Part shown: piece by piece, positions 1 to 64,000 of the stretch
How positions within the stretch are numbered: the stretch's first letter is position 1
How the letters are laid out: each line of letters begins with the position of its first letter
Source: a virus
Lineage: Duplodnaviria > Caudoviricetes
Virus record (IMG/VR): IMGVR_UViG_3300031992_000042
Coordinates: 41,696-105,695 of that record
Direction: 5' to 3' (one strand)
Length of the DNA: 64,000 bases
Made by a program: the position numbers and the translations under genes
Notes under the pieces: model-generated
Database searches by the model: none
Seen by the model: only the letters and a program-made list of their open reading frames with translations
What the model was told of the DNA's origin: nothing

Positions 1-3000
1 GTGCCAGCTATTGCGTTAGCAAATTGCTGTTGTTTAGCATCAGATAAGCTCTCCCATTTTTGAGATAACGCGAACAATGTATCAAACGAACTACGTTTAT
101 TTCCGTATTCGTCGTACATTCTTATGCCTTCTTCTTCAAGAAGCTTTGCAACAGCAGAACCACTTACAGCATTACCATTTTCGTCGTAGATAAGTTCGTT
201 TGTTCCGATCTTATTCATACGTCCAAAAATAGTATTTAATGTACGACCTGCTACATTACCACCTATTTGAGTAGTAGATGTGATAGCAGTTAACATAGCT
301 GAAAGCTGTGCAAAAGTAGTTCCGTCTGCGGCAGCAGCTGCACCAGCCTTTTCAATGCCTTTTTCGATTTCTGCGGCATTTGTAGCGGCATTATCGCCCA
401 ATGCAGTAACTATATCTGCGGCTTGTTCTGCCTGAGAAACAAGACCTGTATTCATTGCGACAGTAATAAGCTTTGTTGCGGCATCTACTTTTGTACCGGA
501 AACTTTAGAGAATTTAGAAATAACACCAAGACGTTCATCTACTTCTTGATCACTTAATCCTTGACGATAAAGTGTAGCAGCGGACTGAGTAATCTCAGCT
601 ACTGATACTTTCATTTCTTTAGCTTTATCGATTAATGTATCTCCAAGGGTAGAAATTTGTTCATCTGTTTTTAGAGTGATCATCTGAATAGTGTTCATCG
701 ACGCATCAAACTGTTTTACAAAGTTTGTTGTCTCTGAAATTGCAGACTGGAACAAACGTCTGGTAAACATGTTGGACATATATCCAAACGTTGATTTAAA
801 CTCTGTTTTAAGAATTTTGGCACCCTGACCAAGAGCAATCATTGCTGGATTAGCTCTTCTTTCAAGCTGGTCTAACCCTTCATTTATCCTATCGTATTCA
901 TTTTTGGAATATTGACCTTCATTATACTGGTTACCAACTTGCTTTCTAAGAGTATTTATCTCTTGTTTTCTTGCGGCTGAAATAACAGATAAAGAATTTT
1001 TACTCTTTAAGCCTTGTTTTATCTGTAATGACTCTAAAGCCAGTCTGCCAGCCGTCTCGTTTTGTGTTGTGTATTCAGCTGCTAAACTTGCTCTAGCATC
1101 TTGAGCATTTGCAATACGTTGGTTAGCGACTTTAATAGCATCTTCGTATTGCTTTTGGTATGCAGAATCAACCAAACCTTTATCAAGACGGTTTTGCATC
1201 CACGTAATACCATTTTGCTGCTTGGATATTCTTTCATCATATTTATTTAGTGTCTCTTTTTGTTTGCTTAAACCAAAACCGTTTAATTCTTTTGTAATAT
1301 CATCTTCAAGCTGTTTAGCATCAAGCATTATTCCGTTTGTAAAACTTTTATGCATGTTTTCAGTAACTTTATCTCTTGCTTGTGCTATCTGAGACATCCA
1401 AGCCGAACGTTGATCTTCTAAATCTTTTGTTCCTGTAAAAGCTGCATCAGATGCAAGTTCTTCTTCAAGAGCGTTTAAGGGTTGTAAATTTTCAAAAGTA
1501 CGATATTGTAAATAATTATATTGACGTTCTGCCAATGTCTTTTCATCATTTAATTTATTCTCTTTTCCTCTTTGCTCTCTCCAAAGTTCGTCCCCATAGG
1601 TTCTTGTGTCTGATAATATCTGGTTAAACCTATTTCCTACTTCTAAAGCATGTTCATATTTACTTAAATCTGCAAGAACTTTTTCTCTTTGTTCTGTTTG
1701 CTCTGCTTTTTTAGGCGTTTGCGGTCCCCATATCGCGTCAGCACTTTCAGACTGGTTTGTAGACGTCCCGCCTTGAATAGGCATACTTGCAGAACCCGAA
1801 GCTTTTGGATTTTCAACATAAACCAAATTGCCAGTATTTTTATCTTCATAAACAATATTGCCTTTTTCATCTCTGATGATATTATTGTTAGCAACAATTG
1901 CAGTTTCTGGTTTTGCAGGTTCTTTCGGTTGTTCTGGTTCTTTAAATGCCTCAGCCTGTTTGCGAAGCTCAACAACTTTTGATACAAGTGTTTGTCCTAC
2001 AGCATCTGTTGCATTTACAAAATTAGTTCTAAAGTCATCGCCATATGTACGAACAAGATCGCTTTCAAGCATACCGAATTGATCTATGGCGTTTCTTGCA
2101 GTTCTAATACCATATCTGGCTTCTTGTGCTTTAGCCCACTGCTCTTTAGTGTCATAGGCTTTATCGCCTAACATGAATTTACCAGTAGTTGGATCTCTAT
2201 AATCATCTGCAGCTAACGTCAATTCAGCAGCAGCAGCATTTATTAAGCCTTGAATATATTGACCTTCATCATTTGTAATATAAGCTCTCTCGCCTGTGCC
2301 AAATTGATGATGAAGCATACGCATCGTCTGCATCAGTTTGATGCGTTCAGGACCAGCATCACCATATCCGAGCTGTTTATCCATTGCTTCATATATAGCA
2401 TCCATTTGAGTGGGATCAACATTGCCTGTGCGATAAAGCTGGTTTGCTTGAGCAATAGCCATCATATGGTTTGACATATATCTAGAAGGCAAGTTAATTT
2501 CATCGATGCCCATATCTCTAAGGGCTCTTAAATTGATATATTCTCCATTGGATGCTTTATATATATCTGGATGACTCGCATCTATATACGTACCTTCACG
2601 AGTTTTTACAGCGTTTTTACGATCTGGGGATACGATCATGTCTTCGTCAAACTTAAACAGATCTGTACGCTTTTCTGAGAATTTAGTATATTCTTTACCT
2701 AAACCTAAAGCAGCCCAAACAGGATCATCTTTTTCTAAAGTATAAGTTTGTGCTTTTTTAGGAGTAGAACCAATATCATATATACCTGCCATTCTCTGAG
2801 CCGCATATACAAGCGCTTGGTTTTCTGGTCTTGAATAGTCGACCTGCATTATTCTGATACCAGAAGAACCTGTACCCATTGGCATAGTCGCATACAAATT
2901 GCGTTCTGCTTGAAGTCTATTTTGAACAGACCAGCTCTTTAATTGTTCTGGCGTATATACAATATCTTCACCTTTAACATCCGAGTCTTTGTATGCACCC

Positions 3001-5894
3001 ATTCGTTTTAAAGAAGCTTGTACCGCATCGGCAAGTTCTTTATCGTAAATTGCTTTTACTTGGTCTGCATCGTAGTCCATGCCTTGAAGAATTCGTCTAT
3101 CTTTTTCAGAAACATACATTCCTGTAGAAGTTGATATGCCAAATCCTTTATAAATAGGTTCTGCGTCAGCTGCCAAATTCTGCGCATAGTACATATTGCC
3201 GTATCCAGTAGGAGAGCGAACAACCGCTACATTGGCTTGATCTTTTCTGTTAAAGTCAAGCACTTTACCTTGCGGTAAAATGATCATATCTCGAATATCT
3301 TGGTCGGATAATCGAGCGTTTGCTTCTTTGTCTAAATATGAGCGAGCTTTCGCAATAGACGCATCTGGAACAGTCCCATCTTTAGCCAACAATATCGTCG
3401 CTAAAGGGCTTGCTGCAGCGCGAAGGTTTGCAATTTTGTCATCGTTGTCAAAGTTGATATATTTACCAGCAATTAAGTCGTTGTAAAGAGAAGCTCGCAT
3501 ATTATCAATTCGTGAACGAGCTTCTGTTGACGCTAATAACTGTGAATTGCCACCGAATAAAGGATTAACCTTTCGACTTAGATAGTCTTCTTTATTGCCG
3601 AATACATATTTCAACTGACCTTCTTCGGTATCAAGTTCTTGCATTCGCCTCATTGCCATTTCAATTTGATGTTGTCTTAATTCAGGAGAAAACATCATAA
3701 AAGACGACATCTGAGTACCTAAGTTATCTGAAGCAACTTGATCTAAGTCATAGTCAGCATGATAACTCATAGGATGACGCTGTAATAATGCGGTGAACCT
3801 TCTACTTGCGATATCGCCAGATACATAATTACCATTTTCGTCTTTAAGAACACCTTGGTTCTTAATAACATCCATCGGTATATATCCTTGATAATCTGCG
3901 ATATTAAATAATTCGCCGTTCGGACCAGGAGCCATTAAACGACCTTGTTCGTCAAGTAAACCAGTTTTCTTGCCAAACGCTCTTAAGTCGTTCCCTTCAA
4001 AAACAAACGCAGAACCTTTAAGACCGACTCCGCCTCTGAATTGACCAGAATGTGGCATAACTGAACTTGCAAAGAAAGCACCGCCGTCTCCGGGGGACAC
4101 TCCGCCAAGTTGATCTTTTAACCGACTTGTATCAACTACAGCAAAACGTTTACCGTCTATATTTATCCCAAGGTCTGATGTATTCGTCCATGCTTTGTTA
4201 AGCATTTCAAGATGCTTACCATACTTCTGTGCAGTAATACCATCTTTACCGCCAACGCCGTTTTGAATTAAACGATCTATTTCTGCGTCGTCGAAACCGC
4301 GCCAATATGTACCACGAATACCACGAACAGCTTCATCAGGATGGTTTCTAATCCATTCCGCTTCTTGCTCGTTAACTCTATTAAAAGCATTTTGCTCAAT
4401 CATACGAACAATAGTGTCCTGACCTGTGCCATGAATACTCTGTGCGATAAACTTGGCATTGCCTAATTGAGCGCCATTTGGATTAAAAAGGTTTTCTAAA
4501 AACTTTTGATGTTCTGGATTTTTCGCATCATATCCAGCTAATGATACAATACGAATTGTATCGCTCACGTCTTGGTTGTTTTTCCATTTACCGCCACCCA
4601 AAAGTCTTGTATTATGACTTTCAGAGATCATAACACTCCTAGGATCGCCTAATGCAACTTTATCGCCTGTAAATGGAGAATATTTAGATACTACAAGCTG
4701 ATCTTGAATACGTTTGCCTTCTCCTTGAAGTTTACTCCACGTGTTAGGATTGGCAGAATTTGTCCATGCACGAGTATCTTCCATACCTTCAATGTCTTGC
4801 ATGGCAAGCATTGCTCTGCCTGACGTAGAGGATGTTAAACGTTGCATTAACGTTCTTTTATCTGATCCTGTTGCTTTATATGCATCAATAGCATTGCCCT
4901 TATAACCAGAAACTCTAACTAAAAGATCATCATATAAAGCTTTTCTAAATCCTTCCCATTCAGATCTTGAAATTTCGTCTTTAGTTTCAAGTACGCCACG
5001 TTCATCTCTTCTGCTAATACCAGAGGCTATTGCAGCTTTTACTGCAACAGAATTGTTTTTTAGAATATTATCAAGCTGTTTTCTATAAGCAGTGTCGAGC
5101 ACCATCGACTGATATGACTTATCAAACGTCTGAAAGTCCCGGCCCTGAGATCTGAAAGTTGCCTTGAAAGACTCGGGAAATAAGTCTTCTGGTTTACCTG
5201 TATATAACCCAGCACTTACATTTTGTCTAACATGACCGTATCTTGCCTTCTGGTAAATTTTATTCATGTTAGCTGGAGTAATAGACGGAATAAGATACTC
5301 AATCATCCTATCAAGGTTGAATTCAGCATCTGTATTAGATAAGCCATGTTTGTTTAATAAACCTCTTATTGCAGGGTCCATTTTTGTTGGGTTAGTTCCG
5401 CCTGTTAATTCTTTTGCAATTTGTCCTACGTCTTTTGAGAGAATTGAACTGCCTGCTTTACTTAAGCTACTTATTCTACTCCGAACGATAGAAGTTAATT
5501 GTGGAGCAATAGTATCAAACTGATGTTGCACAGCAGATGGAAGATCTCCAAACCATTGTTTTGCTATTTGCGCACTATAAGATGTTGTACCAAGCTGAAC
5601 ATCTCTTAAAGCATTAAGCTCTAAAATATTATTATTTGCACCACGCTCAAGCGCAACACGCTCAGCATCGGAAGAATATGTTTTATTTTGAAGCTTCTCT
5701 AATTTGTCATTTAATGCGTCAACAACAGTAACTGAACGTTCAAATGAATTATCAAGAATTTTACTAACATTTGGCATTTCCGAAATACTTGTTTTTAATC
5801 CATCAATGCCTTGTTTAATGGTACTAATTTGTTGTTTCGCATCTCCAAAGTCCATGTTAGCAGATATATTAAGTTTAATTTCATTCCACGGCAT
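1..5894 (-). CDS. Tape measure protein (partial, runs off window start) with an N-terminal YonO/RdRP-like RNA polymerase domain
   Basis: ATG at 5894 with AAAGGAG RBS (MPWNEIKLNISANMDF). The frame appears open to position 1, since no closed long ORF is listed here. TMP core VKQFDASMNTIQMIT..LYRQGLS near 550-720 is in the same frame as GDGG..QFRGGVGLKG, VVRSP and GMDYDADQ. Position downstream of tail tube and chaperones fits a TMP. Confidence 0.85.
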   Translation of the reverse strand, partial: MPWNEIKLNISANMDFGDAKQQISTIKQGIDGLKTSISEMPNVSKILDNSFERSVTVVDALNDKLEKLQNKTYSSDAERVALERGANNNILELNALRDVQLGTTSYSAQIAKQWFGDLPSAVQHQFDTIAPQLTSIVRSRISSLSKAGSSILSKDVGQIAKELTGGTNPTKMDPAIRGLLNKHGLSNTDAEFNLDRMIEYLIPSITPANMNKIYQKARYGHVRQNVSAGLYTGKPEDLFPESFKATFRSQGRDFQTFDKSYQSMVLDTAYRKQLDNILKNNSVAVKAAIASGISRRDERGVLETKDEISRSEWEGFRKALYDDLLVRVSGYKGNAIDAYKATGSDKRTLMQRLTSSTSGRAMLAMQDIEGMEDTRAWTNSANPNTWSKLQGEGKRIQDQLVVSKYSPFTGDKVALGDPRSVMISESHNTRLLGGGKWKNNQDVSDTIRIVSLAGYDAKNPEHQKFLENLFNPNGAQLGNAKFIAQSIHGTGQDTIVRMIEQNAFNRVNEQEAEWIRNHPDEAVRGIRGTYWRGFDDAEIDRLIQNGVGGKDGITAQKYGKHLEMLNKAWTNTSDLGINIDGKRFAVVDTSRLKDQLGGVSPGDGGAFFASSVMPHSGQFRGGVGLKGSAFVFEGNDLRAFGKKTGLLDEQGRLMAPGPNGELFNIADYQGYIPMDVIKNQGVLKDENGNYVSGDIASRRFTALLQRHPMSYHADYDLDQVASDNLGTQMSSFMMFSPELRQHQIEMAMRRMQELDTEEGQLKYVFGNKEDYLSRKVNPLFGGNSQLLASTEARSRIDNMRASLYNDLIAGKYINFDNDDKIANLRAAASPLATILLAKDGTVPDASIAKARSYLDKEANARLSDQDIRDMIILPQGKVLDFNRKDQANVAVVRSPTGYGNMYYAQNLAADAEPIYKGFGISTSTGMYVSEKDRRILQGMDYDADQVKAIYDKELADAVQASLKRMGAYKDSDVKGEDIVYTPEQLKSWSVQNRLQAERNLYATMPMGTGSSGIRIMQVDYSRPENQALVYAAQRMAGIYDIGSTPKKAQTYTLEKDDPVWAALGLGKEYTKFSEKRTDLFKFDEDMIVSPDRKNAVKTREGTYIDASHPDIYKASNGEYINLRALRDMGIDEINLPSRYMSNHMMAIAQANQLYRTGNVDPTQMDAIYEAMDKQLGYGDAGPERIKLMQTMRMLHHQFGTGERAYITNDEGQYIQGLINAAAAELTLAADDYRDPTTGKFMLGDKAYDTKEQWAKAQEARYGIRTARNAIDQFGMLESDLVRTYGDDFRTNFVNATDAVGQTLVSKVVELRKQAEAFKEPEQPKEPAKPETAIVANNNIIRDEKGNIVYEDKNTGNLVYVENPKASGSASMPIQGGTSTNQSESADAIWGPQTPKKAEQTEQREKVLADLSKYEHALEVGNRFNQILSDTRTYGDELWREQRGKENKLNDEKTLAERQYNYLQYRTFENLQPLNALEEELASDAAFTGTKDLEDQRSAWMSQIAQARDKVTENMHKSFTNGIMLDAKQLEDDITKELNGFGLSKQKETLNKYDERISKQQNGITWMQNRLDKGLVDSAYQKQYEDAIKVANQRIANAQDARASLAAEYTTQNETAGRLALESLQIKQGLKSKNSLSVISAARKQEINTLRKQVGNQYNEGQYSKNEYDRINEGLDQLERRANPAMIALGQGAKILKTEFKSTFGYMSNMFTRRLFQSAISETTNFVKQFDASMNTIQMITLKTDEQISTLGDTLIDKAKEMKVSVAEITQSAATLYRQGLSDQEVDERLGVISKFSKVSGTKVDAATKLITVAMNTGLVSQAEQAADIVTALGDNAATNAAEIEKGIEKAGAAAAADGTTFAQLSAMLTAITSTTQIGGNVAGRTLNTIFGRMNKIGTNELIYDENGNAVSGSAVAKLLEEEGIRMYDEYGNKRSSFDTLFALSQKWESLSDAKQQQFANAIAG

Positions 5895-6007
5895 AAATAT
5901 TTCTCCTTTTCAGTTTAGTTATATATAAACAGATAAACTCTGAAATTTCCGAATTTTGACTTTCACTCCTTTTGTGTGTAAACTATATACGAAAGGAGAT
6001 AATATAT

Positions 6008-6172
6008 ATGAAAAAAGAAAACAAAGATAAACAGTTCGAAGAAGACTTCGAACCTGAATGGTTAAAAAAAGCAGCCCAAACAATGCTGCAAGGACAAAAA
6101 GAATCCTACGGAGATGAGGATCAAAATGAGTTAATGTGTTTAATTAACTCAAATGATGAAGATCAATTATGA
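6008..6172 (+). CDS. Small acidic hypothetical protein, opposite strand to the late operon
   Basis: AAAGGAGA RBS before ATG 6008; followed by hairpin 6178-6204. Confidence 0.45.
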   Translation: MKKENKDKQFEEDFEPEWLKKAAQTMLQGQKESYGDEDQNELMCLINSNDEDQL

Positions 6173-6177
6173 AAAAT

Positions 6178-6204
6178 AGGGGAGTGCCATAAAAGGCACT
6201 CCCC
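6178..6204. terminator. Hairpin terminator, possibly bidirectional
   Basis: GGGGAGTGCC-ataaaa-GGCACTCCCC between convergent genes. Confidence 0.7.
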
Positions 6205-6205
6205 G

Positions 6206-6598
6206 TTAAGTTTCTTTAAATTTATTCCATTCTGCATCTTCATTTTCTTTTGTAATATGATTTTGTTTCATAAAATCCGTCACAGCTTTAATATAATCTG
6301 TTTCTTCTTCTAATATAGCTGGTTCAATCTTAGTTGTAATAATATCATAAATCCATTCAACAACTTTTCCTTTTTTAGATTCAATTACATTTCGTTTTTC
6401 AGATTCAAGCATTAAAATATTTTCAATTTCAGTCCAGCCAAAAGTATAGTCAGTAACCTGAGCTGGATCTAATTTTAACGTATACATAATATGTCGCCAA
6501 TCAGGTTCAAGATACCAAAATCCATTATCCGCCTGAATGATTGTTTCTTCCTTTACTTTGTTAATAAACTCTGTATATAACATATTAACTCTCCTCAA
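6206..6598 (-). CDS. Hypothetical protein
   Basis: ORF track; GAGGAG RBS suggests start at the second Met. Confidence 0.6.
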   Translation of the reverse strand: MRRVNMLYTEFINKVKEETIIQADNGFWYLEPDWRHIMYTLKLDPAQVTDYTFGWTEIENILMLESEKRNVIESKKGKVVEWIYDIITTKIEPAILEEETDYIKAVTDFMKQNHITKENEDAEWNKFKET

Positions 6599-6768
6599 AA
6601 CTTGCTTCTAAAGTTAAAGTTTTAATTTTTTCTCCAGAAAGCAATTCTTCTTCTTTATAATCTATTTCATCGATATCGATCCTGCCAAACTTGTTGTGAC
6701 GATACATAACAATACTGTCCTCTGGATACACTTCCAAAATTTCTTTTAATTCTTTAATTGTCATAATA

Positions 6769-6972
6769 TCACCCCAATATCACAGCAGGACTGACGTCAT
6801 AGCCGTTTTTATTATGTTTGTCCAAAAAATAAAAATTATCATCAACAGCTATATCAGTAATCTCTTTATAATCAGTAACTACAGGTAAATCCTGTGGCAG
6901 GTCACGTAGTTCTTTTATGAGATCACGCACTGTCATTATTCTCACCTCCAAGGATGTAAAAATTTGAACCAA
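6769..6972 (-). CDS. Hypothetical protein (MTVRDLIKEL-type small phage protein)
   Basis: ORF track; GGAGGTG RBS before internal Met. Confidence 0.55.
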   Translation of the reverse strand: MVQIFTSLEVRIMTVRDLIKELRDLPQDLPVVTDYKEITDIAVDDNFYFLDKHNKNGYDVSPAVILG

Positions 6973-7739
6973 GATTTCTTTTCTTTTTCTTCTTCCGGGA
7001 TTCCGAGAATTTTCTCAGGTTCTTCTGTTTTTACTTTTTTAATCTCTTTAGGTTCGACTTCTGTATAATTAATAATCTGACAAAGCTCTTCCGCTAATAG
7101 ATGAACTTTACGAATATTATGCTTTAAATATACTTCTTTCATTTCTTCGAATTTAAAATACTCAGGAGTCTCATCAGCAAAAGGATTTTCTAAGGCAATA
7201 TCCATTAAATGAACAGCATATTGTCTCACGTTGTCGCTATCTTTTAAATTATATGCTTCTGTCATTTTATAAAGAACATATTTAATATCGTCTGTTTCTT
7301 CTTTTTTCTTCTGCTGTTCTTCTTCAAGTTTCTTTTGTCTTTCTGCTTCTTCTTTTTGTTTTAATTCTTCTGCTTCACGTTTTTCTTCAAGTTTTCTAAT
7401 TGCTTCACGTTCCTTTTCCTTTTGTTCTTCAAGCTCACGTTTCGCTTCTTCTTTGTCGAAAACATAAGGATTTTCAGGATGTGATTCGCATAACTTTCGC
7501 GCATAATCTAACAGTTTACGATAATTAAGTTTAGCTTCTGGTCCATGATTTTTCCATCTTGTATAACTTAATTTCATCTGAAAAAATAATTCAGCATCAT
7601 CGCTATTTTCCTGAAATGGATTATTTGGATCTAAATCCATTATGCAACGAGCGCCATGCTCAAACAATCCGTTTTCTTTTGCCTGAAAACCTTCAACCAT
7701 TTCTTTATATAAAGTATATAAAGAGTTATTGCGTCCCAT
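6942..7739 (-). CDS. Hypothetical protein with internal duplication (ENPF..motif) and charged coiled coil
   Basis: ORF track, AAGGAGG RBS. Confidence 0.65.
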   Translation of the reverse strand: MGRNNSLYTLYKEMVEGFQAKENGLFEHGARCIMDLDPNNPFQENSDDAELFFQMKLSYTRWKNHGPEAKLNYRKLLDYARKLCESHPENPYVFDKEEAKRELEEQKEKEREAIRKLEEKREAEELKQKEEAERQKKLEEEQQKKKEETDDIKYVLYKMTEAYNLKDSDNVRQYAVHLMDIALENPFADETPEYFKFEEMKEVYLKHNIRKVHLLAEELCQIINYTEVEPKEIKKVKTEEPEKILGIPEEEKEKKSWFKFLHPWR

Positions 7740-7751
7740 ATTATTTCCTCC

Positions 7752-8132
7752 TTAAAATAGACCTTCAGCCCAATCAAGACTGCCACCACCAAGTTGTTTT
7801 TCGGCAGCTTTCTTTGCTGATGCTTTATCATCACTTTTAATAATTTTAATTTGACCCATAAGTCCCATAACACCAGTATTAGTTTTTCCACCATTTTTAA
7901 TAAGCGGATTAGCTGCTTGAATAATTTTTGAAGAATCCTTTGCAAAGCTATTTCCATATAGATTAGAAATGGACTCATAATTTAACCGTTTTCCTAGTGC
8001 TTCTAATACTGCATTAAACCATATATAAGCCATATTGTTTATTTTGTTTTCGTCTACCTCGCCCAGGTGAGCTGCTACGGCAGCTGCCGCCTCATCTAAA
8101 CTTAATGCTTCGCCTGGGCTTCCTTGTTTTTT
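7752..8132 (-). CDS. Tail assembly chaperone C-terminal extension (gpGT-like, -1 frameshift product)
   Basis: Frame is open upstream of the annotated Met back to the slippery site AAAAAAC (8126-8132). Confidence 0.65.
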   Translation of the reverse strand, partial: KKQGSPGEALSLDEAAAAVAAHLGEVDENKINNMAYIWFNAVLEALGKRLNYESISNLYGNSFAKDSSKIIQAANPLIKNGGKTNTGVMGLMGQIKIIKSDDKASAKKAAEKQLGGGSLDWAEGLF

Positions 8133-8653
8133 CTTGCTGCTTCTTCTTTTTCGTCTATATGATTAAGACGCCCAAAGATTTTACAAATACGGTCAATTGT
8201 CTCTGCATCTAAGTTGTCATAGTTATCTCTGACTAAAGTAGAATTATCAAATGCAGCAACAAGAAAATCATATAATAATTGGTCTGCATCGCGGCGTTCA
8301 TCTAAAACGCCTTTTCCATAGGTTAAGAACTCATGTAAAGGTATGGCTTTGATAATTCCGTAAGCAGACGCAGCTTTATTTCGAAAGTATTTAAGCTTGG
8401 TAGGTTTAAGTTCTATTTTTTGATCTCCTACCATTACGCAGTTTTCTTCTAATAAATCGGATGGTTTTTCCTCTTTTTCCGGAGAAACTTTAGGTATAGT
8501 TTCAACTCTTACAGATTCTTGCGGAATAGTATTAATTGTAGGAGTTTGACTCGGTTGTTCTTTATTCAATTCAACCGCTGCAGGTTTTTCTTTATCAACA
8601 ATATTTTCTTCTGGTAATTCTTTTAATTTGCTTATATTTGGAAATTTAGTCAT
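8102..8653 (-). CDS. Tail assembly chaperone (gpG-like)
   Basis: Directly after tail tube gene; A-AAA-AAC heptamer near its 3' end. Confidence 0.65.
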   Translation of the reverse strand: MTKFPNISKLKELPEENIVDKEKPAAVELNKEQPSQTPTINTIPQESVRVETIPKVSPEKEEKPSDLLEENCVMVGDQKIELKPTKLKYFRNKAASAYGIIKAIPLHEFLTYGKGVLDERRDADQLLYDFLVAAFDNSTLVRDNYDNLDAETIDRICKIFGRLNHIDEKEEAARKNKEAQAKH

Positions 8654-8719
8654 TAACCCTTTCTCCCTTCAAAGACGCTTTTGCGTCTGTTTAGACATCT
8701 ATTGTCTAAAAAATAAAAA

Positions 8720-8746
8720 AGGGGGGTACCATATAGGTACCCCCCT
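8720..8746 (-). terminator. Rho-independent terminator after tail tube gene
   Basis: AGGGGGGTACC-atata-GGTACCCCCCT with T-run on minus strand. Confidence 0.75.
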
Positions 8747-8782
8747 GTTCTTAATCCTTGGTACCTTTTAAAACCTTTTAGA

Positions 8783-9941
8783 TTAAGCATTCTTGCCAAC
8801 AAAGGCGATAGAATAGGTAGCTTCGTCAGGGCGCTTGGCATCCATAGCAGCCAGCGTGAAGCCGAAGGTATTCGCAGTCTTGTAGGACGCATCGAAACCC
8901 GGAGCCTGCGTAACACGAGCATTGTAAACACGAACCAGAACATAACCGATAATAGAGCTATCTGTGCAGTTTTCGCCAGAACCGTAAACCGGATATTTCA
9001 TGATCGCTTCACCACGAGCGGAGCTGCGGTTGTCAATGTTTGCTTCTTGAGCTTCTACAGAATAGAAATAAGAAACAGCAACATCGTTTTCAACGTCGCC
9101 TGCAAAGAAGATAATCTTAGCGACTTCGCCAGATGTATCAACCTTGAACTTTCCTTTAACAGGTGTTTGCGCTGTTTCTTCAAGCCCAGCAATAGAAACA
9201 GAACCTGTAATTGGAATCTTTGCTAAATCAACTTCGTTCGTGCCGTCAACGGTCAGAATTTCAGTAATTGGCATCTGATAATGTTCGTTCGTTTCAAAGT
9301 TGGTAGCATTCGCCATAACAAACAGGTCAGCTTCAAACTTACCTGAAGTAATGGACATCTCAACATTTTGTTCAACTGAGGGCGCTAACCTCAGCCCGCT
9401 TATTAAGCTGCTGCACATTGCTGTGCAGTTCAGACTATCTCTTCACCCTATTAAATAGGGGCTCTTCTTTTCGACCCGCTTGGGCCTACACCTTTCGGTT
9501 AGTCGTTACACATTCAAACAGAAATCCAATGGAGATTATTGGTTTTATTAAGTTTTCCTCTGATACATTTTATAATCGCACTTGCATCTGCCCCGGTTTG
9601 ACGTTGAGCTTCTGCTGCAGATTCATATTCAACACCAGTTTCAATAAATAATCATATAACCACCTATTTCTGTTCTTAGCACGGGATTGTCCCAATGGGA
9701 GTTTCCCCGTTTAGAAGAGTAATTTATAGTCCGCCCAAGAGATTGTTTAGGTGGACTGACCGGGTAAATAAGCCACAGGATACAGAGACCAACCAGCGTT
9801 AATTTCTGTATAGTTAACCTGAGGCGTTACGGTCGCATTAGTGAGTTCATCGAAATAGAACACGCGACCATCGCAGCGTTTAAACCACAGCCGCGGCACG
9901 TCGGCAACGTATCCGTTAAACTCTTTAACATAAGTAGCCAT
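8783..9941 (-). CDS. Major tail (tube) protein, split by group I intron; exons 9749-9941 and 8783-9363 (257 aa)
   Basis: Splicing restores the frame ..PGQST-F-EMSITSGK..; located between neck genes and chaperones. Confidence 0.7.
9364..9748 (-). mobile_element. Group I intron in tail tube gene (no intact endonuclease)
   Basis: 5' exon ends in U, intron ends in G; P7 elements GTAACGACTAA and GAAGAGATAGTCT; in-frame junction. Confidence 0.85.
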
Positions 9942-10068
9942 AACACATGACCTCGCTTTTGTATATTTATAACAACAACCAATTCTCTCCCACAAGTTTC
10001 AGTTGCGGTTATACGATGAGGTCCTTCATATAACCTTTGATGCCAGTATTAGCCCTGACTCAAGGCTC

Positions 10069-10533
10069 TCAATAAACCTTCATGTAATAGAAAGCAATTG
10101 ATTTTCGAATATACCCGACAGTACGGGTTCCAAGATCCCAGTCTCCGGCTATCCAAAACCGATAACCAGTATCTGCAATATAACGCTGACTTGTTAAATC
10201 GTGATAGATTTTTTCTGCAATAAGATCTGCTCTACTTATTAATCTATCGTCTCCAACGTTATGCATCTCTTCTTGTTTAACATAAATATCGAATGTCATC
10301 ATATTTCTACGAACATTAGGAACATTTGTGTCACTTCCCTGTTCATCTGAATATATGATCCTACATACTTCATCGGTTAATAATTCATTTGTAAAACCAG
10401 CGCGAATAAAGTATCTTTCACAAAATTGAAGAATACCAGTTTTAGGCGGTATTTTCATAAGACGTTTAAGTTCGTAGTCGCGCCAGATTACGTCACGAAT
10501 AATTTTATTCCAAGCATTAACCCAGCCTAACAT
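10069..10533 (-). CDS. Putative tail terminator/completion protein
   Basis: Synteny and size. Confidence 0.5.
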   Translation of the reverse strand: MLGWVNAWNKIIRDVIWRDYELKRLMKIPPKTGILQFCERYFIRAGFTNELLTDEVCRIIYSDEQGSDTNVPNVRRNMMTFDIYVKQEEMHNVGDDRLISRADLIAEKIYHDLTSQRYIADTGYRFWIAGDWDLGTRTVGYIRKSIAFYYMKVY

Positions 10534-10976
10534 TATGAAATACCTCCTAATAAAGTAGATAATTCTTCTATTATTTCTGGCTGTGCTGATTCAATAAACC
10601 GTTGCTGGACATCTGTCCAATCAAGCATATTGTAAATTTCAGACTCAATAAAAAAAGAAATTTTTTTGTCAAAATTATCGTTTATTAAATCAACTAACCC
10701 TCTATTTTTAGATAAAAAATCAACAGATAGTTTAGCTATATCAATTTCAGCCTTTGCTTTAATTGCTCCAATTCCAAACTTAACTTCTGCAGATAAATAA
10801 TGAGTTAGCATATTATATATTTTTTTATCTTCTTCAGTACTAGCAGCAGATGCACTTATAGTTAATTCGTTTCTCATCATTCCGTATAATGCATTTTTAA
10901 AATACAAAAAAGATGTATCTCCAAAAATAGAGTATAAATCAGTACCCATGTATACCACCCGGCTTTTTCTTTGCAT
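10533..10976 (-). CDS. Putative neck/tail completion protein
   Basis: Synteny. Confidence 0.45.
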   Translation of the reverse strand: MQRKSRVVYMGTDLYSIFGDTSFLYFKNALYGMMRNELTISASAASTEEDKKIYNMLTHYLSAEVKFGIGAIKAKAEIDIAKLSVDFLSKNRGLVDLINDNFDKKISFFIESEIYNMLDWTDVQQRFIESAQPEIIEELSTLLGGIS

Positions 10977-11673
10977 GAAACTTTAACGTTCCATATTCGC
11001 CAAAAATATTTATGCCTACTCTATTTATATCAACAATGTAATATGTTTCATTTCCCCACTCAAACTCATCTTTTATATGAATTTGGGCAGTTTTAGGATT
11101 GTATTGAGTTGTAAATATAGTCAAAGCATTAACAGTTTCTCCGGGTGTCCCAGACACAGTAACATCTTCAGGTCTTCCGTCGTAACGGAAAGCATTGCAT
11201 GGAAGCCTGTCAACAATTTTAATTTTGCCTGATTTAGATCCACGTTTAACATAACCTAAATCATCGACTTCTGCATCTTTAAATCGTTCAATATTTAACA
11301 TCATATTGCATCGTAAAGCACGAGAAGGAGCATTATTCGATTGAAGATGAACTTCCCAGTCTAATATGTAAACCGTATTATCTGGTTCAATAAGCATATC
11401 ACCTTTTCGTATTCCGCTTGAGCGAGAACATCTGATGTTCATATTATTATCTGTATTTTCATATCGACTCTTTGTAGAATCTGGATATATTTCTCCACGA
11501 ATATATGTCGGCTTATAGTCTTTTTCAAACTGGTCATACCAATTATGAAGAAGTTCAAAATCCATATTCGTATCTGGAATATCCTGTTCTAAGAATTTAT
11601 CAAAGTCAGCGGCAAGCGTCCTCGGGACCCTAAACCGCTTGGTAGTACCTTGCGGTACATAGGGAATAGACAT
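10939..11673 (-). CDS. Putative head closure / head-tail joining protein
   Basis: Synteny; beta-rich sequence. Confidence 0.5.
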   Translation of the reverse strand: MSIPYVPQGTTKRFRVPRTLAADFDKFLEQDIPDTNMDFELLHNWYDQFEKDYKPTYIRGEIYPDSTKSRYENTDNNMNIRCSRSSGIRKGDMLIEPDNTVYILDWEVHLQSNNAPSRALRCNMMLNIERFKDAEVDDLGYVKRGSKSGKIKIVDRLPCNAFRYDGRPEDVTVSGTPGETVNALTIFTTQYNPKTAQIHIKDEFEWGNETYYIVDINRVGINIFGEYGTLKFHAKKKPGGIHGY

Positions 11674-11682
11674 ATTGCCACC

Positions 11683-12012
11683 TCATTTCATTGTTCTTGC
11701 AAGATATTCACTAAAAGGCATTGTTGTAGCTTTCACGCCCTTAAAAGAAAGATTTTCAGGCAATCGTCTAACAGCATTTGCTTGATCTAAAAGCTTATGT
11801 CTAATTTTTTGAAACCTTTCTACTAATTCAGGAGACCAGTCTTGTTTTTGCTTGTTTCCTGAAAAATAATAAAACGCATCTTCTACATCCATTAGTATAC
11901 GTTTTAACTCTAAACTGAGCATTTCTGTATAGTCGATAAAGTCATATTCTTTTTCGACTACAGTTTCAAGATCTTTATTTTTATATTCGATCTTCACTCT
12001 AAAATCACTCAT
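11683..12012 (-). CDS. Hypothetical morphogenesis-region protein
   Basis: ORF track. Confidence 0.55.
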   Translation of the reverse strand: MSDFRVKIEYKNKDLETVVEKEYDFIDYTEMLSLELKRILMDVEDAFYYFSGNKQKQDWSPELVERFQKIRHKLLDQANAVRRLPENLSFKGVKATTMPFSEYLARTMK

Positions 12013-12024
12013 TTACTTTCACCC

Positions 12025-12468
12025 TTAAGTCTCGTTTGTATCACGAGCCATCATTTTATGAAAAACACGAATCCGATCAAGTTCGAGATCATCGATTTCC
12101 TGTTGTATCGATTTATATCCCTCTTTTGCTCCTGTTACAGATAACGCATCTGTTGTATAACTCATAGCTGCATCACCAGCAACATCGTTAAAAACTTTAC
12201 GATAAAAATTTAACTTGCAAAGAATATAAATGTATTCTTCTTGGACAATATCAAAATCATGATCATAACAAACATTTTCTTCTTCGTCAGTTGTAAACAA
12301 AGTTCGGTCATAACTATTAGGGTGGTTGACGTCAACAAAAAACCTTTTAATTGCCCATACTACGATTTTTACAAAATCTTCTGGATACATAGGCGTAGGT
12401 GTACTTTGCCAATCTAACTCTTCTTTGAGCTGATCAGCTGTTTCCTGAATATTGTACACATCAGCCAC
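12025..12468 (-). CDS. Putative head-tail adaptor
   Basis: Helical ~150 aa protein after capsid genes. Confidence 0.5.
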   Translation of the reverse strand: MADVYNIQETADQLKEELDWQSTPTPMYPEDFVKIVVWAIKRFFVDVNHPNSYDRTLFTTDEEENVCYDHDFDIVQEEYIYILCKLNFYRKVFNDVAGDAAMSYTTDALSVTGAKEGYKSIQQEIDDLELDRIRVFHKMMARDTNET

Positions 12469-12479
12469 TCCTTTCTAAA

Positions 12480-12947
12480 TTATTGTTCGCTCTCTTCTTC
12501 TTCGAGAAGATCACGATTGGGCATTTTAGCATTCAGAACCTTCAACTTGCTTGCTGGAAGGTCCATCTTTTTGCCAACTTCCCAAATTTCATGGATTTCA
12601 ACAGGATCTTCAATCTTGTTAATCCAAGACTTAAAAGCATTAAAAGGCTTTTTAAGATTTGCTTCAATTTCTTTGGCGTTATGATGTACAGCCGTAGATT
12701 CATCCGTGAATCCGCCTACATCTTCAAGTGTTAAGTCTTTGCCATTATCATCTACAGGAACTAACATTTTTCCTGAGAAGAATTTACGATGAGTACAAAT
12801 ACTCTCTATATAGAGAATATCGTTAACAGACAGCACGGCAAAGCTGCCCGGTTTAATATTTAAAGATTGTTGACCGTTGTTAACATAAACACCGATAGCG
12901 TGGTTACAACGATTATATACGCGATATCTCGCATCTCCGTTAATCAT
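12480..12947 (-). CDS. Hypothetical protein downstream of capsid gene
   Basis: ORF track. Confidence 0.6.
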   Translation of the reverse strand: MINGDARYRVYNRCNHAIGVYVNNGQQSLNIKPGSFAVLSVNDILYIESICTHRKFFSGKMLVPVDDNGKDLTLEDVGGFTDESTAVHHNAKEIEANLKKPFNAFKSWINKIEDPVEIHEIWEVGKKMDLPASKLKVLNAKMPNRDLLEEEESEQ

Positions 12948-12989
12948 AATTCCTTCATACCTTTCATCGAAATAAAAATATCAAAAATA

Positions 12990-13017
12990 GGGAAGCGAGC
13001 CGTAAAGCTCGCTTCCC
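12990..13017 (-). terminator. Terminator after major capsid gene
   Basis: GGGAAGCGAGC-cgtaaa-GCTCGCTTCCC followed by TATTTT on minus strand. Confidence 0.75.
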
Positions 13018-13034
13018 GTAAAACCAAATAATGA

Positions 13035-14036
13035 TTAGCCGATCTCATACGCACCGATGGTGGGAATGGAACCAACAACAAACGCAGCACCGAAGCGCTG
13101 AGTCAGTTCAGTTTCAAACGTATGATCATCGATAGTCTGTTGAGTCATGCTATAGGTCGGACCTTCGTTCAGAACCTTCAGGTTCTTCTGATCGTTGGAC
13201 ACACCGGCAGAGATAATGTAAATCCAGTCGGGGTTCAGGATCGGAGTGGTCTTGCCATCTTCATAAGCATTGATCATAGAGATAACAGCAGCGCCATTGT
13301 AACGACCAAGGTAGCCATTGTTATTCTTCTCATCGATCATGCTGCCACTATACTGAACACTATTGTTGTTAACAGGAGCGCCAGACAGAGCAAACAGACC
13401 TTCAACAGCAGCAGCGTCACCAACAAGGCTTACGCCGCCAAGCCGCTTAAAGTACATCAGCTGATCGTCGATAGTGTTCTTAACGATACCAGTACCAGTG
13501 CCGTAGAACGGAGTGCTGTAAGCACCGCTGGACAGAGCATCATGCAGAACCTTTTCAACATACTTCAGCTTCAGCATAGTGAATTCTTTGTTTGCATCAC
13601 GAATCAGGTCAGGCATATTGATCCGGTTCATACGAATGTCCCAGATATTGATAGCCGGACGGCTCGCGATTTCGAAAGTATTAATAGAGAACTGACGATC
13701 AGTCACGTAGCTCCGAGCGGTGGTAGCACCAGTCGCTTGGATAAACGCCTTGATGCCAGCAGTCTTCATGCGATACATGGGACGGTCACCCAGAGCTACG
13801 TTACGCACATCCGCAAAAGTCTCGATGAAATTCAGAGAATTCTGTTGCAGTTCATTGATGGTGAACGCAATAATCTGACCAATTTCATGCTGATGCTGAG
13901 GAGACATATCCTGAGCCAGCTCGTTGACGATAGCGGAAGCCTCTTCGACCTTGTCGGATTCGACCCGTTCATTACGGACCTGAGCAGCCATTACTTTAAT
14001 GAGCTTGCTGTCCTTATCAACCCTAATTTCAGCCAT
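13035..14036 (-). CDS. Major capsid protein (HK97 fold likely)
   Basis: 333 aa, strong RBS, highly expressed codon bias, position after protease and decoration genes. Confidence 0.8.
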   Translation of the reverse strand: MAEIRVDKDSKLIKVMAAQVRNERVESDKVEEASAIVNELAQDMSPQHQHEIGQIIAFTINELQQNSLNFIETFADVRNVALGDRPMYRMKTAGIKAFIQATGATTARSYVTDRQFSINTFEIASRPAINIWDIRMNRINMPDLIRDANKEFTMLKLKYVEKVLHDALSSGAYSTPFYGTGTGIVKNTIDDQLMYFKRLGGVSLVGDAAAVEGLFALSGAPVNNNSVQYSGSMIDEKNNNGYLGRYNGAAVISMINAYEDGKTTPILNPDWIYIISAGVSNDQKNLKVLNEGPTYSMTQQTIDDHTFETELTQRFGAAFVVGSIPTIGAYEIG

Positions 14037-14050
14037 TGCAATTCACCTCC

Positions 14051-14497
14051 TTAACCAATTGTACCGTCAGCCTTCAGGGTGTACACAGCACCAGCAGTAG
14101 GCGTTCCGGTCACGCAGGTAGTAACAAACTCTTCGCCCAGTAACAGAGCGTGAGCCCGCATCAGTTCACCGACAGGCTGCGTATAATTACGCTTGTCGTA
14201 TTCCTGATAATCTTCAACATTAAATTGACGTTCGTTTTCAACTAAGAAATGGCGCTTGCCAATTTCCTGAACTTGAAAACGATAGGCAGTCATGCCACCA
14301 TAGATATCGGTAACTTCCATGCAAAGGAACTTCGCACCAGTATCAGCAGCCGGAAGAACCAGTGCATCATTGGTAGGAGGAGTTGTGGAAGCTAAACCCT
14401 GATCCATGATAAGACCATTCGGCACAGGATTAGCAGCACCATTCTTCAGAGTGCCTTCATAAACATAACCCTGAAGCTTTGTCATATATCCAGCCAT
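14051..14497 (-). CDS. Putative capsid decoration protein
   Basis: Size and position between scaffold and MCP. Confidence 0.55.
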   Translation of the reverse strand: MAGYMTKLQGYVYEGTLKNGAANPVPNGLIMDQGLASTTPPTNDALVLPAADTGAKFLCMEVTDIYGGMTAYRFQVQEIGKRHFLVENERQFNVEDYQEYDKRNYTQPVGELMRAHALLLGEEFVTTCVTGTPTAGAVYTLKADGTIG

Positions 14498-14526
14498 AGC
14501 TAGTCATACCTTTCATTTAGATTTTC

Positions 14527-15882
14527 TCAAGCCTTTTCAAGCAGAGAATAAGACGCCGTTTTGGTTTCTTTTTCAAGCAGAGAATATTTCCCTGTTGCAT
14601 TAAGATCACCCATAAACGGATTGATTTCGCCTACAACTGGTTTCGCTTCGGCAATTTGCTTCTGCTCTTTCAGCTCAGCGATTTCAGACTTAAGCTCGCT
14701 AATCATGTCAAGCATTTCTGCAATTAACTGTTCAGCGGTCTTTTTCTGTTCTACATTAATAACAGGTGGGTCTTCTTCAGCAGCAGGTTCGGTTTCGCTC
14801 TGGTCGTTGCCAGACCCTGAATCACCGGACTCACCGGAATTATCCCCATTTTGTGTTTCAGAATTGTTGGTTTCACCGCTAGTTTCTCCGTCTCCAGATT
14901 CGCCTGCGCCGTCTCCATCCGCTTCTGCAACATGAATACCATCAACTGTTTCAACCAGAGTACCTTCCTGGACATCATTACTGCATGTTTCAATCGTTAC
15001 AGTCTGGCTAACTTCTTTGCCAGTTTCTGTATCGTATGCAACACTGGTATGACGTTCTTCATGATATTCACGAGTTACAACAGCTGCGTTTTCTGCCTCA
15101 GCAGTTTCTGTGCTTTCAGCAGTTTCTTCTTCAGCCTTTTCCTTTTTCTTGCAGGCTGCATTTTCGGTTTCTTCTTCAGATTCGGCATTTTCAGCTTTAT
15201 CTTCTGTTTCAACCTTTTCTTCTTCAGCCAGTTCAGGCTGTGTGGCTTCGGTCTCAACGACTTCAGCCTTGGTTTCGACTTCTGCCATTTCACTTTCACC
15301 CTTTCTGGTTTCATCTGTGTTCTTCTGTGCTACTAATTCAAGTGCCACAGCTTCTTCACAGGCGGGATAGGTCACAATGGCTGTGCCTTCCAAATAGTTG
15401 TTTTCAGACGCATCGATCAGAATTGTTTCATCATCAAGTTCGGTGTACTCACCAACAGAAAGTTCGAAAGAAAATTTCAGAGCATTATCGGCAAATAATT
15501 CGGATATTGCTTTGCTTAACTTTTTGTTGCGCTTTGGAATACGAGCGTATCCAACCAAAGCACAGCCGTTCTGTATAGTTTGTTTTTCGAATTGATAAAA
15601 ACTTCCGATCTGCGTTGAATGGAACTCGCCTGTTCTGACATCGTACAGATGACCAAGGCGATTATAATTTCCATTAGTCAGAGCCTTGACGTCCGCATAA
15701 AGCGGAAGACCTACATACCGCGCTTCATTACCTACAATTTCATCGATGAAAGCTTCGGTAACTCTTGCTCCGTTAAGATTAGCCTCAGGAGCTTCGCATA
15801 TGCGAGCCTTGACAGTCATAAAAACATCCGACTGCTGGATTTCGGAAATGGTAGACGCAAAGACAAGTTTGCTCATAACCAT
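14527..15882 (-). CDS. Prohead protease / scaffold fusion
   Basis: N-terminal LGH..FSFE protease-like motifs; long acidic low-complexity C-terminus. Confidence 0.65.
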   Translation of the reverse strand: MVMSKLVFASTISEIQQSDVFMTVKARICEAPEANLNGARVTEAFIDEIVGNEARYVGLPLYADVKALTNGNYNRLGHLYDVRTGEFHSTQIGSFYQFEKQTIQNGCALVGYARIPKRNKKLSKAISELFADNALKFSFELSVGEYTELDDETILIDASENNYLEGTAIVTYPACEEAVALELVAQKNTDETRKGESEMAEVETKAEVVETEATQPELAEEEKVETEDKAENAESEEETENAACKKKEKAEEETAESTETAEAENAAVVTREYHEERHTSVAYDTETGKEVSQTVTIETCSNDVQEGTLVETVDGIHVAEADGDGAGESGDGETSGETNNSETQNGDNSGESGDSGSGNDQSETEPAAEEDPPVINVEQKKTAEQLIAEMLDMISELKSEIAELKEQKQIAEAKPVVGEINPFMGDLNATGKYSLLEKETKTASYSLLEKA

Positions 15883-16189
15883 TCTCCCTTTGCTTTGCGT
15901 TCAGTGGTGGGAGACAAAGAGCGCAAGGCTAATCTATACAAACACCTTTCGGTGGATGTATTAAAAAATGCTGGGACTTATACACAAAGGATGCCCAGCC
16001 GCTACCAAGGTGCGCATTACAAATAAAATTTTTAAGGAGGAGGAATCTTACCTATGAAAGTTTTGAAGAGGCGCTGGTAGCACTATTAAATAAATCGATT
16101 TTATAGGGATATCGTAACCGCAACAACGTTGCATTCAGGCGCAACAAACCATTACTGCTCTTGACTTTATTTATAGACGCGCAAAGCTT

Positions 16190-17773
16190 TTACGTCTCGT
16201 CATCCATAGATCCTTCTGGATTGCTCGGCTTGGGCTGTTTACCTCTTACTGCCGCTTCTGGATCGGATGTACGTTCGTCGTCTTCCTTTTTAGGGCGTCC
16301 GACTTTATTATTTGTACTGCTTGTTGAATTATCTACATAAGTTGTATTACCAAGCTCTCTCGGTAACATAACCTGATCTGTACCATCTTTCTTCTCGTTT
16401 TCACGATTTTCTCTTTCGATTTCGAGAGAATATCCGTTAATATCAAGCATATGCTTCGTAGAAATAACACCCTTCTCCCAAAGCTCAATGGCCTTTTCAC
16501 GAAGAGCTTTTTTACCTTCGATAGAAAGCGGCTGAAAATGAAATTCAGGTGTTTCTTTTAAGTTATATGTTCCCGGAATGCTTTCTGCTAAACGTTTATT
16601 GATTTGTGTCATCATGTCGCAGAACTCATCTCGAACAGCATTAATACGAGCTTCTGCTGTTTGAGTAGAAACCTGAGCAGAAGCGAACGTAGAACCGTCT
16701 TCAGATATACCTGTAACTAATACACCGCTTATACCGCCTGCAGAAAGAATATCGTTGTTAACGTTTCTGTATTTATCCCATTGGAATAAATCGTCCATGT
16801 CGAACTGGACAGTTTCTGCTGAGGCTAAATGATTTGTAACAGCTAGCGGCGTACCGCTCATTGCAGATAAGAATATCTTACGGACAGCAGCTAATTGCGG
16901 TTGATCTGGAAGAACATCGTTTATCTTTGAGCTTTCGCCATATTTAACATGCACAAAACTACGTTTACCGATATTAAGCATCGCATCCTCGTAGCTTGAA
17001 ATAAGCTCTTTTTTAGCAAGAGCCCTAAGTGCGGACGCAATAAAAGGAATAGCGTATCTTTGCCAGCTTTCTTTAGATCCTTGTAAAACAAATGTATTTG
17101 CCGGATCAAGCTGCGCATATTGTTGATTACCCTTAACAGCTTTCTGAATTTCTTCTGGATAACCTTTTAAAATATAATCAACATTACTATCCTTAACATA
17201 GTTTTCTTTAACGCTATAACCTTTTTGTTGAATATCGTTAATAATACTTTGGCAGTCGAAATCAATAATAGGAGTTCCGTTAAACATTGTATTACCGATA
17301 CGCCACTTATTCGGAGGTAAAGTAATAAGATCTCCGTCTTTAAGATAACAACAAACGTTGTTATATTTCCAGATTTCAAGCATAATAGCGTCTATTTTTT
17401 CTCTTAAACGCATACGCTTATATTGTTCTTCGTACAGTTCGTAAGTCTTTTTCTTGGAACCTGTAAGATACCAATCTGAACAGGTAGAAAAGGGAACATA
17501 TACATGTTTAACGATACCATGAACAATTGGATCTGCGTCTGTATAATAATCAGCTAATTGGTAAAAGTTTTGTATGTTGTCCTGTTTATTACGAAGAATT
17601 GATACATAATCGTATTCCGACAATTCTCCGCTAAAAGTGAAGTTGGAGTTAGAAAAGCTTTGGATTGTTTCCTGATCCTGTTCTTTTCCTGCCCCAACCG
17701 CAGTTATCTTCTTCTGGGGCGGAGTTGCCACAGTTGTTTCGTTTCGACCAAACAGTCGGTCTAATAAGCCCAT
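16190..17773 (-). CDS. Portal protein
   Basis: 527 aa directly after terminase; C-terminal GRP motif. Confidence 0.75.
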   Translation of the reverse strand: MGLLDRLFGRNETTVATPPQKKITAVGAGKEQDQETIQSFSNSNFTFSGELSEYDYVSILRNKQDNIQNFYQLADYYTDADPIVHGIVKHVYVPFSTCSDWYLTGSKKKTYELYEEQYKRMRLREKIDAIMLEIWKYNNVCCYLKDGDLITLPPNKWRIGNTMFNGTPIIDFDCQSIINDIQQKGYSVKENYVKDSNVDYILKGYPEEIQKAVKGNQQYAQLDPANTFVLQGSKESWQRYAIPFIASALRALAKKELISSYEDAMLNIGKRSFVHVKYGESSKINDVLPDQPQLAAVRKIFLSAMSGTPLAVTNHLASAETVQFDMDDLFQWDKYRNVNNDILSAGGISGVLVTGISEDGSTFASAQVSTQTAEARINAVRDEFCDMMTQINKRLAESIPGTYNLKETPEFHFQPLSIEGKKALREKAIELWEKGVISTKHMLDINGYSLEIERENRENEKKDGTDQVMLPRELGNTTYVDNSTSSTNNKVGRPKKEDDERTSDPEAAVRGKQPKPSNPEGSMDDET

Positions 17774-17792
17774 CGGGACTCAGCCCCTTTCG

Positions 17793-19487
17793 TTAAAAAT
17801 GTCCAAACGTTTTTGCGATTCGTTTAGATTCAAAGTCGTCGAAACCTCCGGTAATGCCTACACATACAGGTCCCCGTTTATGAAGTTTTACGCTTTCTTT
17901 TTCAAGTTCAGATATATAGTCATTAGCCATAGCCAATGATGAATATCTGTCCTTATGCTGGTTTGCACGAGGAACGTCATATGTTTTATTACCAGAAGCT
18001 GAAGTTTTTTCTACAATATTTCCCATCTCAAACTGAAGAGCGTCTGCTTCTAAGAATACAGCCATTTCTTCAGTACTGAGTCTTTTGTTTGGATCATCAA
18101 TTTCCTGTTGCTTTGCTCTCATTGTTCTTTCATTCATAGGAAGTTCAATTGTACGTTTTTCCAAAGCAACACGAAGGTTAGTATATATACGTTGATTTAA
18201 CTGGTTTACAGCCCTAAATGGATGTAAAACCTGTTCAGCGTCAGGATTAGTCAATGATTGATCGTCCACCACCAAAGGAGGATATTCTTTTCCTGAAACA
18301 GGATCGATCCATTCTTTATCAAAGAAACGGTCAAAGCTGTCTCCTAATCCACGCGCATCGTATATTATTTTCTCTGTATTAGGAAAACGAAGGTGATAAT
18401 ACTTTCGTACTTCCTCGGCTAAGAAGTCTAACGGTTTACCGTTATAGCTTCTAATATGAACCAGTTTCTTTGCAAAAGAGCCATCGCTTCGTTCTGTAAA
18501 TTTTTCAACAGAAAGAATACTGTTATCAGATCCTTTTGCTTGCGAAGTAGCTATATCCAGACATATCACATATCTGGATTTGGAATTCTTTGGCTGTTCC
18601 ATTTCAACTTGTTCCAACGTCCTGCATGGACTTGTAAGGTCAAAAGGAAACGCCGAATTAGAATTTGCTCCAACAAACTTAGAACCATATTCCATTTGAA
18701 AAATTAAATCAGGCATACGTTCTTTTTCTTGCATAAAGAAATCAATATCAGTAATTCCGTTTGCGGCGGCAGAACGATAGTCTAAAGCACATGCAAAAAC
18801 CGTAGGATCGCCTTTAGCCATTCTTCTAACGTCTTTTACAAATGCTTCATAATATTGATTTGATTTTTCACATGCAGAAGTAATGGTTATTGTTTTAGAC
18901 TGAAAGTCTTTAAAACCATAAGAAAAGCATAATCCTCTTGTTGCGTTTCTTGTAGGATTAACGATTGCTTCCAGTTCGGTCTGGTCAACATCCAAAGCTT
19001 CGTCTACTATAACAATCTTAAAACGGTGACCACGAGCGCTTGACAAAGAAACGCTTTCCAAGGTGCTTCCGTTCTTTAAAGTACATTTAGAACTATCCTT
19101 GGACACTTGCACTAAAGACTTGGAGTTGGACGCTTGTATTTCGTTCGCAACGTGCGGATTTTGGTTTGCTATATCCTTTAGCTTTCCTAATGCTAATGTG
19201 GCTTGCATAGCGGTAGCTGAAATAATACCAACAGGAGTGCCAGGGTATAGAACCCCTAAACCAAACGCGGCAAAAGCTGCAATCCAAGTCTTACCATATC
19301 CACGGGAACAAGTATCCTTAGAGTCGACACAATTGCCTATTTGCCGAACCATGACATGTTGAGTTCTTGTAAGTTTCGTCGGAGGAAAAGCATCCTCCAA
19401 AAAAACATCTAAGTGTTCACGATAAAACTGTACTTGTTCTTCAACTAAGTTCCAGTCTGTAATAACACCCATTCTTGGCATTGCCAT
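17793..19487 (-). CDS. terL: Terminase large subunit
   Basis: Walker A SRGYGKT, Walker B IVIVDE, nuclease CLDIA and HKDRYSSLAMA. Confidence 0.9.
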   Translation of the reverse strand: MAMPRMGVITDWNLVEEQVQFYREHLDVFLEDAFPPTKLTRTQHVMVRQIGNCVDSKDTCSRGYGKTWIAAFAAFGLGVLYPGTPVGIISATAMQATLALGKLKDIANQNPHVANEIQASNSKSLVQVSKDSSKCTLKNGSTLESVSLSSARGHRFKIVIVDEALDVDQTELEAIVNPTRNATRGLCFSYGFKDFQSKTITITSACEKSNQYYEAFVKDVRRMAKGDPTVFACALDYRSAAANGITDIDFFMQEKERMPDLIFQMEYGSKFVGANSNSAFPFDLTSPCRTLEQVEMEQPKNSKSRYVICLDIATSQAKGSDNSILSVEKFTERSDGSFAKKLVHIRSYNGKPLDFLAEEVRKYYHLRFPNTEKIIYDARGLGDSFDRFFDKEWIDPVSGKEYPPLVVDDQSLTNPDAEQVLHPFRAVNQLNQRIYTNLRVALEKRTIELPMNERTMRAKQQEIDDPNKRLSTEEMAVFLEADALQFEMGNIVEKTSASGNKTYDVPRANQHKDRYSSLAMANDYISELEKESVKLHKRGPVCVGITGGFDDFESKRIAKTFGHF

Positions 19488-19500
19488 AAAGATTCACTCC

Positions 19501-20424
19501 TTATATCGTGTCAAGACCAAGAGACTCAACAATATATCTAAATTCTTCTATAGTTTTGTCAACATCGTCTTTTTCCCATTCTATTTTTCTTTGCATCGTA
19601 TGACCTGTAGTTTCAAGCTGGAAACAAATTTCAGCCCATGAGCCCAAACCACCTTTATCTCCGGGCTTACGCTTGCACGCGGCAAAGTTACCAGTCTTCA
19701 TTAATAGGTCGTACTGCGCAATAGCGTCTTTAACATCCTGCAAATTGCATTTGCCGGACATATAATCGTTTTGCGCTTTATCTGCTAACAACGAAGCTTT
19801 AGCAACTTTCTTAGCGTTATCTCTAAGAGAAGTATCCGAAAGATCGAAGTCTTGCTCTAAACCTTTGTAATAGTTTTTAAGATACTCTAGTTCCGCAGGT
19901 TTAAATTCTCCGTTGAAGAACTCGTCGTAGATTTTTAAATTTTTATCCTTTGCTCTCTGCGGTTCTGATTCTACAATCTGTCCGTTTTCTTTTGCTTCGT
20001 CGTAGTCGTTTGTATTTGCATCCTTTTTATGTTCTTCGTATTTATAGTTCTGAGTTAACTTAAACAACGAAGGCATAATAGGGCAAGCTATCGATTCTAA
20101 TAAAACAGCACGGCGATCTTCGTTAGACTTCTGATAAACAGTTGATTTAGCAGCTTCTAATTCTGCCTGTTTAAGAGCGTTCTCCCAAACATTTTCTTTC
20201 CACATTCGATTGTTTTCCCAGAAGTATCTACGCATTTCGTCTTTTGTTCTTATCTTAGCAAGACATTGTTTACACCATGCGTCCTTATTTCCGTTACTAA
20301 CCCAGTCTCTGTTCGACAAAAAATTCGACAAAGGTTTTGTTTGCCCGCAGTGTATGCACATACGGGTTTGAGCAGGAGGGTTTGTTTTTTTTGGTTTCGA
20401 TACGATGTAAGGCATAACATTCAC
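19501..20424 (-). CDS. Zn-finger protein upstream of terL, possible terminase small subunit
   Basis: CxxC..CxxC at N-terminus; synteny. Confidence 0.5.
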   Translation of the reverse strand: MNVMPYIVSKPKKTNPPAQTRMCIHCGQTKPLSNFLSNRDWVSNGNKDAWCKQCLAKIRTKDEMRRYFWENNRMWKENVWENALKQAELEAAKSTVYQKSNEDRRAVLLESIACPIMPSLFKLTQNYKYEEHKKDANTNDYDEAKENGQIVESEPQRAKDKNLKIYDEFFNGEFKPAELEYLKNYYKGLEQDFDLSDTSLRDNAKKVAKASLLADKAQNDYMSGKCNLQDVKDAIAQYDLLMKTGNFAACKRKPGDKGGLGSWAEICFQLETTGHTMQRKIEWEKDDVDKTIEEFRYIVESLGLDTI

Positions 20425-20828
20425 TCTGTATCGTCTTGAATTAAGTTTTCAATTTCCTGCTCGTTAATTTGAAAACTTACGGTTTTCTTTTCAGCTTCTG
20501 TTAAATCAGATTCTTTAACTTCGATACAGCCTGTTTCTAAAGGAGTTAACTCTTTAGTTGTCTTATCGATCTTTTTCATTGTTTGTTCATGCCTGACTTG
20601 ATTATAAAATTCTGCTAAAGCTAAAAAGAGCTCCGGTGTCTTAGTATATTTATATCTGATAATCGGATACTTAAAATGTTTTTTAGCATAGGTATAGTTA
20701 ATACCTTTATCTTCTAAAAACTGGACTTCACGTTTCCATTGTGTGGAATACTCTTTATCGAACACTTGCTTGGGAACATCTAATTTAACTTCGTTGTCCA
20801 TAAAAATAATCTCCTTTAAGTTAATCAA
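20421..20828 (-). CDS. Hypothetical protein, first gene of late operon
   Basis: ORF track; AAAGGAGA RBS before MDNEV. Confidence 0.55.
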   Translation of the reverse strand: MINLKEIIFMDNEVKLDVPKQVFDKEYSTQWKREVQFLEDKGINYTYAKKHFKYPIIRYKYTKTPELFLALAEFYNQVRHEQTMKKIDKTTKELTPLETGCIEVKESDLTEAEKKTVSFQINEQEIENLIQDDTE

Positions 20829-20849
20829 AATAGGGAAGGAGTATATACT

Positions 20850-20874
20850 TCTCCCTTATACCTAACTTAGAAAG
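20850..20874 (-). promoter_or_regulatory. Candidate phage promoter motif A (late operon)
   Basis: CTTTCTAAGTTAGGTATAAGGGAGA on minus strand; same motif recurs at 28947, 39394, 39451 and 48496. Confidence 0.65.
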
Positions 20875-21181
20875 ACACGGTATCAAAATATACAAAAATG
20901 TATATTTTTCCCTTTTTAGATTTTTGTTTTATATAAGTTTCTTTAAGAGACACGGAAAGAGTTTTAAGAAATATGTTTGAAACTCTGTTTTTTTGTAGGT
21001 CTTAAAACGTAGATGTTGGATTTTGAAAACTGGTTTGGTGGAGAACTTATATATATGAATTCGAAAAGCTGAAAGTTTTTCAGCGTAAATTCGGTAGCAG
21101 CACCCTTGGCTATCGGGTACAACAGGCGAATGAGGGTTGCCTAGCCAGCCGTCTAATCCGCGATAAGGATAAAAAAACAAT

Positions 21182-21598
21182 TTGTTGGAGGTGCCCCGTA
21201 TGAAGAAAGTTTATATCGTGAAGTCCCAGCTGCCCGTTGTTGCGTCTGATGCTCGTTATACAGTTACTTTTGCTGTTGAGCATCTTCGCGGTAAGACTTG
21301 GGAGTTTGACGTAATGTCAGACGACAACAGCTACCGCGACGTAAAGAGCGACAAGGTTAAGGTTATTATGAAGCCTGACCTTGCGTCTATGGCGTTCCCG
21401 GAGGACGCCAATCGTCGTCTTGACTACGTTATGAGCATTGAAGATGCTCGTAACTTCTGGAAGTTCATGCACAAGTCAGTTCACTTCTGGTTCGCTCTGG
21501 ATATGGCGAATCAGGCTGAACTGCACGGCTTTGACGCCGATCTCGTCAAGTGCATGGAGAACTGCAATGGTTGCGTTGCAGACGTTGAACCCGTGTAA
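21182..21598 (+). CDS. Early hypothetical protein
   Basis: GGAGGTG RBS before MKKVY. Confidence 0.65.
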   Translation: MLEVPRMKKVYIVKSQLPVVASDARYTVTFAVEHLRGKTWEFDVMSDDNSYRDVKSDKVKVIMKPDLASMAFPEDANRRLDYVMSIEDARNFWKFMHKSVHFWFALDMANQAELHGFDADLVKCMENCNGCVADVEPV

Positions 21599-21701
21599 TG
21601 CCGAAAAGCTCTGCTCCGAAAGGAGCATCTTCTACGTGGTGGTGGCTCCCCACGTACTGATGATGGCAAGCCGTCACGGAATTCGCTTAGGAGGTGTTGG
21701 C

Positions 21702-21917
21702 ATGGTTGATACCTATATCGACATTGTCAACGGCAAACGTGTCGAGAAGGAAATTGAAACTTTCGACGATGCGATGCTTGCGTGGGAAACCGGACAATTG
21801 TCCGGTTTCGAAGTTCCTGACTATATAAACAGTCGAAACGACGCAAAAATTGCATACGAAGCTGGGCTTCTTAACGAAGCAGGTTTCAGGTTCTTCGATA
21901 CGATGCAATACGATTAA
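21702..21917 (+). CDS. Early hypothetical protein
   Basis: AGGAGGTG RBS before MVDTY (3' part of listed ORF 21438-21917). Confidence 0.6.
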   Translation: MVDTYIDIVNGKRVEKEIETFDDAMLAWETGQLSGFEVPDYINSRNDAKIAYEAGLLNEAGFRFFDTMQYD

Positions 21918-22071
21918 ACCTTGATAGACGAGAGTTCTGTTAGGACTCTCGTAATCAGGGCTTGGTCTCTGTCGCTTAGTTGCAGATTAGCGTAACTGTA
22001 ACAGCTTAACCCAGCTAAAGGGAATAATAAAAGAGCTACAGCGGCAACTGTAGCTCAAGATCTGAAAGGAG

Positions 22072-22314
22072 TTGTCCACCATGTCAAAGTTTCTCACTAT
22101 TCTCAGATCCGTAGTTAATAATACTGCGGAGAACAGCGTTAAGTCAAGTCTGAAAAAGCTTGGCTTCAATGTCACAAACAAAGATGCCATTCGACACGAA
22201 ATCAAGCGTCTTGATGCCGAAGCTATCGATCTTATTGGTGATAACGATGCGTACTATGCCAACCATAAAGCCTGTTGGAATCTTACCAGCCTTTTGCTTG
22301 GGGAGGTGAAGTAA
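22072..22314 (+). CDS. Early hypothetical protein
   Basis: ORF track, AAAGGAG RBS. Confidence 0.6.
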   Translation: MSTMSKFLTILRSVVNNTAENSVKSSLKKLGFNVTNKDAIRHEIKRLDAEAIDLIGDNDAYYANHKACWNLTSLLLGEVK

Positions 22315-22315
22315 G

Positions 22316-22693
22316 ATGTTTATTATCACGTATGATGAACAACGTGGCATTTACTACTATCGCAATATAACAGAGTCGTTTAAAGATCGAAATGAAGCTA
22401 ACAGCCGCTGGGTTGAGTTGAAGAAGAACCCGCTAATCGCTAACATGCGTCCTAGCACAACAGAAGAACCTGAACAGACTTACATTGCCGTTCAGGTTCT
22501 TTTCTCTAATTACAGCAAGAAATACACGTATCTTGCTAACGATCCTGTTGAAGTAGGGCAACTAGTCGTTGTCCGTACCGAAGAAGGATTAAAGGTTGTT
22601 ACTTGTGTCGGTTGCACAAGAGCAACAAGATCCCAACTTGAGGTTATTTGTCCCTTTAATAAATTTAAGAAAATAGTAGGAAAGGTGGTTTAA
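22316..22693 (+). CDS. Early hypothetical protein
   Basis: ORF track, GGAGGTG RBS. Confidence 0.6.
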   Translation: MFIITYDEQRGIYYYRNITESFKDRNEANSRWVELKKNPLIANMRPSTTEEPEQTYIAVQVLFSNYSKKYTYLANDPVEVGQLVVVRTEEGLKVVTCVGCTRATRSQLEVICPFNKFKKIVGKVV

Positions 22694-23295
22694 GCATGTT
22701 AGTTCTTGTCACAGCTATTGTTGTTACCGTCATAATCGCTCCTGATCTGTGGGAGTATTGCAAGAACTATTATAAACCTTAACACACAGGAGCCCTTCGG
22801 GGCTCTTGTAGTTAGGGCTTATGTCCTAATAATTTATGGGTTGCGACCTACCGCAGGAGGTATATTATGAACATGTCAAAGAATACTTACAATGCAATTT
22901 CCCCCTACAACAAAGCATCAAACGCTCGTAAGAACACAACTACTTTCTTTAATCCTGTAAATATAAAAGAACTACAAGCATGGGCTAATAAAGGACTAAA
23001 TGTCGATAAAACAAAATTGATGATAATCAAGTATACAGCAAAAGCATAATATGCTTTTGCTTTTATATAGTTTGCAGAACACTCCATCTGCATCCTAACA
23101 GCTAAGCTTGACAACTTAGTTAGGAGTATTGCCTTGTCAGCCGTTTGCTGCGAAAAAGCTAAAGGGGCTTCTGTCCCAAAGAAGCCCCGGTGCGGTGTCC
23201 CAAACCGCATTTCAAGGAGATAACTATGAAATACATCCATATGTATTTTATCAGTTCTCCAAACAAATTACAAGATCTGTTTAGGAGGTAATACT

Positions 23296-25719
23296 ATGAA
23301 AATGATCCAGAAGCTAAACCTTATCGAAAATAAGGTTGACACCATCTCTCTGTTCACGTCAGCGTTCACAGACAAACTCGATGCTATGAGCATCGATCCC
23401 AAAGACGCAATCGTCAAGATTTGCGCAGAGTGCCCTAAGAACGATGAAGCAGAAGCTATTGTCAAGGCTACACTTGCGAACTATTGCGCCGAAGGTTATC
23501 TCCTCGGAGAGAACATTTACGATGCATTTTGCGCTGGTGCTAGCGATGCTCGTAAAGCTACAGCTACTTGGCTTCGGCACGATCTCGTTCCTGAACTTGG
23601 CAAGTGGGCTATGTGTGGGTTGAACACCAAGAACATGAAACTCGCTATTAACAAGTACATGGCATACATCGGATTGCTGTTCTCTGCAAGCAAGCCTTTC
23701 GTCGATGTTTTCGGCAAGAAGATTGACATTCGTCGTGTCGCTGTTATCAAAGATACAGATGTTGTCGTTAACGCAGTTGCAGATCTTGTGACGATGGAAT
23801 CTGTGTCTCGTAAGGTTAATCGCGAGATGGTTATCAATGCATTTGATGGATGTGGAATCCATCGCTATGAACTTACAAACGGCGAAGCTTGCACTTTAAG
23901 AGACGCTTGGATGAAGATCTGCAGTTTCCCTGTAAAGTGGAGTAAACTGTTTGGTTTCTGCTGCGACCGTGGCATCAAAGCTACGTTTGTAGACTTCTGG
24001 GGTAATGAGATCGCTCTGAAAGACGTGGATCTTATTATCACGGAGTCTTGCTTCAAAACAATTAAACTGTATGAATCTTGGGAGCAGTATTGCAGCGCTC
24101 ACGAAGCTCTTGGACATGAAATCCGTGTCTGCGTACGGGAGCACGCTCCGAAGCTGAAGGGACTTCCTTATCAGCAAGGTCAGACTCTGATGGGTAACGA
24201 AGACGACGCAATGTCCTTCGCTATGCATGCCAAGAAAACGGTGTACAAGTATCATGACATAGCTGGCGCACCGAAACTCCTCCGTGGCGCTCATCAGCAG
24301 GCTGCAAAGATGTATCCTGCGCTGATGACTGAAGGTCATACTAAACGGGCAATGCAGGAAATGTACACAACCAAACGTAACGATATGCTCGGCGGACGTA
24401 TCCCTGAGCTTGGTTACAATGCGTTTCTCGCTCCTGATCCGGTTGCATTTGCAGAGCATCTGTTCGGACTGGAAATCAAAGGCTTCCTGAAAGCAGGAGA
24501 ATGCTATTGCTCGAACTGCAAGGAAGGTCTCGTTGATGTGACTCGGTCTCCGCACCTGGACAACGCACATGTCCTTCTGAACAACGTGACTGAATGCCCG
24601 CTGGCAGAAGGTCCTACGATGTTCATCAACATCTTCGACACAACTACTATTCAGCTTCGTGCTGACTATGATGGCGATCATGTATGGTACAGCCAAGACG
24701 AACATCTGCTTCGACTGGTTGAAGAAACCTACGAAAAGCTGAACAATATTCCTGTTGATTGGGATGTTGCTAAAACAGATAAAGTCCAGATCACCAAGTC
24801 TGGAGTTGCGAACTTCATCATCAACCTGATCCACGGATCTGAAATCGGCTTGTATGCCGATGCTCTGACTAAGATGTGGAATCAAGCTTACGATCAGGAC
24901 GTCTGTGATTGGTTAACTTATGCAGCTAACGTTCTTATCGATGCTGCAAAGCATGCGACTGTGAAGATTAAGAAACCTGATGCGGTTGTCGAACTGAACA
25001 AGGTTTCTCTTCCGCTGTTTGCAATGTATGCCAAAGCGGATGCTGACCGTCCTGTCGGTGACTATTGGCTGAAAGAGCGCAAAGTCATGACTCGTCGCGG
25101 AGAAGAAGTAAATCTGCCTCCCCGTTGTGCTTATTCTGGATCTTTCTTGGATATGTATTCTAAGAAGGTGCAAGAGAACGTGACTGAAACGCTGACAGTC
25201 GAAGGACTGGATAACGAAATCTTCGACGTCACCAAGATGATGTTCGACGCGCATCGCAAGATCGGCAAACTGTCTGGTCTGTCCAAAAAGGGCGTTTACA
25301 ACGAACAGACTGGCAAGTTCAACGACTGTGGTCTCTTCCAAGAGATTGCCTTTCGGCACAGCACCGAATGGAACAAACTGGTAGGAGAAACTTCCTTCTT
25401 TGCTCATCGCCGTGAGTGGGAAGAAGAAGTTGCGAAAGCTGCCCGCAAGGAGATCATCGACTGGGCTCGTGCTCAGTACGAAAATACTTCTGACATCTCC
25501 GATGAACGCATTGAAGATGCTTGCTATGACATAATTGTCCGTAACATTTACGGTACAAAGATGAGTGATGGCATGGACACTGTAATCAAACAGGCGTTCT
25601 GGAGAATCTATGGAGATAAGGCTGTGAAGGCTCTGAAGCAGAACCTGAACGAGTCTATCCCGGACTTCGATGACGAAGAGTTTGAAGAGCTCTTCGATGT
25701 AAGTGACTGCGATTGCTAA
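23296..25719 (+). CDS. Single-subunit DNA-dependent RNA polymerase, YonO/RdRP-like (copy 1)
   Basis: FDGCG, VTRSPH, catalytic ADYDGDH, IDAAK motifs. Confidence 0.85.
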   Translation: MKMIQKLNLIENKVDTISLFTSAFTDKLDAMSIDPKDAIVKICAECPKNDEAEAIVKATLANYCAEGYLLGENIYDAFCAGASDARKATATWLRHDLVPELGKWAMCGLNTKNMKLAINKYMAYIGLLFSASKPFVDVFGKKIDIRRVAVIKDTDVVVNAVADLVTMESVSRKVNREMVINAFDGCGIHRYELTNGEACTLRDAWMKICSFPVKWSKLFGFCCDRGIKATFVDFWGNEIALKDVDLIITESCFKTIKLYESWEQYCSAHEALGHEIRVCVREHAPKLKGLPYQQGQTLMGNEDDAMSFAMHAKKTVYKYHDIAGAPKLLRGAHQQAAKMYPALMTEGHTKRAMQEMYTTKRNDMLGGRIPELGYNAFLAPDPVAFAEHLFGLEIKGFLKAGECYCSNCKEGLVDVTRSPHLDNAHVLLNNVTECPLAEGPTMFINIFDTTTIQLRADYDGDHVWYSQDEHLLRLVEETYEKLNNIPVDWDVAKTDKVQITKSGVANFIINLIHGSEIGLYADALTKMWNQAYDQDVCDWLTYAANVLIDAAKHATVKIKKPDAVVELNKVSLPLFAMYAKADADRPVGDYWLKERKVMTRRGEEVNLPPRCAYSGSFLDMYSKKVQENVTETLTVEGLDNEIFDVTKMMFDAHRKIGKLSGLSKKGVYNEQTGKFNDCGLFQEIAFRHSTEWNKLVGETSFFAHRREWEEEVAKAARKEIIDWARAQYENTSDISDERIEDACYDIIVRNIYGTKMSDGMDTVIKQAFWRIYGDKAVKALKQNLNESIPDFDDEEFEELFDVSDCDC

Positions 25720-25772
25720 AGATTAAAGCTGCGCTATCGGCTATACGGGCTATTGAGAAAGGAGAATGAAAA

Positions 25773-26189
25773 ATGAACGTTTACTTTGTGTGTGATGGAT
25801 TTTATCCTTGCTTTGTTCAGTCTCAGGCTATTTACGACTTCGATAAAGCTATGAAATGCTACGAAGAAGTAAATGAATATCAGCCGATGGATCTATTTAA
25901 ACTCAACGGCGAAACTGGAGAACTTTCCTGTTACGACTGCATGGAAGACACGTTCTATACTGGAAGCAAGGTTTACATTGTTGTCAGACGTCCTGCAAAC
26001 GTTAACTATCCTGAAACTGTTATCTGCGACAATGGCATCTTCAACAAACTTAAAGATGCAGAAGATTTTATAGCATTGAATGGTGGTTCATGGAAACTGT
26101 ATTCACACCAGGGACTTATCGATAAACTAAATGAGAGCGAAAGAATTAAGAAAGAAGAAATTCCAGACGAAGATGAACGTCCATTCTAA
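25773..26189 (+). CDS. Hypothetical protein ending in EDERPF
   Basis: ORF track, RBS. Confidence 0.6.
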   Translation: MNVYFVCDGFYPCFVQSQAIYDFDKAMKCYEEVNEYQPMDLFKLNGETGELSCYDCMEDTFYTGSKVYIVVRRPANVNYPETVICDNGIFNKLKDAEDFIALNGGSWKLYSHQGLIDKLNESERIKKEEIPDEDERPF

Positions 26190-26194
26190 TAATT

Positions 26195-26226
26195 AGCCAG
26201 TCGAAAGACTGGCTTTTTTATTTTTT
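26195..26226 (+). terminator. Rho-independent terminator
   Basis: AGCCAGTC-gaaa-GACTGGCT plus T-run. Confidence 0.8.
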
Positions 26227-26419
26227 ACGAGTATGGCATTAAACCTGACTAAAGATTCATACACGGGAGTCTCGAAAGAGACTCTCGTAATGAGTCCTTA
26301 GTGACTCTGGTATAATTTTACCCGACGACTATTTTTATCGGCTCCAAAATTTAGGGGCGGGATATTTTTTTGGGGAGCACGATGTTTCCGGTCTTAACTC
26401 ACGTGACTTGATCTAAAAA

Positions 26420-26441
26420 GACGGCGCAAGCGCCTGCTAAT
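26420..26441 (+). promoter_or_regulatory. Repeated palindromic motif B (GACGGCGCAAGCGCCTGCTAAT); copies at 27150 and 28148
   Basis: Three near-identical intergenic copies. Confidence 0.6.
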
Positions 26442-26475
26442 GCTGTGAAGATAAGTCTTATCTTCGTAATAATAT

Positions 26476-26718
26476 TTGGAGGTGCAGACCATGAATCCCA
26501 TTGACCTGTTGAACGAAGCAAAGAATCAGAGAATGTTTCTCGAAGCTGACAAGAAAGAAATCGAAGCTATCGAGGAAGAACTGAAGACTGGAGACACCAG
26601 CCGCAAACTCAGACTGGAAGAACTGTTCGAATTGGTTGACAGCCATATCAAATGGCTTGAAACTCACGCTCAGGAAATGAGCGAATCCGCACGACTGCTC
26701 AGAAGAGTCGTTGCGTAA
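26476..26718 (+). CDS. Coiled-coil hypothetical protein
   Basis: ORF track, GGAGGTG RBS. Confidence 0.55.
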   Translation: MEVQTMNPIDLLNEAKNQRMFLEADKKEIEAIEEELKTGDTSRKLRLEELFELVDSHIKWLETHAQEMSESARLLRRVVA

Positions 26719-27196
26719 TACCTGCCACGACTACTGCTTTGCGCTGGTCAAGGTGGAAGAACCTTGTATGCATCCTCTGCTCATCCACGTTGGTGAGCGG
26801 AATTATGCATACAGGGACGCTTTCAAGAACAGGTGGCACGAAAAACTGTTCTTGTCTGACATGTCCTACATGAAGTTTATCGTTTCGAAGAGATGCCAGC
26901 TCTGACTGACGATAGCTGCACGGGTCCCGGGGGATGACGGGTCCCCTGGGGTTTGCCCGAACTTTTATATCGATATTATCTTAATCTTCATCGCTTCAGC
27001 GTTGAAGCGACTGAAGCGAGCTTCATGGGTTCCTCCTTTCTTAGGGACTGGCGTGGGAAACCAGTCCCATCCTTTCGTTAATTTGGCTTCGTGAGCTGTG
27101 CCATAAACAGCTCACTTTTTTTGTCTTAACCATGCTACTTGGCTTTAGCGACGGCGCAAGCGCCTGCTAATACCACGAACAAATCTCTACAAGGAG

Positions 27197-27655
27197 GTGT
27201 TAATTGTGCTAGAGATTATTGCTCATACCGATGGTTCGTGTTTAGGCAACCCCGGAGTTGGCGGATATGCCGCACGAATGGAAGCTAAAGGCAAGATTAA
27301 GTTTTGCCAAGGATACGAGACTGAGGACACGACTAACAACCGAATGGAACTTTGCGCTGTTATTCGTGTTATGAAGTGGTGCAATGCAATTCAAAAAGAG
27401 CCTTGCAAAGTGACCTTCTATACAGACAGTCAGTATCTTATCGACTGCTTCAAGCATGACTTCTCAGACCTGTCTTCTAACTCTAGAGCGAACAGTGACT
27501 TGTGGGTTCAGCTTATTAAAGAAACGCTGAACGGACATCACGAAATTTCCTTTGTGAAAGTGAAAGGTCACAACGGAAACATGCGCAACGAAGAAGTAGA
27601 CAAACTTGCAAAAGCGCAAGCGTTGAAAGCGAGGCATGAACGTTATGGAACTTAA
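27197..27655 (+). CDS. rnhA: Ribonuclease HI
   Basis: TDGSCLGNPG.GG, TTNNRMEL, TDSQY, KVKGH..NEEVDKLA. Confidence 0.92.
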   Translation: MLIVLEIIAHTDGSCLGNPGVGGYAARMEAKGKIKFCQGYETEDTTNNRMELCAVIRVMKWCNAIQKEPCKVTFYTDSQYLIDCFKHDFSDLSSNSRANSDLWVQLIKETLNGHHEISFVKVKGHNGNMRNEEVDKLAKAQALKARHERYGT

Positions 27656-27881
27656 AGCACACGTATTATCCTGTTTCGTTTCTTTGGCATCAGCTTTGGT
27701 TGTTGCCGCATTATTACTTGGAGGAATCTAACATGTGGGATGAAATACTGAAAAGCTACGACAATTTGGATGACTATTTCGCAGATCACCCAGAAGAATA
27801 CGATGACTACGTAGATGACATGTACGAACTCTACGGGCACGAAGAGCCTATCGACTATCCTGAAGACTGGGCGGTGTAATA

Positions 27882-28139
27882 ATGCAGATTCTTGATAATG
27901 TCATCATTCTTTCTTTGCCTGTGCTTGCATTTATTGCAGGCAAGATTATTTCTGACAGATACCATGAACGTCAGATTCAGGAACTTGAGTATCAGCTTCG
28001 ACTGTATGCCGCTGAACGTGGAGTGGGTTACGTTGCTCCTCCTGCAAAGCGTAAGTATGTCCCTATAGGTCAACCTTTTATGGACAAGCTGAAAGAGAAC
28101 GGTCATGCTACCCAAGCTCTTCGGAACCCTCATACTTGA
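27882..28139 (+). CDS. Small membrane-anchored hypothetical protein
   Basis: N-terminal hydrophobic helix. Confidence 0.5.
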   Translation: MQILDNVIILSLPVLAFIAGKIISDRYHERQIQELEYQLRLYAAERGVGYVAPPAKRKYVPIGQPFMDKLKENGHATQALRNPHT

Positions 28140-28374
28140 CCTAACGAGACGGCGCAAGCGCCTTCTAATTCTATGAAAAAGGAATCTTCATGATTCTTTT
28201 TATCGCATGAATGAAATCCATCACTCTTCGTGCAAGTGGCGTCACGTACCCACTATAAATACCGCCGCGTGATAGTCTGCATCGGACGATAAAAGATGGC
28301 GTTGGTCTGCACGAATCTGAAGCAGGCAGAAATACAAAACAAGTAATAAAAAGCAAATTTCGGAGGTAACTAAA

Positions 28375-28764
28375 ATGACTACATTTGTTGGTAATATTTC
28401 TAAGGCTGCAAACACCCGTTACGTTGAAGCTCTGCATACGACTGTGACCGACTTTAATGTCGCTGAGAACTATCAGGGTCGTAACGGCAAGCGGTATACT
28501 CAGTTCTACCGTGTCAGCATCTGGGATAAGCGTGGCGCTAACCTCGAGAAGTACCTGACACTGGGTCGTCCGATTCAGATTTCCGGTCGTGTTAAGGCTT
28601 CTGCCTACATCGACAAGGATGGCAAGGCTCAGGCTCAGCTCGAGATTGCGAATCCGCAGGTAACCTTCATCACTGCGAACGGCGCTCCTGAAGAAGTGGA
28701 TGCCGCCGCCGCTCCCGAAGCTCCTGTTGTGGACGAGATCCCGGAGGACGACAAGCCCTTTTGA
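28375..28764 (+). CDS. ssb: Single-stranded DNA-binding protein (copy 1)
   Basis: OB-fold SSB pattern; acidic tail EDDKPF. Confidence 0.8.
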   Translation: MTTFVGNISKAANTRYVEALHTTVTDFNVAENYQGRNGKRYTQFYRVSIWDKRGANLEKYLTLGRPIQISGRVKASAYIDKDGKAQAQLEIANPQVTFITANGAPEEVDAAAAPEAPVVDEIPEDDKPF

Positions 28765-29052
28765 TAAGACACTCCTCGGCATGGTGAGGAGACTATTTAA
28801 GTAAGATTAAGGAGTCAGACTTGATGGAAGTCTGGCTCCTATTTTTTACTTAACCCTGTTTTTTGGTATAGCCTGTCTCTTTTGTTTCTGCTGTCGCAAC
28901 ATGACAGTAGACATAAGAAAGATAGTTCGGTACCTAAATTTGAAGACTTTCTAAGATGGCTATAAGGGGAGGAGAATTTTTGGGGGCATATATTTTCTGT
29001 GCCGCAGATTTTTTGTAAGCCTCTTACATTTTTTAAGATAGGAGAACAATCG

Positions 29053-29355
29053 ATGACAGAAAAAATAGCTATGCTGGCAGAAGACACAGAGACTGTTATT
29101 AACTTTTGCAAGCACAACATCGGAGACTGGGCAGAAGTATACACGACAGACAAGGCGGTAATGAAGCGGTACGATAAGTTTATGCGGAACCATCCGGAGT
29201 GCTGCCGACTGGTAGGAGAAGACAAATACTCTATGACGTTTAGCGTAGACCCTAAATGTGCATCCTATTTTCCAAGAGCCCCTCGTAAAGTTAATTATAC
29301 AGAGGAGCAAAAGCGACTGCTTACAGAACGTTTAGCCGCCGTAAGAAACAGATAA
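29053..29355 (+). CDS. Hypothetical protein
   Basis: AGGAGA RBS before MTEKI; downstream of motif A. Confidence 0.6.
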   Translation: MTEKIAMLAEDTETVINFCKHNIGDWAEVYTTDKAVMKRYDKFMRNHPECCRLVGEDKYSMTFSVDPKCASYFPRAPRKVNYTEEQKRLLTERLAAVRNR

Positions 29356-29679
29356 GCACAGAATATAGTTTCTTGCCTAGATAAACACAAGTGACTTGTG
29401 ACTGGAAACATACTCTATACAGAGAATGAGTATTTGTTCGTCCTAAAAAGCTAATCCGAAGCAATATGAAGTGAGTTCTGTAAAAAAAGGAGATAAACCT
29501 ATGACTGAAATTAGAATTTATCCTGAACACGACAAAATTGTCGTTACGCATGAATGTTCTGACCCTGACGACGCACTGATAGAGATGGTTTCTGCATATA
29601 AAGAATGGGAAGACGATGGATGGGAATATTATCGTATGCCTTTGTCTGAATTTATGAAAAACTTTAGGAAGAACGACTG

Positions 29680-30325
29680 AAGACTTATCTTTTAGTTAAT
29701 GTCTTAACGTTTAGTGACTGATCTTATCTGTTTAGACTGTCTATACTAAAAAGACATAATCTTCACTTGTTCAGATTAGTCTTTTTAGAATTCATTAGTC
29801 TTATCTGTCAGTTAAGACTCTATTATAAAGTCTCACTTACAACTTAAATTAACGTTCCTCTATATTCCCCTTTTATGGGGAATATAGGGAACGTATTAAA
29901 CGAATAATCTGTACTTATCGTTAAGTAACTGAACGTTTAGTCTCTTAACTGACTATATAGCCTTATCTTTCAGTTAAGACTCTTCTTTAAAAGATTATTC
30001 TTAAAGATAAGTCTATAATATATATATAATTATTATTATATAGAAGGAACTTTTCTAAATATGATTAATTAATCTAAAAATGATAAGACTTATCTGGTTT
30101 TAAAGACTTTATTTAGGGGATAGTCTTTACTGTAGAGACTTTATTGTTTAGTAGAGATTAATTCTTTCAATAAAATACAATACAAAAAAGATTAGTTTTA
30201 CATAACAGTAAAGATCTATTCTTTCAAAATAATTCCTATTCAAATAGTCTTAACAACATTATCTAAAATAATTCTCTAATACTTAAACAATCTATAAACG
30301 ATAAGACTATCTAAAAGATAAGGAG
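29680..30325. other. AT-rich non-coding region with iterated AAGACT/CTTATCT words; candidate replication origin
   Basis: No ORFs; repeated gataagac/gtcttatc/cagttaagactct; long inverted repeat 29849-29899. Confidence 0.5.
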
Positions 30326-30333
30326 AGACTGAA

Positions 30334-30501
30334 ATGAATTTTATAGCCGAGGATAAGATGTCGAAGAAACAGCGGGCGGAAATTAACAAAGCGCGAAGAA
30401 TACAATGGGACTTTAAACCTACGACTCGCGTTAAACCTTCTGCAAAAGTCTACAACAGAAAGAGGATAAAATATATATGCGATACAAAGAAAACGAATTA
30501 A
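30334..30501 (+). CDS. Small basic hypothetical protein (MNFIAEDKMSKKQRAEINKARR)
   Basis: AAGGAGA RBS; 55 aa, below ORF-track cutoff. Confidence 0.55.
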   Translation: MNFIAEDKMSKKQRAEINKARRIQWDFKPTTRVKPSAKVYNRKRIKYICDTKKTN

Positions 30502-30695
30502 AAAATATGTATCCTAAACATTATACAATGATGCGGGAAATATGCGCAGGTAGAGCTTGCGGCGCAGATTGTCCTTTATCCGCAGAATGTCCTTACGATT
30601 TCGACCTTAAAACAATAGAAAATGCATATACAACGCTGTTCGGTAAGATGTTAAGTGTACAAGAAGACGATATTATGTCTTTACTAGGAGAATAA
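30477..30695 (+). CDS. Cys-rich small protein with acidic C-terminal tag
   Basis: ORF track. Confidence 0.55.
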   Translation: MRYKENELKNMYPKHYTMMREICAGRACGADCPLSAECPYDFDLKTIENAYTTLFGKMLSVQEDDIMSLLGE

Positions 30696-30696
30696 A

Positions 30697-30951
30697 ATGC
30701 GAAAAGATTTTTTTGACAAGGAAACGCTAACAGGAGCAACTGCAAGAGTATTGTGCAACGATACGACTTGCAACGATTGTAAAGAGTTCTTCGGTATAGT
30801 GGACGGGTCTTGCCCAGCCGATCTTGCAACAAAAGAACAGACTATCGCTTTTATGCGGGATCTGTATGTTGCTCTTAAAGATAAATTTGAAGACCATCCT
30901 GACTGGACCGATATATCCTTCGAAGAGATCGTAGATATATTAACAAAGTAA
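30697..30951 (+). CDS. Cys-rich small protein with acidic C-terminal tag
   Basis: ORF track. Confidence 0.55.
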   Translation: MRKDFFDKETLTGATARVLCNDTTCNDCKEFFGIVDGSCPADLATKEQTIAFMRDLYVALKDKFEDHPDWTDISFEEIVDILTK

Positions 30952-31058
30952 AAGCTCCGGTCGCGGCACCGGAGCTCAGGAGAGATGCGATCCTTAGATC
31001 GTGTATATTATACAAGATGTTGTGTTAAAAGTAAATACTTTATACTAGGAGAAGTAAA

Positions 31059-31358
31059 ATGTATCAAGTAGGAGACCTTGTACGAATTAAAGATAATTTT
31101 TGGTTATGTCAGGCTACTGTACGAATGGGCTATAACAAATATATGGAAGATATGCAGGGTGAAGTCTATAAAATAAAAACAACTCCGATTAACGGTTGTA
31201 AAACACATTATAGACTTGACGTCAAGAAAGCAGATTCGATATGGGAATTTGAACATGACTGGGTTTGGGATGAAGCATGGCTTGAACCAGTGACTGAAAC
31301 GACTGAAATTAAAGATGTATATACAGAAGAACTGGACTTATTGTTTATGGGAGACTGA
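31059..31358 (+). CDS. SH3/KOW-like small protein (paralog family, copy 1)
   Basis: YQVGDLVRIK..WVWDEAWLEPV. Confidence 0.6.
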   Translation: MYQVGDLVRIKDNFWLCQATVRMGYNKYMEDMQGEVYKIKTTPINGCKTHYRLDVKKADSIWEFEHDWVWDEAWLEPVTETTEIKDVYTEELDLLFMGD

Positions 31359-31379
31359 AAGGGAAATGAGGTAAAGTGA

Positions 31380-31610
31380 ATGAAGGCGATAATAAAACTC
31401 GACGTTCCAGACTGGCAAATCGGTCAGCCTGTATCCGTATACTTCCCGGATACGATGCTGAAGAAAGGCATCTGCGAAGCTGCGCCGAATACATCTCCAA
31501 AGAAAAAGTACGGCACATGGGTATGCGGCAACTGTGGTTTTGAAGTGCATCGCAACTGGATGCATTGTCATCGGTGCGGGCAGAAACTTAATTTTCCAAA
31601 GGAAGAATAA
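31380..31610 (+). CDS. Zn-ribbon small protein
   Basis: CGNC..CHRCG. Confidence 0.55.
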   Translation: MKAIIKLDVPDWQIGQPVSVYFPDTMLKKGICEAAPNTSPKKKYGTWVCGNCGFEVHRNWMHCHRCGQKLNFPKEE

Positions 31611-31841
31611 AATGAAATTAAAAGACTATCTTGTATATTTCTGGTTTGATGTAGTTCTTAAACGTGGTTATCCTTGCGGTAGAACCAAGAAAGATAAACA
31701 TCTATGTTGTAAAAGACCTATCAACAGTAAAACTTGTTTTATGTCTGAAGATGAAACAGCAGCTTATTGTTTGTATTGCGGTCATGTTCGTGTAGACGGT
31801 AATGTAAAAATAGATCTTAACAACTTATGGGGTGACTGAAA

Positions 31842-32099
31842 ATGAAATACGAAAGAGGAGAACAGGTTCAAATAAAAGATAATTTTGCAACATTAAGGTT
31901 TGTCAACGATCCCCAGATTGACCCAAAGATGTTGTCATACGCAGGTAAAATATTTGTAATATCAAAATGGTATAACGAAACTTATAAATGGTACAAGCTT
32001 GAAAATAATCAGTTTGTCTGGGATGAACGTTGGCTAGATCCTGTCGAAGACAATATAACAATGACTGAAAATGATATTTTGGATATGTTTAAGGAATAA
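31842..32099 (+). CDS. SH3/KOW-like small protein (paralog 2)
   Basis: YERGEQVQIK..FVWDERWLDPV. Confidence 0.6.
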   Translation: MKYERGEQVQIKDNFATLRFVNDPQIDPKMLSYAGKIFVISKWYNETYKWYKLENNQFVWDERWLDPVEDNITMTENDILDMFKE

Positions 32100-32104
32100 A
32101 TACG

Positions 32105-32446
32105 ATGGTTAAGAAAATTGAATATATAGAAACGCCTTTTGCAGGCAGAGATAGTTCTAAAATTGGAAAGTTTACTCAAGATATAAGAAATATTATCGAA
32201 AATAAAATTGAATACGCAGAACTAATAGATATGCCTTACGCAGATTCTACCGCAAACGAAGATCTCGGTTATAAAGCAAGAAGAATTTGCAGGGACTATT
32301 TCTGGGAAAAATATTATTGCGGTCCAGAAGCGACTGATTTTTTTAAATTTGCTAAACGTACAAAGGAGGACGGTGTTCATTGGTATGTGCAGTTTAATGT
32401 AACTGGTTTTGAGAAGATGGTGAATAAATGCTTGAAGAGTTCTTGA
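32105..32446 (+). CDS. Hypothetical protein
   Basis: ORF track. Confidence 0.55.
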   Translation: MVKKIEYIETPFAGRDSSKIGKFTQDIRNIIENKIEYAELIDMPYADSTANEDLGYKARRICRDYFWEKYYCGPEATDFFKFAKRTKEDGVHWYVQFNVTGFEKMVNKCLKSS

Positions 32447-32736
32447 ATCATAAACTCTTAATTCGCATTGCAGGCGCAACAATAGACGATTTAAAAGAAC
32501 TTGATAAAATAATAGGACTTCCTTATTTGTCAGGCGATAGATTATACGAAAAATATACAGATACAAGTGTTGAAAGATATTTGCATCATCGCGTAAACAA
32601 AGGTGGTTTGTCTTTTTCTGATAAGCCTGTCGATGTTTATGATGGAAACAAACCTATTCCATTTATAAACTATTATGAATTGTTTGAAAAAAACATGGAA
32701 ATATCCTCTGAAGAAATAGAAAGTTTGTTTAGGTAA
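32428..32736 (+). CDS. Hypothetical protein (tandem paralog of 32741-33064)
   Basis: MLEEFLNHKLLI. Confidence 0.6.
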   Translation: MLEEFLNHKLLIRIAGATIDDLKELDKIIGLPYLSGDRLYEKYTDTSVERYLHHRVNKGGLSFSDKPVDVYDGNKPIPFINYYELFEKNMEISSEEIESLFR

Positions 32737-32740
32737 AAAT

Positions 32741-33064
32741 ATGCTTGAAGAATTTTTAGATCATAAACTACTGATCAATATAAAAGGTGCGTCAGTAGAA
32801 GAGCTTAGAAAACTTGATGAGCTTATCGGTGTCAAATTTCTATCTAATAGAACAATAGAAGATATTCCGTCTAAAGATGACAGATATTTACACTGCAGAA
32901 CATCTCAAGAATTTGATAGAAAATATATTTCGTTTTCGATGGACCCGATTGATGCTTTTGAAGAGCGTAAGCCTATGCCGTATGTTTATTATTATGAAAT
33001 ACTCTGTCTGGCTAATAATTTTGAATTAAAAGAAGATGATCTGATGAATTTATTAAAGGAGTGA
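32741..33064 (+). CDS. Hypothetical protein (tandem paralog of 32428-32736)
   Basis: MLEEFLDHKLLI. Confidence 0.6.
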   Translation: MLEEFLDHKLLINIKGASVEELRKLDELIGVKFLSNRTIEDIPSKDDRYLHCRTSQEFDRKYISFSMDPIDAFEERKPMPYVYYYEILCLANNFELKEDDLMNLLKE

Positions 33065-33522
33065 TTGCTGTGCTTAAATTTGAAAAGGGCGACATTGTCA
33101 CCGGAAACTATCCCATTTTCTGCCAGCAGGTCAACTGTAAGGGTGTAATGGGAGCAGGTTTAGCCAAACAAATTAAGACTAAATATTCTGAAGTATACAA
33201 TCAGTATAAAATGTATTGCGATGTAGCTTCACTTGGTAAATGCGATTATGTGCCAACAAAAGACAGACGCATCTGTATTAACATGTTCGCTCAGGATGGA
33301 TATGGTCGCGATAAAAGATACACAGACTACGATGCTTTTAAAGAATGTCTTGAACATATTTCATTCTTTATGAAATTTCGTTCGAAGAATAAACCAAGTA
33401 TTGCATTCCCCTACGGTATTGGATGCGGATTAGCAGGCGGAGACTGGTATATCATTCTCGGTATGTTGAAAGACTTTGCAGAAAAGATTCCGCAGGATGT
33501 TATTATCGTCGAAAAGGAGTAA
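33061..33522 (+). CDS. Macrodomain protein (ADP-ribose binding/hydrolase)
   Basis: GDI..QVNCKGVMGAGLAKQI..FPYGIGCGLAGGDW. Confidence 0.88.
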   Translation: MIAVLKFEKGDIVTGNYPIFCQQVNCKGVMGAGLAKQIKTKYSEVYNQYKMYCDVASLGKCDYVPTKDRRICINMFAQDGYGRDKRYTDYDAFKECLEHISFFMKFRSKNKPSIAFPYGIGCGLAGGDWYIILGMLKDFAEKIPQDVIIVEKE

Positions 33523-33707
33523 GCCTATGGAATTATCTAAGAATGACAACAGAAATCTAAAAGCATTTGGTCTGCATGAGCATACTTGTTATGTGTGCGG
33601 CAAAGAATTTGAATGTAGAGTTGATTATGTATATAAAAAATATACTACAAGGTCTAAAGGAACAGAATATTATTGTTCTTATACATGTATGAGGAAGGCA
33701 GAAAAAA

Positions 33708-33962
33708 ATGATATTTAAAGAAGGAAACCATGTTCGAGTTAAAGAAGGTTTTCAAGAAATAAGATATAAAGGCGACCCGGGTGTTGTTTCAGAAATGCTG
33801 CCTTGTATAGGACAAGAATTTACTATAAAACAGATGCTTTCAGCAAAAAGTTGTTTGCTTGAAAACAATTATTGGACTTGGTCTACCGAATGGTTAGAAC
33901 TTATAGAAGACCAATGTAAAGAAATACAAGTAAACGAATTAGAAATAATGAATATGTTTTAA
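33708..33962 (+). CDS. SH3/KOW-like small protein (paralog 3)
   Basis: FKEGNHVRVK..WTWSTEWLELI. Confidence 0.6.
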   Translation: MIFKEGNHVRVKEGFQEIRYKGDPGVVSEMLPCIGQEFTIKQMLSAKSCLLENNYWTWSTEWLELIEDQCKEIQVNELEIMNMF

Positions 33963-33971
33963 GGAGTTTAT

Positions 33972-34757
33972 ATGGAGTTTCGAGATAAGTATGCGTTTTT
34001 AAGTAATATGTATTCCTGTCCTATTCATTATAAAGGAGAAACTTTTCCTTGTATAGAAACTGCTTTTCAATGGGAAAAATGTGCAGATGTCAACGAACAA
34101 GAGAAGTTCATAAATAATAAAGGCTATTTTGTAAACGGATTTGTTGCACGTAAACTTGGTCGGCAGGTAAAACTAAGAGACGACTGGAAGTATGCACGAC
34201 TGACTGTTATGTATGACCTTCTTGAAGAGAAATTTTGTCGCAATGAAAAACTTCGACAAGCACTAAAAGATACAGGAAATATTTGGATTCAGGAAGACAA
34301 TGACTGGGGCGATACATTCTGGGGTGTTTGCAATGGCGTAGGAGAAAATATGCTAGGCAAAATGATAATGGAAATACGTCAGAATATTCAAGACTGCGAT
34401 AGAGACGTCAAGAAAGTTATTGTCGCAGGAAGTAGAAATTTTAAAGATTATAAATTGCTCTGTAAACGACTGGATTATTATTTTTCTAATATTCAACCGA
34501 TTATTATTTGCGGTGAAGCTCGAGGCGCAGATACCTTAGGCAGAAAATACGCAGAAGAACATAATTACTTAATTGAATCTTATCCTGCTGATTGGTCAAA
34601 AGGCAGAGATGCAGGATATATAAGAAATAAAAGAATGGCAGAAGTTGCAGATTGTGCAATATGCTTTTGGAATGGAAAATCTAAAGGGACAGAACACATG
34701 ATCGATACAATGAAGAAACTGAATAAACCTGTAAAGGTGGTGAAATTTGTTGATTAA
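33972..34757 (+). CDS. NADAR domain fused to SLOG (YspA/DUF2493-like) domain
   Basis: FLSNMY..E.AFQ..KF..L..TG..WGDTFWG..GENMLGKMIMEIR, then VIVAGSR..GEARGAD..AGYIRN..FWNGKSKGT. Confidence 0.85.
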   Translation: MEFRDKYAFLSNMYSCPIHYKGETFPCIETAFQWEKCADVNEQEKFINNKGYFVNGFVARKLGRQVKLRDDWKYARLTVMYDLLEEKFCRNEKLRQALKDTGNIWIQEDNDWGDTFWGVCNGVGENMLGKMIMEIRQNIQDCDRDVKKVIVAGSRNFKDYKLLCKRLDYYFSNIQPIIICGEARGADTLGRKYAEEHNYLIESYPADWSKGRDAGYIRNKRMAEVADCAICFWNGKSKGTEHMIDTMKKLNKPVKVVKFVD

Positions 34758-34998
34758 TGTTTGTGCGCATTATTGTGGCACAACAATTTTAATAGACTCT
34801 TTCAAAACAGAAGAAGAAGCAAAAGAGTTTATGAAACATGATTATATTTTATATTATGCAGACGAGCTTGAAAACGCAGAAGAAGATGAAATAATTTACT
34901 CGAATGAAATGTTTATCGAAGATGAACTGCCTTTCTTTGAAACACAAACGCCGCAAATTAAATTTGAAGATGTAAATTTAGATGAGCTGCCATTTTGA
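34747..34998 (+). CDS. Acidic small protein ending in DELPF
   Basis: ORF track. Confidence 0.55.
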   Translation: MLINVCAHYCGTTILIDSFKTEEEAKEFMKHDYILYYADELENAEEDEIIYSNEMFIEDELPFFETQTPQIKFEDVNLDELPF

Positions 34999-35003
34999 CG
35001 TTC

Positions 35004-35036
35004 GCCAGCCGCAAGCGGCTGGCATTATACTTTGAA
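35004..35036 (+). promoter_or_regulatory. Repeated palindromic motif C (GCCARCCGCAAGCGGYTGGC-nn-TATAC-nn-TGAA); copies at 38209 and 42784
   Basis: Three intergenic copies with a compensatory stem change. Confidence 0.6.
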
Positions 35037-35098
35037 TTTATTTTCTCTTTCTTTCTTGACTTAACCTAGTTACAGAAATACAGGATGGACTTACAATA

Positions 35099-35488
35099 AT
35101 GAAATATATAGAAAGCTTTATGCTTGGGAAAATAGGCATAGATATTATTAATTCAGATGCGGCTGACATCAAACAAATATCAAACTATATCGAAAGTCAT
35201 TACATAAACTTTATAGAAACACCTCTTACATTTTTTGACGGACCCATAATTAATACATTGTATGACTATTATATCTATCTTTTGAATGAAGACACAAAAA
35301 ATCCGTGGCAAGTATTAGTCTATGAAAAAGATTTAAGAACTTTTAATGGGTATCGTGGGACGTCAGCCGAACAATATAGAGATGAATATACAGTAATGAC
35401 CGCCGAAGAAATACTGGAAAAGAAAGTAAAAGAGATAACAGAAAATGATATAGAAGGTTTGTTATGTTTAAAGTTGGAGACAAAGTAA
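35099..35488 (+). CDS. Hypothetical protein
   Basis: ORF track. Confidence 0.55.
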   Translation: MKYIESFMLGKIGIDIINSDAADIKQISNYIESHYINFIETPLTFFDGPIINTLYDYYIYLLNEDTKNPWQVLVYEKDLRTFNGYRGTSAEQYRDEYTVMTAEEILEKKVKEITENDIEGLLCLKLETK

Positions 35489-35718
35489 GAATAAGAGAAG
35501 ATACGCATGATGTAGGAGGACTTTATTGGCTCTCTGAGATGGATAAGTTTCGTGGAATTGAGACATGTATTAAAAGCACAAATGGACGTTGGTATCATCT
35601 TGAAAAAGGTTCTTACGAAGGCAGTGATACATATGCGTATGATGAATCCTGGCTTGAATTAATTACAGAAGATAATTTTAGTATTGAAGAAAAAGAAATA
35701 GAAAAATTTTTTACATAA
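35464..35718 (+). CDS. SH3/KOW-like small protein (paralog 4)
   Basis: FKVGDKVRIR..YAYDESWLELI. Confidence 0.6.
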   Translation: MFKVGDKVRIREDTHDVGGLYWLSEMDKFRGIETCIKSTNGRWYHLEKGSYEGSDTYAYDESWLELITEDNFSIEEKEIEKFFT

Positions 35719-35730
35719 AGGAGATAAAAA

Positions 35731-36516
35731 ATGGCTAACACAAAGAAAATTAAAGTTGAAGTTGAAAACAACGAAGGTAAAACTGAAGTTATGGAGCTTC
35801 CTGAGCGAGCAACAGAGCGAATTGAGATTAAGAAAGTTCCTGTTGAAAAAGTTCGTGTAAAGATTGTTGGAGATACTCCGCTTCTTGTTCATGCATGGTC
35901 TGAAAAAGTTAAGAAACAGCTTTTGACTGATATGCAGATGTCAAAGCGTGAAAAGAAAGAAAAAGAACACGAGAAGAAAGATCCGTTTGCGGATTTTGTT
36001 GAAGCTGCATACTGGATTACTCCTATGCCCCAGGTTCGTGGACTTCCGTTTGAAGAACAGGTTAAATTGTTTGAAAAAGCAATCGAAGATGGAGCTAAAT
36101 TTGGATTTCCCACAATTGCGTTTAAGAAAGCTGCTATTACTGCTTGTTATAGCGCAGGATATATTAAGAGTACAGCTCTTATGCGCAGGCTGTTCCATGT
36201 TAACGCTGTGAATGGTGCGCATGTTGGCTCTTCTCAGGAACTGGCAATTATCGATATTGAAGAACCGCCGGAATTGTCTGAAGACGTTGTAAAAGTTGGT
36301 CCTTTCAATAATCGTGTACCTGATCTTCGTTATCGTCCTTCTTTCCGTAAATGGTCTGTTGAACTTGAACTGAGCCTTATCAAGACAGGTATGTTTACAC
36401 TTGAAGATATTGTTAATGCCGTTGATATGGGCGGATTTATGAATGGCGTCGGTGAATGGCGCACAGAGAAAGACGGAGAATTTGGTAATTATCATGTTTA
36501 CAGGGAGGGTGAGTAA
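35731..36516 (+). CDS. Stand-alone Cas7/RAMP-like protein (Vipr-like)
   Basis: IVGDTPLLVH (RAMP strand 1), FPTIAFKKA (P..s.K motif), RP.F..W, C-terminal Gly-rich loop GGFMNGVGEWR..DGEFG. Confidence 0.7.
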   Translation: MANTKKIKVEVENNEGKTEVMELPERATERIEIKKVPVEKVRVKIVGDTPLLVHAWSEKVKKQLLTDMQMSKREKKEKEHEKKDPFADFVEAAYWITPMPQVRGLPFEEQVKLFEKAIEDGAKFGFPTIAFKKAAITACYSAGYIKSTALMRRLFHVNAVNGAHVGSSQELAIIDIEEPPELSEDVVKVGPFNNRVPDLRYRPSFRKWSVELELSLIKTGMFTLEDIVNAVDMGGFMNGVGEWRTEKDGEFGNYHVYREGE

Positions 36517-36517
36517 T

Positions 36518-36802
36518 ATGAATATTAATGAAATAGTTGATTATCTGCTTAATATAAAATTTGAAGGTTTAATTGATGCTCCTTATATTGAAATTGGGAA
36601 AAATAATAACAATCAATATACCGCAGAATTAAGTAATGTTTGGGTTCTGTCTGACGACGAAGAAAGCATGGCTGGCGAGTATGGAGTTGGATCAACAGTC
36701 GAAGAAGCATTATCAAACTATATTGCCATAATTAAAGGGAAAACGCTTATTATTCAAGATGAACTTGAAGAAGAAAAAGAATATACAGCATTTGTTAGTT
36801 GA
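36518..36802 (+). CDS. Hypothetical acidic protein between RAMP gene and accessory gene
   Basis: GAGGGTG RBS before MNINE. Confidence 0.55.
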   Translation: MNINEIVDYLLNIKFEGLIDAPYIEIGKNNNNQYTAELSNVWVLSDDEESMAGEYGVGSTVEEALSNYIAIIKGKTLIIQDELEEEKEYTAFVS

Positions 36803-36816
36803 CGAGGTGAATAAAT

Positions 36817-37311
36817 ATGGGTCAAGCGTTTGAATATAAGTATCGAGTAAGCGGCATTGTTAAAGCTCCTGCAGAAATAACTGGCAGAGTCTGCAAAAGC
36901 TTAATCGATGAAGATGGTGCAGTAACGCCTGAAAGACTCGTTGAGGTTAGTAAGCCTAAAGATGCTCCGCTTCATAACGAATTTGAATGGAATAACACAA
37001 TTGCAGCGCAGAAATATCGTGAAGAACAAGCACGTCAAATTATCAAGAATATTGTAATAATGGAAGTTTCAGAAGAAATTGGTGAGCCTAAACAAGTTAA
37101 ATGTTGGGTTAACAGTGATCGTGCTTTTGTTCCTACTGATGAAAGACTACATCGGTATGTCACAATTGATACGGCTTTAAGCACAGAAGCATGGCGTAAG
37201 AATCTTCTTAAAGCTGCAAGAAGAGATATGACATCGTTTATTGCTAAATATAGACGACTGACTGAATTAAGTAAAATTATCGATGATATGAACGATTTCC
37301 TTGGAGCCTAA
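36817..37311 (+). CDS. Phage protein (TPE.LV..S.P...PLH..FEW...AA.KYR..QAR), candidate accessory of the RAMP/array system
   Basis: Recognisable phage hypothetical motif; immediately upstream of the array. Confidence 0.65.
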   Translation: MGQAFEYKYRVSGIVKAPAEITGRVCKSLIDEDGAVTPERLVEVSKPKDAPLHNEFEWNNTIAAQKYREEQARQIIKNIVIMEVSEEIGEPKQVKCWVNSDRAFVPTDERLHRYVTIDTALSTEAWRKNLLKAARRDMTSFIAKYRRLTELSKIIDDMNDFLGA

Positions 37312-37367
37312 GAGCTAAGAGGCGCTGTAAGATCTCTCGAAGTGGATGAAAAGTCTGAACATGGTTA

Positions 37368-38053
37368 GGCAGCCTGGGTGGGGTCGGTATAGGCGCGTAC
37401 AGGTGCGTTGGGTTATGTTAGGGCAGTCAAGGTTAGTTGCGGCTCGAACGGGTTAGTACGGGTGTGTTATGCCAAGGCAGTCATGGTGGCGCGAGATAGG
37501 TTACGTTGAGAACGGGTTTGTTTAGCAGTGGCAGTCGTGGAATGTAAAGGCACGTTAAGTTGTGTAGGGGATAGCATAGGCAGTCGTGGTACGCTTAGTT
37601 TCGTATGGACTAGTTGTGCAATGGCAGTCACGGTGGGTTGAGTAATGTTACGGCAGGGACAGGCTTGGTTAGTTCTGGCAGTCTAGGTTAGTAATGTTGC
37701 GTAGTGGTTCGTTTAGTACGGGCGGCGTATGGCAGTCTAGGTGTGGACAGGAGGCGGTTTGTCTGTGTTGGTTCCGTTACGGCAGTCGAGGTTAGTTCCG
37801 TTATGTTACGTACAGGTGGGCTATGGCAGTCATGGTGAGCTGTGTTAGCGAGAGGCGTGGTCTGGTTGCGTCGAGGCAGTCAAGGTCAGGTAATGCCTGG
37901 TCGGTCGGGTTACGTTATGATTTGTTGGCGTAAGGGTCGGCAGTCGGGGTGTGTACCGGAGTGTTAACGTCCGACACGTTATGTTCGGGCTGTCTAGGCA
38001 AGATAAGGTATCGTATGCTGAGTTGGGTACTGCTATGTCTTGTAGTGGCTGTC
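37368..38053 (+). repeat. Array of 14 GGCAGTC anchors separated by 7-11 pentamers (mostly G-K-H-N-N); candidate guide-RNA array
   Basis: Anchors at 37368, 37422, 37476, 37530, 37579, 37623, 37677, 37731, 37781, 37825, 37875, 37939, 37988, 38047; spacings 54,54,54,49,44,54,54,50,44,50,64,49,59. Confidence 0.9.
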
Positions 38054-38497
38054 TAAGAAATTCGCGCTGGGGAGACGCGAAGAAATATCTCCCCATTCTT
38101 GTGGGATAATATAAAACGATTTTATACTACTATGTTTAGTTATAAAAACTATCTATAACTACGTTTGTTCTGCTAAATAAAAAAGCTTAAAACTCTAATA
38201 ATTTCAACGCCAACCGCAAGCGGTTGGCACTATACCGTGAACTCCTGGTACTTACCATCGGGCACCAGCGATCTACATATAATTTATAGAATATTCTAAG
38301 AAATAATGTTTGATAAAATGAAAAGAATATTTCTGTAATTAAAAAGCAATTTCTCTGTAAAAGATGAAGGTGTGTCAGAGAAATAGCAAGCAAAATTTGA
38401 CATTTTCTGTGCGATAACACCTCCTCGCACATGACCGAAAAGAGAGACTGGTGTATTGATGGGGCATCAGCCTCTCTTCTTTTTAAAGGAGATTTAC

Positions 38498-38995
38498 ATG
38501 AGATACCTTGTTGTTGAAGAAGATGAAATTTATGATGATATCGACGAAGCAATAAAGCAATGTATTGAAGATGATTGGCATCGAGACGATGATTATTTTG
38601 AAGAATGGGTTAATGACCGATATAATCCTGTTGAAATAAACGGTGAATGGTATAACCCATATGATATCTTGGATAATATGGACCAAGGTAATCTTGATGA
38701 TCTTCGGGATGAATACTGTGAAAGTGAAAATGAAAATGACGGAGATGATGCTCGATATGAAATTGAACATGGAAGAATTGGCGACTTAATTACTGTTCAT
38801 AACCATACAATTGAAATTCTTGACGATGAAGACCTCGAAGAAATTAGTGATTACGATGGGGACGAACATCTTGAAACGATTGAAGATGTCCGTGCTCGGT
38901 TAAAACAAGAAAATGAATTTAAAGTCGAGCAAACTATACAGACAGAAAAAGAAGAAAAAGATCTTATGAATATGTTTCAGATAGTAGGTGAGTAA
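38498..38995 (+). CDS. Highly acidic hypothetical protein
   Basis: AAGGAGA RBS before MRYLV. Confidence 0.6.
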   Translation: MRYLVVEEDEIYDDIDEAIKQCIEDDWHRDDDYFEEWVNDRYNPVEINGEWYNPYDILDNMDQGNLDDLRDEYCESENENDGDDARYEIEHGRIGDLITVHNHTIEILDDEDLEEISDYDGDEHLETIEDVRARLKQENEFKVEQTIQTEKEEKDLMNMFQIVGE

Positions 38996-39368
38996 TATGG
39001 GTTACTATACAGATTATACACTTACGGTCCGCAAAATAAAAAACGAAGAAGAGTTTAATAAACTGAATGAATATCTAAAAGAAAAAGAGATTATTAATTA
39101 TGCTATCCAAGAAGGCGACTACGATCCGAACCATCAAGAAGCGGTTTTCTATCCTTATGACAGTGTCAAATGGTATGATCATTCAGAAGCAATGGTAGGG
39201 ATTGCAGAAAAATTTCCTAAAATGTATTTCGAACTTGAAGGCGCAGGAGAAGTATCTGGGGACTTCTGGAAAGAATATTATCACGATATGGACATAGAAT
39301 ATTGTCGTGGTGAAGTTGTTTACGAACAGCCAAAGAAAGTAGCTTGGCAAGACTTGCTTGTGATATAA
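38988..39368 (+). CDS. Hypothetical protein (MGYYTDY..KWY..GE family)
   Basis: ORF track. Confidence 0.6.
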   Translation: MSNMGYYTDYTLTVRKIKNEEEFNKLNEYLKEKEIINYAIQEGDYDPNHQEAVFYPYDSVKWYDHSEAMVGIAEKFPKMYFELEGAGEVSGDFWKEYYHDMDIEYCRGEVVYEQPKKVAWQDLLVI

Positions 39369-39369
39369 T

Positions 39370-39476
39370 TAGTTCGGTACCGAAACTTGAGACCTTTCTA
39401 AGTTTGGTATAAAGGAGAAGGATATATAGTTAGGTACCGAACTTTGAAGCCTTTCTAAGTTATGCATAAGGGGAGA
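39370..39476 (+). promoter_or_regulatory. Tandem pair of motif A upstream of the tRNA cluster
   Basis: Two copies of TAGTTMGGTACCGAA..CTTTCTAAGTT..ATAARGG. Confidence 0.65.
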
Positions 39477-39482
39477 GAGCAC

Positions 39483-39568
39483 GTCCAGATGTCCGAGCTT
39501 GGTTTAAGGAGATAGTCCTGAAAACTATTGAGTGTAATGCTCCGCAGGTTCGAATCCTGCTCTGGACG
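39483..39568 (+). tRNA. tRNA-Ser(TGA) with C at position 33
   Basis: GTCCAGA/TCTGGAC acceptor, long variable arm, loop CC-TGA-AA, GTTCGAATC, discriminator G. Confidence 0.75.
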
Positions 39569-39740
39569 CTTTTATATGCGGATATGATAGAATCGGCAGG
39601 TTCAACTCCTGCGTCCGTACTTAAAGACCCGGACAATTGCATATTGAGTCTTTAGCCTTTACCAAGCTTTCTTTAGGTATGCGACTTTCGTCTGCTGTAG
39701 TTAACAGCAGTCTATTTTTATATATAGGAGTGGTAAACCT

Positions 39741-40172
39741 ATGCATGATTTATCTAATTACAATATTTATACTTGTAAAGATGGCAGAGTTAGAGCATAT
39801 AACAAAATAACTCATGCTGTAACATCCTATCCAAGATTACTAATGGAAATAAAACTTGGACGACCTTTATTAAAAACAGAAGATGTTCATCATATTGATG
39901 AAAATCCGCAGAATAATAACATTGAAAATCTAGAAGTTGTTGATCATCGCGAGCACGATAGGCAACATGCACGAAAATATTTTGATAAAGAAATGATATG
40001 TCCAATTTGTGGCAAAACGTTTATTTGGACGGCATATCAACAAGTAAAAAGAGCTGGTAATATGCAAAGAAAAAATAGAATAATACCTAAAATCGGACCA
40101 TGTTGTTCTAAATCATGTGCTGGTAAAGCAAGTGCAATGACAATTAAAGAAAATAAAAGAAAGGCTGTTTGA
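39741..40172 (+). CDS. HNH homing endonuclease with Zn finger
   Basis: DVHHIDENPQNNNIENL..H; CPICG..CC. Confidence 0.85.
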   Translation: MHDLSNYNIYTCKDGRVRAYNKITHAVTSYPRLLMEIKLGRPLLKTEDVHHIDENPQNNNIENLEVVDHREHDRQHARKYFDKEMICPICGKTFIWTAYQQVKRAGNMQRKNRIIPKIGPCCSKSCAGKASAMTIKENKRKAV

Positions 40173-40186
40173 CAGCCTTTATATAT

Positions 40187-40472
40187 GCTCTCTTGTCGGA
40201 ATTAGGCATACGAAGCGGACTTTGAAATGAGCACCAAGATAAGAAATTTCTTGAGTGAATGCTGGCTAATTCGGTGAAACTCTCATTGAGACAACGCCGA
40301 GCTAAATTCGTAGCGATACGATAAACGTGTAGAGACTATATACCAGCTACCTAAATCGAAAGACATGGTAAAGACATAGTCCAGACTACAACAGAAATGG
40401 CTGTGGCGACACAGAGTAGTAAGAAAATCCGTTGCCCGAAAGGGATTGGGGGTTCGATTCCCCCAGAGAGCA
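40187..40472 (+). tRNA. tRNA-Leu(TAA) interrupted by group I intron; exons 40187-40222 and 40424-40472
   Basis: GCTCTCT/AGAGAGC acceptor; spliced loop CTTAAAA in stem GCGGA/TCCGT. Confidence 0.85.
40223..40423 (+). mobile_element. Group I intron in tRNA-Leu anticodon
   Basis: P7 elements GTAGAGACTA and AAGACATAGTCC; terminal G; insertion after U34. Confidence 0.85.
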
Positions 40473-40632
40473 CGTTCGAGGTTCATACAGCGAAAGCTAC
40501 CCTCGCGGACGAAGGTATGAATACTACACGGTCTTAAACCCAACAGGACAAACAGCGGCAGTAGTTGTAGGTTGAAGTCGAGCAATGGGGAACAACCTTC
40601 TGGCTGCTAGGAAAGACTAGCTTCATATATAT

Positions 40633-40709
40633 GCCAGATTAGCTCAGTTGGCATGAGCAGTTGATTTGTAATCATCAGGTCAAGGGTTCAAGTCCCTTAT
40701 CTGGCTCCA
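40633..40709 (+). tRNA. tRNA-Thr(TGT)
   Basis: Cloverleaf, loop TTTGTAA, encoded CCA. Confidence 0.85.
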
Positions 40710-40947
40710 AGAACGTCTGAGACAGAATTCTAGAACAACTGTCAATAAGAAAACACTCTATGAGATAGACCTTTAAGGATAAAATGCTCCTGCACTCGAG
40801 AAAAGCGAAAATAAAAATTTACGCAGGATTTCGGAAGCTCGTTTTCTTAACGTTCCACATTACATCATTATTAAAAGACAAATTCTCCTACGATGACTTA
40901 TAGGAAAGACTATACGGTTGCTGGGTGCTGCTAAACCCAGTGCTTAT

Positions 40948-41021
40948 GCTCCGCAAGCTCAATTGGTCGAGCAGTCGGCTTATATCCGAAAGGATCGTGG
41001 GTTCAAGTCCCCGGCGGAGTA
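40948..41021 (+). tRNA. tRNA-Ile(TAT)
   Basis: GCTCCGC/GCGGAGT acceptor, loop CTTATAT, GTTCAAGTC. Confidence 0.75.
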
Positions 41022-41305
41022 CTAGGAGAGATGGCAAGTAAATGCAGGACGCTGCATAGTGAAGGACACTACTCGAGAATAGCCCTGTAACTGCGCAGGA
41101 TAAGAGAACGCCGTGGGTGTACACAAAAACCAGAATATAATAAAGCACGGTCTGAACAAAAGTTCTTCTGCTCTCCTTATTATCCGTCGCTGTGGGCAAT
41201 AAAATGCAGATATCCTTAACAGGACTCTCTTGCGGGACGGATATTACCGCTGTACTAGTGTACAGTTGGTTCCTGGAGTCGTCTTTATAGACGGCTCCTG
41301 TTTAT

Positions 41306-41376
41306 AGCCCTTTAGCGTAATGGTAGCGCAGTGGACTTTGACTCCATATGTGGTAGTCCGATTCTACCAAGGGCTG
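41306..41376 (+). tRNA. tRNA-Gln(TTG)
   Basis: AGCCCTT/AAGGGCT acceptor, loop CTTTGAC; T-loop variant TCCGATT. Confidence 0.75.
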
Positions 41377-41379
41377 CTA

Positions 41380-41895
41380 CATCCTAACCAAATAATCGGG
41401 ACGTTATATATCACTCCTGCGGGTAGTAAATAAGGACGTGGCTACTGATTAAGTACACCTGTTAGTTTCAGGGGCGCAGGTCGCGTATAACGTTTCTAAA
41501 AAGCCCGCCCGGTGGCGTAGGATGACGAGCTAAGCATTCTCATATAAACTGCTTTTAACAGTCTAGCCAACAGGTTCTGAAGTTATTCATCCGAGTGGCT
41601 TCCGTAGAGTATGATGTGGCTGTCGTACATGCGTGATGACCCAATGAAGTTAGTAAGAACAAAACTATGGCTTGCGTTTGTCTGGAGCGCAGCTGAAAAT
41701 CTATCCATGATTTGAACTGTCTGTCAACCGCGTCCGAAGTTGCCTTGTTATTTTATGAAACTATAGTTCGCCTTCTAACTGACAACTAGATATAAGTCGA
41801 AATAGCAAATAAAAGTTGATAAGGTTAGGTAGGAGCACTGCCGTGACGCGCCAGTAATGCACCTTTGAGTCGCATATGTGGTCGCACGGCATTTT
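41380..41895 (+). ncRNA. Candidate large structured ncRNA within tRNA cluster
   Basis: ~500 nt, ORF-free, richer in GC than flanks, terminal hairpin TGCCGTG..CACGGCA. Confidence 0.4.
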
Positions 41896-41942
41896 ATTGT
41901 TTATTAGCTTTTAAAGCATATTTATATAAAATTTGAAAAAGG

Positions 41943-42395
41943 ATGGTATGTATGAGAAATGGATATAAAATGCTCTTTATGCCAGAACATCATCGTGCAG
42001 ATATAACAGGATGTGTTTATGAACATGTTATTGTCGCAGAACAAAAAATAGGACGAGAATTAAAAGATGAAGAAGTAGTCCATCATATTGATGAAAATAG
42101 AAGTAATAACTCACCAGAAAATTTAATGGTTTTTGCAAATACAGCAGAACATAGTGCTTATCATGCCACACATGAGGCATATCAGATTGATAATATTTGG
42201 TATGCATCAAGAAAAAGAAAGCCAAAAGAATGTAAAATTTGTGGCAAAATGTTTATTCCTAAATATAAAAATATAAATTATTGTTCGCATAAATGTGCAC
42301 AAAAAGCTAATAGAAAATTACCAGATATCGACCAAGTTGTAAATGTACTTCGAAAAAAACAACGGCAATATGAGTGCTGTCAGCAGAATTTTTAA
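41943..42395 (+). CDS. HNH homing endonuclease (C-terminal HTH out of frame)
   Basis: YEHVIVAE..VVHHIDENRSNNSPENL; CKICG..CS..C. Confidence 0.8.
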   Translation: MVCMRNGYKMLFMPEHHRADITGCVYEHVIVAEQKIGRELKDEEVVHHIDENRSNNSPENLMVFANTAEHSAYHATHEAYQIDNIWYASRKRKPKECKICGKMFIPKYKNINYCSHKCAQKANRKLPDIDQVVNVLRKKQRQYECCQQNF

Positions 42396-42479
42396 TGTTA
42401 CTCCTAATGCAATTGTAAGAATACTTAAAAGAAATAATTTGCCATATCATAGTAATGATTATGCAAATTAAATATATAT

Positions 42480-42553
42480 GGCTCGTTAGCTTAGCCCGGT
42501 AAAGCAGCCGCCTGTTAAGCGGAAGAGCGTAGGATCGAAGCCTACACGAGCCG
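42480..42553 (+). tRNA. tRNA-Asn(GTT)
   Basis: GGCTCGT/ACGAGCC acceptor, loop CTGTTAA. Confidence 0.8.
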
Positions 42554-42556
42554 CTT

Positions 42557-42678
42557 TGGGAAGTAGTTTGGAGAGTCCAGCGTAAGACTCCATAGAAAAG
42601 TAAGAGCTAGCGCAGTTCTGAATTCGCTGGTAAAACGGCTCTACGCAGCAGATACTGGTTCGAGTCCAGTCTTCTCAA
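42557..42678 (+). ncRNA. tRNA-like RNA with large D-loop insertion and reduced anticodon arm
   Basis: TGGGAAG/CTTCTCA acceptor, ACTGG-TTCGAGT-CCAGT T arm. Confidence 0.5.
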
Positions 42679-43049
42679 CTTGCTCTCTTAATGGGATACA
42701 GAGAGCGTTTGTACCTCCTTTCAGGTTGAATAAACATTGCTCCGATGTTTACAGTTGCCGCTGGTTTAGTAGGAGCGCTTTTTGCCAACCGCAAGCGGTT
42801 GGCTTTATACCGTGAATCCTATAACTAATTTACAAGTCTTAACCTGTTACATTGATTATAGGATATTTTTTTATGCCCTGACACGTAAGTTCTTAATGAA
42901 TGGCTCGTCTCCATTCGGGGTAAACTGCATAACTCACAGAAAAGTGTGAAGCACTGCGAAGAGTTTGGATAGCATCTCTGGAAGTTCTCGTGCTATCCGC
43001 TGATCATCATCTTATTTATAAGAAAATTTGATTAATGGAGGGATGAAAG

Positions 43050-43658
43050 ATGATCAAAGTTACTCTTATTAGCACCAATGGACGCAAGACCGACATGTTT
43101 GCAGAACATCAGACTCCGCGTGAAGTATTTGAATACTTCGATGTTGATTATTCCGTCGCGACAAACACTATTGATGGTGTCAGGATTGGTATCGGTGACA
43201 TGGACAAGTCTCTGAAAGAGCTTGGCGCAGGAGCTGAATGCCGTATCTCGTCAATTGTTAAGACCGATAATGCTGCGCACATTGATCTGACTGGCGCTGC
43301 GGCTGTTCTGGTTTCCGATGTGAAACTGGAAGACTGGAAGCGTGTCGAAAAGTACGCACCGGAAGCTCTGAAAATCGTCGATGAAGAAGGCGATGTTGTC
43401 TTCAAGGTTATGACTTGTTGCTGCACTGGTTCTGTTAATGAAAACGGAGTGTGTTTCGGCACATACACCAACGAAGGCGGTCTTGCAACTGTGACAGTTC
43501 TGATGGACGATGAAGTAGAAGATCGTCTTCAGGCAATTAAAGATGTTGCTGGGCAGGCTCTGCTGGATCTGAATGATATTGAAAAGGATATTCCTCAGAT
43601 TCTGAAGGACATTGAAGAGAAAGAAGCGGAGATTGAAAAGCTGATTGTAGCTAAGTAA
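43050..43658 (+). CDS. Ubiquitin-like (beta-grasp) N-terminal domain protein
   Basis: First ~75 aa show a beta-grasp-like pattern ending IVKTDNA; leads the E2/JAB/E1 operon. Confidence 0.55.
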   Translation: MIKVTLISTNGRKTDMFAEHQTPREVFEYFDVDYSVATNTIDGVRIGIGDMDKSLKELGAGAECRISSIVKTDNAAHIDLTGAAAVLVSDVKLEDWKRVEKYAPEALKIVDEEGDVVFKVMTCCCTGSVNENGVCFGTYTNEGGLATVTVLMDDEVEDRLQAIKDVAGQALLDLNDIEKDIPQILKDIEEKEAEIEKLIVAK

Positions 43659-43670
43659 TCTCCGATACAT

Positions 43671-43702
43671 AGGGGCTGAGGTTAAACTCAGCCCCTTTTT
43701 TT
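43671..43702 (+). terminator. Terminator after Ubl gene
   Basis: AGGGGCTGAG-gttaaa-CTCAGCCCCT plus T-run. Confidence 0.8.
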
Positions 43703-43732
43703 AAAAATTATAAGGAGATTAAAAGTACAAAA

Positions 43733-45151
43733 ATGTTTAGAGAACATATTGAAAAACCAATTGATCCTATTCCGCAGGTTTACGCTGACAAAATTCAGCG
43801 CCTGTATAACGAACCTGATTATAGTTTAACCTCTCTTGGTATTGCACTTCTTAAATCACGTATTGAAAATTATGACGGTATTACTGGTGTTTATTATAGC
43901 TACGACAATAAAGTAAATGCATTTAAGGACTTTGTTAATCGAGTAAATTCTGTCGATACTCATCCTTTGTATTGCTATTATATATATAGTACAGATAACG
44001 ATGTTTCAGATATTATAAATGAAAATCTGTCTGAATTTAAAGAAAGAAAAAATATTTCTGCATTCATTAAAGAAAAGTCCGACAACGAATGCACTGTTTT
44101 ATATCATGAAACAAAGAATGCAGTAGGTATCTTTGTTAATTCAAGAGATTTTCGACTGTATCATCTTCTGATGTCATTCGTTTCTTTGTATTATCCTTCT
44201 TTGTTTGTAGAAAAGAAGATGACAGAAGAAGACTATACAATTGTTAAATCATTATCTAATAAAGAAAAAGATAAGTTTTATACAAGTGTTCAGAACGTAT
44301 TAAAGCCTTTCACGATTGAATTTAGAAGGCTTCAACTTAGTTCTTTAATGAAAGATATTCATGATGTAAAGATTAACAATGCTTTGAACAATGTAAATAA
44401 TCTGAGAAGTAGTGCAAATTCTATCGAAGAACAGCTTGGACGTGTTATCGCACAGTTAAAGGATGCTATTGTACTTTATGAAGGTATGAAAGCTACTGAA
44501 AATTATGATGCTCCTGAAGAAGAATTGGTAGAATATCTTTCAAATAATGCCGATATTCATGGTCTTGATATTAGAGATCATCATTTATATTTCTCTGTTA
44601 CAACATTGCTGAACAATTTTAATCAGCAAGCATGGGATACGTTTAGCAATCGTGGGAATATTTATGACGGCGAATATAGCGCAAATTTGCTTGACGTATT
44701 CAAGAAAAGAGAAAACAGAAAGATCATTCTTGATGCTATCTTCAGTGAAGACCCGAAACTGTTTGTGCGAATGGCTGGAAATTATATTATCAATCTTGAT
44801 CAGTGTAGAGTATCTACCAGTTCTGGATATGATTATGAAAATGTCGATCCTATATTTAAAGATTATATGCCGAATCCGCATTTGAAAATCTTCGAATGTC
44901 TAGGCGGATATAGAGACCGAATTATGCCCGCGTTAAGAGATCGTAATTATATTTCAGCTATTGAAATTTGTATTGCTTCAGCAGGATCTATTAATCTTGA
45001 TGAAGTTACCCAAACATTCAGACCATTCTTAGGATGGATTCTGTCTAGTACAAATAAGATTATGCAAACTCAGGATGGAACTGCCATGACACCTGAAGAG
45101 GCACTTGTATGGTTAATTGATAATAAGGAGAAAGATAATGCGACCGATTAA
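43733..45151 (+). CDS. Coiled-coil protein with C-terminal prokaryotic E2-like domain
   Basis: PNPHL...CLG motif; located between Ubl and JAB genes. Confidence 0.55.
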   Translation: MFREHIEKPIDPIPQVYADKIQRLYNEPDYSLTSLGIALLKSRIENYDGITGVYYSYDNKVNAFKDFVNRVNSVDTHPLYCYYIYSTDNDVSDIINENLSEFKERKNISAFIKEKSDNECTVLYHETKNAVGIFVNSRDFRLYHLLMSFVSLYYPSLFVEKKMTEEDYTIVKSLSNKEKDKFYTSVQNVLKPFTIEFRRLQLSSLMKDIHDVKINNALNNVNNLRSSANSIEEQLGRVIAQLKDAIVLYEGMKATENYDAPEEELVEYLSNNADIHGLDIRDHHLYFSVTTLLNNFNQQAWDTFSNRGNIYDGEYSANLLDVFKKRENRKIILDAIFSEDPKLFVRMAGNYIINLDQCRVSTSSGYDYENVDPIFKDYMPNPHLKIFECLGGYRDRIMPALRDRNYISAIEICIASAGSINLDEVTQTFRPFLGWILSSTNKIMQTQDGTAMTPEEALVWLIDNKEKDNATD

Positions 45152-45962
45152 TCTGTCGAATGAGGCAATAGAAAAATTATACGGTGAATTTCTTGAAAAA
45201 TTCAAGAATGAAATAGCAAATTACGGTTTTAACGGCGGTTCTTCGATGACAATTAAAACTAATTTCGAAGAAGTTGCTAAAGAAAAGGTTATTATTAGAT
45301 ATACACAGGAAGCGTTCTTGCGTATGCAAGCGTTGGTAGATTTCTTTGATTCTGAAGTTGCATGGTATGGGCTTTGTGAACGGCTCGGAGAAAAAGAATT
45401 TAGAGTGTATGACGTTAAGGTTTGTAAGCAAGAAGTTACAGGAGCTAAAGTAGATACAAGCGATGAAGACACTTTAGAATTCTTCTGCAGTCTAACTGAT
45501 GATGAAGCTGAACATTTGCATTTTCAGGCTCATAGTCATGTGAAAATGTCTACTGGAGCATCAGGTACGGATATTCAGAATCAGCAGGATGTTGTAAAGA
45601 ATATGGGTAAGACTGGTTATTATATTTTCCAGATTTGGAACAAAAATAACGATATTAATACTTATCTGTATGATTTAGATAATAATGTTTTCTATGATCG
45701 AAAAGACGTAATGATCGTGATCGAAGATAGCCTTGGAGATCTGGATGACTTTATTGCATCTATTGCTGATTGTGTTGTAGAAAAGAAAACATATCCATAT
45801 CAGTATAGTGGAAGTGGCTATGCTGGAAATTACTATAATAAATCCGTAGAAACGAAAACTCCAAAAAAAACAAAAGAAAACGAAGAAGATGACTACGACA
45901 CGGTCTATCTAGGAGAATATTATGATGGTATTCATGGATATTATGGAAGGAGCGATTGGTAA
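45138..45962 (+). CDS. JAB/MPN metalloprotease
   Basis: SEVAW..HSHVKMSTGASGTD (E..HxH..S..D); overlapping start MRPINL. Confidence 0.85.
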   Translation: MRPINLSNEAIEKLYGEFLEKFKNEIANYGFNGGSSMTIKTNFEEVAKEKVIIRYTQEAFLRMQALVDFFDSEVAWYGLCERLGEKEFRVYDVKVCKQEVTGAKVDTSDEDTLEFFCSLTDDEAEHLHFQAHSHVKMSTGASGTDIQNQQDVVKNMGKTGYYIFQIWNKNNDINTYLYDLDNNVFYDRKDVMIVIEDSLGDLDDFIASIADCVVEKKTYPYQYSGSGYAGNYYNKSVETKTPKKTKENEEDDYDTVYLGEYYDGIHGYYGRSDW

Positions 45963-46634
45963 TTGAATTTATCAAAAAGCTTTGAGTTTTTTAATCCTGA
46001 AGTGTGTATAGATACTATTCATATTATCGGCTGCGGTTCAGTTGGTTCAACCGTAGCCGAACTTCTTGCTAGGTTTGGTTTAAAAAATGTTAAACTTTAC
46101 GATTTCGACTTTGTAGAAGAGCATAATTTGGCTAACCAAATGTTTACAACAGAGAACTTGTATAAACCAAAGGTTGAAGGCGTATATGACCGATGGGTTT
46201 CTATCAATCCTGAAGCCGCTAAAACAATTAAATTATATGGTGACGGTTGGACAGGACAAAAATTAAACGGTTATGTATTTCTGTGTGTAGATAACATTGA
46301 ACTTCGCAAGAAGATCGTAGAAGAAAATAAGTATAATCTGAACATTAAAGCAATGTTTGACTTTAGGACGAGTTTAGATACAGCGCAGCACTATGCAGCA
46401 GACTGGTCTAAGCCTAAAAGTATTGAAGCGTTGCTTGATACAATGGATTTTACTCATGCAGAAGCTGAGAAGAATACTCCAATGAGTGCTTGTAAAGTTT
46501 CTTTGTGTGTAATGCCAACTGTTTGGTCTGTGGCAATGGCTGGTGTAGTAAATTTTGTAAATTTCGTTAAAGAAGGCAAATTAGAACAGGCTGTTATTAC
46601 AAGACCATTTGCATTTGATACTCTTATTTGTTAA
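45963..46634 (+). CDS. ThiF/E1-like activating enzyme
   Basis: IIGCGSVGS, DFDFVEEHNLANQ, K, CVDN...R, distal SAC. Confidence 0.9.
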   Translation: MNLSKSFEFFNPEVCIDTIHIIGCGSVGSTVAELLARFGLKNVKLYDFDFVEEHNLANQMFTTENLYKPKVEGVYDRWVSINPEAAKTIKLYGDGWTGQKLNGYVFLCVDNIELRKKIVEENKYNLNIKAMFDFRTSLDTAQHYAADWSKPKSIEALLDTMDFTHAEAEKNTPMSACKVSLCVMPTVWSVAMAGVVNFVNFVKEGKLEQAVITRPFAFDTLIC

Positions 46635-47143
46635 TAAAGTCCATCAACTTCGGTTGGACTGTTTATGTTATAAATAGTAACGCTTTGCCCGGTAGGAGAC
46701 GACGGGCCAAATGCCCAGACGGCTGGAGGTGCTGCACTGCTTACTGCTGAAAGAGGCAAATCAAATTAGAAAACCTATAAAATAACTAATTTACACCTAT
46801 TCAATTGAAGAAATTCACTTGAATCAACCATAAAGTCGCCTGGGAAAAGAAGACTGAATCTTAATTTAGTTTATAAACAAAAGAGTATTAAAAATATCAT
46901 ATAAAGACCTTCAACTTATGTTGGACAATTTATGTTATAAGTTGTAACTCTTTGCCGGGGAATAGTGAAACGACGCGGGCATGTCTGAAGAACATTCCAC
47001 TCCCGAAATCATCGTAGAACAAAATGAACTGCTACTATACAAACTGAAAATTAAAATATTCAGTATTAACAGAACCATTAAGATAAATAGACCAATACGA
47101 CGGACGTCAAGAAACTCCCTGGGATCTCCTAATTTAGTTTATA
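46634..47143 (+). ncRNA. Two tandem ~267-nt structured repeat units upstream of RT
   Basis: 59-nt 5' blocks at 46634 and 46901 (49/59 identical); TAATTTAGTTTATA 3' blocks at 46862 and 47130; variable middles. Confidence 0.7.
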
Positions 47144-47166
47144 TGATACAAGAAAAGGAAGTAAAA

Positions 47167-48309
47167 ATGATTTATATTACAACAATGCAGCATAGGAAGC
47201 CAAGGCAATTATCTTGGGAAGATGTCATTATGGAAAAAGAAATTTTTAATGATTTTACTAATGACAAGTCTTCATCTACTGCAACAATTACAAGAAAATA
47301 CGAAGAAGTAAAAGAAGAAGTTCTTAACAGAATTAACGTAGATGCTATGATTAGATGGCTAAAACAGTTTAATGATTCGAATAAAGAACTGTTTGAAGCA
47401 GATCGTAAGTCTCTGTATTCGTCGTTTAAGATTCCGAAAACGACTGGTGGATTCAGGCAAATTGATGCTCCTTGTGAGAAATTGCAAGACGAATTACAAC
47501 GATTGGTACATTTCATTGGGGATGATTGCGGTGTGCTGTATCATACTGCTGCGTTCGCCTATGTAAAAGGCAGAAGTATTGTTGACTGCATAAGGAAACA
47601 TCAGAAGAATGAATCTATGTGGTTTCTGAAAACAGACTTTAGTGGGTTTTTTCCAAATACTACTTTGAATTTTACAATGAAAATGTTGTCGATGGTATTT
47701 CCACTGTCTGAAGTATGTAAAAGAGAAGATGGATATAAAGAATTAGAAAAAGCAATCAGCCTTGGATTCTTGAACGGTGGACTTCCTCAAGGAACTGTGT
47801 TGTCTCCGATGCTTACAAACATTTTTATGATTCCGATTGATCATAAATTGTTTAATGAATTGGCGGATCGACACATTGTTTATACACGATACGCTGATGA
47901 TATTCATATTTCAGCTCAGGAAAAATTTCCTTGGCAAGAAATTGTTAAATTGATTGAAGATACGCTAAAAGAATTTAATGCGCCTTGGGTAATTAAGAAA
48001 GAAAAGACACATTTTGGTAGTAGAAAAGGTCGCAACTGGTCATTAGGATTAATGCTGAACAGTGATAATAATATAACTGTTGGATGGAAGAAGAAACAAT
48101 ATTTCAAGGCTGCGCTATGTTCGTTTATTCTTGATACAAAGAATGGCAAACATTGGGATATTGGAGATGTTCAACATCTTCGTGGTCAATTGTCCTATTA
48201 TACAATGGTTGAAAAAGATTATTTTAATAGCATTATAAAACAGCAAAATAAGAAATGGAATGTAAATGTAAACGATATGTTTAAAGCATATCTCAATGGA
48301 ACTGTTTGA
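47167..48309 (+). CDS. Retron-like reverse transcriptase (380 aa)
   Basis: IPKTTGGFRQIDAP, AFAY, KTDFSGFF, LPQGTVLSPMLTN, YTRYADD; AAGGAAG RBS before ATG 47167. Confidence 0.9.
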   Translation: MIYITTMQHRKPRQLSWEDVIMEKEIFNDFTNDKSSSTATITRKYEEVKEEVLNRINVDAMIRWLKQFNDSNKELFEADRKSLYSSFKIPKTTGGFRQIDAPCEKLQDELQRLVHFIGDDCGVLYHTAAFAYVKGRSIVDCIRKHQKNESMWFLKTDFSGFFPNTTLNFTMKMLSMVFPLSEVCKREDGYKELEKAISLGFLNGGLPQGTVLSPMLTNIFMIPIDHKLFNELADRHIVYTRYADDIHISAQEKFPWQEIVKLIEDTLKEFNAPWVIKKEKTHFGSRKGRNWSLGLMLNSDNNITVGWKKKQYFKAALCSFILDTKNGKHWDIGDVQHLRGQLSYYTMVEKDYFNSIIKQQNKKWNVNVNDMFKAYLNGTV

Positions 48310-48379
48310 CAAAGAAAAGTCGAAAGACTTATTTAATGTTATTAAATAAAACGAGAAAAGACTACATGTAAATAATAAA

Positions 48380-48432
48380 ACTTGATCGTTCCTGAAGGCG
48401 GAACTAAAGTACCGCCTTCAGGAAGATCAAGT
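48380..48432 (+). other. Long near-perfect hairpin downstream of RT
   Basis: ACTTGATC-g-TTCCTGAAGGCGG..CCGCCTTCAGGAA-GATCAAGT. Confidence 0.7.
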
Positions 48433-48471
48433 CTTCTTATTTAATCAATACTTTGTATTCAGTTTGTTAAA

Positions 48472-48520
48472 TAGTTAGGTACCTAACTTTGAAGACTTTC
48501 TAAGTTTGGTATAAGGGGAG
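48472..48520 (+). promoter_or_regulatory. Motif A copy
   Basis: TAGTTAGGTACCTAACTTTGAAGACTTTCTAAGTTTGGTATAAGGGGAG. Confidence 0.65.
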
Positions 48521-49220
48521 AGAGTTAAGAAAGGAAGGAAGTGCTCCTGTTTTTCTCTCTCTTTAACATGTCTCGATGTTACGCATACGTGCAGCGGTTA
48601 GTAGAGACTTCTGCCCGAAAGGGCAGAATTATATGAGGCTGACAAGTTCACGGCTTGAAAGTCTCTTGCAGTTTGCCAGAACTCATCTGGTGTAGAATAT
48701 GCTTTAAAGCGCTTACCGCGTTTAAAGACACCCGTGAGTGTCTAACGCGGTATTTTGCTCTGCTGCGTAAAAGCTTAATGACAGGCTCGCCACCTGTCGG
48801 AGTAACAACAAAAGACAGTTATACTGTGTCAGATCTTTCCTGATATCTAGATAGTTCGACTAATCATCGGACTACACCTACACATTTTTCCTTTCTGTAT
48901 GTTCTGGATAGGTTCTGCTGACAACATAGGATGAACTTTCTCCCCGAGGTTTATCCTATTATGCGGTACTTGCGTAAAGGTTAAATGCAACCTCGCCTGT
49001 TGCAGCCGCCAATTTAATAAAATGAAAGCACCATATAAAGACCTGCATCATATGACGATACTGGTGCTGCAGCAAGTTCACTCGTATTCTTTAAACAAAC
49101 AGGATGTAAGAATGCCCCATGTTGATTTAGAGACCACCAGATACGAGACTTATTGCTGTTGGAGCTGTTTATTATTACGGGTTGGGTTCGTATACCGACA
49201 TAAACAGCTCCTATTTTTTA
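48521..49220 (+). ncRNA. Candidate large structured RNA or leader upstream of RNAP 2
   Basis: Multiple hairpins; ends in a terminator-like GGAGCTG..CAGCTCC plus T-run. Confidence 0.4.
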
Positions 49221-49297
49221 TTACAGAATTAGTAAATCTATCCTTTTGGATTAAATATACGTATCTTAAAAACAACAAAATGAAAGGGGGCCGCGAG

Positions 49298-52135
49298 ATG
49301 TCTGTAAAGACATACTTGCAAGAACAGATTCGTCTTGTATCTTTGTTAAGTAAAGACTTATACACAGATGAAGAAATGATTCTGTACAAAAAAATAATCG
49401 ATCAGAAAAATATCCTAGATCTGATGGATGAGAAAGGAGCAGAAAAAGAAGAACGCAAAGCTGTAATCAACGAGAAAAATAAACTAAAAACACAGCTTGA
49501 TAAGCTTATTCTTTCTCATGCAGATACGCCAAGAACTGTGAACTTAAAGTCTGTCATCTATTATCCCAAAGATGCAGACTATCCTTTTCCCGAAGGAGTA
49601 ACTTATCGAAGTTTAAAAACAAATAAAAAAATAGCTGAGTTTTGTTGCGAATTATCCCGCGCAATGGGACTTGAAAATTTAGACTGTACTCTTGATTTAA
49701 TTGTAATCAAATGGAAAAACATAGAGATTTTAAGACAACTAGTAGTTAATGGATTTTATATGCCAATTCTGAATAAAGATGGCACAGTAGAAAATAGACA
49801 CTATCATTTTTATACAGCCAGCAGCGGTCAGTTAAGGCGTGATAAGTTCATGGCAATATCTGACAGCACATGGAATAAAATTCATAATAAACTTGAATGC
49901 GGTATTACTTGGGATGTTATCAACGCAAAAGGCGGGATAAACTCAAATAAGTTAAGTGCTTATGATGCGCTTCAAAATTCTGCAACTGAAGTATGGGAAG
50001 ATTTTAATATAGATTCTGTAATTGTAGTCGATGATTATGAAGGCGAAGTTACTGATAGAATGATTTATATTAAACCTGATTATACGTTTGAAAAAGGAAT
50101 ACGTACAGTAAAGATAACACATACAGACGGATGTGGAATGATGCTCCCTGAAATATCTGATTCGAATTTTATGATCAGAATACCGTATGGAAAAGGCTTA
50201 TTAATAGTATTTGACTTTATAAGATTCTGCAAAGAACATAATGTAGAACCTATAGTAACTGATATATATGGCAAACAATGGCATCTAATAAACGATAATA
50301 TTAAAATAATTCTGTTTAAAAGTATGTTTAAACTTTGGAAATATTTTAATAACTGGCAAGAGTATAAAGATGAATTCAAGAAGAACGAATGCCATTGCGG
50401 AAAAACTAACTATGAAGAAGAATTCTTAGCAAATAAAACATTAAATTATCAAATGATAGATACGTTAACAGATTTTACGGATGAAGAAATTAAACAGTTT
50501 ACAGAAAAAGAACATGAACGTATCGTTAAGCTCACAAAAGATAAAGATGCAATGCTTGACGTGTTGAAAGCAAATGAAAAAAGTGAGCAACCATATAAGG
50601 TTGCTCTTAAAATTTATCCAGAACTTTTACGTGAAGCTTATGCTCGACAATCTTTAATTGATATTCGTAAGCGAATGTTATTGGATGCTAAATCTGGAAA
50701 AATAAGGAGTTTAAATAAACGTTTATTTGCTTGTCCAGATCTATATGGCGTTTGTGAATGGCTGTTTTTACATGATGAACATCCTAAAGGATTACTAAAA
50801 AACGGAGAAGTTGCATGTAAAATATTTAGACGGCATGAAAAAGTAGACGTGCTTCGAAGTCCACATTTAGCGATGGAACATGGCGTACGAAATATCGTAC
50901 AGAATCAAAAAGTCTATGATTGGTTCTGTACAAATGGATTATATAGCTCGTTGCATGATTTATTAAGCAGATTGTTGCAATGCGACTGGGACGGGGATCA
51001 GCTGAATGTTGTAGCCGATCCTTTATTTGTCGAAATTGCAGAAAGAAACATCAAGAAATATGACGTTGTACCGTTGTTTTACGAGATGGACAAGGCTCCG
51101 GCTGAAATAATAGACAGTAATACTATGTTCAACGCTTTAAAAAGAGCTCATGACTATTCTGCTGGAGAAATAACAAGTATAGGCGAGATATCTAATATGT
51201 TGACTCGTCTTTGGAATAAAGAAAATCCAGATAGAGATGTTGCTAATCTGCTTACAATGTTCAACAATTTAGTGATTGACGCAGCTAAGAACGGAAAAAT
51301 AAACCATTATAAGAATTATCCAAAGATAGCGAAAAGAATTGGCAAAGCTACCGGAGGTAAAAATGGTCGCATGCCTTACTGGTTTCAATTCTCAAAAAAT
51401 GGCAGAAAAGATACGCCAGAAAATAGAAACCGTAAATATGCAGAACCCAATAATTCAACGATGAACCGAATATGTAAAGCATTTGACGATATTGGATATA
51501 TAAATCTAAACTATGCTGGCATTTCTCAGTTCAATTATCAAATGCTTATGTCTGCTCCATGCTATGATTCAAAACCTGAAATTTATCAGTTATTTTGCGA
51601 GCTTGATAACTCGAATAAATCAAGTATTATTGCTTCGCAAGAAAATACTTATGCTTCAGAGAAGCAACTGATAAATAATTATAGTATAGTAGCGGAAGAC
51701 ATTACAAACGAGATCATTCAAAGATATGGTTCATTGGAATATGCCTATCCATATATAGTAAAGTATCTTTTTGCAGGAGAAGGCATGGACAAATCTGCGC
51801 ATAAACAAATGTTCTGGCGTGTGTTTGGAGAAATTGCATTAAATAATCTTCGCAAGAATTTATCAGAATGTGATACGTGTAAAGATTGTTTTATAAAAAT
51901 ACCAGCATGGGTAGAAGACCATAACTGTATAAAAAATACAAAAGGTTTTTATGAATGCATAGACTGTCATGTTTTATGTGAACGAACTAATCCGAAGCAA
52001 TGTCGTTGTACAGAATGCCAATCTGTGTATAAAACATTACAAAGACGGATAAAGCAAAGAGCCAAAAGAGAATTAAAGAAAGTAATTGAAGAACAACGTA
52101 TTACGTCCTTGGGATCGTTCTTGAACAAGACGTAA
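49298..52135 (+). CDS. Single-subunit DNA-dependent RNA polymerase, YonO/RdRP-like (copy 2)
   Basis: TASSGQLR, TDGCG..IR..KG, VLRSPH, catalytic CDWDGDQ, IDAAK, C-terminal Zn fingers; start MSVKT with AAGGGGG RBS. Confidence 0.88.
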   Translation: MSVKTYLQEQIRLVSLLSKDLYTDEEMILYKKIIDQKNILDLMDEKGAEKEERKAVINEKNKLKTQLDKLILSHADTPRTVNLKSVIYYPKDADYPFPEGVTYRSLKTNKKIAEFCCELSRAMGLENLDCTLDLIVIKWKNIEILRQLVVNGFYMPILNKDGTVENRHYHFYTASSGQLRRDKFMAISDSTWNKIHNKLECGITWDVINAKGGINSNKLSAYDALQNSATEVWEDFNIDSVIVVDDYEGEVTDRMIYIKPDYTFEKGIRTVKITHTDGCGMMLPEISDSNFMIRIPYGKGLLIVFDFIRFCKEHNVEPIVTDIYGKQWHLINDNIKIILFKSMFKLWKYFNNWQEYKDEFKKNECHCGKTNYEEEFLANKTLNYQMIDTLTDFTDEEIKQFTEKEHERIVKLTKDKDAMLDVLKANEKSEQPYKVALKIYPELLREAYARQSLIDIRKRMLLDAKSGKIRSLNKRLFACPDLYGVCEWLFLHDEHPKGLLKNGEVACKIFRRHEKVDVLRSPHLAMEHGVRNIVQNQKVYDWFCTNGLYSSLHDLLSRLLQCDWDGDQLNVVADPLFVEIAERNIKKYDVVPLFYEMDKAPAEIIDSNTMFNALKRAHDYSAGEITSIGEISNMLTRLWNKENPDRDVANLLTMFNNLVIDAAKNGKINHYKNYPKIAKRIGKATGGKNGRMPYWFQFSKNGRKDTPENRNRKYAEPNNSTMNRICKAFDDIGYINLNYAGISQFNYQMLMSAPCYDSKPEIYQLFCELDNSNKSSIIASQENTYASEKQLINNYSIVAEDITNEIIQRYGSLEYAYPYIVKYLFAGEGMDKSAHKQMFWRVFGEIALNNLRKNLSECDTCKDCFIKIPAWVEDHNCIKNTKGFYECIDCHVLCERTNPKQCRCTECQSVYKTLQRRIKQRAKRELKKVIEEQRITSLGSFLNKT

Positions 52136-52209
52136 AGAACGGTTCTTTTATACCTTCTTGGCTTCTTTGCAAAGCAAATACTACATCAGAACAGCGTTCT
52201 GGATGGAGA

Positions 52210-52593
52210 ATGGTCAGGCAATACAAAAAAACAAAATTCAATTTATCAAAATTACTTGTAACATCTTTATATGGTCATGAAGATATGCTTGATTATTTTT
52301 CTGATTTTAGAACACAAGACAAGATGGGCGGCGTTCACTATTATCCTAAAGGAGCTCTGTGCTGGTTTGAAACAAACCAGTACGGAGATCTTTTAAATTC
52401 AGTATATCTTGTACGACTTATACCTGATATGAAAATGGTCGAATTACCAATGGCACAACGAGGTTTAAGACGATTAAAAGCACAACAAAATAAAAAGAAA
52501 ACATTAAATGAAATACTAACAAAAGAAAAAAACGATACAGAAATAATAGAAACAATAAAGCCAAAATTACATAAGTGGAAAGAAGGAGAATAA
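52210..52593 (+). CDS. Hypothetical protein
   Basis: ORF track. Confidence 0.5.
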   Translation: MVRQYKKTKFNLSKLLVTSLYGHEDMLDYFSDFRTQDKMGGVHYYPKGALCWFETNQYGDLLNSVYLVRLIPDMKMVELPMAQRGLRRLKAQQNKKKTLNEILTKEKNDTEIIETIKPKLHKWKEGE

Positions 52594-52596
52594 AAG

Positions 52597-53325
52597 ATGG
52601 CTCCACGCAAAAGTACAGAAACAGAAGCAAAAGAAAACCCTCAGATTCATACAAACATGCGTTTCTATGGACAGGTTCAAGATACTCCGCAAGAAGCACG
52701 CAAAGAAATTGGAGCAGGTCGTTTAAAAGGTTATACAGATATCAATCCGATGTGGCGTATTAAACGTCTCACCGAAGTATTTGGTCCAGCTGGTTTTGGC
52801 TGGTGGACGCAAAATGAAAAGTTCACGTTTGAAGAATGTAAGACAGGAGAAACAGCTGTATTCTGCACATTAGAATTAATTGTTGTAGATCCTGAGACAA
52901 AGGAATCGTCTCATCCTATTACGGGCGTTGGCGGTAATAAGTTTGTCGCGAACGAAAAGAATGGTCCATATTGCAATGATGAAGCCATGAAGATGGCATA
53001 TACAGATGCTTTATCTATTGCTTGCAAAGCTCTTGGTTTCTCTCATGATATTTACTTCTCTAAAGATAGAACTAAATATTCTTTGGCGGAAGATGAAGCA
53101 AGAGAAGAAGGACCGTCTGCTGAGGAATTTCAGGCAATAACTGCTCGCATCCAGAAAGGTATTACAAAAGTAACAGCTAACATGGATAAAGAAGCAAAAG
53201 ATCAGTTTACACAGAATGTCGTTGTAAAACATATTGGCGCTGTTAATTATATGACATGCAAAGATATGAATAAACTAAATGCTTTATTGGAAGAACTTCT
53301 GACAATGGCAAAGAAATCTGCTTAA
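52597..53325 (+). CDS. Rad52/Sak-like single-strand annealing protein
   Basis: TDINPMWRIKRLTEVFGPAGFGW..EAMKMAYTDALSIACKALG...DIY. Confidence 0.75.
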   Translation: MAPRKSTETEAKENPQIHTNMRFYGQVQDTPQEARKEIGAGRLKGYTDINPMWRIKRLTEVFGPAGFGWWTQNEKFTFEECKTGETAVFCTLELIVVDPETKESSHPITGVGGNKFVANEKNGPYCNDEAMKMAYTDALSIACKALGFSHDIYFSKDRTKYSLAEDEAREEGPSAEEFQAITARIQKGITKVTANMDKEAKDQFTQNVVVKHIGAVNYMTCKDMNKLNALLEELLTMAKKSA

Positions 53326-53483
53326 GCTATACCACCAGTTTAAGCAGTGACTTTACGCATTGACTTGAAACTGGTGTTAGTACTTTCTGAGCATCTTCAG
53401 AAAGTTTAATTTCACTAGGGTACCAAATGTGAAGTTAATAAAAATAAAAAGATGCAAATATGTACAAAAAAGGTGGTAAACGT

Positions 53484-53867
53484 ATGCCAAACTATGCAAA
53501 GGTAGCGCTTACGGGACGATTAACTCGTGAGCCAAGGAACGGCGAATACAATGGATCGACTGTGATTTCATTTAGTGTTGCTGTTTACACAACCAAAAAA
53601 GTTGACGACAAATATGTTGCTGACTTTTACAATGTAAGTTACTGGGGCAAAGCAGCCGAAGCTGTTTATCCGAAGCTTGCACAAGGAACGCTTGTTCAGG
53701 TATATGGCGATCTGTATCAGGAAGATTATACCGATAAACAAGGCAATAAGAAACAAGGTATGTCTGTTCGTGCCAGTGAAGTCATTAAGCTGAAAGATCC
53801 TGAAGAAAATAAGGAAACTAAGCCAAAGGCTAAACCGAAAGCAGTCGAAGAAGACGACCCATTCTAA
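53484..53867 (+). CDS. ssb: Single-stranded DNA-binding protein (copy 2)
   Basis: LTGRLTREP..FSVAV..WGK.AE..G.LV.V.G.L; EEDDPF tail. Confidence 0.88.
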   Translation: MPNYAKVALTGRLTREPRNGEYNGSTVISFSVAVYTTKKVDDKYVADFYNVSYWGKAAEAVYPKLAQGTLVQVYGDLYQEDYTDKQGNKKQGMSVRASEVIKLKDPEENKETKPKAKPKAVEEDDPF

Positions 53868-54144
53868 TCAACTAAATAATTTAAGTCATGAACTGCAAAC
53901 ATGTATAAATAACTTTATATAATGTTGCTCTGTTAATGTTATTAATAGAATCATGAAAATAAAAGTGAACGGACATCCCGGCTCTCGCTGCCCAACGGCA
54001 GCGAGCCGGATGTCCTACTTTTACAGCTCTCAACGCTAGTGAGCTGTAAAAGTTAAAACACTATGTGTTTAGATGACTTATCAAAAATAAAAAGCAATAA
54101 ATAAAAGTACAGAAAAGAAATAAAAAGTGAGAGGTGTAATCACA

Positions 54145-56989
54145 ATGGATAGTACCAGCAATGCTGTCATCGAACTGGCAGAGAAACATCTTGGTAGTTT
54201 TAGAATTAAGAATGGACAGGTAATTGCAGAATATTGTCCGTTTTGCGGTGGTCACGAGCATGATAAAGAAACATTTGCAGTAGGGCTTTCAAATGGTCTG
54301 TGGCAATGTCTTCGCGGAAGCTGTGGCAAGAAAGGCAATCTGGCTCAGCTGTGCAACTATTTTGGCGAAGCAGCTCCTGCAAGCTATACTCTTCCTTTTA
54401 TGAGTCAGGCTCAGAAAAAGAGTTATGTTAAACCTGATCCTGAAATTATTTACCCTATGACAGAAGAAATTGTAAATTATTTCGCAAAGCGCAAGATTAG
54501 TGAACAGACTCTTCTGGATTGGAAAATTGGTGCAAGTAAAGATGGAAATATTATCTTTCCGTTTTATCGGGATGATGTTCTTACATATGTAAAGTATCGT
54601 AAACCAAAACGTCACGAAAAAGAAGATGGTCCTAAAGAATGGCCAGAGCCTAATACAGAACCGATTCTTTACGGTATGGATATGACAACATTTAATAAGC
54701 CTCTTGTTATTACTGAAGGAGAAATTGATGCTCTTTCTGTTTATGAAGCTGGTTATTCGAACGTTGTATCTGTTCCTGCTGGATGCAAAAACCTTGATTG
54801 GATTAATTTGTGCTGGGACTGGCTTGAGAAATTTAATCAGATTATTCTGTTTGGCGATTCTGATGAGCCCGGTCGTGAAATGGTAGGCATTCTTTCGACT
54901 CGCCTTGGAGAAGATCGTTGCATGATTCCTAAAGAATATCCTGAAATGATCTGGCATGGAGAAGATCTTAATCGTATTTGCAAAGATGCAAACGAAATTC
55001 TTCAGGCTTATGGTCCAGAAATTCTTAAGAAATGGATCGACGAATGTGAACCTGCTCCTATTAAAGGTGTACTTGATGTTGGAGACATTGTTTATGTTGA
55101 TCCAATCTCTAAGCCTAGGATTATGACTAAGATTCCTGCGCTCGACAAAATGACTGGCGGGCTTCAGGAAGGTGGCGTATCCATTCTTTCTGGTAAATCT
55201 GGTGAAGGTAAGTCTACTCTTACAGGAACGCTTTTGCTTAATGCAGTACAGGACGGAATGAAAGCTTGTGTTTATTCAGGCGAGCTTGATGAAGTTATCT
55301 TCCTAGATTGGATTCTTACACAGGCTACTGAACGTAAGTATATTGGCTATAAGACAGATGAGCGTACGCATAAGAATATGCCTTGTGTTTCTACAGAGAT
55401 TCGTCAACGTATTCAGAAATGGCTTAAAGGTAATTTGTTTTTGTTTGATAATAAGATTGTTGCGGAACAAGAACAAACAAAAGCTATTCTTGGAGTTTTC
55501 GAAGCTTGTGCTCGTCGGTATGGATGCAAACTTTTCGTAGTCGATTAACATAATAGTCGACTTTAAACATGGTGAACCTATAAATATAGGGTGTCCAGAA
55601 ATGGGCTAACGGTAAAACCCTAAAAACTGTGTGAATATAAACAAAGGAAGTGGTCAAATGGCTAGTCTAAGAGCTAAAGATTTGACCGGGCAAACATTTG
55701 GATTATTAACAGTGTTGTATCGATGTGAAGATAAAATATACGGAAGTGGAAGAATTCGTCCGCAATGGATGTGCAAATGTACATGCGGTGAATTAAAGAA
55801 GGTTCCGGGAGATCAGTTAAGAAATGGTCACACTCAAAGTTGTGGTCATCTAAGAGTAAAAGATTTAACAGGACAACGTTTTGGAAAACTTGTTGTTAAA
55901 GAACTATATTCAAGAATAATACAACCTAGTGGACAACTTCGAATTGAATGGTTGTGCCAATGTGATTGCGGCGAAGAAACCATTGTCTCTAGTGGGAATT
56001 TATCGAGTGGTCATACAACAAGTTGCGGATGTCTAGTTTGCTCGGCGCAAGAAGCAGTAATAAAACGCATACTAACTGATAATAAAATCAATCATATAAA
56101 GGAATATACATTCAAAGATTTAGTTTCAAGCGGAGATAAACCAAGACCTTTTCGTTTTGATTTTGCTTTGCTTGATAGTAACAATAAACTTTTAGCTCTG
56201 ATTGAATATCAAGGACAACAACATTTTGTTGAAAGAGAAGGCTTTGAAGAATATGGAGCCGGACAAAGATATTATTCAGATAAACTAAAGAAAGACTATT
56301 GTGAAAAGAATAATATTCCATTATATGAAATAACATATTTAGAAGATACAACAACAAAATTATATCAAATATTACGCACAGTTTATGGCAATACCGTGCC
56401 AAGCTCGCAGGAAACTGCGTGAAGGTGTAACGACTAGGTGAAAACCGTAGGTTTACGGTGAAATTCCGTATTCCGAAGTGCCATGCCCCAACAATGTTGG
56501 GTGAAGAGATAGTCTACTCCCCTAATAAATATCGGGAAACCGAGGGTATAAAGGAATCTTATGTCCGCACTGACATCTCCTGAAGAAGAGAACAGAGCTC
56601 AGGCTAAGTTTACTGCTCAACTGAAAGCATTTTCTCGTAAGTATCATTGTCATGTTTTGATGGTTGCGCATCCACGCAAAAGCAATGGTAAAAAAGAATT
56701 TGAAAATGAAGATATCAGTGGTTCGAGCGCGATTGGAAATTTGGCAGATTTTGTCATTAATGTTGAACGATTTCCTACACGTGGCATTCGTCTGACAAAG
56801 AATAGGATTTTCGGAGAAAAAGGTTTTATTAACTGTGATTATGATCCCGCTTCTCGTAGGCTTTATCAGCACAATATGGGTGGTATGGTTTATGGTTGGG
56901 ACCATTCTGGAATTCAGGAGCCAGAAAATCCTGTAAATGATATGGAAGAATTCAAAATTGATGATGGAACAAATGAGAATCCATTCTAA
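54145..56989 (+). CDS. Primase-helicase (T7 gp4/Twinkle-like), split by group I intron; exons 54145-55545 and 56555-56989
   Basis: CPFC..C..C Zn finger, TOPRIM EGEIDA..DSD, KDAN, Walker A GKSGEGKS, spliced FVVD-NLM, VAHPRK, ISGS. Confidence 0.88.
55546..56554 (+). mobile_element. Group I intron carrying a homing endonuclease
   Basis: P1 GTCGAT/GTCGAC with U-G at the splice site; GTAACGACTAG and GAAGAGATAGTC; terminal G; in-frame junction. Confidence 0.88.
55658..56422 (+). CDS. Intron-encoded endonuclease (two KDLTGQ.FG.L Cys-rich repeats plus PD-(D/E)xK-like domain)
   Basis: Repeats W.C.C.CG..SCG; FRFDFAL..IEYQGQQH. Confidence 0.8.
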   Translation: MASLRAKDLTGQTFGLLTVLYRCEDKIYGSGRIRPQWMCKCTCGELKKVPGDQLRNGHTQSCGHLRVKDLTGQRFGKLVVKELYSRIIQPSGQLRIEWLCQCDCGEETIVSSGNLSSGHTTSCGCLVCSAQEAVIKRILTDNKINHIKEYTFKDLVSSGDKPRPFRFDFALLDSNNKLLALIEYQGQQHFVEREGFEEYGAGQRYYSDKLKKDYCEKNNIPLYEITYLEDTTTKLYQILRTVYGNTVPSSQETA

Positions 56990-57001
56990 GGAGAAAAAAA
57001 T

Positions 57002-57202
57002 ATGAAAAATGTGTCTGAATGGACAGACGATGAAATTCTTTGGAATACTTTATTTCAACATTGGGGTCATCACGTAGAAATATCTTTCTATGGCGATGCA
57101 GATAATCCTGATGACATATGTCTTGAATGCATGGATTGCAATGAAGTTCTTGTTGATGCCGGAATTTATACAGTCTGTGCAAGAGAGGATGGTTTCAAAT
57201 GA
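57002..57202 (+). CDS. Small hypothetical protein
   Basis: ORF track, AAGGAG RBS. Confidence 0.55.
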   Translation: MKNVSEWTDDEILWNTLFQHWGHHVEISFYGDADNPDDICLECMDCNEVLVDAGIYTVCAREDGFK

Positions 57203-57432
57203 AAGTAACAGATAATCCTTACCTCAAGTCTGCAACAGGACTTGAGGTAATGGATTGGATTTGGTATAACGCTACACATAAAACAAAATATACAAAAATA
57301 GCATCTAAACTAATGAATAAGTTTAATCTTCGAGAAGATAAATATTATATGATTGTTCATTGTGTTGATAAAACAAGAATAATTGAAGTACCAGAAAGGA
57401 ATGCAAGATATGAGATACCTTGCAACAATTAA
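57199..57432 (+). CDS. Small hypothetical protein
   Basis: ORF track. Confidence 0.5.
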   Translation: MKVTDNPYLKSATGLEVMDWIWYNATHKTKYTKIASKLMNKFNLREDKYYMIVHCVDKTRIIEVPERNARYEIPCNN

Positions 57433-57598
57433 ACTTGGAACAGATTCAAGTTCTAAAACTTTTGACACGATTAAAGAAGCTAAAGATTGGCTTGATTCTC
57501 AGAATAATAACCTTGAACATACAACTATTATTTCTGAGCTTGACAAAAGTTGGCATATTGTTGATTGGTTTTATTATACAAAAGGAGCAGAACAGTGA
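57383..57598 (+). CDS. Small hypothetical protein
   Basis: ORF track. Confidence 0.45.
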   Translation: MKYQKGMQDMRYLATIKLGTDSSSKTFDTIKEAKDWLDSQNNNLEHTTIISELDKSWHIVDWFYYTKGAEQ

Positions 57599-57822
57599 AA
57601 CAGATTATGTTTAAAGATATCGAAAATGAATCAATTCATGGCGGTATTTTGCTTGATAATGGAGATGTTATTTGCGGATGCTGTGGAGGATTGCTTGAAG
57701 CAGATGAAATAAATCAAACATGGTCTATTATTAATACATATGACGAATGGATTGATTTAGATGAAACAATCTGCGGTGATGATTTAGACTATTATGAGGA
57801 TGAAAATGAAGACTCAGATTAA
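57565..57822 (+). CDS. Small acidic hypothetical protein
   Basis: ORF track. Confidence 0.5.
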   Translation: MVLLYKRSRTVKQIMFKDIENESIHGGILLDNGDVICGCCGGLLEADEINQTWSIINTYDEWIDLDETICGDDLDYYEDENEDSD

Positions 57823-57978
57823 CATTACTATCGAAAACAGTAAATTACATATAAAAGAAATATCTTGTTTGCCAGAAGAATATGAAATATCAGAAAACAT
57901 GCCGAGCATGATAGATGAAATATGTGAACATTTACATGATTATCTGGAGGGGCTCGGTTAAGAAAGGAGCCGAGTCCA

Positions 57979-58809
57979 TTGGGTTTATTGTCAAATAAAC
58001 ATGTTTATAGTTATTCACAGTTAAGTTCATTTGATGAATGTTCTTATTCTTTTTATTTACAAAGAATAGAAGGCCTTGAAGAAGAAGCTTCTAATGCTTT
58101 TGCGGAAAGAGGCACTCTAATTCATGACCTACTGGATCAGTGGGCAAAAAAGAAATTAACAAAAGAAGAAATGCTTACAGAATATGAAAGAAGATATTCT
58201 GATGAAGTAGTTACAGCATGGCCTGCATTTCCTAAGGGCTATGCACAAAAAGCATACGAAACAGGTATTCAATTTTTAGAAAATTTTGACGAATTTGAAG
58301 GTTATGAAGTTCTCTCAGCTGAAGAAAAGTTTAAGATTGATTTAGCATTAGCAGATGGATCTACTCGTCCTTTTGTCGGCATTATTGATTTAATGTTAAG
58401 AGATAAAAAAACAGGAGATCTTATTATTTGTGATCATAAATCTAAGTCTATGACTTCGTTTAAAAAAGACGAAGACAAAATGTATCGTCAACAGTTAATG
58501 TATTCAGCCTATGTTAATGAGCAATACGGTGAATTTCCTCAAAGAATGATGTTCCACTTATTCAATGAATCAGGAGTGAAGCCAGAGCGTTTATTTTCAT
58601 TGCCGGATTATAGAGAAACAATTGTGTGGGCAACAGATCAAATTAAGAAAATAGAAGATTATTCTGTTATTGACTGGCTGCAATGTAAGGAAAAACCAGA
58701 CTATTTTTGTTGGTCTTTGTGTTCTGCAAGAAAATCTTGTCCTAACGGCGTTCAGCCTGATTTTAGGTCTAAGAAACGTAAAGATTTTGATGAATTTGGA
58801 GAAGAATAA
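57979..58809 (+). CDS. PD-(D/E)xK Cas4/RecB-like exonuclease
   Basis: SYSQL..C..GT.IH..E..GIIDL..DHKS..QQLMY..C..C...C. Confidence 0.85.
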   Translation: MGLLSNKHVYSYSQLSSFDECSYSFYLQRIEGLEEEASNAFAERGTLIHDLLDQWAKKKLTKEEMLTEYERRYSDEVVTAWPAFPKGYAQKAYETGIQFLENFDEFEGYEVLSAEEKFKIDLALADGSTRPFVGIIDLMLRDKKTGDLIICDHKSKSMTSFKKDEDKMYRQQLMYSAYVNEQYGEFPQRMMFHLFNESGVKPERLFSLPDYRETIVWATDQIKKIEDYSVIDWLQCKEKPDYFCWSLCSARKSCPNGVQPDFRSKKRKDFDEFGEE

Positions 58810-58811
58810 AT

Positions 58812-59069
58812 ATGGCTAAATATGATATTAGGTTAAGCAAAGATGGTATTGAAGCAGGTATGTTAAATAAAAACGGACAGTGGCATAGTGGTTCAGACAT
58901 TACAGAAAAAGCGTTTGAAATAGTTCGTGATCATCTTCTTCGTCTTTCAGCGCAGGAAAAGCAAAATATCTGTTATGCATGGAAGTACAACAATGGAAAA
59001 ACATTGTTGTTAAAGCTTGAAGAAAAAGATACAGAAGAAAAGGAACAAAACGATGAAAGAATATCATAA
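58812..59069 (+). CDS. Hypothetical protein
   Basis: ORF track. Confidence 0.55.
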   Translation: MAKYDIRLSKDGIEAGMLNKNGQWHSGSDITEKAFEIVRDHLLRLSAQEKQNICYAWKYNNGKTLLLKLEEKDTEEKEQNDERIS

Positions 59070-59156
59070 AAATGAATGATCGTTGCCACAATAGAGTAAT
59101 TGTAAAGATTAAATGGAATGATTTTAAAGATTTAGTATAAGGAGATAAAAAGTAAA

Positions 59157-60251
59157 ATGAAAGTCGGCAAAAGAGACTTAACTGAATTCGCTATCGAACT
59201 TGATCGTCGGCAGAAAGTAAAGAAAGATTATCTTGTGGATACTCGCAATATAATTATGGATGCTGAGACAAATAAAGCAATGCTCAGCATTCGCAACGAT
59301 ACTACTGGTGAAACTCTGATTCTTAATGTAAACGAAGTAGCACATAATCAAATTGGCACTGATCTTGGTATTCCTGCTAAGTACTACGACAAAATGAGAG
59401 CTGATAATCCCGAACTTTTGGCTGCGAATGTAAACAGTTGGTTTAACAAGAATCCTAAAGTGCATATGGTTAGAACATTGGACGGTACTGCTCGAGCTTT
59501 CTTGTCCGATTCATATCGTCGCATTGATAATTTTGAGATTGCACAGACTGTTCTGCCTATTATTGCAGACATGCCTGATGCTCGCGTTGAGTCTTGTGAA
59601 ATTACAGATGAAAGAATGTATCTAAAAGTAGTAAATCCTCGGTTAACAACAGAAGTCGTGCCTGGAGATATCGTACAGTCAGGTATTCTTATTACTAACT
59701 CAGAGGTAGGACTTGGCTCTGTTACAATTCAGCCACTAGTCTATCGACTTGTGTGCTCTAACGGTATGGTAGTTAATGATGCTAAAATGCGTAAGTATCA
59801 TGCTGGACGTAGAAACGAAGCGGCTGAAGACTTTACTATTTATAGTGATGCAACCATTCAGGCTGATGATATTGCGCTTCAGATGAAGATTCAGGATACT
59901 GTTCGTGCTGTTGTAGACCAGACTAGGTTTGAACGTGTTGTTAATTTAATGCGCGACGCTAAGGACGCAATTATTAAAAACGAGACAAACGTTCCTAAAA
60001 TGGTTGAATTAGCTGGCACAGAATATAAATGGTACTCCAAAGAAGAAGGCGAAGGCATTCTGAATTATCTGATTCGCGGTGGAGATATGTCTCTATATGG
60101 TTTTGCTAATGCTACGACTCGTTATGCGCAGGACGTTAAGAGCTATGATAGATCTACTGCGCTTGAGTCTCTTGGTTATACGATTCTTGGTATGAGTCCT
60201 GCAAAATGGAATAATCTTCAGAAAGCATCTGTAGGTGAAGCTGTAGCATGA
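59157..60251 (+). CDS. DUF932-family protein
   Basis: RAFLSDSY..IDN..ITNSEVG..RLVCSNG. Confidence 0.75.
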   Translation: MKVGKRDLTEFAIELDRRQKVKKDYLVDTRNIIMDAETNKAMLSIRNDTTGETLILNVNEVAHNQIGTDLGIPAKYYDKMRADNPELLAANVNSWFNKNPKVHMVRTLDGTARAFLSDSYRRIDNFEIAQTVLPIIADMPDARVESCEITDERMYLKVVNPRLTTEVVPGDIVQSGILITNSEVGLGSVTIQPLVYRLVCSNGMVVNDAKMRKYHAGRRNEAAEDFTIYSDATIQADDIALQMKIQDTVRAVVDQTRFERVVNLMRDAKDAIIKNETNVPKMVELAGTEYKWYSKEEGEGILNYLIRGGDMSLYGFANATTRYAQDVKSYDRSTALESLGYTILGMSPAKWNNLQKASVGEAVA

Positions 60252-60430
60252 TTGAAGAAAAAGAATATAACGTAGATATCGCCGTTTCAGGATATTGGAG
60301 TTGGAAAGGTAAAGCTAAAAGTCCAGAAATTGCAGAACGTTTAGCTATTGAAGCATGTACTGAAGCTAATTTCGGAGAACTTGAAAATATTGACTTCAAC
60401 GTATCTGAAGTTTACAAAGAATAATAAGTT

Positions 60431-60634
60431 AGGTCCACACCGTCTATGGACGGCACATAACAAATGTGGTATGCAAGCCGATGCGTCGGTAAAAAGATAA
60501 CACTCAAAATTAAGACTGTGGCTTGTCCTGCAGGTATAAAGTTGCAGTAGCTTACGACATCACGTTGCATAAGAGTGTTTGGTTCGAGCCTTTTGCGGAT
60601 GATTCGTGAGCATTTATTATGTATCCAGCGGACC
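60431..60634 (+). ncRNA. Candidate structured ncRNA
   Basis: GGTCC..GGACC closing stem, internal hairpins, no plausible plus-strand ORF. Confidence 0.35.
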
Positions 60635-60690
60635 ACGTAGTCAGGTTCGGGTATTCACCCAACTGGTAGGGCTACACGCTTCAGGATATA

Positions 60691-60847
60691 TATGCGGTGG
60701 CGGAATAGGTAGACGCTCATACAGCTAAGAGACAGGACACCAGGGAAGGACTGGCATCGACAATAACGAGTCGAAGAAGACAACGGTCGAGACGGCTGTG
60801 TAAAATATTAATCCTGTTATGTAAGGTGACAAATCCTTACCCGCATA
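60691..60847 (+). ncRNA. tRNA-like RNA with ~95-nt insert replacing the anticodon arm
   Basis: TATGCGG/CCGCATA acceptor, Leu-type D arm GGCGGAATAGGTAGACGC, GTAAGG-..-CCTTAC T-like arm. Confidence 0.5.
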
Positions 60848-60870
60848 TTTTTATTATTTAAATTGGAGTG

Positions 60871-63800
60871 ATGCCATTGCTTGAATATGAACCATATCAT
60901 GTACATTCATCGTATAGCAATTGTTTAACCCAACCTGACTCAACTGAATCTATAGAAGACTATGCTAAAGTTTATAGAGATCGTGGGCATCATGTTCTTT
61001 GTATTTCTGAACATGGCAATAGGTCTAATGTTTGGCAGCAATTTGAATTAGCAAACAAATATTCGGATGAAAATTTCAAAATGACTCCTTTAGCTGCAGC
61101 TGAAACATACTTTGTCGAAGATCGTACAGTTAAAGATCATCGCGGCTATCACCTTATCTTGATAGCAAAGAACATGAATGGGTTCTACCAGTTAAATGAA
61201 ATATTATCCGAAGCAAATTTAACAGGGTTTTACTACCATGCTAGAGTTGACTTTGAATTACTCAGACGCCTTAATTACAAAGACTTTATTTGTACGACTG
61301 CATGTGTAGCAGGAGTAGACAAAGAAGAACTGGTAGCCCAGTTGCACAATATATTTAGAGACAATTTCTACCTTGAAGTACAAGGACATCCACAAAATAT
61401 TCAGAAAGAACGAAATAAGTGGATGGTAGAATTATCTAAGAAATATAGATTGCCGCTGATATATGCAACAGACAGTCATTATATTTATAAAGAAGAAAAA
61501 GAGTTAAGAAGAGAACTTCTGCTTGCATCAAAGATAAATTATGGCGATGAAGATGAATTTATTCTTTACTTACCAACAGCAGAAGAAGCGTATCAGGATC
61601 TTAAAAATCAAGGTGTTTTAAACAGAGCGCAGATTCAAGAAGCAATGGAGAATACTTTGATCTTAAGAGAGTTTGAAGGCGTGCATTTTACAAATGAAAA
61701 AAAGATACCTAATCCATATCCTGATATGTCCTTGGACAAAAGAAATTATTTATATAAAAAAACTGTTTGCGATGAGTATATTAGAAAAGCTGGAATGCCG
61801 TCAAAAGAAGAAGCAGCAGAAATCCATGCAGAAATGGACACAATGACAAGTACAGGTACTGCTGATTATCCGCTTATTATGAAAAAGGTTATAGACAAAG
61901 GTATAGAATATGGCGGAGTATTAACAAAAACAGGAAGAGGTTCCGGTGCATCATTTGTTTCTAATTATGCAATGGGATTCTCTTCTATTAACAGGCTTAA
62001 AGTTCCTGTTAAGATGTATCCTGAAAGGTTTATTTCAGCAGACAGATTGGCAAATGGATTACCCGATTTGGATTGCAATATGGCAAACGTACCAGCATTT
62101 GAAAAAGCAGGCAAAGAAATACTCGGTGAATATGGATGTTTGCCAATGATTGCTTATGGTACAGCTAAAACATTATCAGCTTTTAAACTTCTGGCTCGAG
62201 CAAGAGAATTAGATTTTGAAACTGCAAACGAAGTTGCAAAACAAATTCAAAACTATGAGCTTGATGTCAAACATGCAAGAGAAAATAATGCAGACGATCC
62301 AGAATATGATGTTGATGATGATATTAAGATCGAATCATATATCGAAGAAAAATATTTAGGATTAATCGAAGAGTCGAAAAAGTACAAAGGTATTATAACA
62401 TCATTAAGTCCACATCCATGTGCTCACATTTTATCAGACAAAGACTTGCGTAGTGAAATAGGCATTATAAGAGTTAAGTCTAAATCTGGCACAAAGGATG
62501 CAGTATATGCTGCTTATATAGATGGTAAAACAGCAGACAGTTATAATTATTTGAAAGCAGACTTCTTGCGAGTCGATGTTGTCAAAATTATAGCAGACAC
62601 GTTTGCCTTAGCGGGACTTCCGGTTATGTCTGTTGACGAGCTTCTCGAAGCAGTTAAAGACGATAAAGAAGTTTGGGACTTATACGCTAACAGATTTACG
62701 ATGGGCTTAAATCAAGTTGAACGCGATAAATCATCTGAAAGGTGCAGTATATATAAGCCAAAGAATGTTGCAGAATTAGCTGCGTTCATAGCTGGTATCA
62801 GACCGGGCTTTGCAAGCATGTTAAGCACGTTTATTAATCGGCAAAAGTTTTCTTACAACATACCTTCTCTGGATAATCTGTTGGCTACAAAAGAAATACC
62901 TGATTCATTTTTATTGTATGACGAACAAATACTTCGTATTCTTAAAGCAGCTGGCATACCTGGTGCTGACGCTTATGCATGCACAAAAGCCATTAAAAAG
63001 AAGAAAGCAGATAAAGTAGCTTCGTTTAAAGAAAGATTCAAAGAAGGTTTTACGAAAGTACTGCAAGAAAAAGAAGGCGCAACAGAGGAAAAAGCACATA
63101 AGACTGTAGAACAGATATGGCGTATTATTGAAGATGCTGCAAATTATATGTTTTGTGCAGCCCATGCGTTTTCAATGGCTTGTGACAGTCTATATGCAGC
63201 ATGGCTGAAAGTACATTACCCGTATGAACTGTATGTTACGATGCTTAAACTGTACGATGAAAAGAAGAATACAGATAAAATATCCGCCATTATTGCAGAA
63301 ATGAAACGTTATAAGAATATAAGTCTAACAGCTGGAAGATTTGGACAAGATAATAGAGACTGGCTTGTAGATAAAGAACATGGCACAATTTCTCAGTCGT
63401 TATCCTCTATTCGGTATATGTCTAAAAAAGCAGCAAAAGACTTATATGAATTAGGACAAAAAGAATTTGAAACATTTACGGATATACTTCGTGAACTGCA
63501 AATGAATACTTGTTTGGATACTAGACAAATAGCAATACTCATAGAGTTAAACTATTTTGAACAATTTGGTAAGTCTGGCAAATTAATGAATGTTTACGAA
63601 GAATTTTTCAACGGTACAAATAAGCTCACTAAAACTGTCAAGTCTTATGAGAGACGACTGCAAGCCTGCCGTGAGTTTGAAGCAGAGTTAAACGATAAAG
63701 AACTATTTATAGGCAGAAGATTAGCTTCTGAGTTAAACAACGTTGGCTTGTGTTTATCTAGCGATAGAACAAAACCAAATAATATTTATTTTGTAACAGA

Positions 63801-64000
63801 AGTTGATGTCAAATATGGAATTAAAGCTAAGTTCTATTCTATACAACGCGGAACAATAGGCTTAGTAAGAATTTCAAAAGGAGACTTTGCAAAAAAACCT
63901 TTTGAAGTTAATGACTGTGTGAAACTAATAAATTACAATAAAAGCCCACGATACTCCTATCGTGGCGGAGAGAAAGTCGCATTACCTGGAGAGATGGATA
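60871..64000 (+). CDS. dnaE: DNA polymerase III alpha (family C), partial
   Basis: PHP HVHSSYS, ISEHG, GRGSG, PDLD, SPHPC, KADFL, FCAAHA; runs off window end. Confidence 0.9.
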   Translation, partial: MPLLEYEPYHVHSSYSNCLTQPDSTESIEDYAKVYRDRGHHVLCISEHGNRSNVWQQFELANKYSDENFKMTPLAAAETYFVEDRTVKDHRGYHLILIAKNMNGFYQLNEILSEANLTGFYYHARVDFELLRRLNYKDFICTTACVAGVDKEELVAQLHNIFRDNFYLEVQGHPQNIQKERNKWMVELSKKYRLPLIYATDSHYIYKEEKELRRELLLASKINYGDEDEFILYLPTAEEAYQDLKNQGVLNRAQIQEAMENTLILREFEGVHFTNEKKIPNPYPDMSLDKRNYLYKKTVCDEYIRKAGMPSKEEAAEIHAEMDTMTSTGTADYPLIMKKVIDKGIEYGGVLTKTGRGSGASFVSNYAMGFSSINRLKVPVKMYPERFISADRLANGLPDLDCNMANVPAFEKAGKEILGEYGCLPMIAYGTAKTLSAFKLLARARELDFETANEVAKQIQNYELDVKHARENNADDPEYDVDDDIKIESYIEEKYLGLIEESKKYKGIITSLSPHPCAHILSDKDLRSEIGIIRVKSKSGTKDAVYAAYIDGKTADSYNYLKADFLRVDVVKIIADTFALAGLPVMSVDELLEAVKDDKEVWDLYANRFTMGLNQVERDKSSERCSIYKPKNVAELAAFIAGIRPGFASMLSTFINRQKFSYNIPSLDNLLATKEIPDSFLLYDEQILRILKAAGIPGADAYACTKAIKKKKADKVASFKERFKEGFTKVLQEKEGATEEKAHKTVEQIWRIIEDAANYMFCAAHAFSMACDSLYAAWLKVHYPYELYVTMLKLYDEKKNTDKISAIIAEMKRYKNISLTAGRFGQDNRDWLVDKEHGTISQSLSSIRYMSKKAAKDLYELGQKEFETFTDILRELQMNTCLDTRQIAILIELNYFEQFGKSGKLMNVYEEFFNGTNKLTKTVKSYERRLQACREFEAELNDKELFIGRRLASELNNVGLCLSSDRTKPNNIYFVTEVDVKYGIKAKFYSIQRGTIGLVRISKGDFAKKPFEVNDCVKLINYNKSPRYSYRGGEKVALPGEMD

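Follow-up and report, generated by a model that had tools for sequence, protein, structure and literature searches.

We consider it likely that a 4682-aa tape measure protein (TMP) encoded at the edge of the DNA studied here carries an N-terminal single-subunit RNA polymerase of the YonO/RdRP lineage, which is packaged in the virion, ejected at infection and used to transcribe the first phage genes. The window, that is, the whole 64,000-nt stretch of DNA that was analysed, corresponds to positions 41696-105695 of a linear virus contig of 105,695 bp, whose completeness is estimated at 77%. A virion polymerase fused to a TMP is not a new idea, as there is a direct precedent, absent from the original prediction, in gp96 of Thermus phage P23-45, a 5002-aa TMP with an N-terminal two-barrel polymerase whose DFDGD loop lies at aa 779-783 (Chaban et al. 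2024, PMC10770324). Fusions of this kind have been reported only in P23-45, P74-26, G20c and TSP4 (PMC10770324), with experimental demonstration in P23-45 only, and we found no literature report that takes them to lineages beyond Thermus phages. The protein described here is not a new kind of system but a further version of the TMP-fused virion polymerase, and one that probably originated independently.

A polymerase domain and a tape measure core in one frame

The minus-strand reading frame at window positions 3..5894 is open throughout and reaches the window edge, giving aa 1-1964 of the TMP as a single open frame without a stop; the gene extends past the start of the window as far as contig position 33541. 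An AAGGAG ribosome-binding site (5903..5908, minus strand) precedes the ATG (5892-5894) by 8 nt. The original prediction had placed polymerase motifs and a TMP core in the frame that begins at 5894, and this is borne out, with no stop or frameshift between the two and Pfam PF10145 found in the same polypeptide.

All parts of the protein described below are given with their minus-strand coordinates. The N-terminal region (aa 1-400, 4695..5894) is conserved and mostly alpha-helical, with helices in the predicted fold and no informative structural match. It is followed by a complete two-barrel RNA polymerase domain of the YonO/RdRP type (aa 400-1320, 1935..4697), these two parts forming the N-terminal third of the protein, and then by a variable, low-complexity linker (aa 1321-1400, 1695..1934) that leads from the polymerase domain to the TMP body, and in which column conservation falls to 0.04-0.18 and the gap fraction rises to 0.22-0.44. 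The TMP body begins with a region (aa 1401-1756, 627..1694) that is charged and helix-rich by composition, and matches to PHROG tape measure families begin at about aa 1397. The TMP core, Pfam PF10145 (PhageMin_Tail), occupies aa 1757-1964 (3..626; E 1e-24). Beyond the window, the core is followed by two membrane segments, recognized by composition as hydrophobic segments at aa 2052-2099, and by a helical ruler of about 2600 aa.

The identity of the protein as a TMP is supported by the PF10145 core, the membrane segments and the position of the gene, which has the tail tube/chaperone genes on one side and the distal tail protein on the other. In nine relatives, the neighbours of the TMP gene follow the order of the SPbeta tail module (YonB, YomX, YomW, YomU tube, TMP, Sipho_tail and YomG-like genes). 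The length of a TMP usually corresponds to 1.5 Å of tail per residue, which for a TMP body of about 3280 aa predicts a tail length close to 0.5 µm. In-frame start codons preceded by a 5-nt Shine-Dalgarno match are absent from aa 1250 to 1800, so that, with no comparable site near the domain boundary, nothing points to a separately translated TMP.

A search with the full-length protein found 28 metagenomic homologues of 3654-5892 aa, all with PF10145. Using a profile, we then obtained 90 matches among 1.84 billion representative proteins. The domain lies at about aa 400-1350 in all 46 matches longer than 3,000 aa, with one exception at aa 5-964, and the matches of 3,000 aa or less are nearly all short fragments. 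All conservation counts given below refer to these 46 giant metagenomic TMPs, which represent clusters at 50% identity. Every one of the 46 is a fusion, and a free-standing version of the domain of about 800-950 aa was not found. Searches of 50,697 phage records by megablast and tblastn did not find the domain in any cultured phage, and a scan of IMG/VR gave one other example of it in fused form.

One match, P0077, which adjoins a 1204-aa TMP gene, was considered as an unfused ancestor and rejected. Three gene calls there share one frame and are split by two TAG codons, and the fusion is therefore read under a different code. The ESM Atlas placed the P0077 fragment in an RdRP cluster at 0.88, which is under the trust level. 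Another relative likewise requires TAG to be read as Gln.

The linker bears on whether the polymerase enters the virion at all. Cleavage at aa ~1320-1400 during tail assembly would release a late third polymerase, or an enzyme acting only in cis in assembly. The poor conservation and low complexity of the linker would suit such cleavage, as would the difficulty of fitting a large folded domain into the tail tube, and processing of TMPs is known from other siphophages. However, gp96, the sole tested case, is full-length in virions (PMC10770324), the constant fusion among the giant matches, with no free copy found, suggests that the physical link matters, and the late tail module is a poor site for an enzyme that is needed early and in quantity. 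We therefore regard removal of the polymerase before packaging as unlikely, and retain a polymerase that stays joined to the TMP as the preferred reading.

Active-site motifs and predicted fold

The polymerase motifs named in the original prediction are all present in frame, in the order and at the positions that it gave. The first barrel contains GDGGAFF..GQFRGGVGLKG (aa 602-627, 4014..4091), which has the form DGxG...Q-x-R-x5-KG, includes two basic active-site residues and aligns with DGCG...R..KG of the YonO family. Within it, G604, Q618, R620 and K626 are found in 46/46 sequences and D603 in 42/46. The connector between the barrels has LGTQMSSF (aa 725-732), in which GTQM (aa 726-729, 3708..3719) is aligned to YQM of the YonO family, with G726 and Q728 kept in 46/46. 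The stretch VAVVRSP (aa 889-895, 3210-3230) leads into the RSPT motif (aa 893-896, 3207..3218) at the start of the catalytic barrel, which is aligned to RSPH of the YonO family (R893 in 45/46, P895 in 46/46). Finally, the catalytic loop DYDAD (aa 940-944), a DxDGD signature with Gly changed to Ala, lies exactly at 3063..3077.

That the three Asp residues of this loop are kept, with the Gly replaced, had been part of the original prediction, and the homologues confirm it. D940, D942 and D944 are present in 46/46, while position 943 is Gly in 23, Ala in 21 and Ser in 2, so that Gly-to-Ala is a frequent substitution and the loop is best written DxD[GA]D. The family consensus is D-[FYLVM]-D-[GA]-D, and the active crAss-phage enzymes have a DFDxD loop. 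In addition to the residues counted above as invariant, K678, N906, Y1039 and K1046 do not vary across the 46 sequences. Apart from the Asp triad and both basic residues, about 35 further positions are invariant or nearly so, at identities down to ~25%. The motifs are far above chance, since they are invariant at such divergence and collinear in a profile-profile alignment (see below).

The strict conservation of the triad and of the two basic residues in 46 diverged homologues indicates, at the level of sequence, selection for catalysis. A catalytically dead relic whose role in the tail is purely structural, for instance that of a head-proximal stopper, could be imagined from the Gly-to-Ala change in the signature loop of this protein, but the near-invariance of the triad, the basic residues and some 35 further positions would be unexpected in a relic, and we find this reading hardly credible. 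In the definition of the two-barrel superfamily, the second barrel supplies two basic residues (PMC7824862). The domain agrees with this definition in having a DxDxD triad in one barrel, R620 and K626 from the other barrel and a two-barrel fold.

The fold was obtained by structure prediction, in line with the double-psi-barrel fold anticipated by the original prediction, and the predicted domain matches QDE-1, RDR2, gp62 and gp96. QDE-1 and RDR2 are the best matches on the PDB side, gp96 ranks fourth, and a YonO structure is absent among the PDB matches. When compared with predicted viral structures, the domain is most similar to metagenomic phage proteins that bear the name RNA-dependent RNA polymerase (E 4.5e-13). 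By sequence, neither phmmer nor a profile search of PDB sequences with the domain gave a relevant match, and gp96 was not matched in the profile search.

QDE-1 and plant RDR2, eukaryotic RNA-silencing polymerases of PF05183, differ from the TMP domain in being cellular and RNA-dependent or dual-template enzymes, and share 10-12% identity with it, with no Pfam-level sequence match. Their top rank would suit a polymerase-derived module with another chemistry, either copying RNA as QDE-1 and RDR enzymes do or making replication primers at entry, and QDE-1 accepts DNA as well as RNA templates (PMC9508822). Yet the rank may reflect which structures have been solved, as no YonO structure was among the PDB matches. 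The sequence relatives of the domain are instead of the YonO type, and YonO is a DNA-dependent polymerase that requires its Asp triad and transcribes the late genes of SPbeta (Forrest et al. 2017, PMC5467207). The virus is moreover a tailed dsDNA phage that itself encodes a DNA polymerase III alpha subunit, which is the product of the third long ORF of the window (60868-63999) and not an RNA polymerase. Another chemistry is thus very improbable, and DNA-dependent transcription remains the preferred activity.

The extent of the structural alignments differs between the matches. QDE-1 and gp62 align up to model residue 882-884, whereas gp96 aligns to model residues 25-666 only. This points tentatively to a C-terminal element (model residues 667-884), aligned with clamp-bearing enzymes, that the domain has kept and gp96 lacks; the gp96 polymerase is flat and has no clamp (PMC10770324). 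A natural comparison between the two proteins is then whether the clamp must be lost for passage through the tail.

Relationship to YonO and to gp96

The window encodes two free YonO-like polymerases on the plus strand, both with the motifs that the original prediction quoted. The first (23296..25719) has 807 aa with a DYDGD loop, matches Pfam RdRP at E 4.8e-10 and is similar to yonO of SPbeta (tblastn E 1e-31). The second (49298..52135) has about 945 aa with a DWDGD loop and matches phrog_8308 at E 1e-180; its ORF is open from 49022, but its homologues, which are 940-945 aa long and many of which have PF05183, begin near 49298. The two enzymes are related to each other (E 8e-26).

The original prediction also aligned the TMP domain with these free polymerases, and profile-profile comparison shows the alignment to be real. 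The 46 domain sequences match a wide YonO profile, built from SPbeta YonO, phages Perkons and PMBT24, both paralogues of the window and others, with an hhalign probability of 98.5%, E 2.6e-15 and 513 collinear columns. As controls, the reversed query gave E 0.81 and ten column shuffles gave E 0.14-0.72. The comparisons with the YonO group range over probabilities of 98.5-98.6%, E 1.4e-15 to 2.6e-15 and 432-513 columns, and the motifs DGxG, R..KG, TQM/YQM, RSP and the Asp loop fall in register. The score improves with profile depth: 11 domain sequences against 18 of the 945-aa family gave E 0.0029, and 46 against 99 gave E 2.9e-4 and a second collinear segment. Pairwise BLASTP of the domain against the 945-aa polymerase reaches only E 0.013, with RSP and the Asp loop aligned. 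Weak profile matches to P0104, which belongs to phrog_8308, and P0097, which has a sub-threshold Pfam RdRP match, form bridges between the families.

From these alignments, we conclude that the TMP domain is homologous in sequence to YonO over both barrels and the connector. No family was assigned to the polymerase domain by Pfam or PHROGs, and neither this protein nor 6 aligned members matched Pfam PF05183 (RdRP) at E up to 1. Since the free 807-aa paralogue does match, the domain is a distant relative that lies outside the Pfam family as modelled. It shares with YonO of Bacillus phage SPbeta (phrog_8308) about 510 homologous columns, the same motif set (DGxG, R..KG, YQM/TQM, RSP and DxDGD) and the same SPbeta-like genomic background. 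YonO differs in being an 840-aa protein that stands on its own and transcribes late genes, the TMP domain being part of a virion protein. The distance of the domain from the YonO group is also much larger (E 1e-15) than that of the two free paralogues (E 2e-116).

The comparison with gp96 has a different outcome. With hhalign, the domain has no significant match to the gp96 family (E 0.023 in a misplaced alignment, E 0.12 at the Asp loop only) or to gp64, the free polymerase of the same Thermus phage (E 0.095), while the gp96 family matches gp64 at E 2.4e-4 and the domain matches the YonO group at E 1.4e-15. The two proteins are alike in joining an N-terminal polymerase and a TMP in one polypeptide, and unlike in that gp96 groups with the gp64 of its own phage and the TMP domain with the YonO-type enzymes of its own phage. 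Gp96 belongs to a Thermus lineage, its type being limited to Thermus phages in the phage collection (10 records), whereas the phage described here is SPbeta-like, from sheep gut, with 37-40% GC and perhaps temperate; it has two free polymerases, against one in the gp96 phage.

Each tethered polymerase being nearer to the free polymerase of its own phage than to the other tethered one favours two separate fusions, in SPbeta-like and in Thermus phages, which at this depth of sequence comparison is not proof. Tentatively, then, the fusion may have arisen at least twice, from a gp64-like enzyme in Thermus phages and from a YonO-like enzyme in SPbeta-like gut phages, leaving each virion enzyme closest to the free enzymes of its own phage. 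As no sequence similarity to gp96 was detected, the functional analogy between the two proteins is one of architecture only.

Proposed role at infection

The identity of the domain as a polymerase is supported, and a role in delivery is plausible by precedent. By analogy with gp96, the polymerase would be incorporated into virions within the TMP and would leave the tail with it at infection, its N-terminal, head-proximal end placing it just ahead of the DNA. The tethered enzyme would then transcribe the first-entering genes without the host RNA polymerase, and the two free YonO-like polymerases may take over the later gene classes. In P23-45, gp96 binds and transcribes the pre-early genes, among them that of the free polymerase gp64, and its minimal active fragment is aa 327-1124 (PMC10770324). 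Phi14:2 gp66 of a crAss-like phage and the N4-like virion RNA polymerases offer a looser analogy, as they too form part of very large virion proteins and are ejected during infection.

Several observations touch on this delivery role. In its favour, a complete 126-kb relative with terminal repeats keeps the arrangement of one fusion and two free polymerases. Counted against it are the large folded domain (>100 kDa), which has to be housed in or passed through the tail tube, and the Ala in place of the signature Gly, though 21/46 homologues have the same residue. Also counted against it is a candidate host-type promoter-like repeated element, which precedes the ORF of the 945-aa polymerase by about 500 bp and the likely start of that enzyme by 773 bp. 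The candidate promoter repeats were assigned to no particular polymerase, and sigma-70-like sites in the 20-30 kb region are no commoner than in shuffled sequence.

One relative (L002) has an integrase and an excisionase near its tail genes, and the group may therefore be temperate. Because an induced prophage receives no injected polymerase, the earliest genes must be expressible in another way as well, which raises the problem of how the programme starts after induction of such a phage. The same consideration could suggest that the fused polymerase, although packaged and active, is mainly mechanical, sitting at the TMP pore and pulling in the 100-130 kb genome by transcription, with expression secondary. 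Chaban et al. have proposed a coupling of transcription with translocation through the TMP pore (PMC10770324), YonO is highly processive (PMC5467207), and the two further polymerases could handle most of the expression. A mainly mechanical role is nevertheless compatible with delivery of the first polymerase, from which the sequence data do not separate it, and we judge it quite unlikely as the principal function; transcription of the first genes stays the preferred one.

TMP-fused polymerases are no longer confined to one group of Thermus phages, as the proteins described here belong to a second, unrelated and mesophilic lineage in ruminant gut metagenomes. The YonO type of the fused enzyme is an argument that the fusions are convergent and that tethering the first polymerase at the DNA channel has a functional basis. 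If the fusion did arise twice, a polymerase tethered to the channel-opening protein would be a recurrent solution, and one tethered and two free polymerases would suggest a transcription programme in three steps that depends little on the host enzyme, with the caveat that at least one relative has an integrase and may be temperate. For annotation, giant metagenomic ‘tape measure’ genes may conceal a polymerase that Pfam and PHROGs miss.

Contigs from RNA libraries of another sheep-gut study are identical (100%) to parts of the gene; we did not count them as expression, DNA carry-over being possible. The 333-aa protein at the capsid position of the window matches Geobacillus virus E3 and SPbeta-like phages. 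The contig itself comes from sheep gut, with weaker traces in bovine and goat gut runs.

TAG codons in the giant tape measure genes

In two relatives, loci L010 (2001-14420) and L026 (6001-14814), the giant tape measure protein (TMP) genes are broken solely by in-frame TAG codons, numbering at least 20 in L010 and two in L026, and the L026 tube gene is likewise split by TAG. The interruptions indicate that TAG is recoded, at least in late genes. Gene callers cut these genes, and the profile-search match P0077, an apparent free-standing copy of the polymerase domain, is a false one that results from such cutting.

Beside the TMP gene of the window itself, the 265-aa ORF directly upstream contains a CT-rich low-complexity repeat (7210-7476), over which very high read depth of mixed origin was found in all four metagenome runs, probably due to cross-mapping.

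Repeated elements and the probable start of a free polymerase

A 57-nt element occurs four times in the window (28919-28975, 39366-39422, 39423-39479 and 48468-48524). With its TAGTTAGGTACCTAACT-like palindrome, TTGAAG, extended -10-like TGGTATAAG and GGGGAG ribosome-binding site, it looks like an operator combined with a host-type promoter. One copy lies approximately 500 bp upstream of the 1037-aa ORF that encodes one of the two free YonO-like RNA polymerases, and 773 bp upstream of the likely start of the 945-aa protein. The true start is probably at 49298, which would place 49022-49297 ahead of the coding region; homologues of the 1037-aa ORF are 940-945 aa in length and span 91% of the query.

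Two conserved families of GC-rich hairpins were also found, one (26406-26449, 27136-27179 and 28134-28177) consisting of GGCGCAAGCGCC followed by a conserved TGCTAAT tail, and the other (35004-35036, 38209-38241 and 42784-42816) of GCCAACCGCAAGCGGTTGGC followed by a conserved TATACCGTGAA tail. Both could be terminators or phage-polymerase signals. At 37411-38002, within a non-coding stretch rich in G/T, a 26-nt unit with GGCAGTC occurs five times, the copies being spaced apart.

Lifestyle and other window genes

A temperate habit is uncommon among phages with a virion polymerase. Directly downstream of its tail genes, one relative (L002, 29219-30822) encodes a tyrosine integrase together with an excisionase of the Tn916 type, suggesting that this phage group may be temperate.

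The ORF at 60868-63999, which continues past the window end, is not an RNA polymerase: its PHP, DNA_pol3_alpha and finger domains identify a DNA polymerase III alpha subunit. [quoted passage not shown]

What the first reader, a model, noticed from the sequence alone, without database searches (positions are those of the whole stretch)
23296..52135. Two free YonO-like RNAPs plus the TMP-fused one: possible three-polymerase cascade
Seen: a compact 807-aa DYDGD enzyme in the early block and a ~945-aa DWDGD enzyme with C-terminal Zn fingers beside the replication genes, along with several distinct intergenic motif families. Known: SPbeta has one YonO. Inference: early, middle and late transcription each use a phage RNAP, largely independent of the host enzyme.
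Basis: partly seen in the sequence, partly recalled or inferred. Interest (0 to 1): 0.75.

Follow-up and report, generated by a model that had tools for sequence, protein, structure and literature searches.

The report
Three RNA polymerases in one phage
This 106-kb temperate tailed phage from a metagenome, and at least nine relatives, each carry three genes for single-chain RNA polymerases of the cellular "two-barrel" type, one of them built into the tail tape measure protein, which suggests a three-step, largely phage-run transcription relay that no paper I found describes.

Summary
P0001 (23296-25719, 807 aa, DYDGD) and P0002 (true start 49298, 945 aa, DWDGD, ten C-terminal cysteines) are YonO homologues. 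P0002 is the SPbeta YonO orthologue and lies beside exonuclease, primase-helicase and DNA polymerase genes. The third enzyme is the N-terminal module of a 4682-aa tape measure protein (DYDAD); its model matches QDE-1.

- **Catalytic motifs:** all three keep them, invariant within each family.
- **Conservation:** nine of ten related viral genomes carry the full trio; the tenth is unresolved. The two free enzymes form two separate, roughly co-diverging clades.
- **Timing:** in a TAG-recoded relative, the block from the P0001-type gene to the reverse-transcriptase gene has 0 in-frame TAG in 2887 codons (12.5 expected). The YonO orthologue, replication genes and virion genes carry TAG.
- **Candidate promoter:** a 22-nt element occurs only three times in the genome, just downstream of the P0001 operon.

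The cascade is plausible but inferred. No promoter classes matched to the three enzymes were found. A tyrosine integrase and an operator-like cluster argue against full independence from the host polymerase. The closest published cases are P23-45 and N4. This scan already noted the same trio in another genome (e1-5767643).

The parts
3..5894 (-). First 1964 codons of the 4682-aa tape measure protein gene. The gene continues 8.2 kb beyond the left edge of the window.
   Evidence: PhageMin_Tail at residues 1757-1964, 9.9e-25; tape measure PHROGs
1995..4697 (-). Two-barrel RNA polymerase module of the tape measure protein (about residues 400-1300)
   Evidence: AlphaFold model, pLDDT 70. Foldseek best matches are QDE-1 (E 8.9e-07, prob 1.0) and RDR2. 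The family comprises 15 giant proteins.
3063..3218 (-). RSP...DYDAD metal-binding barrel motif (residues 893-944)
   Evidence: R893, P895, D940, D942 and D944 are invariant in 15 sequences
4014..4040 (-). FRGGVGLKG basic motif of the second barrel (residues 619-627)
   Evidence: R620, K626, G627 invariant; aligns with the RIPYGKG motif of P0002
23296..25719 (+). A-type free polymerase P0001, 807 aa, a divergent YonO-like enzyme
   Evidence: phrog_8308 2.4e-74; Pfam RdRP 4.8e-10; SPbeta YonO 26% identity, E about 1e-31; hhalign against the YonO-orthologue family prob 100, E 3.9e-63
24544..24678 (+). RSP (417-419) ... DYDGD (457-461) catalytic motif of P0001
   Evidence: R417, P419, D457, D459, D461 invariant in 12 sequences
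23893..23916 (+). TLRDAWMK basic motif of P0001 (residues 200-207)
   Evidence: R202, K207 invariant
49298..52135 (+). B-type free polymerase P0002, 945 aa, orthologue of SPbeta YonO (the frame is open from 49022)
   Evidence: phrog_8308 1.3e-180; SPbeta YonO 35% identity, E 3e-126; start site
50855..50998 (+). RSP...DWDGD catalytic motif of P0002 (residues 520-567)
   Evidence: R520, P522, D563, D565, D567 invariant
50177..50197 (+). RIPYGKG basic motif of P0002
   Evidence: R294, K299, G300 invariant
51869..52018 (+). Cys-rich C-terminal tail of P0002 (ten Cys, zinc-ribbon-like)
   Evidence: C861, C864 and C877 invariant in the family; no Pfam match
26195..26214 (+). Terminator-like hairpin that closes the P0001 operon
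26420..26441 (+). 22-nt element, copy 1, in the leader of gene 26476
27150..27171 (+). 22-nt element, copy 2, in the leader of the RNase H gene (27197-27655)
   Evidence: RNase H
28148..28169 (+). 22-nt element, copy 3 (one mismatch)

Best explanation
The phage encodes three working two-barrel RNA polymerases that act at different times.

1. The polymerase module at the front of the tape measure protein is made late, built into the tail, and enters the cell with the DNA. There it could start transcription before any phage protein is made (inferred, by analogy with Thermus phage P23-45 gp96).
2. The compact A-type enzyme (P0001) is encoded at the head of the rightward block. It belongs to the early class and probably transcribes the next set of units. 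The three copies of the 22-nt element just downstream of its operon are candidate promoters for it (inferred).
3. The B-type enzyme (P0002) is the orthologue of SPbeta YonO. It is encoded with the replication genes, belongs to the later class, and probably transcribes the leftward virion and lysis operon as YonO does in SPbeta (inferred from orthology).

Shown here: homology, intact catalytic motifs, conservation of the trio, and two translation classes in a recoded relative. Not shown: enzyme activity, presence in the virion, or which enzyme uses which promoter. Because the phage is temperate, the host polymerase is still expected to serve lysogeny and the first step of induction.

The confidence of 0.5 is for the three-step relay. 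That all three are conserved two-barrel polymerase genes with intact catalytic residues I put at about 0.9.
For: **All three are two-barrel polymerases.**
- P0002 matches SPbeta YonO (35% identity, E 3e-126) and phrog_8308 (1.3e-180).
- P0001 matches phrog_8308 (2.4e-74) and Pfam RdRP above its cut-off. hhalign against the P0002 family gives prob 100, E 3.9e-63.
- The tape-measure module's model matches QDE-1 (E 8.9e-07, prob 1.0).
- All three pass the [RK]xP-x(20-100)-DxDxD filter used by Chaban et al. (PMC10770324, Supplementary Data 4). The Asp triads and the R...K pair are invariant within each family.

**The set is conserved.**
- Ten IMG/VR relatives (G001-G010) each carry two free YonO-like genes and a giant tape measure ORF of 3348-7271 aa.
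- Nine of the ten tape measure proteins carry DxDGD and match my profile of the module.
- In the tree, the A-type enzymes from 11 genomes sit on one side of a single branch, and the B-type enzymes from 9 genomes form a clade (support 100 each). The internal orders are similar.

**Timing.**
- In G003, which carries a tRNA with anticodon CUA, the block from the A-type gene to the RT-like gene has 0 in-frame TAG in 2887 codons (12.5 expected, P about 4e-06).
- The YonO orthologue has 6 TAG, the tape measure gene 18 and DNA polymerase 4.

**Published function.** YonO transcribes the SPbeta late operon (PMC5467207). P23-45 gp96 transcribes pre-early genes, including the gene for the second polymerase (PMC10770324).

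**Candidate promoter.** The 22-nt element occurs only three times in 105.7 kb, all within 1.75 kb after the P0001 operon. The closest relative G004 has the same core three times in the same place. More distant relatives L003 and G003 have different repeated elements in that place.
Against: - No enzyme activity, virion content or transcript data exist for this phage group.
- My motif searches found no genome-wide promoter classes. Upstream regions of A-type genes share nothing except the ribosome-binding site.
- The repeated element after the A-type gene was not detected in G001, G002, G005, G006 or G010 by exact-word counting.
- The phage has a tyrosine integrase and a cluster of palindromic operator-like words at 29681-30308. 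These imply a host-polymerase-driven switch.
- In G003 the TAG-free class also includes genes lying before the YonO orthologue. The recoding therefore shows two classes, not three.
- The tape-measure module has DYDAD rather than DxDGD.
- The P0001 structure model was too poor to use (pLDDT 55).
Confidence: 0.5

Rival explanations
1. This is a host-started, two-step programme. The host sigma-A polymerase transcribes the earliest genes, including P0001, as it does for SPbeta early genes. The two free enzymes then serve middle and late genes. The tape-measure module is only an accessory used at infection.
For: The phage is temperate, with an integrase. An induced prophage has no injected enzyme. 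An operator-like palindrome cluster lies in a 780-bp non-coding region. SPbeta needs the host polymerase for everything except its late operon (PMC5467207).
Against: Sigma-70-like sites are not enriched in 20-40 kb (52 found, 51.2 expected). The tape-measure module keeps its catalytic residues across very divergent relatives, which implies selection for activity.
Confidence: 0.28
2. P0001 is not a general transcriptase. It is a specialised enzyme for a small local regulon or for replication. For example, it could make primer or R-loop RNA that the neighbouring RNase H processes.
For: RNase H lies 1.5 kb downstream. In relative L003, RNase H and SSB follow the A-type gene. The repeated element is confined to under 2 kb, in front of these genes.
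Against: The phage has its own primase-helicase (3e-60). The A-type lineage is kept in all 11 genomes with full-length catalytic motifs, which also fits a general role. The neighbouring genes are ordinary early genes.
Confidence: 0.14
3. One of the three enzymes, most likely the tape-measure module with its DYDAD motif, is catalytically dead and kept only for a structural role in the tail or the entry channel.
For: Gly is replaced by Ala inside the metal loop. The module evolves very fast: single-sequence search missed it in four relatives. hhalign against the YonO family reaches only prob 36.
Against: The three Asp, the RxP and the R...KG motifs are invariant in 15 proteins down to 28% identity. 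Relatives carry canonical DFDGD. Active phage enzymes with non-Gly loops are listed in PMC10770324, Supplementary Data 4.
Confidence: 0.07

Closest known systems
Thermus phage P23-45 (gp96 tape-measure-fused virion RNAP plus gp64 non-virion RNAP; Chaban et al. 2024, PMC10770324)
   Same: A two-barrel polymerase sits at the N-terminus of a giant tape measure protein, and the same genome carries free two-barrel polymerase(s). The proposed logic is the same: the injected enzyme starts the programme.
   Different: P23-45 has two phage polymerases and uses the host polymerase for late genes. This phage has three. The module here resembles QDE-1/YonO, not gp96 (Foldseek on 8h2n: E 2.4), so the fusion looks independent. 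The host group and lifestyle also differ: this phage has an integrase.
Bacillus prophage SPbeta YonO (Forrest et al. 2017, PMC5467207)
   Same: P0002 is its orthologue (35% identity over 83% of the length). It lies beside replication genes in a temperate siphovirus. YonO transcribes the late operon.
   Different: SPbeta, Perkons and PMBT24 each show one YonO-type match. Their tape measure ORFs are 1510-2444 aa, and my search found no polymerase module in them. P0002 has an extra Cys-rich tail.
Coliphage N4 (virion RNAP, RNAP II, host RNAP; PMC4496689)
   Same: A three-polymerase temporal relay that begins with an injected enzyme.
   Different: The N4 enzymes are T7-like right-hand polymerases, not two-barrel enzymes. 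The third N4 polymerase is the host's.
phiKZ/AR9 jumbo phages (virion and non-virion multisubunit RNAPs)
   Same: Two phage-encoded two-barrel polymerase sets and host-independent transcription.
   Different: Those enzymes are multisubunit and there are two sets, not three single chains. The phages are lytic myoviruses.
crAss-like phage phi14:2 gp66 virion RNAP (PDB 6VR4)
   Same: A two-barrel polymerase embedded in a giant virion protein that is delivered to the host.
   Different: It is not a tape measure fusion. The structural match here is weak (E 0.42).

Membership tests
Two-barrel (double-psi beta-barrel) RNA polymerases, YonO/QDE-1 clade | DxDxD metal-binding triad | tested here: met
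   DYDGD (P0001), DWDGD (P0002) and DYDAD (tape measure). All Asp are invariant within each family.
Two-barrel (double-psi beta-barrel) RNA polymerases, YonO/QDE-1 clade | [RK]xP lying 20-100 residues before the triad (the filter of Chaban et al.) | tested here: met
   for all three; the residues are invariant
Two-barrel (double-psi beta-barrel) RNA polymerases, YonO/QDE-1 clade | Basic residues of the second barrel (R...K, often KG) | tested here: met
   R202/K207, R294/K299-G300 and R620/K626-G627 are invariant. Equivalence to the catalytic lysines rests on alignment only.
Two-barrel (double-psi beta-barrel) RNA polymerases, YonO/QDE-1 clade | Fold similarity to a solved two-barrel polymerase | tested here: inconclusive
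   Tape-measure module: met (QDE-1 E 8.9e-07, prob 1.0, TM about 0.33). P0001: model pLDDT 55, not usable. P0002: not modelled.
YonO family proper (phrog_8308) | Significant full-length sequence match to YonO | tested here: met
   Met for P0001 (2.4e-74) and P0002 (1.3e-180). Not met for the tape-measure module (hhalign prob 36, E 3.7e-04), which I therefore do not file under YonO proper.
Tape-measure-fused virion RNAP (P23-45 gp96 type) | Polymerase module N-terminal to a tape measure domain in one polypeptide | tested here: met
Tape-measure-fused virion RNAP (P23-45 gp96 type) | Specific homology to gp96 | tested here: not met
   Foldseek on 8h2n_A gives E 2.4, prob 0.03. The design is the same, but the protein is not a member of that family.
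Tape-measure-fused virion RNAP (P23-45 gp96 type) | Present in virions and active on pre-early promoters | not testable with these tools
   Needs virion proteomics and transcription assays.
DNA-dependent RNA polymerase activity | Template-dependent RNA synthesis that depends on the Asp triad | not testable with these tools
   Shown for SPbeta YonO only (PMC5467207).

The most novel reading that the evidence does not exclude
A self-contained three-polymerase relay in a widespread group of temperate gut siphoviruses. Each enzyme has its own fast-co-evolving promoter, and the phage-specific repeated leader element after the A-type gene is the A-type promoter. In recoded relatives the relay is coupled to a genetic-code switch: the early polymerase class expresses the suppressor tRNA, and that tRNA is needed to translate the YonO-type late polymerase and the virion-borne polymerase.
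Probability: 0.2. Interest if true: 0.85.

Novelty: new variant of a known kind. Interest (0 to 1): 0.62.

Why it matters
Relays of phage RNA polymerases are textbook cases of temporal gene control, and the known ones use at most two phage-encoded enzymes. A conserved set of three single-chain, cellular-type polymerases would extend that.

- One enzyme would be delivered by the tail, one would be early and one late.
- This would be the most polymerase-rich phage programme I found described, and it sits in a common group of uncultured phages.
- It would supply three small natural two-barrel enzymes with presumably different promoter specificities, which could be compared to learn how minimal polymerases recognise promoters.
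- It would link polymerase switching to stop-codon recoding.

Tried and rejected
- **Nucleotide search:** megablast of P0001 DNA against cultured phages found nothing.
- **Tape-measure module, sequence searches:** tblastn of its first 1400 aa against cultured phages gave no hit. PDB sequence searches for all three proteins found nothing useful.
- **Length window:** the first homologue search for the module failed because the window-truncated protein set the wrong length range. It succeeded with the full 4682-aa gene.
- **Pattern scan:** the scan of IMG/VR with the module alignment found only one locus. Single-sequence search missed the module in four relatives. A profile and motif check then recovered it, so absence calls from single searches are unreliable here.
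- **Promoter motifs:** exact-word counts and a home-made EM motif finder (crashed) gave only ribosome-binding sites and terminator hairpins. An alignment of regions upstream of A-type genes shared only the ribosome-binding site.
- **22-nt element as a sigma-A promoter:** rejected. The -35-like and -10-like words are 21-22 nt apart, and the -35-like word is absent in G004.
- **P0001 model:** pLDDT 55, so no fold search was run on it.
- **First tree:** it included an antisense ORF for G003 by mistake. This was corrected.
- **Metagenome records:** whole-record searches of ENA contigs are not possible.
- **Regulators:** Pfam and PHROG scans of neighbouring small genes found no sigma factor or known RNAP modifier.
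Full report
**What is in the sequence**

The window is the right 64 kb of a single 105,695-bp phage contig. It has a leftward virion block (about 1-20.8 kb) and a rightward block running from about 21.2 kb to the end.

- **P0001.** The 807-aa ORF at 23296-25719 carries ADYDGDH.
- **P0002.** The ORF at 49022-52135 is open for 1037 aa. It carries CDWDGDQ and ten cysteines in residues 858-907.
- **Tape measure protein.** The ORF at 3-5894(-) is the first 1964 aa of a 4682-aa gene. It has a PhageMin_Tail domain from residue 1757 and an RSP...DYDAD motif at residues 893-944.

**What the three proteins are**

P0002 is the orthologue of SPbeta YonO. It shows 35% identity over 83% of its length (E 3e-126) and matches phrog_8308 at 1.3e-180. 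Its neighbours are an exonuclease, a primase/helicase, a PD-(D/E)XK nuclease and a DNA polymerase.

P0001 is a divergent member of the same family:
- phrog_8308 at 2.4e-74, and Pfam RdRP above its gathering score;
- 26% identity to SPbeta YonO and 24% to P0002 (E 8e-26);
- a profile-profile match to the P0002 family at prob 100, E 3.9e-63 over 691 columns.

Relative to P0002, it lacks the first roughly 108 residues and the Cys-rich tail.

The tape-measure module has no sequence match among cultured phages or in the PDB. It belongs to a family of 15 giant proteins of 3654-6520 aa. An AlphaFold model of residues 301-1350 (pLDDT 70) matches QDE-1 (E 8.9e-07, prob 1.0) and plant RDR2. It matches P74 gp62, crAss gp66 and P23-45 gp96 only weakly. 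Profile comparison with the YonO family is borderline (prob 36, E 3.7e-04, 498 collinear columns).

All three proteins pass the [RK]xP-x(20-100)-DxDxD filter. Within each family the Asp triad, the RxP and an R...K(G) pair in the other barrel are invariant. I therefore accept all three as two-barrel polymerases with intact active-site residues. Only P0001 and P0002 are members of the YonO family proper.

**Conservation of the set**

- **Free enzymes.** The P0001 family has at least 192 clusters in metagenomes. The YonO family has 791 representatives.
- **Shared contigs.** Contig lengths show P0001-type and giant tape measure proteins together on four large contigs.
- **Relatives G001-G005.** All five IMG/VR genomes have an A-type gene and a B-type gene and a tape measure ORF of 4637-7271 aa. 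A single-sequence search saw the module only in G003. The other four carry RxP...DFDGD at residues 940-1140 and match my module profile at 6e-13 to 4e-07.
- **Relatives G006-G010.** All five again have two free YonO-like genes and giant tape measure ORFs. Four of the five have the module. G006 is unresolved because the N-terminus may not have been fetched.
- **Cultured relatives.** SPbeta, Perkons and PMBT24 show one YonO-type match each, and c-st has one that is annotated as split. Their tape measure ORFs are 561-2444 aa.

**Phylogeny**

In a maximum-likelihood tree of 51 free enzymes, the A-type proteins from 11 genomes sit on one side of a single branch. The B-type proteins from 9 genomes form a clade together with one metagenome representative. 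Both have support of 100. The internal orders are similar, and A-type branches are two to four times longer.

- The A-type lineage lies near the Enterocloster phage PMBT24 enzyme.
- SPbeta YonO and Perkons lie elsewhere in the tree.
- Both paralogues were therefore present before this phage group radiated, and they have co-diverged since.
- The tree cannot say whether the two are sisters. The tape-measure module is too divergent to place.

**Evidence on timing**

Position. P0001 lies 2 kb into the rightward block, in an operon closed by a terminator-like hairpin at 26195-26214. P0002 lies 23 kb further on, with the replication genes. The tape-measure enzyme is in the virion block.

Recoding in a relative. 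G003 is syntenic with this genome, carries a tRNA with anticodon CUA, and has in-frame TAG codons. I counted only genes with homologues in this genome:

| Gene set in G003 | In-frame TAG | Codons |
|---|---|---|
| Virion block, tape measure, YonO orthologue, primase, DNA polymerase | 53 | 12,222 |
| A-type gene through the RT-like gene | 0 (12.5 expected, Poisson P about 4e-06) | 2887 |
| A-type gene alone | 0 (4.2 expected, P 0.015) | 961 |

- The suppressor tRNA lies inside the TAG-free block.
- The A-type enzyme can therefore be translated before suppression exists, whereas the YonO orthologue and the tape-measure enzyme cannot.
- This supports early versus later expression. It shows two classes, not three.

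**Motifs**

No genome-wide promoter classes emerged.

The first local family is the 22-nt element GACGGCGCAAGCGCCTGCTAAT.
- It occurs only at 26420, 27150 and 28148 in the whole genome.
- The first two copies lie in leaders about 30-50 nt before a start codon. One of these is the RNase H gene's start.
- G004, the closest A-type relative, has the same core three times in the same place.
- L003 has CACCGGGCTAAAGCCCTGC four times after its A-type gene, including before RNase H and SSB. G003 has a third, different element three times in that place.
- Five other relatives showed none by exact-word counting.
- The element is not a sigma-A-like promoter. It may be a polymerase-specific promoter or an RNA leader element.

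The second local family is AGATAAGACT-type palindromic words. Nine of the sixteen window matches (6.5 expected) fall in the AT-rich non-coding stretch 29681-30308. This looks like an operator or iteron cluster.

**Dependence on the host**

Sigma-70-like sites are at chance level in 20-40 kb (52 found, 51.2 expected). Terminator-like hairpins are enriched (32 found, 13.6 expected). The genome also encodes a tyrosine integrase (phrog_1, 4.9e-35). An induced prophage has no injected enzyme, so the host polymerase must start at least that route. 'Largely independent of the host enzyme' is therefore not supported as stated.

**Comparison with known systems**

- **P23-45** has a tape-measure-fused virion polymerase plus one free polymerase, and uses the host enzyme late (PMC10770324).
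- **N4** uses three polymerases, but they are T7-like and the third is the host's (PMC4496689).
- **phiKZ-like phages** have two multisubunit sets.
- **SPbeta** has one YonO, which serves late genes (PMC5467207).
- The parts I read of the survey of viruses with two or more two-barrel polymerases (PMC10770324, Supplementary Data 4, parts 1-2) list a few uncultured siphoviruses with two single-chain enzymes. They list no such trio.
- Literature searches found no description of three phage-encoded two-barrel polymerases in one phage.
- Earlier notes of this scan report the same trio in another genome (e1-5767643) and a code switch next to a YonO-like gene (e1-5886505).

**Verdict**

The three-enzyme set is real, conserved and probably functional. 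The three-step cascade is a reasonable but unproven reading, with about even odds. Full host independence is unlikely for a temperate phage. I rate this a new variant of a known kind of system.

Noticed in passing
IMG/VR relative G003 (loci L110-L114), tRNA at 49228-49311: This syntenic 92-kb relative reads TAG as sense in its virion and replication genes and in its YonO orthologue. It encodes a tRNA with anticodon CUA inside the TAG-free early block. The window's own genome uses the standard code.
   Followed up: yes
window 29681-30308: An AT-rich 780-bp non-coding stretch holds at least nine AGATAAGACT-type words, several as palindromes, plus other short repeats. One more palindromic copy lies at 26449-26463. 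The stretch looks like an operator or iteron cluster, possibly the lysis-lysogeny switch or an origin.
   Followed up: partly
window 46981-48309 and 48310-49297: A 442-aa reverse-transcriptase-like gene (phrog_2825, 3.4e-44) lies directly upstream of P0002. About 1 kb with no convincing gene follows it. Other notes of this scan call it retron-like; I did not test that.
   Followed up: no
window 43050-46634: Four co-oriented genes have no PHROG function. They are conserved and TAG-free in G003. Another note of this scan reads them as a ubiquitin-like conjugation operon; I did not test that.
   Followed up: no
window 39483-42554: Four tRNA genes (Ser-UGA, Thr-UGU, Gln-UUG, Asn-GUU) are interspersed with two HNH_3 endonuclease genes (39741-40172 and 41943-42395).
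   Followed up: no
window 54127-56422: The primase/helicase ORF (473 aa) is followed by an HNH/homing-endonuclease gene (55631-56422). The G003 homologue of the primase-helicase is 614 aa. The gene here may therefore be interrupted by a mobile element.
   Followed up: no
IMG/VR relative G005, 19474-23971; Clostridium phage c-st CST179/CST177 (L130): The YonO orthologue of G005 is in three pieces separated by insertions. The c-st homologue is annotated as separate N- and C-terminal genes. Bacillus phages Goe11 and Goe14 annotate yonO_1 and yonO_2. YonO genes seem to be frequent targets of insertions or splits.
   Followed up: no
window 33061-33522: A 153-aa Macro-domain protein (2.2e-05) lies in the early/middle block. 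It is a possible ADP-ribose-related counter-defence gene.
   Followed up: no
genome 5341-6507(-), outside the window (L115): A tyrosine integrase gene (phrog_1, 4.9e-35) shows that the phage is temperate.
   Followed up: partly
window 27652-29551: The longest ORFs here are on the minus strand, but the plus-strand ORF at 28375-28764 is the one conserved in G003 (3.8e-13). The apparent leftward mini-block is therefore probably an artefact of ORF length.
   Followed up: partly

What the first reader, a model, noticed from the sequence alone, without database searches (positions are those of the whole stretch)
35731..38053. Cas7/RAMP-like gene + accessory gene + pentamer-periodic guide-like array (VIPR-like RNA-guided system)
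Seen: 14 anchors GGCAGTC (variants GGCAGCC, GGCTGTC); 11 of 13 spacings equal 5n+4. Each unit is anchor + NN + 7-11 pentamers that nearly always start with G, e.g. GGTac GCTta GTTtc GTAtg GACta GTTgt GCAat. The last two bases vary freely and every unit is unique. No cas1/cas2 is present. The upstream 261-aa protein has RAMP hallmarks. Known: Cas7 backbones bind RNA with a fixed nucleotide period. From memory, this resembles the recently reported phage VIPR systems (GGY/NN repeats), but here the constant triplet is relaxed to GGT/GGC/GTT/GTA/GCT/GA-, so it may be a divergent variant. Inference: 13 guide RNAs, one protein subunit per pentamer, with the variable dinucleotides specifying targets such as competing phages.
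Basis: partly seen in the sequence, partly recalled or inferred. Interest (0 to 1): 0.9.

Follow-up and report, generated by a model that had tools for sequence, protein, structure and literature searches.

The report
Phage VIPR system with 13 guides
An uncultured 106-kb sheep-gut phage carries a complete VIPR system, the RNA-guided gene-silencing kit of phages first described in 2026, and one of its 13 guides matches the equivalent gene of a rival phage family, so it is a good new example of a known kind rather than a new kind.

Summary
Window 37368-38053 carries 14 anchors (GGCAGYC or GGCTGTC). Eleven of the 13 spacings equal 5n+4. The pentamers between anchors read G(90%)-K(86%)-H-N-N. This is the only such region in the 105.7-kb phage record.

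- **Protein.** The 261-aa protein is a Vipr homologue (SUSP1 Vipr, PDB 36pp, profile E=5e-13). The five SUSP1 residues that contact the RNA are kept. The model (pLDDT 94.7) matches only Cas7-type RAMPs.
- **Locus.** A 164-aa gene of unknown family always follows vipr. No Cas1 or Cas2 is present.
- **Array.** The anchor reads as the end of one guide (GGC-AG) sharing one G with the start of the next (GYC-NN). This fits the 'staggered array' drawn, but not tested, in the VIPR discovery preprint.
- **Targets.** Under the published one-base-skip rule, guide 13 matches 76 IMG/VR contigs exactly (22 of 22 bases). Every match is in frame on the motif YKKIIDGLIFV, with the skipped base at the wobble position. 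The target is a small RAMP gene followed by its own period-5 array, that is, a rival VIPR. Guide 2 matches a helicase gene and a terminase gene.

Expression, processing and silencing are untested. Verdict: new member of a known kind.

The parts
35731..36516 (+). vipr: 261-aa single-RRM RAMP protein (Vipr homologue)
   Evidence: PDB 36pp_D 'SUSP1 Vipr protein' scores E=4e-6 with the single sequence, 6e-9 with profile A1 and 5e-13 with profile A2. H54, R202, E242, W243 and R244 align with SUSP1 H17, R138, D177, W178 and R179. The AF2 model has pLDDT 94.7. The top Foldseek hits are all Cas7, Csm3, Cmr4 or Cas7-11. The family has 2217 representative clusters.
36518..36802 (+). 94-aa ORF of unknown function; a variable insert, not part of the conserved core
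   Evidence: It has no Pfam or PHROG match. Among the four IMG/VR relatives it is found only in L003, at 38% identity.
36817..37311 (+). 164-aa conserved accessory gene (vap candidate), family unknown
   Evidence: It lies directly downstream of vipr in L001-L004 at 43-71% identity. In the NCBI MAG it carries the neighbouring locus tag to the Vipr homologue. It matches phrog_15946, function unknown. No PDB, Pfam or Atlas annotation was found.
37312..37367 (+). conserved leader between the vap stop codon and the first anchor
   Evidence: The sequence is conserved across the window, L001, L091, L099, L002, L003 and L097. It has no significant predicted fold.
37368..38053 (+). staggered vrRNA array: 14 anchors and 13 guides of 45-65 nt. 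Each guide reads GYC-NN, then GKH-NN repeats, then GGC-AG
   Evidence: The same layout is found in nine related loci, where 63 of 72 guides are exact multiples of 5 nt and 70 are unique.
37426..37480 (+). guide 2 (NN string AA TA GC TC CG TA CG GT AT AA)
   Evidence: It gives 7 exact one-base-skip matches in IMG/VR. They lie antisense in SNF2-type helicase genes (3 contigs) and gpA-type large terminase genes (4 contigs), with the skipped base at the wobble position.
37992..38051 (+). guide 13 (NN string TA AA AA AT AT GA GG CT AT TT GT), an anti-VIPR guide
   Evidence: It gives 76 exact 22/22 matches in IMG/VR. All are in frame on YKKIIDGLIFV, on the sense strand of a RAMP gene of about 195 aa. 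It matches 15-22 of 22 bases in 12 homologues that were not chosen by the pattern.
38054..38106 (+). trailer with a conserved hairpin-capable element (GGGGAGA ... TCTCCCC); candidate terminator
   Evidence: The element is conserved in the trailers of the window, L002, L091 and L097. In L097 a T-run follows it. The fold is not significant on its own, z = -1.6.

Best explanation
This is a VIPR (Viral Interference Programmable Repeat) system of a temperate-looking, Firmicute-type sheep-gut phage. It consists of vipr (35731-36516), a conserved 164-aa accessory gene (36817-37311) and a staggered array of 13 vrRNAs (37368-38053).

The proposed working is as follows.
1. The operon and the array are transcribed together on the + strand (inferred).
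2. The precursor yields 13 guides of 9-13 pentamers. Each starts with GYC-NN and ends with GGC-AG, and neighbours share one G. This produces the 5n+4 spacing and a -1 register break at every boundary (inferred from the sequence and from fig. S18 of the discovery preprint).
3. One Vipr protomer binds each pentamer. It holds G1, K2 and H3 with the conserved His, thumb Arg and G-loop E-W-R, and presents N4 and N5 (inferred by homology to the SUSP1 cryo-EM structures).
4. The NN dinucleotides pair with double-stranded DNA while skipping every third target base. This step is shown computationally here for guides 13 and 2.
5. Binding silences the target gene without cutting it, because the locus holds no recognisable nuclease (inferred from the SUSP1 experiments).

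Guide 13 is aimed at the most conserved codons of the vipr gene of a rival family of phages and prophages of about 40 kb. Relatives of that target gene sit mostly in Clostridia and Oscillospiraceae MAGs. Guide 2 is aimed at helicase and terminase genes of other proviruses.
For: **Protein.**
- The profile hit to the solved SUSP1 Vipr is E=5.3e-13.
- The N-terminal strand motif aligns as well: IKIvGdtPLlvHa against IKITGTRPFLSHA.
- H54, R202, E242, W243 and R244 are invariant or nearly so across homologues.
- The model has pLDDT 94.7, and the Foldseek hits listed (to rank 50; 26 at E <= 0.001) are all Cas7-type RAMPs at probability 0.98-1.00.

**Array.**
- See the observation check for the window itself.
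- The architecture is conserved downstream of vipr and the 164-aa gene in nine related contigs, and the guide content is almost entirely different between them.

**Code.**
- Guide 13 matches 76 contigs at 22 of 22 bases. The sites show 23 DNA variants that differ only at the skipped bases, and those bases are the codon third positions.
- For calibration, a 16-base guide pattern gave 5 unrelated hits. By scaling, about 0.001 chance hits are expected for 22 bases and about 0.02 for 20 bases.
- Four other guides of 20-24 bases gave no hit.
- Guide 13 has the same sense as the target mRNA, so it can pair only with DNA.

**Target.**
- The target is a RAMP-like gene. The Atlas cluster is named 'Cas system-associated RAMP superfamily protein', and there are weak profile hits to type VII Cas7 and Csm4.
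- The 400 nt after its stop codon show period-5 G autocorrelation of 0.31, 0.25 and 0.16 across 71 loci, against about 0 in controls.
- The papers report the same behaviour: the skipped base at the wobble position, and guides that target rival VIPR systems.

**Other.**
- No self-target exists in the record.
- No Cas1 or Cas2 is present.
- The phage's terminase-like protein matches only phages of Firmicutes, and most relatives of the target gene sit in Clostridia MAGs.
Against: - There is no direct evidence that the array is transcribed, processed or bound. Contigs from RNA libraries cover vipr and the accessory gene, but such libraries can also hold DNA.
- Five of the seven guides tested have no convincing exact target.
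- Guide 2 hits two unrelated gene families, so one of the two hits may be chance.
- The triplet is looser than the GGY that SUSP1 Vipr requires: position 2 is G or T, and position 3 is A in 24% of pentamers. Binding is therefore inferred by homology and not shown.
- There is no 3' tail or pseudoknot like that of the characterised type II vrRNAs.
- The hosts of this phage and of its targets are known only at the level 'Firmicutes'.
Confidence: 0.88

Rival explanations
1. This is a decaying or orphan VIPR-like locus. The protein and repeats are relics that no longer make working guides, and the target matches reflect ancestry rather than present function.
For: Five of the seven guides tested lack exact targets. 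Two guides carry a 1-nt bulge. The triplet is degenerate. A variant of the phage without the cassette seems to exist.
Against: All RNA-contact residues are invariant or nearly so in a large family. The ORFs are intact. The architecture is conserved across contigs with 70-94% Vipr identity while the guides turn over. The bulged guide 8 is conserved in L001 with its NN string unchanged. A 22 of 22 match across 76 contigs is unlikely for a decaying guide.
Confidence: 0.05
2. The system is RNA-guided but cuts or degrades its targets, or acts on RNA like type III Cas7 complexes, with the 164-aa or the 94-aa protein as effector, rather than silencing DNA by binding alone.
For: The closest solved folds are Csm3, Cmr4 and type VII Cas7, which bind RNA targets. 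The 164-aa and 94-aa proteins have no known fold or function. The discovery paper describes VIPR types with nucleases.
Against: Guide 13 has the same sense as the target mRNA, so it cannot pair with that transcript. The two targeted strands differ, sense for guide 13 and antisense for guide 2, as expected for DNA targeting. No nuclease or helicase domain was detected in the locus. The paper places nuclease-bearing types mostly in host defence islands.
Confidence: 0.06
3. The periodic region acts as DNA, for example as an array of protein-binding sites, iterons or a recombination hotspot, and its position beside a RAMP gene is a coincidence.
For: No direct RNA evidence exists for the array.
Against: The array follows vipr in every relative examined, and also in Gordonia phage Ecliptus whose Vipr is only 34% identical. 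The NN strings read as gapped matches to phage genes. Period 5 with hypervariable NN is the published signature of vrRNA.
Confidence: 0.01

Closest known systems
Type II VIPR of Escherichia phage SUSP1 and of a Pseudomonas fulva prophage (bioRxiv 10.64898/2026.04.26.720920 and 10.64898/2026.04.26.720927; PDB 36pp)
   Same: It has a homologous Vipr protein with the same RNA-contact residues. The locus is minimal, vipr plus an accessory gene plus an array downstream. The repeats are pentamers with hypervariable NN. Targets follow the one-base-skip rule with the skipped base at the wobble position. Some guides target rival VIPR systems. It is phage-borne and lacks cas1 and cas2.
   Different: The protein is 261 aa rather than 202 aa, with about 36 extra N-terminal residues. 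The triplet is G-K-H rather than GGY. The guides are 45-65 nt with no 3' tail or pseudoknot. There are 13 guides packed head to tail with a one-base overlap, rather than 3-4 separate RNAs of about 100 nt. The accessory protein could not be matched to any vap sequence, because none was available to compare.
Staggered vrRNA arrays (fig. S18 of the discovery preprint) and the alternative repeats NNNGG, YNNNG and NNNNG (its methods section)
   Same: A one-base overlap between the end of one vrRNA and the start of the next explains the 5n+4 spacing exactly. A relaxed repeat consensus is also described there.
   Different: The preprint's text does not say which VIPR type or taxa carry staggered arrays. 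It states that only the ribozyme-spaced and single-vrRNA layouts were confirmed by small-RNA sequencing. I could not see the figure or the data tables, so identity with the published example is not established.
Cas7 backbone subunits of class 1 CRISPR effectors (Csm3, Cmr4, type VII Cas7, Cas7-11)
   Same: It shares the RRM core, the G-loop and the thumb fold. One protomer binds per fixed RNA period.
   Different: The period is 5 nt rather than 6. There is no second RRM, no Cas5, Cas6, Cas10 or Cas1-2, and no repeat-spacer array. Sequence identity is 6-15%.
Vipr homologues of cultured actinophages (Gordonia phage Ecliptus gp19 and 25 Mycobacterium phage records), all annotated 'hypothetical protein'
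   Same: They are 29-34% identical over 87% of the protein. In Ecliptus a noncoding pentamer array of about 260 nt follows the gene directly.
   Different: The Ecliptus array uses canonical GGC/GGY-NN pentamers in a GC-rich genome and shows no GGCAGYC anchors. No homologue of the 164-aa gene is evident beside it.

Membership tests
VIPR system | A Vipr protein: a minimal single-RRM RAMP with G-loop and thumb, homologous to characterised Vipr | tested here: met
   SUSP1 Vipr (36pp_D) scores E=5.3e-13 with profile A2. H54, R202, E242, W243 and R244 align with SUSP1 H17, R138, D177, W178 and R179. The fold matches only Cas7-type RAMPs.
VIPR system | A noncoding array of tandem pentamers in which a conserved triplet (GGY or a related consensus) alternates with hypervariable NN, with at least 4 repeats | tested here: met
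   There are 13 units of 9-13 pentamers. The positions read G 90%, K 86%, H 99%, N, N. The triplet is relaxed relative to GGY, and the paper allows related consensuses.
VIPR system | A minimal, virus-borne locus (vipr plus vap) without cas1, cas2 or a CRISPR array | tested here: met
   The record is a 105.7-kb virus record. Its terminase-like protein matches only phages. Cas1 and Cas2 are absent. The conserved 164-aa neighbour is present in all relatives.
VIPR system | The NN dinucleotides specify DNA targets with one skipped base per repeat | tested here: met
   Guide 13 matches 22 of 22 bases in 76 contigs, with the skipped base at the wobble position. Guide 2 matches 20 of 20 in 7 contigs. 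Skips of 0 and 2 give nothing on the same loci. This is computational only, and five other guides have no convincing match.
VIPR system | vrRNAs are expressed, processed and co-purify with Vipr, and binding represses transcription | not testable with these tools
   Only assembled contigs of two metatranscriptome runs were available. They cannot show small RNAs or RNA ends.
Type II VIPR (SUSP1 and P. fulva clade) | vrRNAs of about 100 nt, each capped by an invariant 3' tail or pseudoknot | tested here: not met
   The units are 45-65 nt. The only constant parts are 5' GYC and 3' GGCAG. No significant structure is predicted and there is no Rfam match.
VIPR with staggered array (fig. S18) | Adjacent vrRNAs overlap by 1 nt, so that the end of one marks the start of the next | tested here: inconclusive
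   The sequence fits. Eleven of 13 guides here, and 63 of 72 across relatives, are exact multiples of 5 nt when one G is shared. The real RNA ends are unknown.
CRISPR-Cas (class 1) | A repeat-spacer array with repeats of 23 nt or more, an adaptation module and a multi-subunit effector | tested here: not met
   The only repeats are 7-11 nt anchors. Cas1 and Cas2 are absent. vipr is the only RAMP-like gene found among the ORFs examined around the locus.

The most novel reading that the evidence does not exclude
In this tail-less, staggered architecture the guide boundaries may be set by nothing more than a -1 break of the pentamer register at GGCAG/GYC. In that case the Vipr filament itself would measure out each guide, and the conserved 164-aa protein or host RNases would cut the exposed junction. 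The G-K-H triplet would mean that this Vipr clade reads position 2 as 'keto base' (G or U) and tolerates A at position 3. That would be a looser protein-RNA code than the GGY solved for SUSP1, and it would allow VIPR to live in AT-rich genomes.
Probability: 0.3. Interest if true: 0.6.

Novelty: new member of a known kind. Interest (0 to 1): 0.45.

Why it matters
VIPR was described only in 2026, and its experimental basis is two closely related type II systems from Proteobacteria.

This locus is a clean natural example from a very different setting: an AT-rich, 106-kb phage of gut Firmicutes. It has 13 guides, a relaxed repeat code and the staggered, tail-less array layout, which the discovery paper drew but did not test.

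The locus also comes with a concrete predicted target, the conserved YKKIIDGLIFV codons of a rival phage family's own vipr gene. This makes it a ready test case for three questions:
- how staggered arrays are processed;
- how strict the triplet code really is;
- whether VIPR-against-VIPR warfare extends beyond enterobacterial phages.

It also shows that the published one-base-skip rule transfers unchanged to a distant Vipr clade.

Tried and rejected
- **Structure.** Single-sequence AlphaFold gave pLDDT 39.6 and was useless. It was replaced by the alignment-based model.
- Related loci came from the search for related loci instead.
- **Rfam.** Nothing matched in 36500-39000.
- **Promoters.** The sigma-70 scan found no more sites than in shuffles.
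- **Guides without exact hits.** Guides 3, 6, 7 and 11 gave no exact one-base-skip match in IMG/VR.
- **Guide 9.** Its 16-base pattern gave five unrelated hits in inconsistent frames. I read these as chance and used them only to calibrate the background.
- **Self-targeting.** No self-target exists under skip 0, 1 or 2. Skip 3 only finds the array itself.
- **Cross-targeting.** No convincing cross-targeting was found between this phage and its four IMG/VR relatives.
- **Other guides on the guide-13 targets.** The other 12 guides do not hit five complete genomes that guide 13 targets. A guide from L003 matches one of those genomes at 16 of 16 bases, but it is not aligned to the wobble position and occurs in 1 of 76 loci. 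I treat it as unproven.
- **Guide-2 targets.** The contigs hit by guide 2 do not carry the RAMP gene that guide 13 targets.
- **Substitution test on shared guides.** Overall this was not significant: 17 of 114 triplet sites changed against 14 of 86 NN sites, p = 0.84. Three shared guides do show 11 triplet changes and no NN change.
- **RNA folding.** The leader, the odd 50-nt unit and the trailer gave no significant structure.
- **RNA-library contigs.** They cover vipr and the accessory gene but not the array. No conclusion can be drawn from that.
- **Complex prediction.** Complex prediction of Vipr with the 164-aa protein gave no verdict.
- **The 164-aa protein.** Pfam gave only sub-threshold Tad5 matches. 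PDB by sequence and by profile, and the ESM Atlas, gave nothing usable.
- **Identity of the guide-13 target.** The profile-profile comparison of the target RAMP family with the Vipr family was weak (E = 0.0028, probability 11%, G-loop region only). Its identity as a Vipr therefore rests on the adjacent period-5 array and on the RAMP-type hits.
- **Rejected readings.** I rejected a coding-frame origin of the period, a CRISPR array and tandem DNA iterons.
Full report
**1. The observation**

Window 37368-38053 holds 14 anchors: GGCAGCC once, GGCAGTC eleven times and GGCTGTC twice. The spacings are 54, 54, 54, 49, 44, 54, 54, 50, 44, 50, 64, 49 and 59, so 11 of 13 equal 5n+4.

The extended anchor GGCAGYCNNGG occurs 12 times in the 64-kb window. 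All 12 lie in the array, against 0.17 expected from shuffles.

Read in the register set by each anchor, the pentamers have G at position 1 (101 of 112) and G or T at position 2 (96 of 112). Position 3 is T, A or C (109 of 112). Positions 4 and 5 are near-uniform. G autocorrelation peaks at lags 5, 10, 15 and 20.

The window is part of a 105,695-bp virus record. In the whole record this is the only place with the anchors or the period, and only on the + strand. Only short ORFs (41-83 aa) overlap the array, and a 5-nt period cannot be a coding artefact.

**2. The protein**

The 261-aa ORF (35731-36516) has no Pfam family and matches one PHROG of unknown function.

Against the sequences of solved structures, its only significant hit is 'SUSP1 Vipr protein' (36pp_D). 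The E-value is 4e-6 with the single sequence, 6e-9 with a 34-sequence profile and 5.3e-13 with a 105-sequence profile.

The cryo-EM paper names the SUSP1 residues that hold the GGY triplet: H17, R138, D177, W178 and R179. In the alignments these fall on H54, R202, E242, W243 and R244. All five are invariant or nearly so in the family.

Single-sequence AlphaFold failed. With the 105-sequence alignment the model reaches pLDDT 94.7 and pTM 0.84.

Foldseek against the PDB returns only Cas7-type RAMPs at probability 0.98-1.00: type VII Cas7, Csm3, Cmr4/6 and Cas7-11. That library ends in April 2026 and does not hold the Vipr entries.

The family is large, with 2217 representative clusters at E <= 0.001. 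No Cas1 or Cas2 is present in the record.

**3. The locus and its relatives**

Thirteen related contigs from IMG/VR and metagenomes have Vipr identities of 70-100%. The four IMG/VR contigs all carry vipr followed by a homologue of the 164-aa ORF (43-71% identity), and that gene lies directly next to vipr in three of them. In all nine contigs that reach far enough downstream, a conserved leader of about 56 nt and an array with the same GGCAGYC anchors follow.

The 94-aa ORF between vipr and the 164-aa gene is found only in one of the four IMG/VR relatives. It is therefore not part of the conserved core.

Across ten loci I extracted 72 guides, of which 70 are unique. The arrays share architecture but almost no content, as CRISPR arrays do.

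A conserved element that can form a hairpin (GGGGAGA ... TCTCCCC) follows the last anchor in several relatives, once with a T-run. This suggests a terminator for + strand transcription.

**4. What the anchor is**

The sequence before the anchor stays in pentamer register through GGCAG, which is a normal GGY-NN unit. The sequence after the anchor is in register from the fifth base onward, as GYC-NN, GGH-NN and so on. The two registers share one G.

Each guide is therefore GYC-NN, then (GKH-NN)n, then GGC-AG. With the shared G, 11 of the 13 guides here and 63 of 72 across the relatives are exact multiples of 5 nt, from 40 to 65 nt.

The two exceptions here, guides 8 and 10, each carry a single extra C after the fourth pentamer. 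The register resumes after it. Guide 8 is conserved with that bulge in L001.

This matches what the discovery preprint calls staggered arrays. Its fig. [quoted passage not shown] The preprint states that only the ribozyme-spaced and single-guide layouts were confirmed by small-RNA sequencing. The staggered layout is therefore untested.

**5. The code and the targets**

The papers show that NN dinucleotides pair with DNA while one target base per repeat is skipped, and that the skipped base usually falls on the codon wobble position. I wrote each guide's NN string as NNxNNx... and scanned IMG/VR for exact matches.

- **Guide 13** (22 specified bases) matched 76 contigs.
  - Every site is in frame on the peptide YKKIIDGLIFV.
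  - The 23 DNA variants differ only at the skipped bases, which are the codon third positions.
  - The guide has the sense of the coding strand. It can therefore pair only with the template DNA strand and not with the mRNA.
- **Guide 2** (20 bases) matched 7 contigs, antisense and again aligned to the wobble position.
  - Three hits lie in an SNF2-type helicase gene (FITRYREAYF).
  - Four lie in a gpA-type large terminase gene (FMTRYREAYL).
  - Two of these records are classed as proviruses.
- **Guides 3, 6, 7 and 11** gave nothing.
- **Guide 9** (16 bases) gave five unrelated hits in inconsistent frames. I use these as a rough background. By scaling, about 0.02 chance hits are expected for 20 bases and about 0.001 for 22 bases.

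No guide matches the phage's own genome under skip 0, 1 or 2.

**6. What guide 13 hits**

The target gene encodes a protein of about 195 aa with a C-terminal G-loop (GIGQWRNSGKGRF). The evidence that it is a RAMP is as follows.

- Its profile gives only weak hits, and all are RAMPs: type VII Cas7 and Csm4, at E = 0.05-0.07.
- The profile-profile comparison with the Vipr family is also weak (E = 0.0028) and limited to the G-loop.
- Its Atlas cluster is named 'Cas system-associated RAMP superfamily protein' and is 89% viral.
- In 71 loci the 400 nt after its stop codon show period-5 G autocorrelation of 0.31, 0.25 and 0.16, against about 0 in controls. Pentamers of the GGC-NN and xGC kind are visible there.

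I conclude, with moderate confidence, that this gene is the vipr of another VIPR clade.

The targeted motif covers the invariant residues Y95, D100, G101 and L102 of that family. In 12 homologues found independently of the pattern, the site still matches 15-22 of 22 bases. Nine of the 12 exceed the 80% threshold used in the paper. Most of those homologues come from Clostridia, Oscillospiraceae and Ruminococcus MAGs, and a few come from other phyla.

Targeting of rival VIPR systems is reported for the P. fulva clade and for the SUSP1 family.

This phage's terminase-like protein matches only phages of Firmicutes. A shared host group is therefore plausible, but only at that coarse level.

**7. 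The relaxed triplet**

Here G1 is kept at 90%. Position 2 is G (44%) or T (42%). Position 3 is T (58%), A (24%) or C (18%) and almost never G.

A 34%-identical Vipr in the GC-rich Gordonia phage Ecliptus is followed by a canonical GGC-NN array. The loosening therefore looks like a feature of the AT-rich clade; this genome is 37% GC.

G and U share a keto group and an imino proton on the face that SUSP1 Vipr reads. My inference, which is untested, is that position 2 is read as 'keto base'.

**8. Expression**

Two sheep-gut metatranscriptome runs hold contigs identical to parts of vipr and of the 164-aa gene. These are assembled contigs from libraries that may contain DNA, and they cannot show small RNAs. 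Expression and processing remain untested.

**9. Comparison and verdict**

All testable defining features of VIPR are met. The type II hallmark, a 3' tail or pseudoknot on guides of about 100 nt, is not met. The staggered layout fits by sequence.

The three 2026 preprints already describe each of the following: VIPR itself, relaxed repeat consensuses, staggered arrays, targets aligned to the wobble position, and anti-VIPR guides. This locus is therefore a new member of a known kind.

Its value is as a well-delimited natural test case from a distant clade, with a concrete predicted target. The 164-aa accessory protein remains without any functional assignment.

Noticed in passing
window 35716-38078: One contig of an RNA-library run joins 35716 to 38078 with 5 other letters between. 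A DNA-run contig joins 35700 to 38312 with 18 letters between. Related phage variants in sheep gut therefore seem to lack exactly the vipr-vap-array cassette, which would make it a presence/absence module. Depth is low (2-3) and each join rests on a single contig.
   Followed up: partly
L005-L080 (IMG/VR), e.g. L058 4920-5330 in the orientation of the target gene, and L007 605-1186: A family of phages and prophages of about 35-55 kb and about 53% GC carries a RAMP gene of about 195 aa. It is followed by 400-650 nt of noncoding DNA with a period of 5 (pentamers of the GGC-NN and xGC kind). This is apparently another VIPR clade, with most relatives in Clostridia and Oscillospiraceae MAGs.
   Followed up: partly
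L133 (Gordonia phage Ecliptus, OP820472.1) 2480-3370: Gene 19, annotated 'hypothetical protein', is a Vipr homologue (34% identity). A canonical GGC-NN pentamer array of about 260 nt follows it and carries no annotation. Twenty-five Mycobacterium phage records and five Gordonia phage records hold such homologues, all annotated as hypothetical.
   Followed up: partly
window 37735-37785 and 37829-37879: Guides 8 and 10 each carry one extra C after the fourth pentamer, after which the register resumes. Guide 8 keeps this bulge and an identical NN string in relative L001, so the bulge seems to be tolerated or used.
   Followed up: partly
window 37785-37829 and 37943-37992, against L001 and L091: Guides shared between relatives can differ only in their triplets. 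There are 6 triplet changes in one pair and 3 in the other, against 0 changes in 16 NN positions each. This is as expected if NN carries the specificity. Other shared guides do change NN, and the pooled test is not significant.
   Followed up: yes
L003 5706-5750 against G002 (IMG/VR record of L008) around 36442: A guide of relative L003 matches one of the genomes targeted by guide 13 at 16 of 16 bases under the one-base-skip rule. The match is not aligned to the wobble position and occurs in only 1 of 76 loci, so it may be chance.
   Followed up: partly
window 33972-34757: A 261-aa protein fuses a NADAR domain (E=7e-20) to a YAcAr/SLOG domain (E=5e-14). It lies two genes upstream of vipr and may belong to nucleotide or ADP-ribose signalling or counter-defence.
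   Followed up: no
window 39483-41377: Three tRNA genes lie downstream of the cassette: Ser(tga), Thr(tgt) and Gln(ttg). RNA-library depth is highest around 40209-40475.
   Followed up: no
window 38988-39368: A 126-aa ORF has a sub-threshold match to the RnlA toxin domain (E=0.0011, 19.6 bits against a cut-off of 27) and matches phrog_6306. A homologue lies upstream of vipr in L001.
   Followed up: no

Follow-up and report, generated by a model that had tools for sequence, protein, structure and literature searches.

A candidate five-component ubiquitin-like conjugation cassette carried by a large gut phage

To our knowledge, the only prokaryotic systems for the conjugation of ubiquitin-like (Ubl) proteins characterised to date are host defences, namely the Bil, Bub and CBASS Cap2/Cap3 systems. 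The Bil operon, a bacterial anti-phage system, encodes the Ubl BilA, the E2 BilB, the JAB protein BilC and the E1 BilD (PMC10557695; 10.1101/2023.09.04.556158), and BilC both pre-processes BilA and cuts conjugates (PMC10557695). Type I Bub loci encode a Ubl-E2 pre-protein, BubAB, that is cut after its reactive residue by the JAB domain of BubCD, together with the DUF6527 protein BubE, and oxyesters are used in this system (PMC11601596).

Here we describe a locus from a large uncultured gut phage with a genome of 105.7 kb, located in a stretch of 64,000 nucleotides that was analysed as a whole (the window). We favour, with moderate confidence, the reading that this locus is a phage-owned Ubl conjugation machine of five components, which would place a complete Ubl kit on the virus side. 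A search of full-text literature, with subscription journals outside its coverage, returned no description of a phage-encoded Ubl/E1/E2/JAB cassette.

Organisation and conservation of the locus

Four open reading frames on the + strand occupy positions 43050-46634, where the initial annotation had placed four contiguous genes. The first, g1 (43050-43658; 202 amino acids), encodes a Ubl-X precursor and is preceded by a strong ribosome-binding site, GGAGGG (43037-43042, + strand), that can be read directly 7 nt upstream of the start. It is followed by g2 (43733-45151; 472 amino acids), by g3 (45138-45962; 274 amino acids), a JAB/JAMM metallopeptidase, and by g4 (45963-46634; 223 amino acids), a minimal E1-like adenylating enzyme with a single ThiF domain. 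The start of g3 was assigned to the ATG at 45138 rather than to the TTG at 45117 because homologues begin with MKPI or MRPI. There is a 14-nt overlap between g2 and g3, g3 and g4 abut, and g4 begins with a TTG codon immediately after the g3 stop; from this arrangement, g2, g3 and g4 are judged to be translationally coupled. No second copy of any of the five parts was found in the 105.7-kb genome.

The spacer between g1 and g2 (43659-43718, + strand) carries an intrinsic terminator with a stem at 43671-43696 (10 bp, 7 of them GC) and a T-run. In addition, a pairing is predicted between TCTCC at 43659-43663 and GGAGA at 43714-43718, the Shine-Dalgarno sequence of g2. A GC-rich hairpin with a T-run is present, in differing sequences, in all 12 related spacers compared, and the TCTCC...GGAGA pairing recurs in most of these. 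The GC content at third codon positions is 0.43 for g1 versus 0.25-0.28 for g2 through g4. The conserved terminator and the codon bias together suggest an excess of g1 product, in agreement with the initial proposal that the terminator implies excess Ubl.

The same gene order was found again in ~170 related loci, and the motif residues first quoted for g1 through g4 are invariant across 66-74 distinct relatives. As judged by sequence comparison, the motifs and gene order of the cassette are beyond chance. The five parts (Ubl, X, g2, JAB and E1) strictly co-occur, and g2 is present in every complete locus. The family is very common: g2 alone accounts for 2170 protein clusters (50% identity), and 193 IMG/VR contigs and 75 animal-gut MAG contigs belong to it. 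Searches of other kinds returned little: the operon DNA gave no match in a phage collection, tblastn with g2 in that collection found one unannotated gut phage (21% identity), and the neighbouring 1037-amino-acid gene used as a query returned just 5 close loci. A scan of genome contigs with g2 sequence patterns found none, and E1 patterns did recover loci.

Downstream lies a retron-type reverse transcriptase (RT) gene (46981-48309, + strand; Pfam RVT_1, 2.9e-20), which forms the context of the cassette. The initial annotation included neither this constant neighbour nor X as a separate, obligate component.

The Ubl, domain X, the JAB and E1 proteins and the probable carrier g2

Residues 1-75 of g1 (43050-43274, + strand) form the Ubl. 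A beta-grasp fold of ~75 residues, originally proposed with less certainty, is supported, and g1 does contain K71-T-D-N-A75-A76 followed by a second domain, as first described. We propose the tail V-K-T-D-N-A75 as the reactive C-terminus; it follows the pattern V-K-x-D-N-A, lacks the usual Gly or Gly-Gly end, and occupies the position equivalent to Gly75/76 of ubiquitin. Across 40 close homologues, I69, K71, D73, N74, A75 and A76 never vary, but the C-terminus of the whole protein is not conserved. Among 53 distinct Ubl sequences, A75 is present in 50, with Gly in rare relatives, and the terminus is Asn-Ala in ~90%.

Roughly half of the ~170 related loci have two genes in place of g1, namely an X gene, which comes first, and a free-standing Ubl gene. 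The free-standing Ubls end exactly at ...D-N-A in 16 of 27 distinct viral sequences and in 23 of 51 distinct MAG sequences; the others carry 1-4 extra residues, apart from two that are longer. Gly-Gly is found at the D-N-A position in three free-standing Ubls, and rare tails read ...DGG-C or ...DGG-CC. Because the free-standing Ubls stop at or near ...D-N-A, Ala75 is taken as the reactive end, and the JAB protein is predicted to cut between A75 and A76 in the fused form, as the initial annotation had proposed in placing cleavage near DNA-A. Since both split and fused forms occur naturally, the processing site can be defined without biochemistry, and this comparative sequence evidence sets both the domain boundary and the reactive end of the Ubl.

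The remainder of g1 (residues 76-202 plus stop; 43275-43658, + strand) consists of A76 and domain X, a beta-sheet with a C-terminal helical hairpin in the AF2 secondary structure (pLDDT 80-89). Where X is encoded by its own gene, the product has 128-141 amino acids. Residues S89 and E178 are invariant in 59/59 X sequences and K101 is retained in 56/59, and the domain has no invariant Cys or His. No match to X was found among Pfam and PDB sequences, a PDB profile search yielded chance matches alone, and nothing usable was found in a protein atlas. Likewise, hhalign comparisons of X with the g2 C-domain and with one Cap2-type E2 sequence gave probabilities below 2%. From its co-occurrence with the other parts, whether fused or free, X is considered an obligate fifth component of the cassette.

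The initial assignment of g3 from the motif HSH..S..D holds, in that an exact JAMM signature (E73...H132-S-H134-x7-S142-x2-D145) is present with exact spacing and is invariant in 73/73 sequences. PADLOC JAB models match g3 with E-values of 1.2e-4 and 1.6e-3, and Pfam Prok-JAB matches 2 of 40 members of the g3 family (0.005); a PDB profile search with g3 found no JAB protein. The C-terminus of g3 has a Lys-rich and then Tyr/Gly-rich tail with a conserved D-W/Y at its end.

Both a GxGxxG motif and a Pfam match bear out the identification of g4 as a ThiF/E1 protein. It matches Pfam ThiF (PF00899) with 65.3 bits (cut-off 28.1; E = 5.9e-18) and the PADLOC E1-E2 model at 1.7e-14, and a profile search of PDB recovers UBA5 (2e-14), MoeB (2e-12), Cap2 (1e-10; 7tsx/7to3) and ThiF (7e-10). 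The residues G23-x-G25-x-x-G28, D47, D49, N55, Q59, K70, D110, R135 and C177 are invariant in 66/66 distinct sequences. Cys177, the candidate catalytic residue, lies within an invariant P-x-S-A-C and probably corresponds to the crossover-loop Cys of ThiF and MoeB. Thioester transfer by g4 is not assured, because the separate catalytic-Cys (CYS) domain and the UFD domain of canonical E1s such as Uba1 and BilD are missing.

The g2 protein comprises a variable, fast-evolving N-terminal alpha/beta domain (residues ~1-175), a long helix (180-255) and a C-terminal alpha/beta domain (256-472). Its candidate active-site motif, N381-P-H-L-K-I-F-E-C389-L-G391 (codons at 44873-44905, + strand), contains H383, C389 and G391, which are invariant in 74/74 sequences (N381-P-H383-x5-C389-x-G391). 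In a structural model the motif follows the last strand and precedes helix 392-402, and the order is N-P-H, not H-P-N. An invariant Cys with a preceding His/Asn motif before a crossover helix is a feature of E2s, and g2 has it. The part of the initial claim that concerns an NPH..CLG motif stands, but its E2 affiliation finds no counterpart in an E2 family match or, by Foldseek, in a UBC fold.

Several searches bear on this point. The g2 sequence has no match in Pfam, PHROG, NCBIfam, PADLOC or PDB, 14 diverse g2 C-domains have none in Pfam at E-values up to 5, and the Prok-E2_D model has no match in the phage genome. When g2 was compared with PDB and BFVD by Foldseek, no UBC or other known fold was returned, the sole match being an uncharacterised siphovirus homologue. 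Comparison of the g2 C-domain by hhalign with two Cap2-type (Prok-E2_B) E2 domains gave 0.1% and 1.9%, with a single sequence on the E2 side in each case, since just 2 of 399 Clostridia genomes contained Prok-E2_B. Middling VIA matches were to RWD-type domains, and a repeat VIA search of PDB gave coiled-coil matches plus one weak match for residues 253-424. In a protein atlas the g2 C-domain falls in unnamed viral clusters, one of which has Prok-E2_D in 11% of its members (score 0.86) and provides a lead. The PDB profile matches to the JAB protein, the g2 C-domain and X (TEV-site/His-tag strings, luffin, ChlaDUB2 and L23) were rejected as chance. In our reading, g2 is probably an E2-like Ubl carrier or ligase.

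Proposed mechanism and alternatives

We hypothesize that g1 yields an excess of a Ubl-X precursor, and that the g3 JAB protein cuts this precursor after Ala75 to give a 75-residue Ubl with a C-terminal Ala and free X. The g4 enzyme would then adenylate Ala75 and probably hold the Ubl on Cys177 as a thioester, from which the Ubl would move on to Cys389 of g2. The fast-evolving N-domain of g2 may pick the target, whether of host or phage origin, a lysine of which would receive the Ubl, and the JAB protein could also undo the conjugation. This last step is suggested by the fact that JAB is retained in loci where the Ubl needs no trimming, which argues for a deconjugating role and hence for real conjugates. 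Against this reading stand the lack of a demonstrable E2 link for g2, the Ala-terminated Ubl and, for the thioester step, an E1 that lacks the CYS and UFD domains of Bil and eukaryotic E1s; Bub enzymes use oxyesters. We know of no characterised E1-conjugated Ubl with a C-terminal Ala; those known to us end in Gly.

The alternative that survives best keeps the same chemistry but assigns it, together with the adjacent RT, to inter-phage warfare, either as Bil-like tagging of the structural proteins of competitors or as the effector arm of a retron. In all 91 viral loci whose DNA extends far enough, and in most of the MAG loci, the RT gene lies directly downstream of E1, Bil is known to tag a phage tail fibre (10.1101/2023.09.04.556158), and the rapid evolution of the g2 N-domain fits an arms race. 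However, the RT adjacency may be plain synteny, as the gene after RT (phrog_8308, 1037 amino acids) is equally syntenic. Moreover, the cassette behaves as a core set of its lineage and not sporadically like a defence-island gene: E1 identity among relatives is 50-85%, and E1 is conserved as much as neighbouring core genes. We consider this role unlikely.

Going further, one might envisage a very large lineage of gut and rumen Clostridia phages with a core Ubl system that has an Ala-ended modifier and a new carrier family unrelated in sequence to known E2s, that needs X, and that is mechanistically coupled to an adjacent multi-RNA retron, for instance through tagging of the RT or of its msDNA complex, or because the retron triggers it. 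If this coupling is true, a virus-owned Ubl pathway would be wired to reverse transcription, but we regard the full proposal as speculative and decidedly unlikely.

We judge it very doubtful that the locus encodes a ThiS/MoaD-type pathway, with a sulfur-carrier or biosynthetic role instead of protein tagging. Here E1 would adenylate the Ubl on the way to a thiocarboxylate, JAB would trim this carrier, and X and/or g2 would use the sulfur on a cofactor, nucleoside or DNA base. The size of g4 is that of a minimal ThiF/MoeB protein, and MoeB and ThiF are among its matches. The fusion of the Ubl to a partner of ~125 amino acids, cut at a C-terminal motif, recalls MoaX of M. tuberculosis, which is a MoaD-MoaE fusion. 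There is also precedent for the trimming of sulfur carriers, CysO and QbsE among them, by JAB enzymes, and the rare ...DGG-C and ...DGG-CC tails resemble trimmed carriers. However, MoaE (PF02391) has no match in the phage genome, although control matches were obtained in 13/14 genomes, and the X profile finds neither MoaE nor any similar family in PDB or Pfam. The sulfur carriers known to us end in Gly-Gly, which is not the prevailing Ubl terminus here. The E1 has no fused rhodanese or desulfurase domain, a large Cys-bearing g2 with a variable N-domain would not be expected in such a pathway, and the retention of JAB where trimming is not needed also runs against it.

It is highly improbable that the Ubl is a cleavable folding or expression tag for abundant X, as in ubiquitin-ribosomal protein fusions, with g2 as an unrelated syntenic phage protein: the predicted high expression of g1 within the set, the strong conservation of X and the unproven E2 link of g2 fit such a scheme, but X does not need a tag because it and the Ubl are separate genes, X first, in about half of the relatives, E1 is always present and retains its adenylation residues and invariant Cys yet has no role in the scheme, and g2 occurs in every complete locus, overlaps g3 and has an invariant Cys.

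Comparison with described systems

We return to the conjugation reading. If conjugation occurs, E1 chemistry would extend to an Ala-terminated modifier, for which the rare Gly-Gly relatives are natural controls, and the cassette would add a new family of carrier enzymes and a new obligate partner, X.

Bil is bacterial, whereas the cassette belongs to a phage genome of lytic type. The Bil E1 has IAD, AAD and CYS domains, whereas the phage E1 is a single adenylation domain of 223 amino acids. By sequence, g2 is not linked to E2s of the BilB type, and it has extra N-terminal and coiled-coil parts. The Bil Ubl ends in Gly and the phage Ubl in Ala, and the phage cassette adds X and always adjoins a retron-type RT. 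Type II CBASS resembles the cassette in pairing an E1 with a JAB partner (Cap2/Cap3), and g4 matches Cap2. However, the CBASS enzyme is an E2-E1 fusion that acts on a CD-NTase tail, whereas the phage locus has no such fusion and its substrate is a beta-grasp Ubl.

Eukaryotic ubiquitin precursors share with g1 a beta-grasp domain of 75-76 residues, followed by an unrelated protein or by 1-4 residues to be removed, with the reactive position at 75/76. They differ in that their tail is R-G-G rather than D-N-A. In the phage, moreover, the operon itself supplies the predicted processing enzyme, a JAMM metalloprotease, and X accompanies the other parts even as a separate gene. In Type I Bub (6E.1), as in the phage cassette, the Ubl is fused to a partner of ~130 amino acids, JAB cuts right after the reactive residue, and the minimal, homodimer-type E1 lacks a CYS domain. 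The Bub partner is an E2 with catalytic Ser/His, whereas X has no comparable invariant Ser/His/Cys and no detectable similarity to E2. Finally, JAB and E1 are fused in BubCD and the cut falls after Gly, whereas the phage JAB and E1 are separate proteins, the candidate Cys-bearing carrier g2 is separate as well, and the predicted cut falls after Ala.

Layout and surroundings of the cassette

The virus record is linear (105,695 bp) and is estimated to be 77% complete. Genes for the portal, large terminase, a major-head-like protein and the tape-measure protein lie on the minus strand of the window, and those for a primase/helicase and a DNA polymerase on the plus strand. An open frame of ~4,690 codons, unusually long for a tail gene, runs on the minus strand (G000:C1:33544-47604 in whole-genome coordinates) into window positions 1-5909, its end being a tape-measure-like protein. 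The cassette resides in the plus-strand arm, flanked on one side by tRNA and HNH genes, with two free-standing HNH_3 endonuclease genes among the upstream tRNA genes (39741-40172 and 41943-42395), and on the other by a reverse transcriptase. A retron-type reverse transcriptase (RT) lies downstream of the cassette in 91 of the 91 viral loci with room for it. In all relatives the gene next after the RT is the same large one, here the phrog_8308-type gene at 49022-52135. Two large paralogues match phrog_8308, at 23296-25719 (2.4e-74) and 49022-52135 (9.3e-181).

The four contiguous genes described in the initial annotation (43050-46634) were recovered, all co-oriented, and each of the five cassette parts (Ubl, X, g2, g3 and g4) is present as a single copy in this genome. 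The Ubl-X precursor is encoded by g1 (43050-43658, 202 amino acids), the E2-like candidate by g2 (43733-45151, 472 amino acids), the JAB protein by g3 (45138-45962, 274 amino acids, overlapping g2 by 14 nucleotides) and the E1 by g4 (45963-46634, 223 amino acids), whose TTG start immediately 3' of the g3 stop codon is preceded by a GGAAGGAG site. The g3 start was assigned to the ATG at 45138 because homologues begin with MKPI or MRPI.

The ribosome-binding site of g1 is strong (GGAGGG). The terminator proposed after the Ubl gene corresponds to a 10-bp GC-rich hairpin and T-run 3' of g1 (43671-43696), which is kept in 12 of 12 related spacers with differing stem sequences. GC3 is 0.43 in g1, 0.25-0.28 in g2 through g4 and 0.54 in the head-like gene. 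The conserved hairpin and the higher GC3 of g1 fit the production of a stoichiometric modifier in excess over its own enzymes. Within the g1-g2 spacer (43659-43718), a TCTCC segment right after the g1 stop codon is predicted to pair with the g2 Shine-Dalgarno sequence GGAGA across the terminator hairpin. This pairing is present in most related spacers and may serve translational coupling or masking of g2.

The Ubl-X precursor and its predicted processing site

An AF2 model of full-length g1 built with 40 homologues (pLDDT 83.5) gives the Ubl (residues 1-75) the order strand-strand-helix-strand-strand-helix-strand. Foldseek searches with this model returned SUMO1, Smt3 and UBX at probability 1.0 (rmsd 2.3 Å, 71-72 residues), in support of the N-terminal beta-grasp domain suggested earlier. 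After the last Ubl strand (residues 63-69), the tail V-K-T-D-N-A75-A76 leads into the second domain. Residues I69, K71, D73, N74, A75 and A76 are invariant in 40 close homologues, and the actual C-terminus of g1 is not conserved.

Related loci (16 from the g2 query, 80 of 193 viral-contig loci from the E1 query, and 75 MAG-contig loci) were scanned with HMMs of the five parts. Two architectures were observed: a fused Ubl-X, as in the window, and X as its own gene of 128-141 amino acids followed by a free-standing Ubl gene. Of the distinct free-standing Ubls, 16 of the 27 from viral loci and 23 of the 51 from MAGs end exactly at the Ala of ...D-N-A, and nearly all of the remainder carry 1-4 extra residues (A, R, AA, RK, TSK and others). 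In one fused relative, D-N-A is followed by a linker of 16 residues. These natural split and fused variants place the predicted reactive end of the Ubl at Ala75 and the predicted JAB cut between A75 and A76, in agreement with the cleavage near DNA-A that had been put forward. In three free-standing Ubls, Gly-Gly takes the place of Asn-Ala (...KADGG-C, ...KADGG-CC and ...AYGG), which shows Asn-Ala in this Ubl to be the counterpart of Gly-Gly.

In a few MAG loci the X and Ubl genes are doubled (X, Ubl, X, Ubl), or g2 matches occur in tandem pairs, suggesting local duplication of the modifier module. Among split-type loci, a 227-amino acid Cys-rich HNH-like ORF (L014:5673-6356) or a 216-amino acid RNase H-like-looking ORF (L015 and L016:5773-6423) lies between Ubl and g2; the cassette tolerates insertions there.

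The second domain, X (g1 residues 77-202), combines a beta sheet with a helical hairpin in the model (pLDDT 80-89). No complete locus lacks X, fused or free, which makes it obligate and the fifth component of the cassette. Two of its residues, S89 and E178, never vary and K101 hardly does, whereas no Cys or His is conserved. Searches of X against Pfam, PHROGs and PDB sequences gave no match, and comparison with g2 and with a Cap2-type E2 revealed no similarity. The matches listed for the whole-g1 fold search were all filled by the Ubl. From residue 93, the order of secondary-structure elements in X (helix, four strands, two helices) would be compatible with a UEV/RWD-like layout, which we regard only as a lead.

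Candidate enzymes of the cassette

The ThiF/E1 assignment of g4 is secure against Pfam ThiF (65 bits, cut-off 28, E 5.9e-18) and is matched by PADLOC E1-E2 models (best 1.7e-14). A g4 profile of 14 sequences recovered UBA5 (2e-14) and Cap2 (1e-10) from the PDB, as well as MoeB, Uba1, MccB and ThiF. The protein comprises one adenylation domain only, in which the nucleotide (Gly) loop, D47, D49, N55, Q59, K70, D110, R135, H143 and Cys177, the last within P-x-S-A-C, do not vary among 66 distinct sequences.

No match to g2 was found in four family libraries. Word searches yielded homologues in 106 clusters at 90% identity, and a C-domain profile yielded 2170 clusters at 50% identity (with E 1e-30 or better for 765); the best 150 all have the same layout of ~450-530 amino acids. 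In the AF2 model of full-length g2 (pLDDT 91.9), a single 75-residue helix lies between two alpha/beta domains, one N-terminal and one C-terminal. H383, C389 and G391 do not vary across 74 sequences with identity down to 24%, and are placed in a loop before a helix, which is the Cys position of an E2. Conservation within the cassette is lowest in the N-domain of g2, which cannot even be aligned in the most distant loci, as would be expected of a target-selecting module. Together, the invariant residues, their placement and the variable N-domain make g2 a probable E2-like carrier/ligase, outside any E2 family assignment. The NPH..CLG motif of the initial annotation is upheld. Foldseek searches of PDB and viral structures with the full-length model retrieved nothing of known fold, the proposed UBC fold included.

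The HSH..S..D motif reported for g3 is part of the signature E73...H132-S-H134-x7-S142-x2-D145, whose spacing is exactly that of JAMM and which does not vary among 73 distinct sequences. Profile matches are weak (PADLOC JAB 1.2e-4; of 40 members, 2 match Pfam Prok-JAB), and PDB sequences gave no match; on the motif, g3 is accepted as a putative divergent JAMM peptidase. The gene is kept even in loci with nothing to trim, which argues that JAB may also release conjugated Ubl, an activity known from BilC (PMC10557695). The g3 tail (residues ~222-274, window 45800-45959) is of low complexity, Lys-rich and then Tyr/Gly-rich; its last residues are conserved among relatives as (R/G)-W/S-D-W/Y, and it may act as a docking peptide.

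That the cassette is instead a sulfur-carrier system resembling MoaD-MoaE is less likely, because there is no MoaE in the phage genome, the Ubl terminus lacks Gly-Gly, JAB is retained where trimming does not require it and the Cys-bearing g2 is always present. We infer Ubl conjugation by the cassette, and likewise its targets and role.

Distribution and comparison with known systems

E1 relatives with the full cassette occur on 75 MAG contigs, whose sources include the rumen and the guts of rabbit, chicken, horse, termite and human. These are mostly Clostridia (Oscillospiraceae, Acutalibacteraceae, Christensenellaceae, Lachnospiraceae and Defluviitaleaceae), which suggests that the host range is these gut Clostridia, binning being no proof. 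Some of the contigs are 200-360 kb long, a size that may reflect prophages, jumbo phages or artefacts of binning.

The searchable literature yielded no description of this cassette. Among known systems, Bil comes closest in its set of parts and Type I Bub in its precursor logic. In Type I Bub, the JAB encoded in the operon cuts a Ubl-E2 pre-protein directly after the reactive Gly (PMC11601596). Unlike these bacterial operons, the present cassette is owned by a phage, has a minimal E1, a Ubl terminating in Ala and a probable carrier from an unrelated sequence family, and adds both the protein X and an RT as neighbour.
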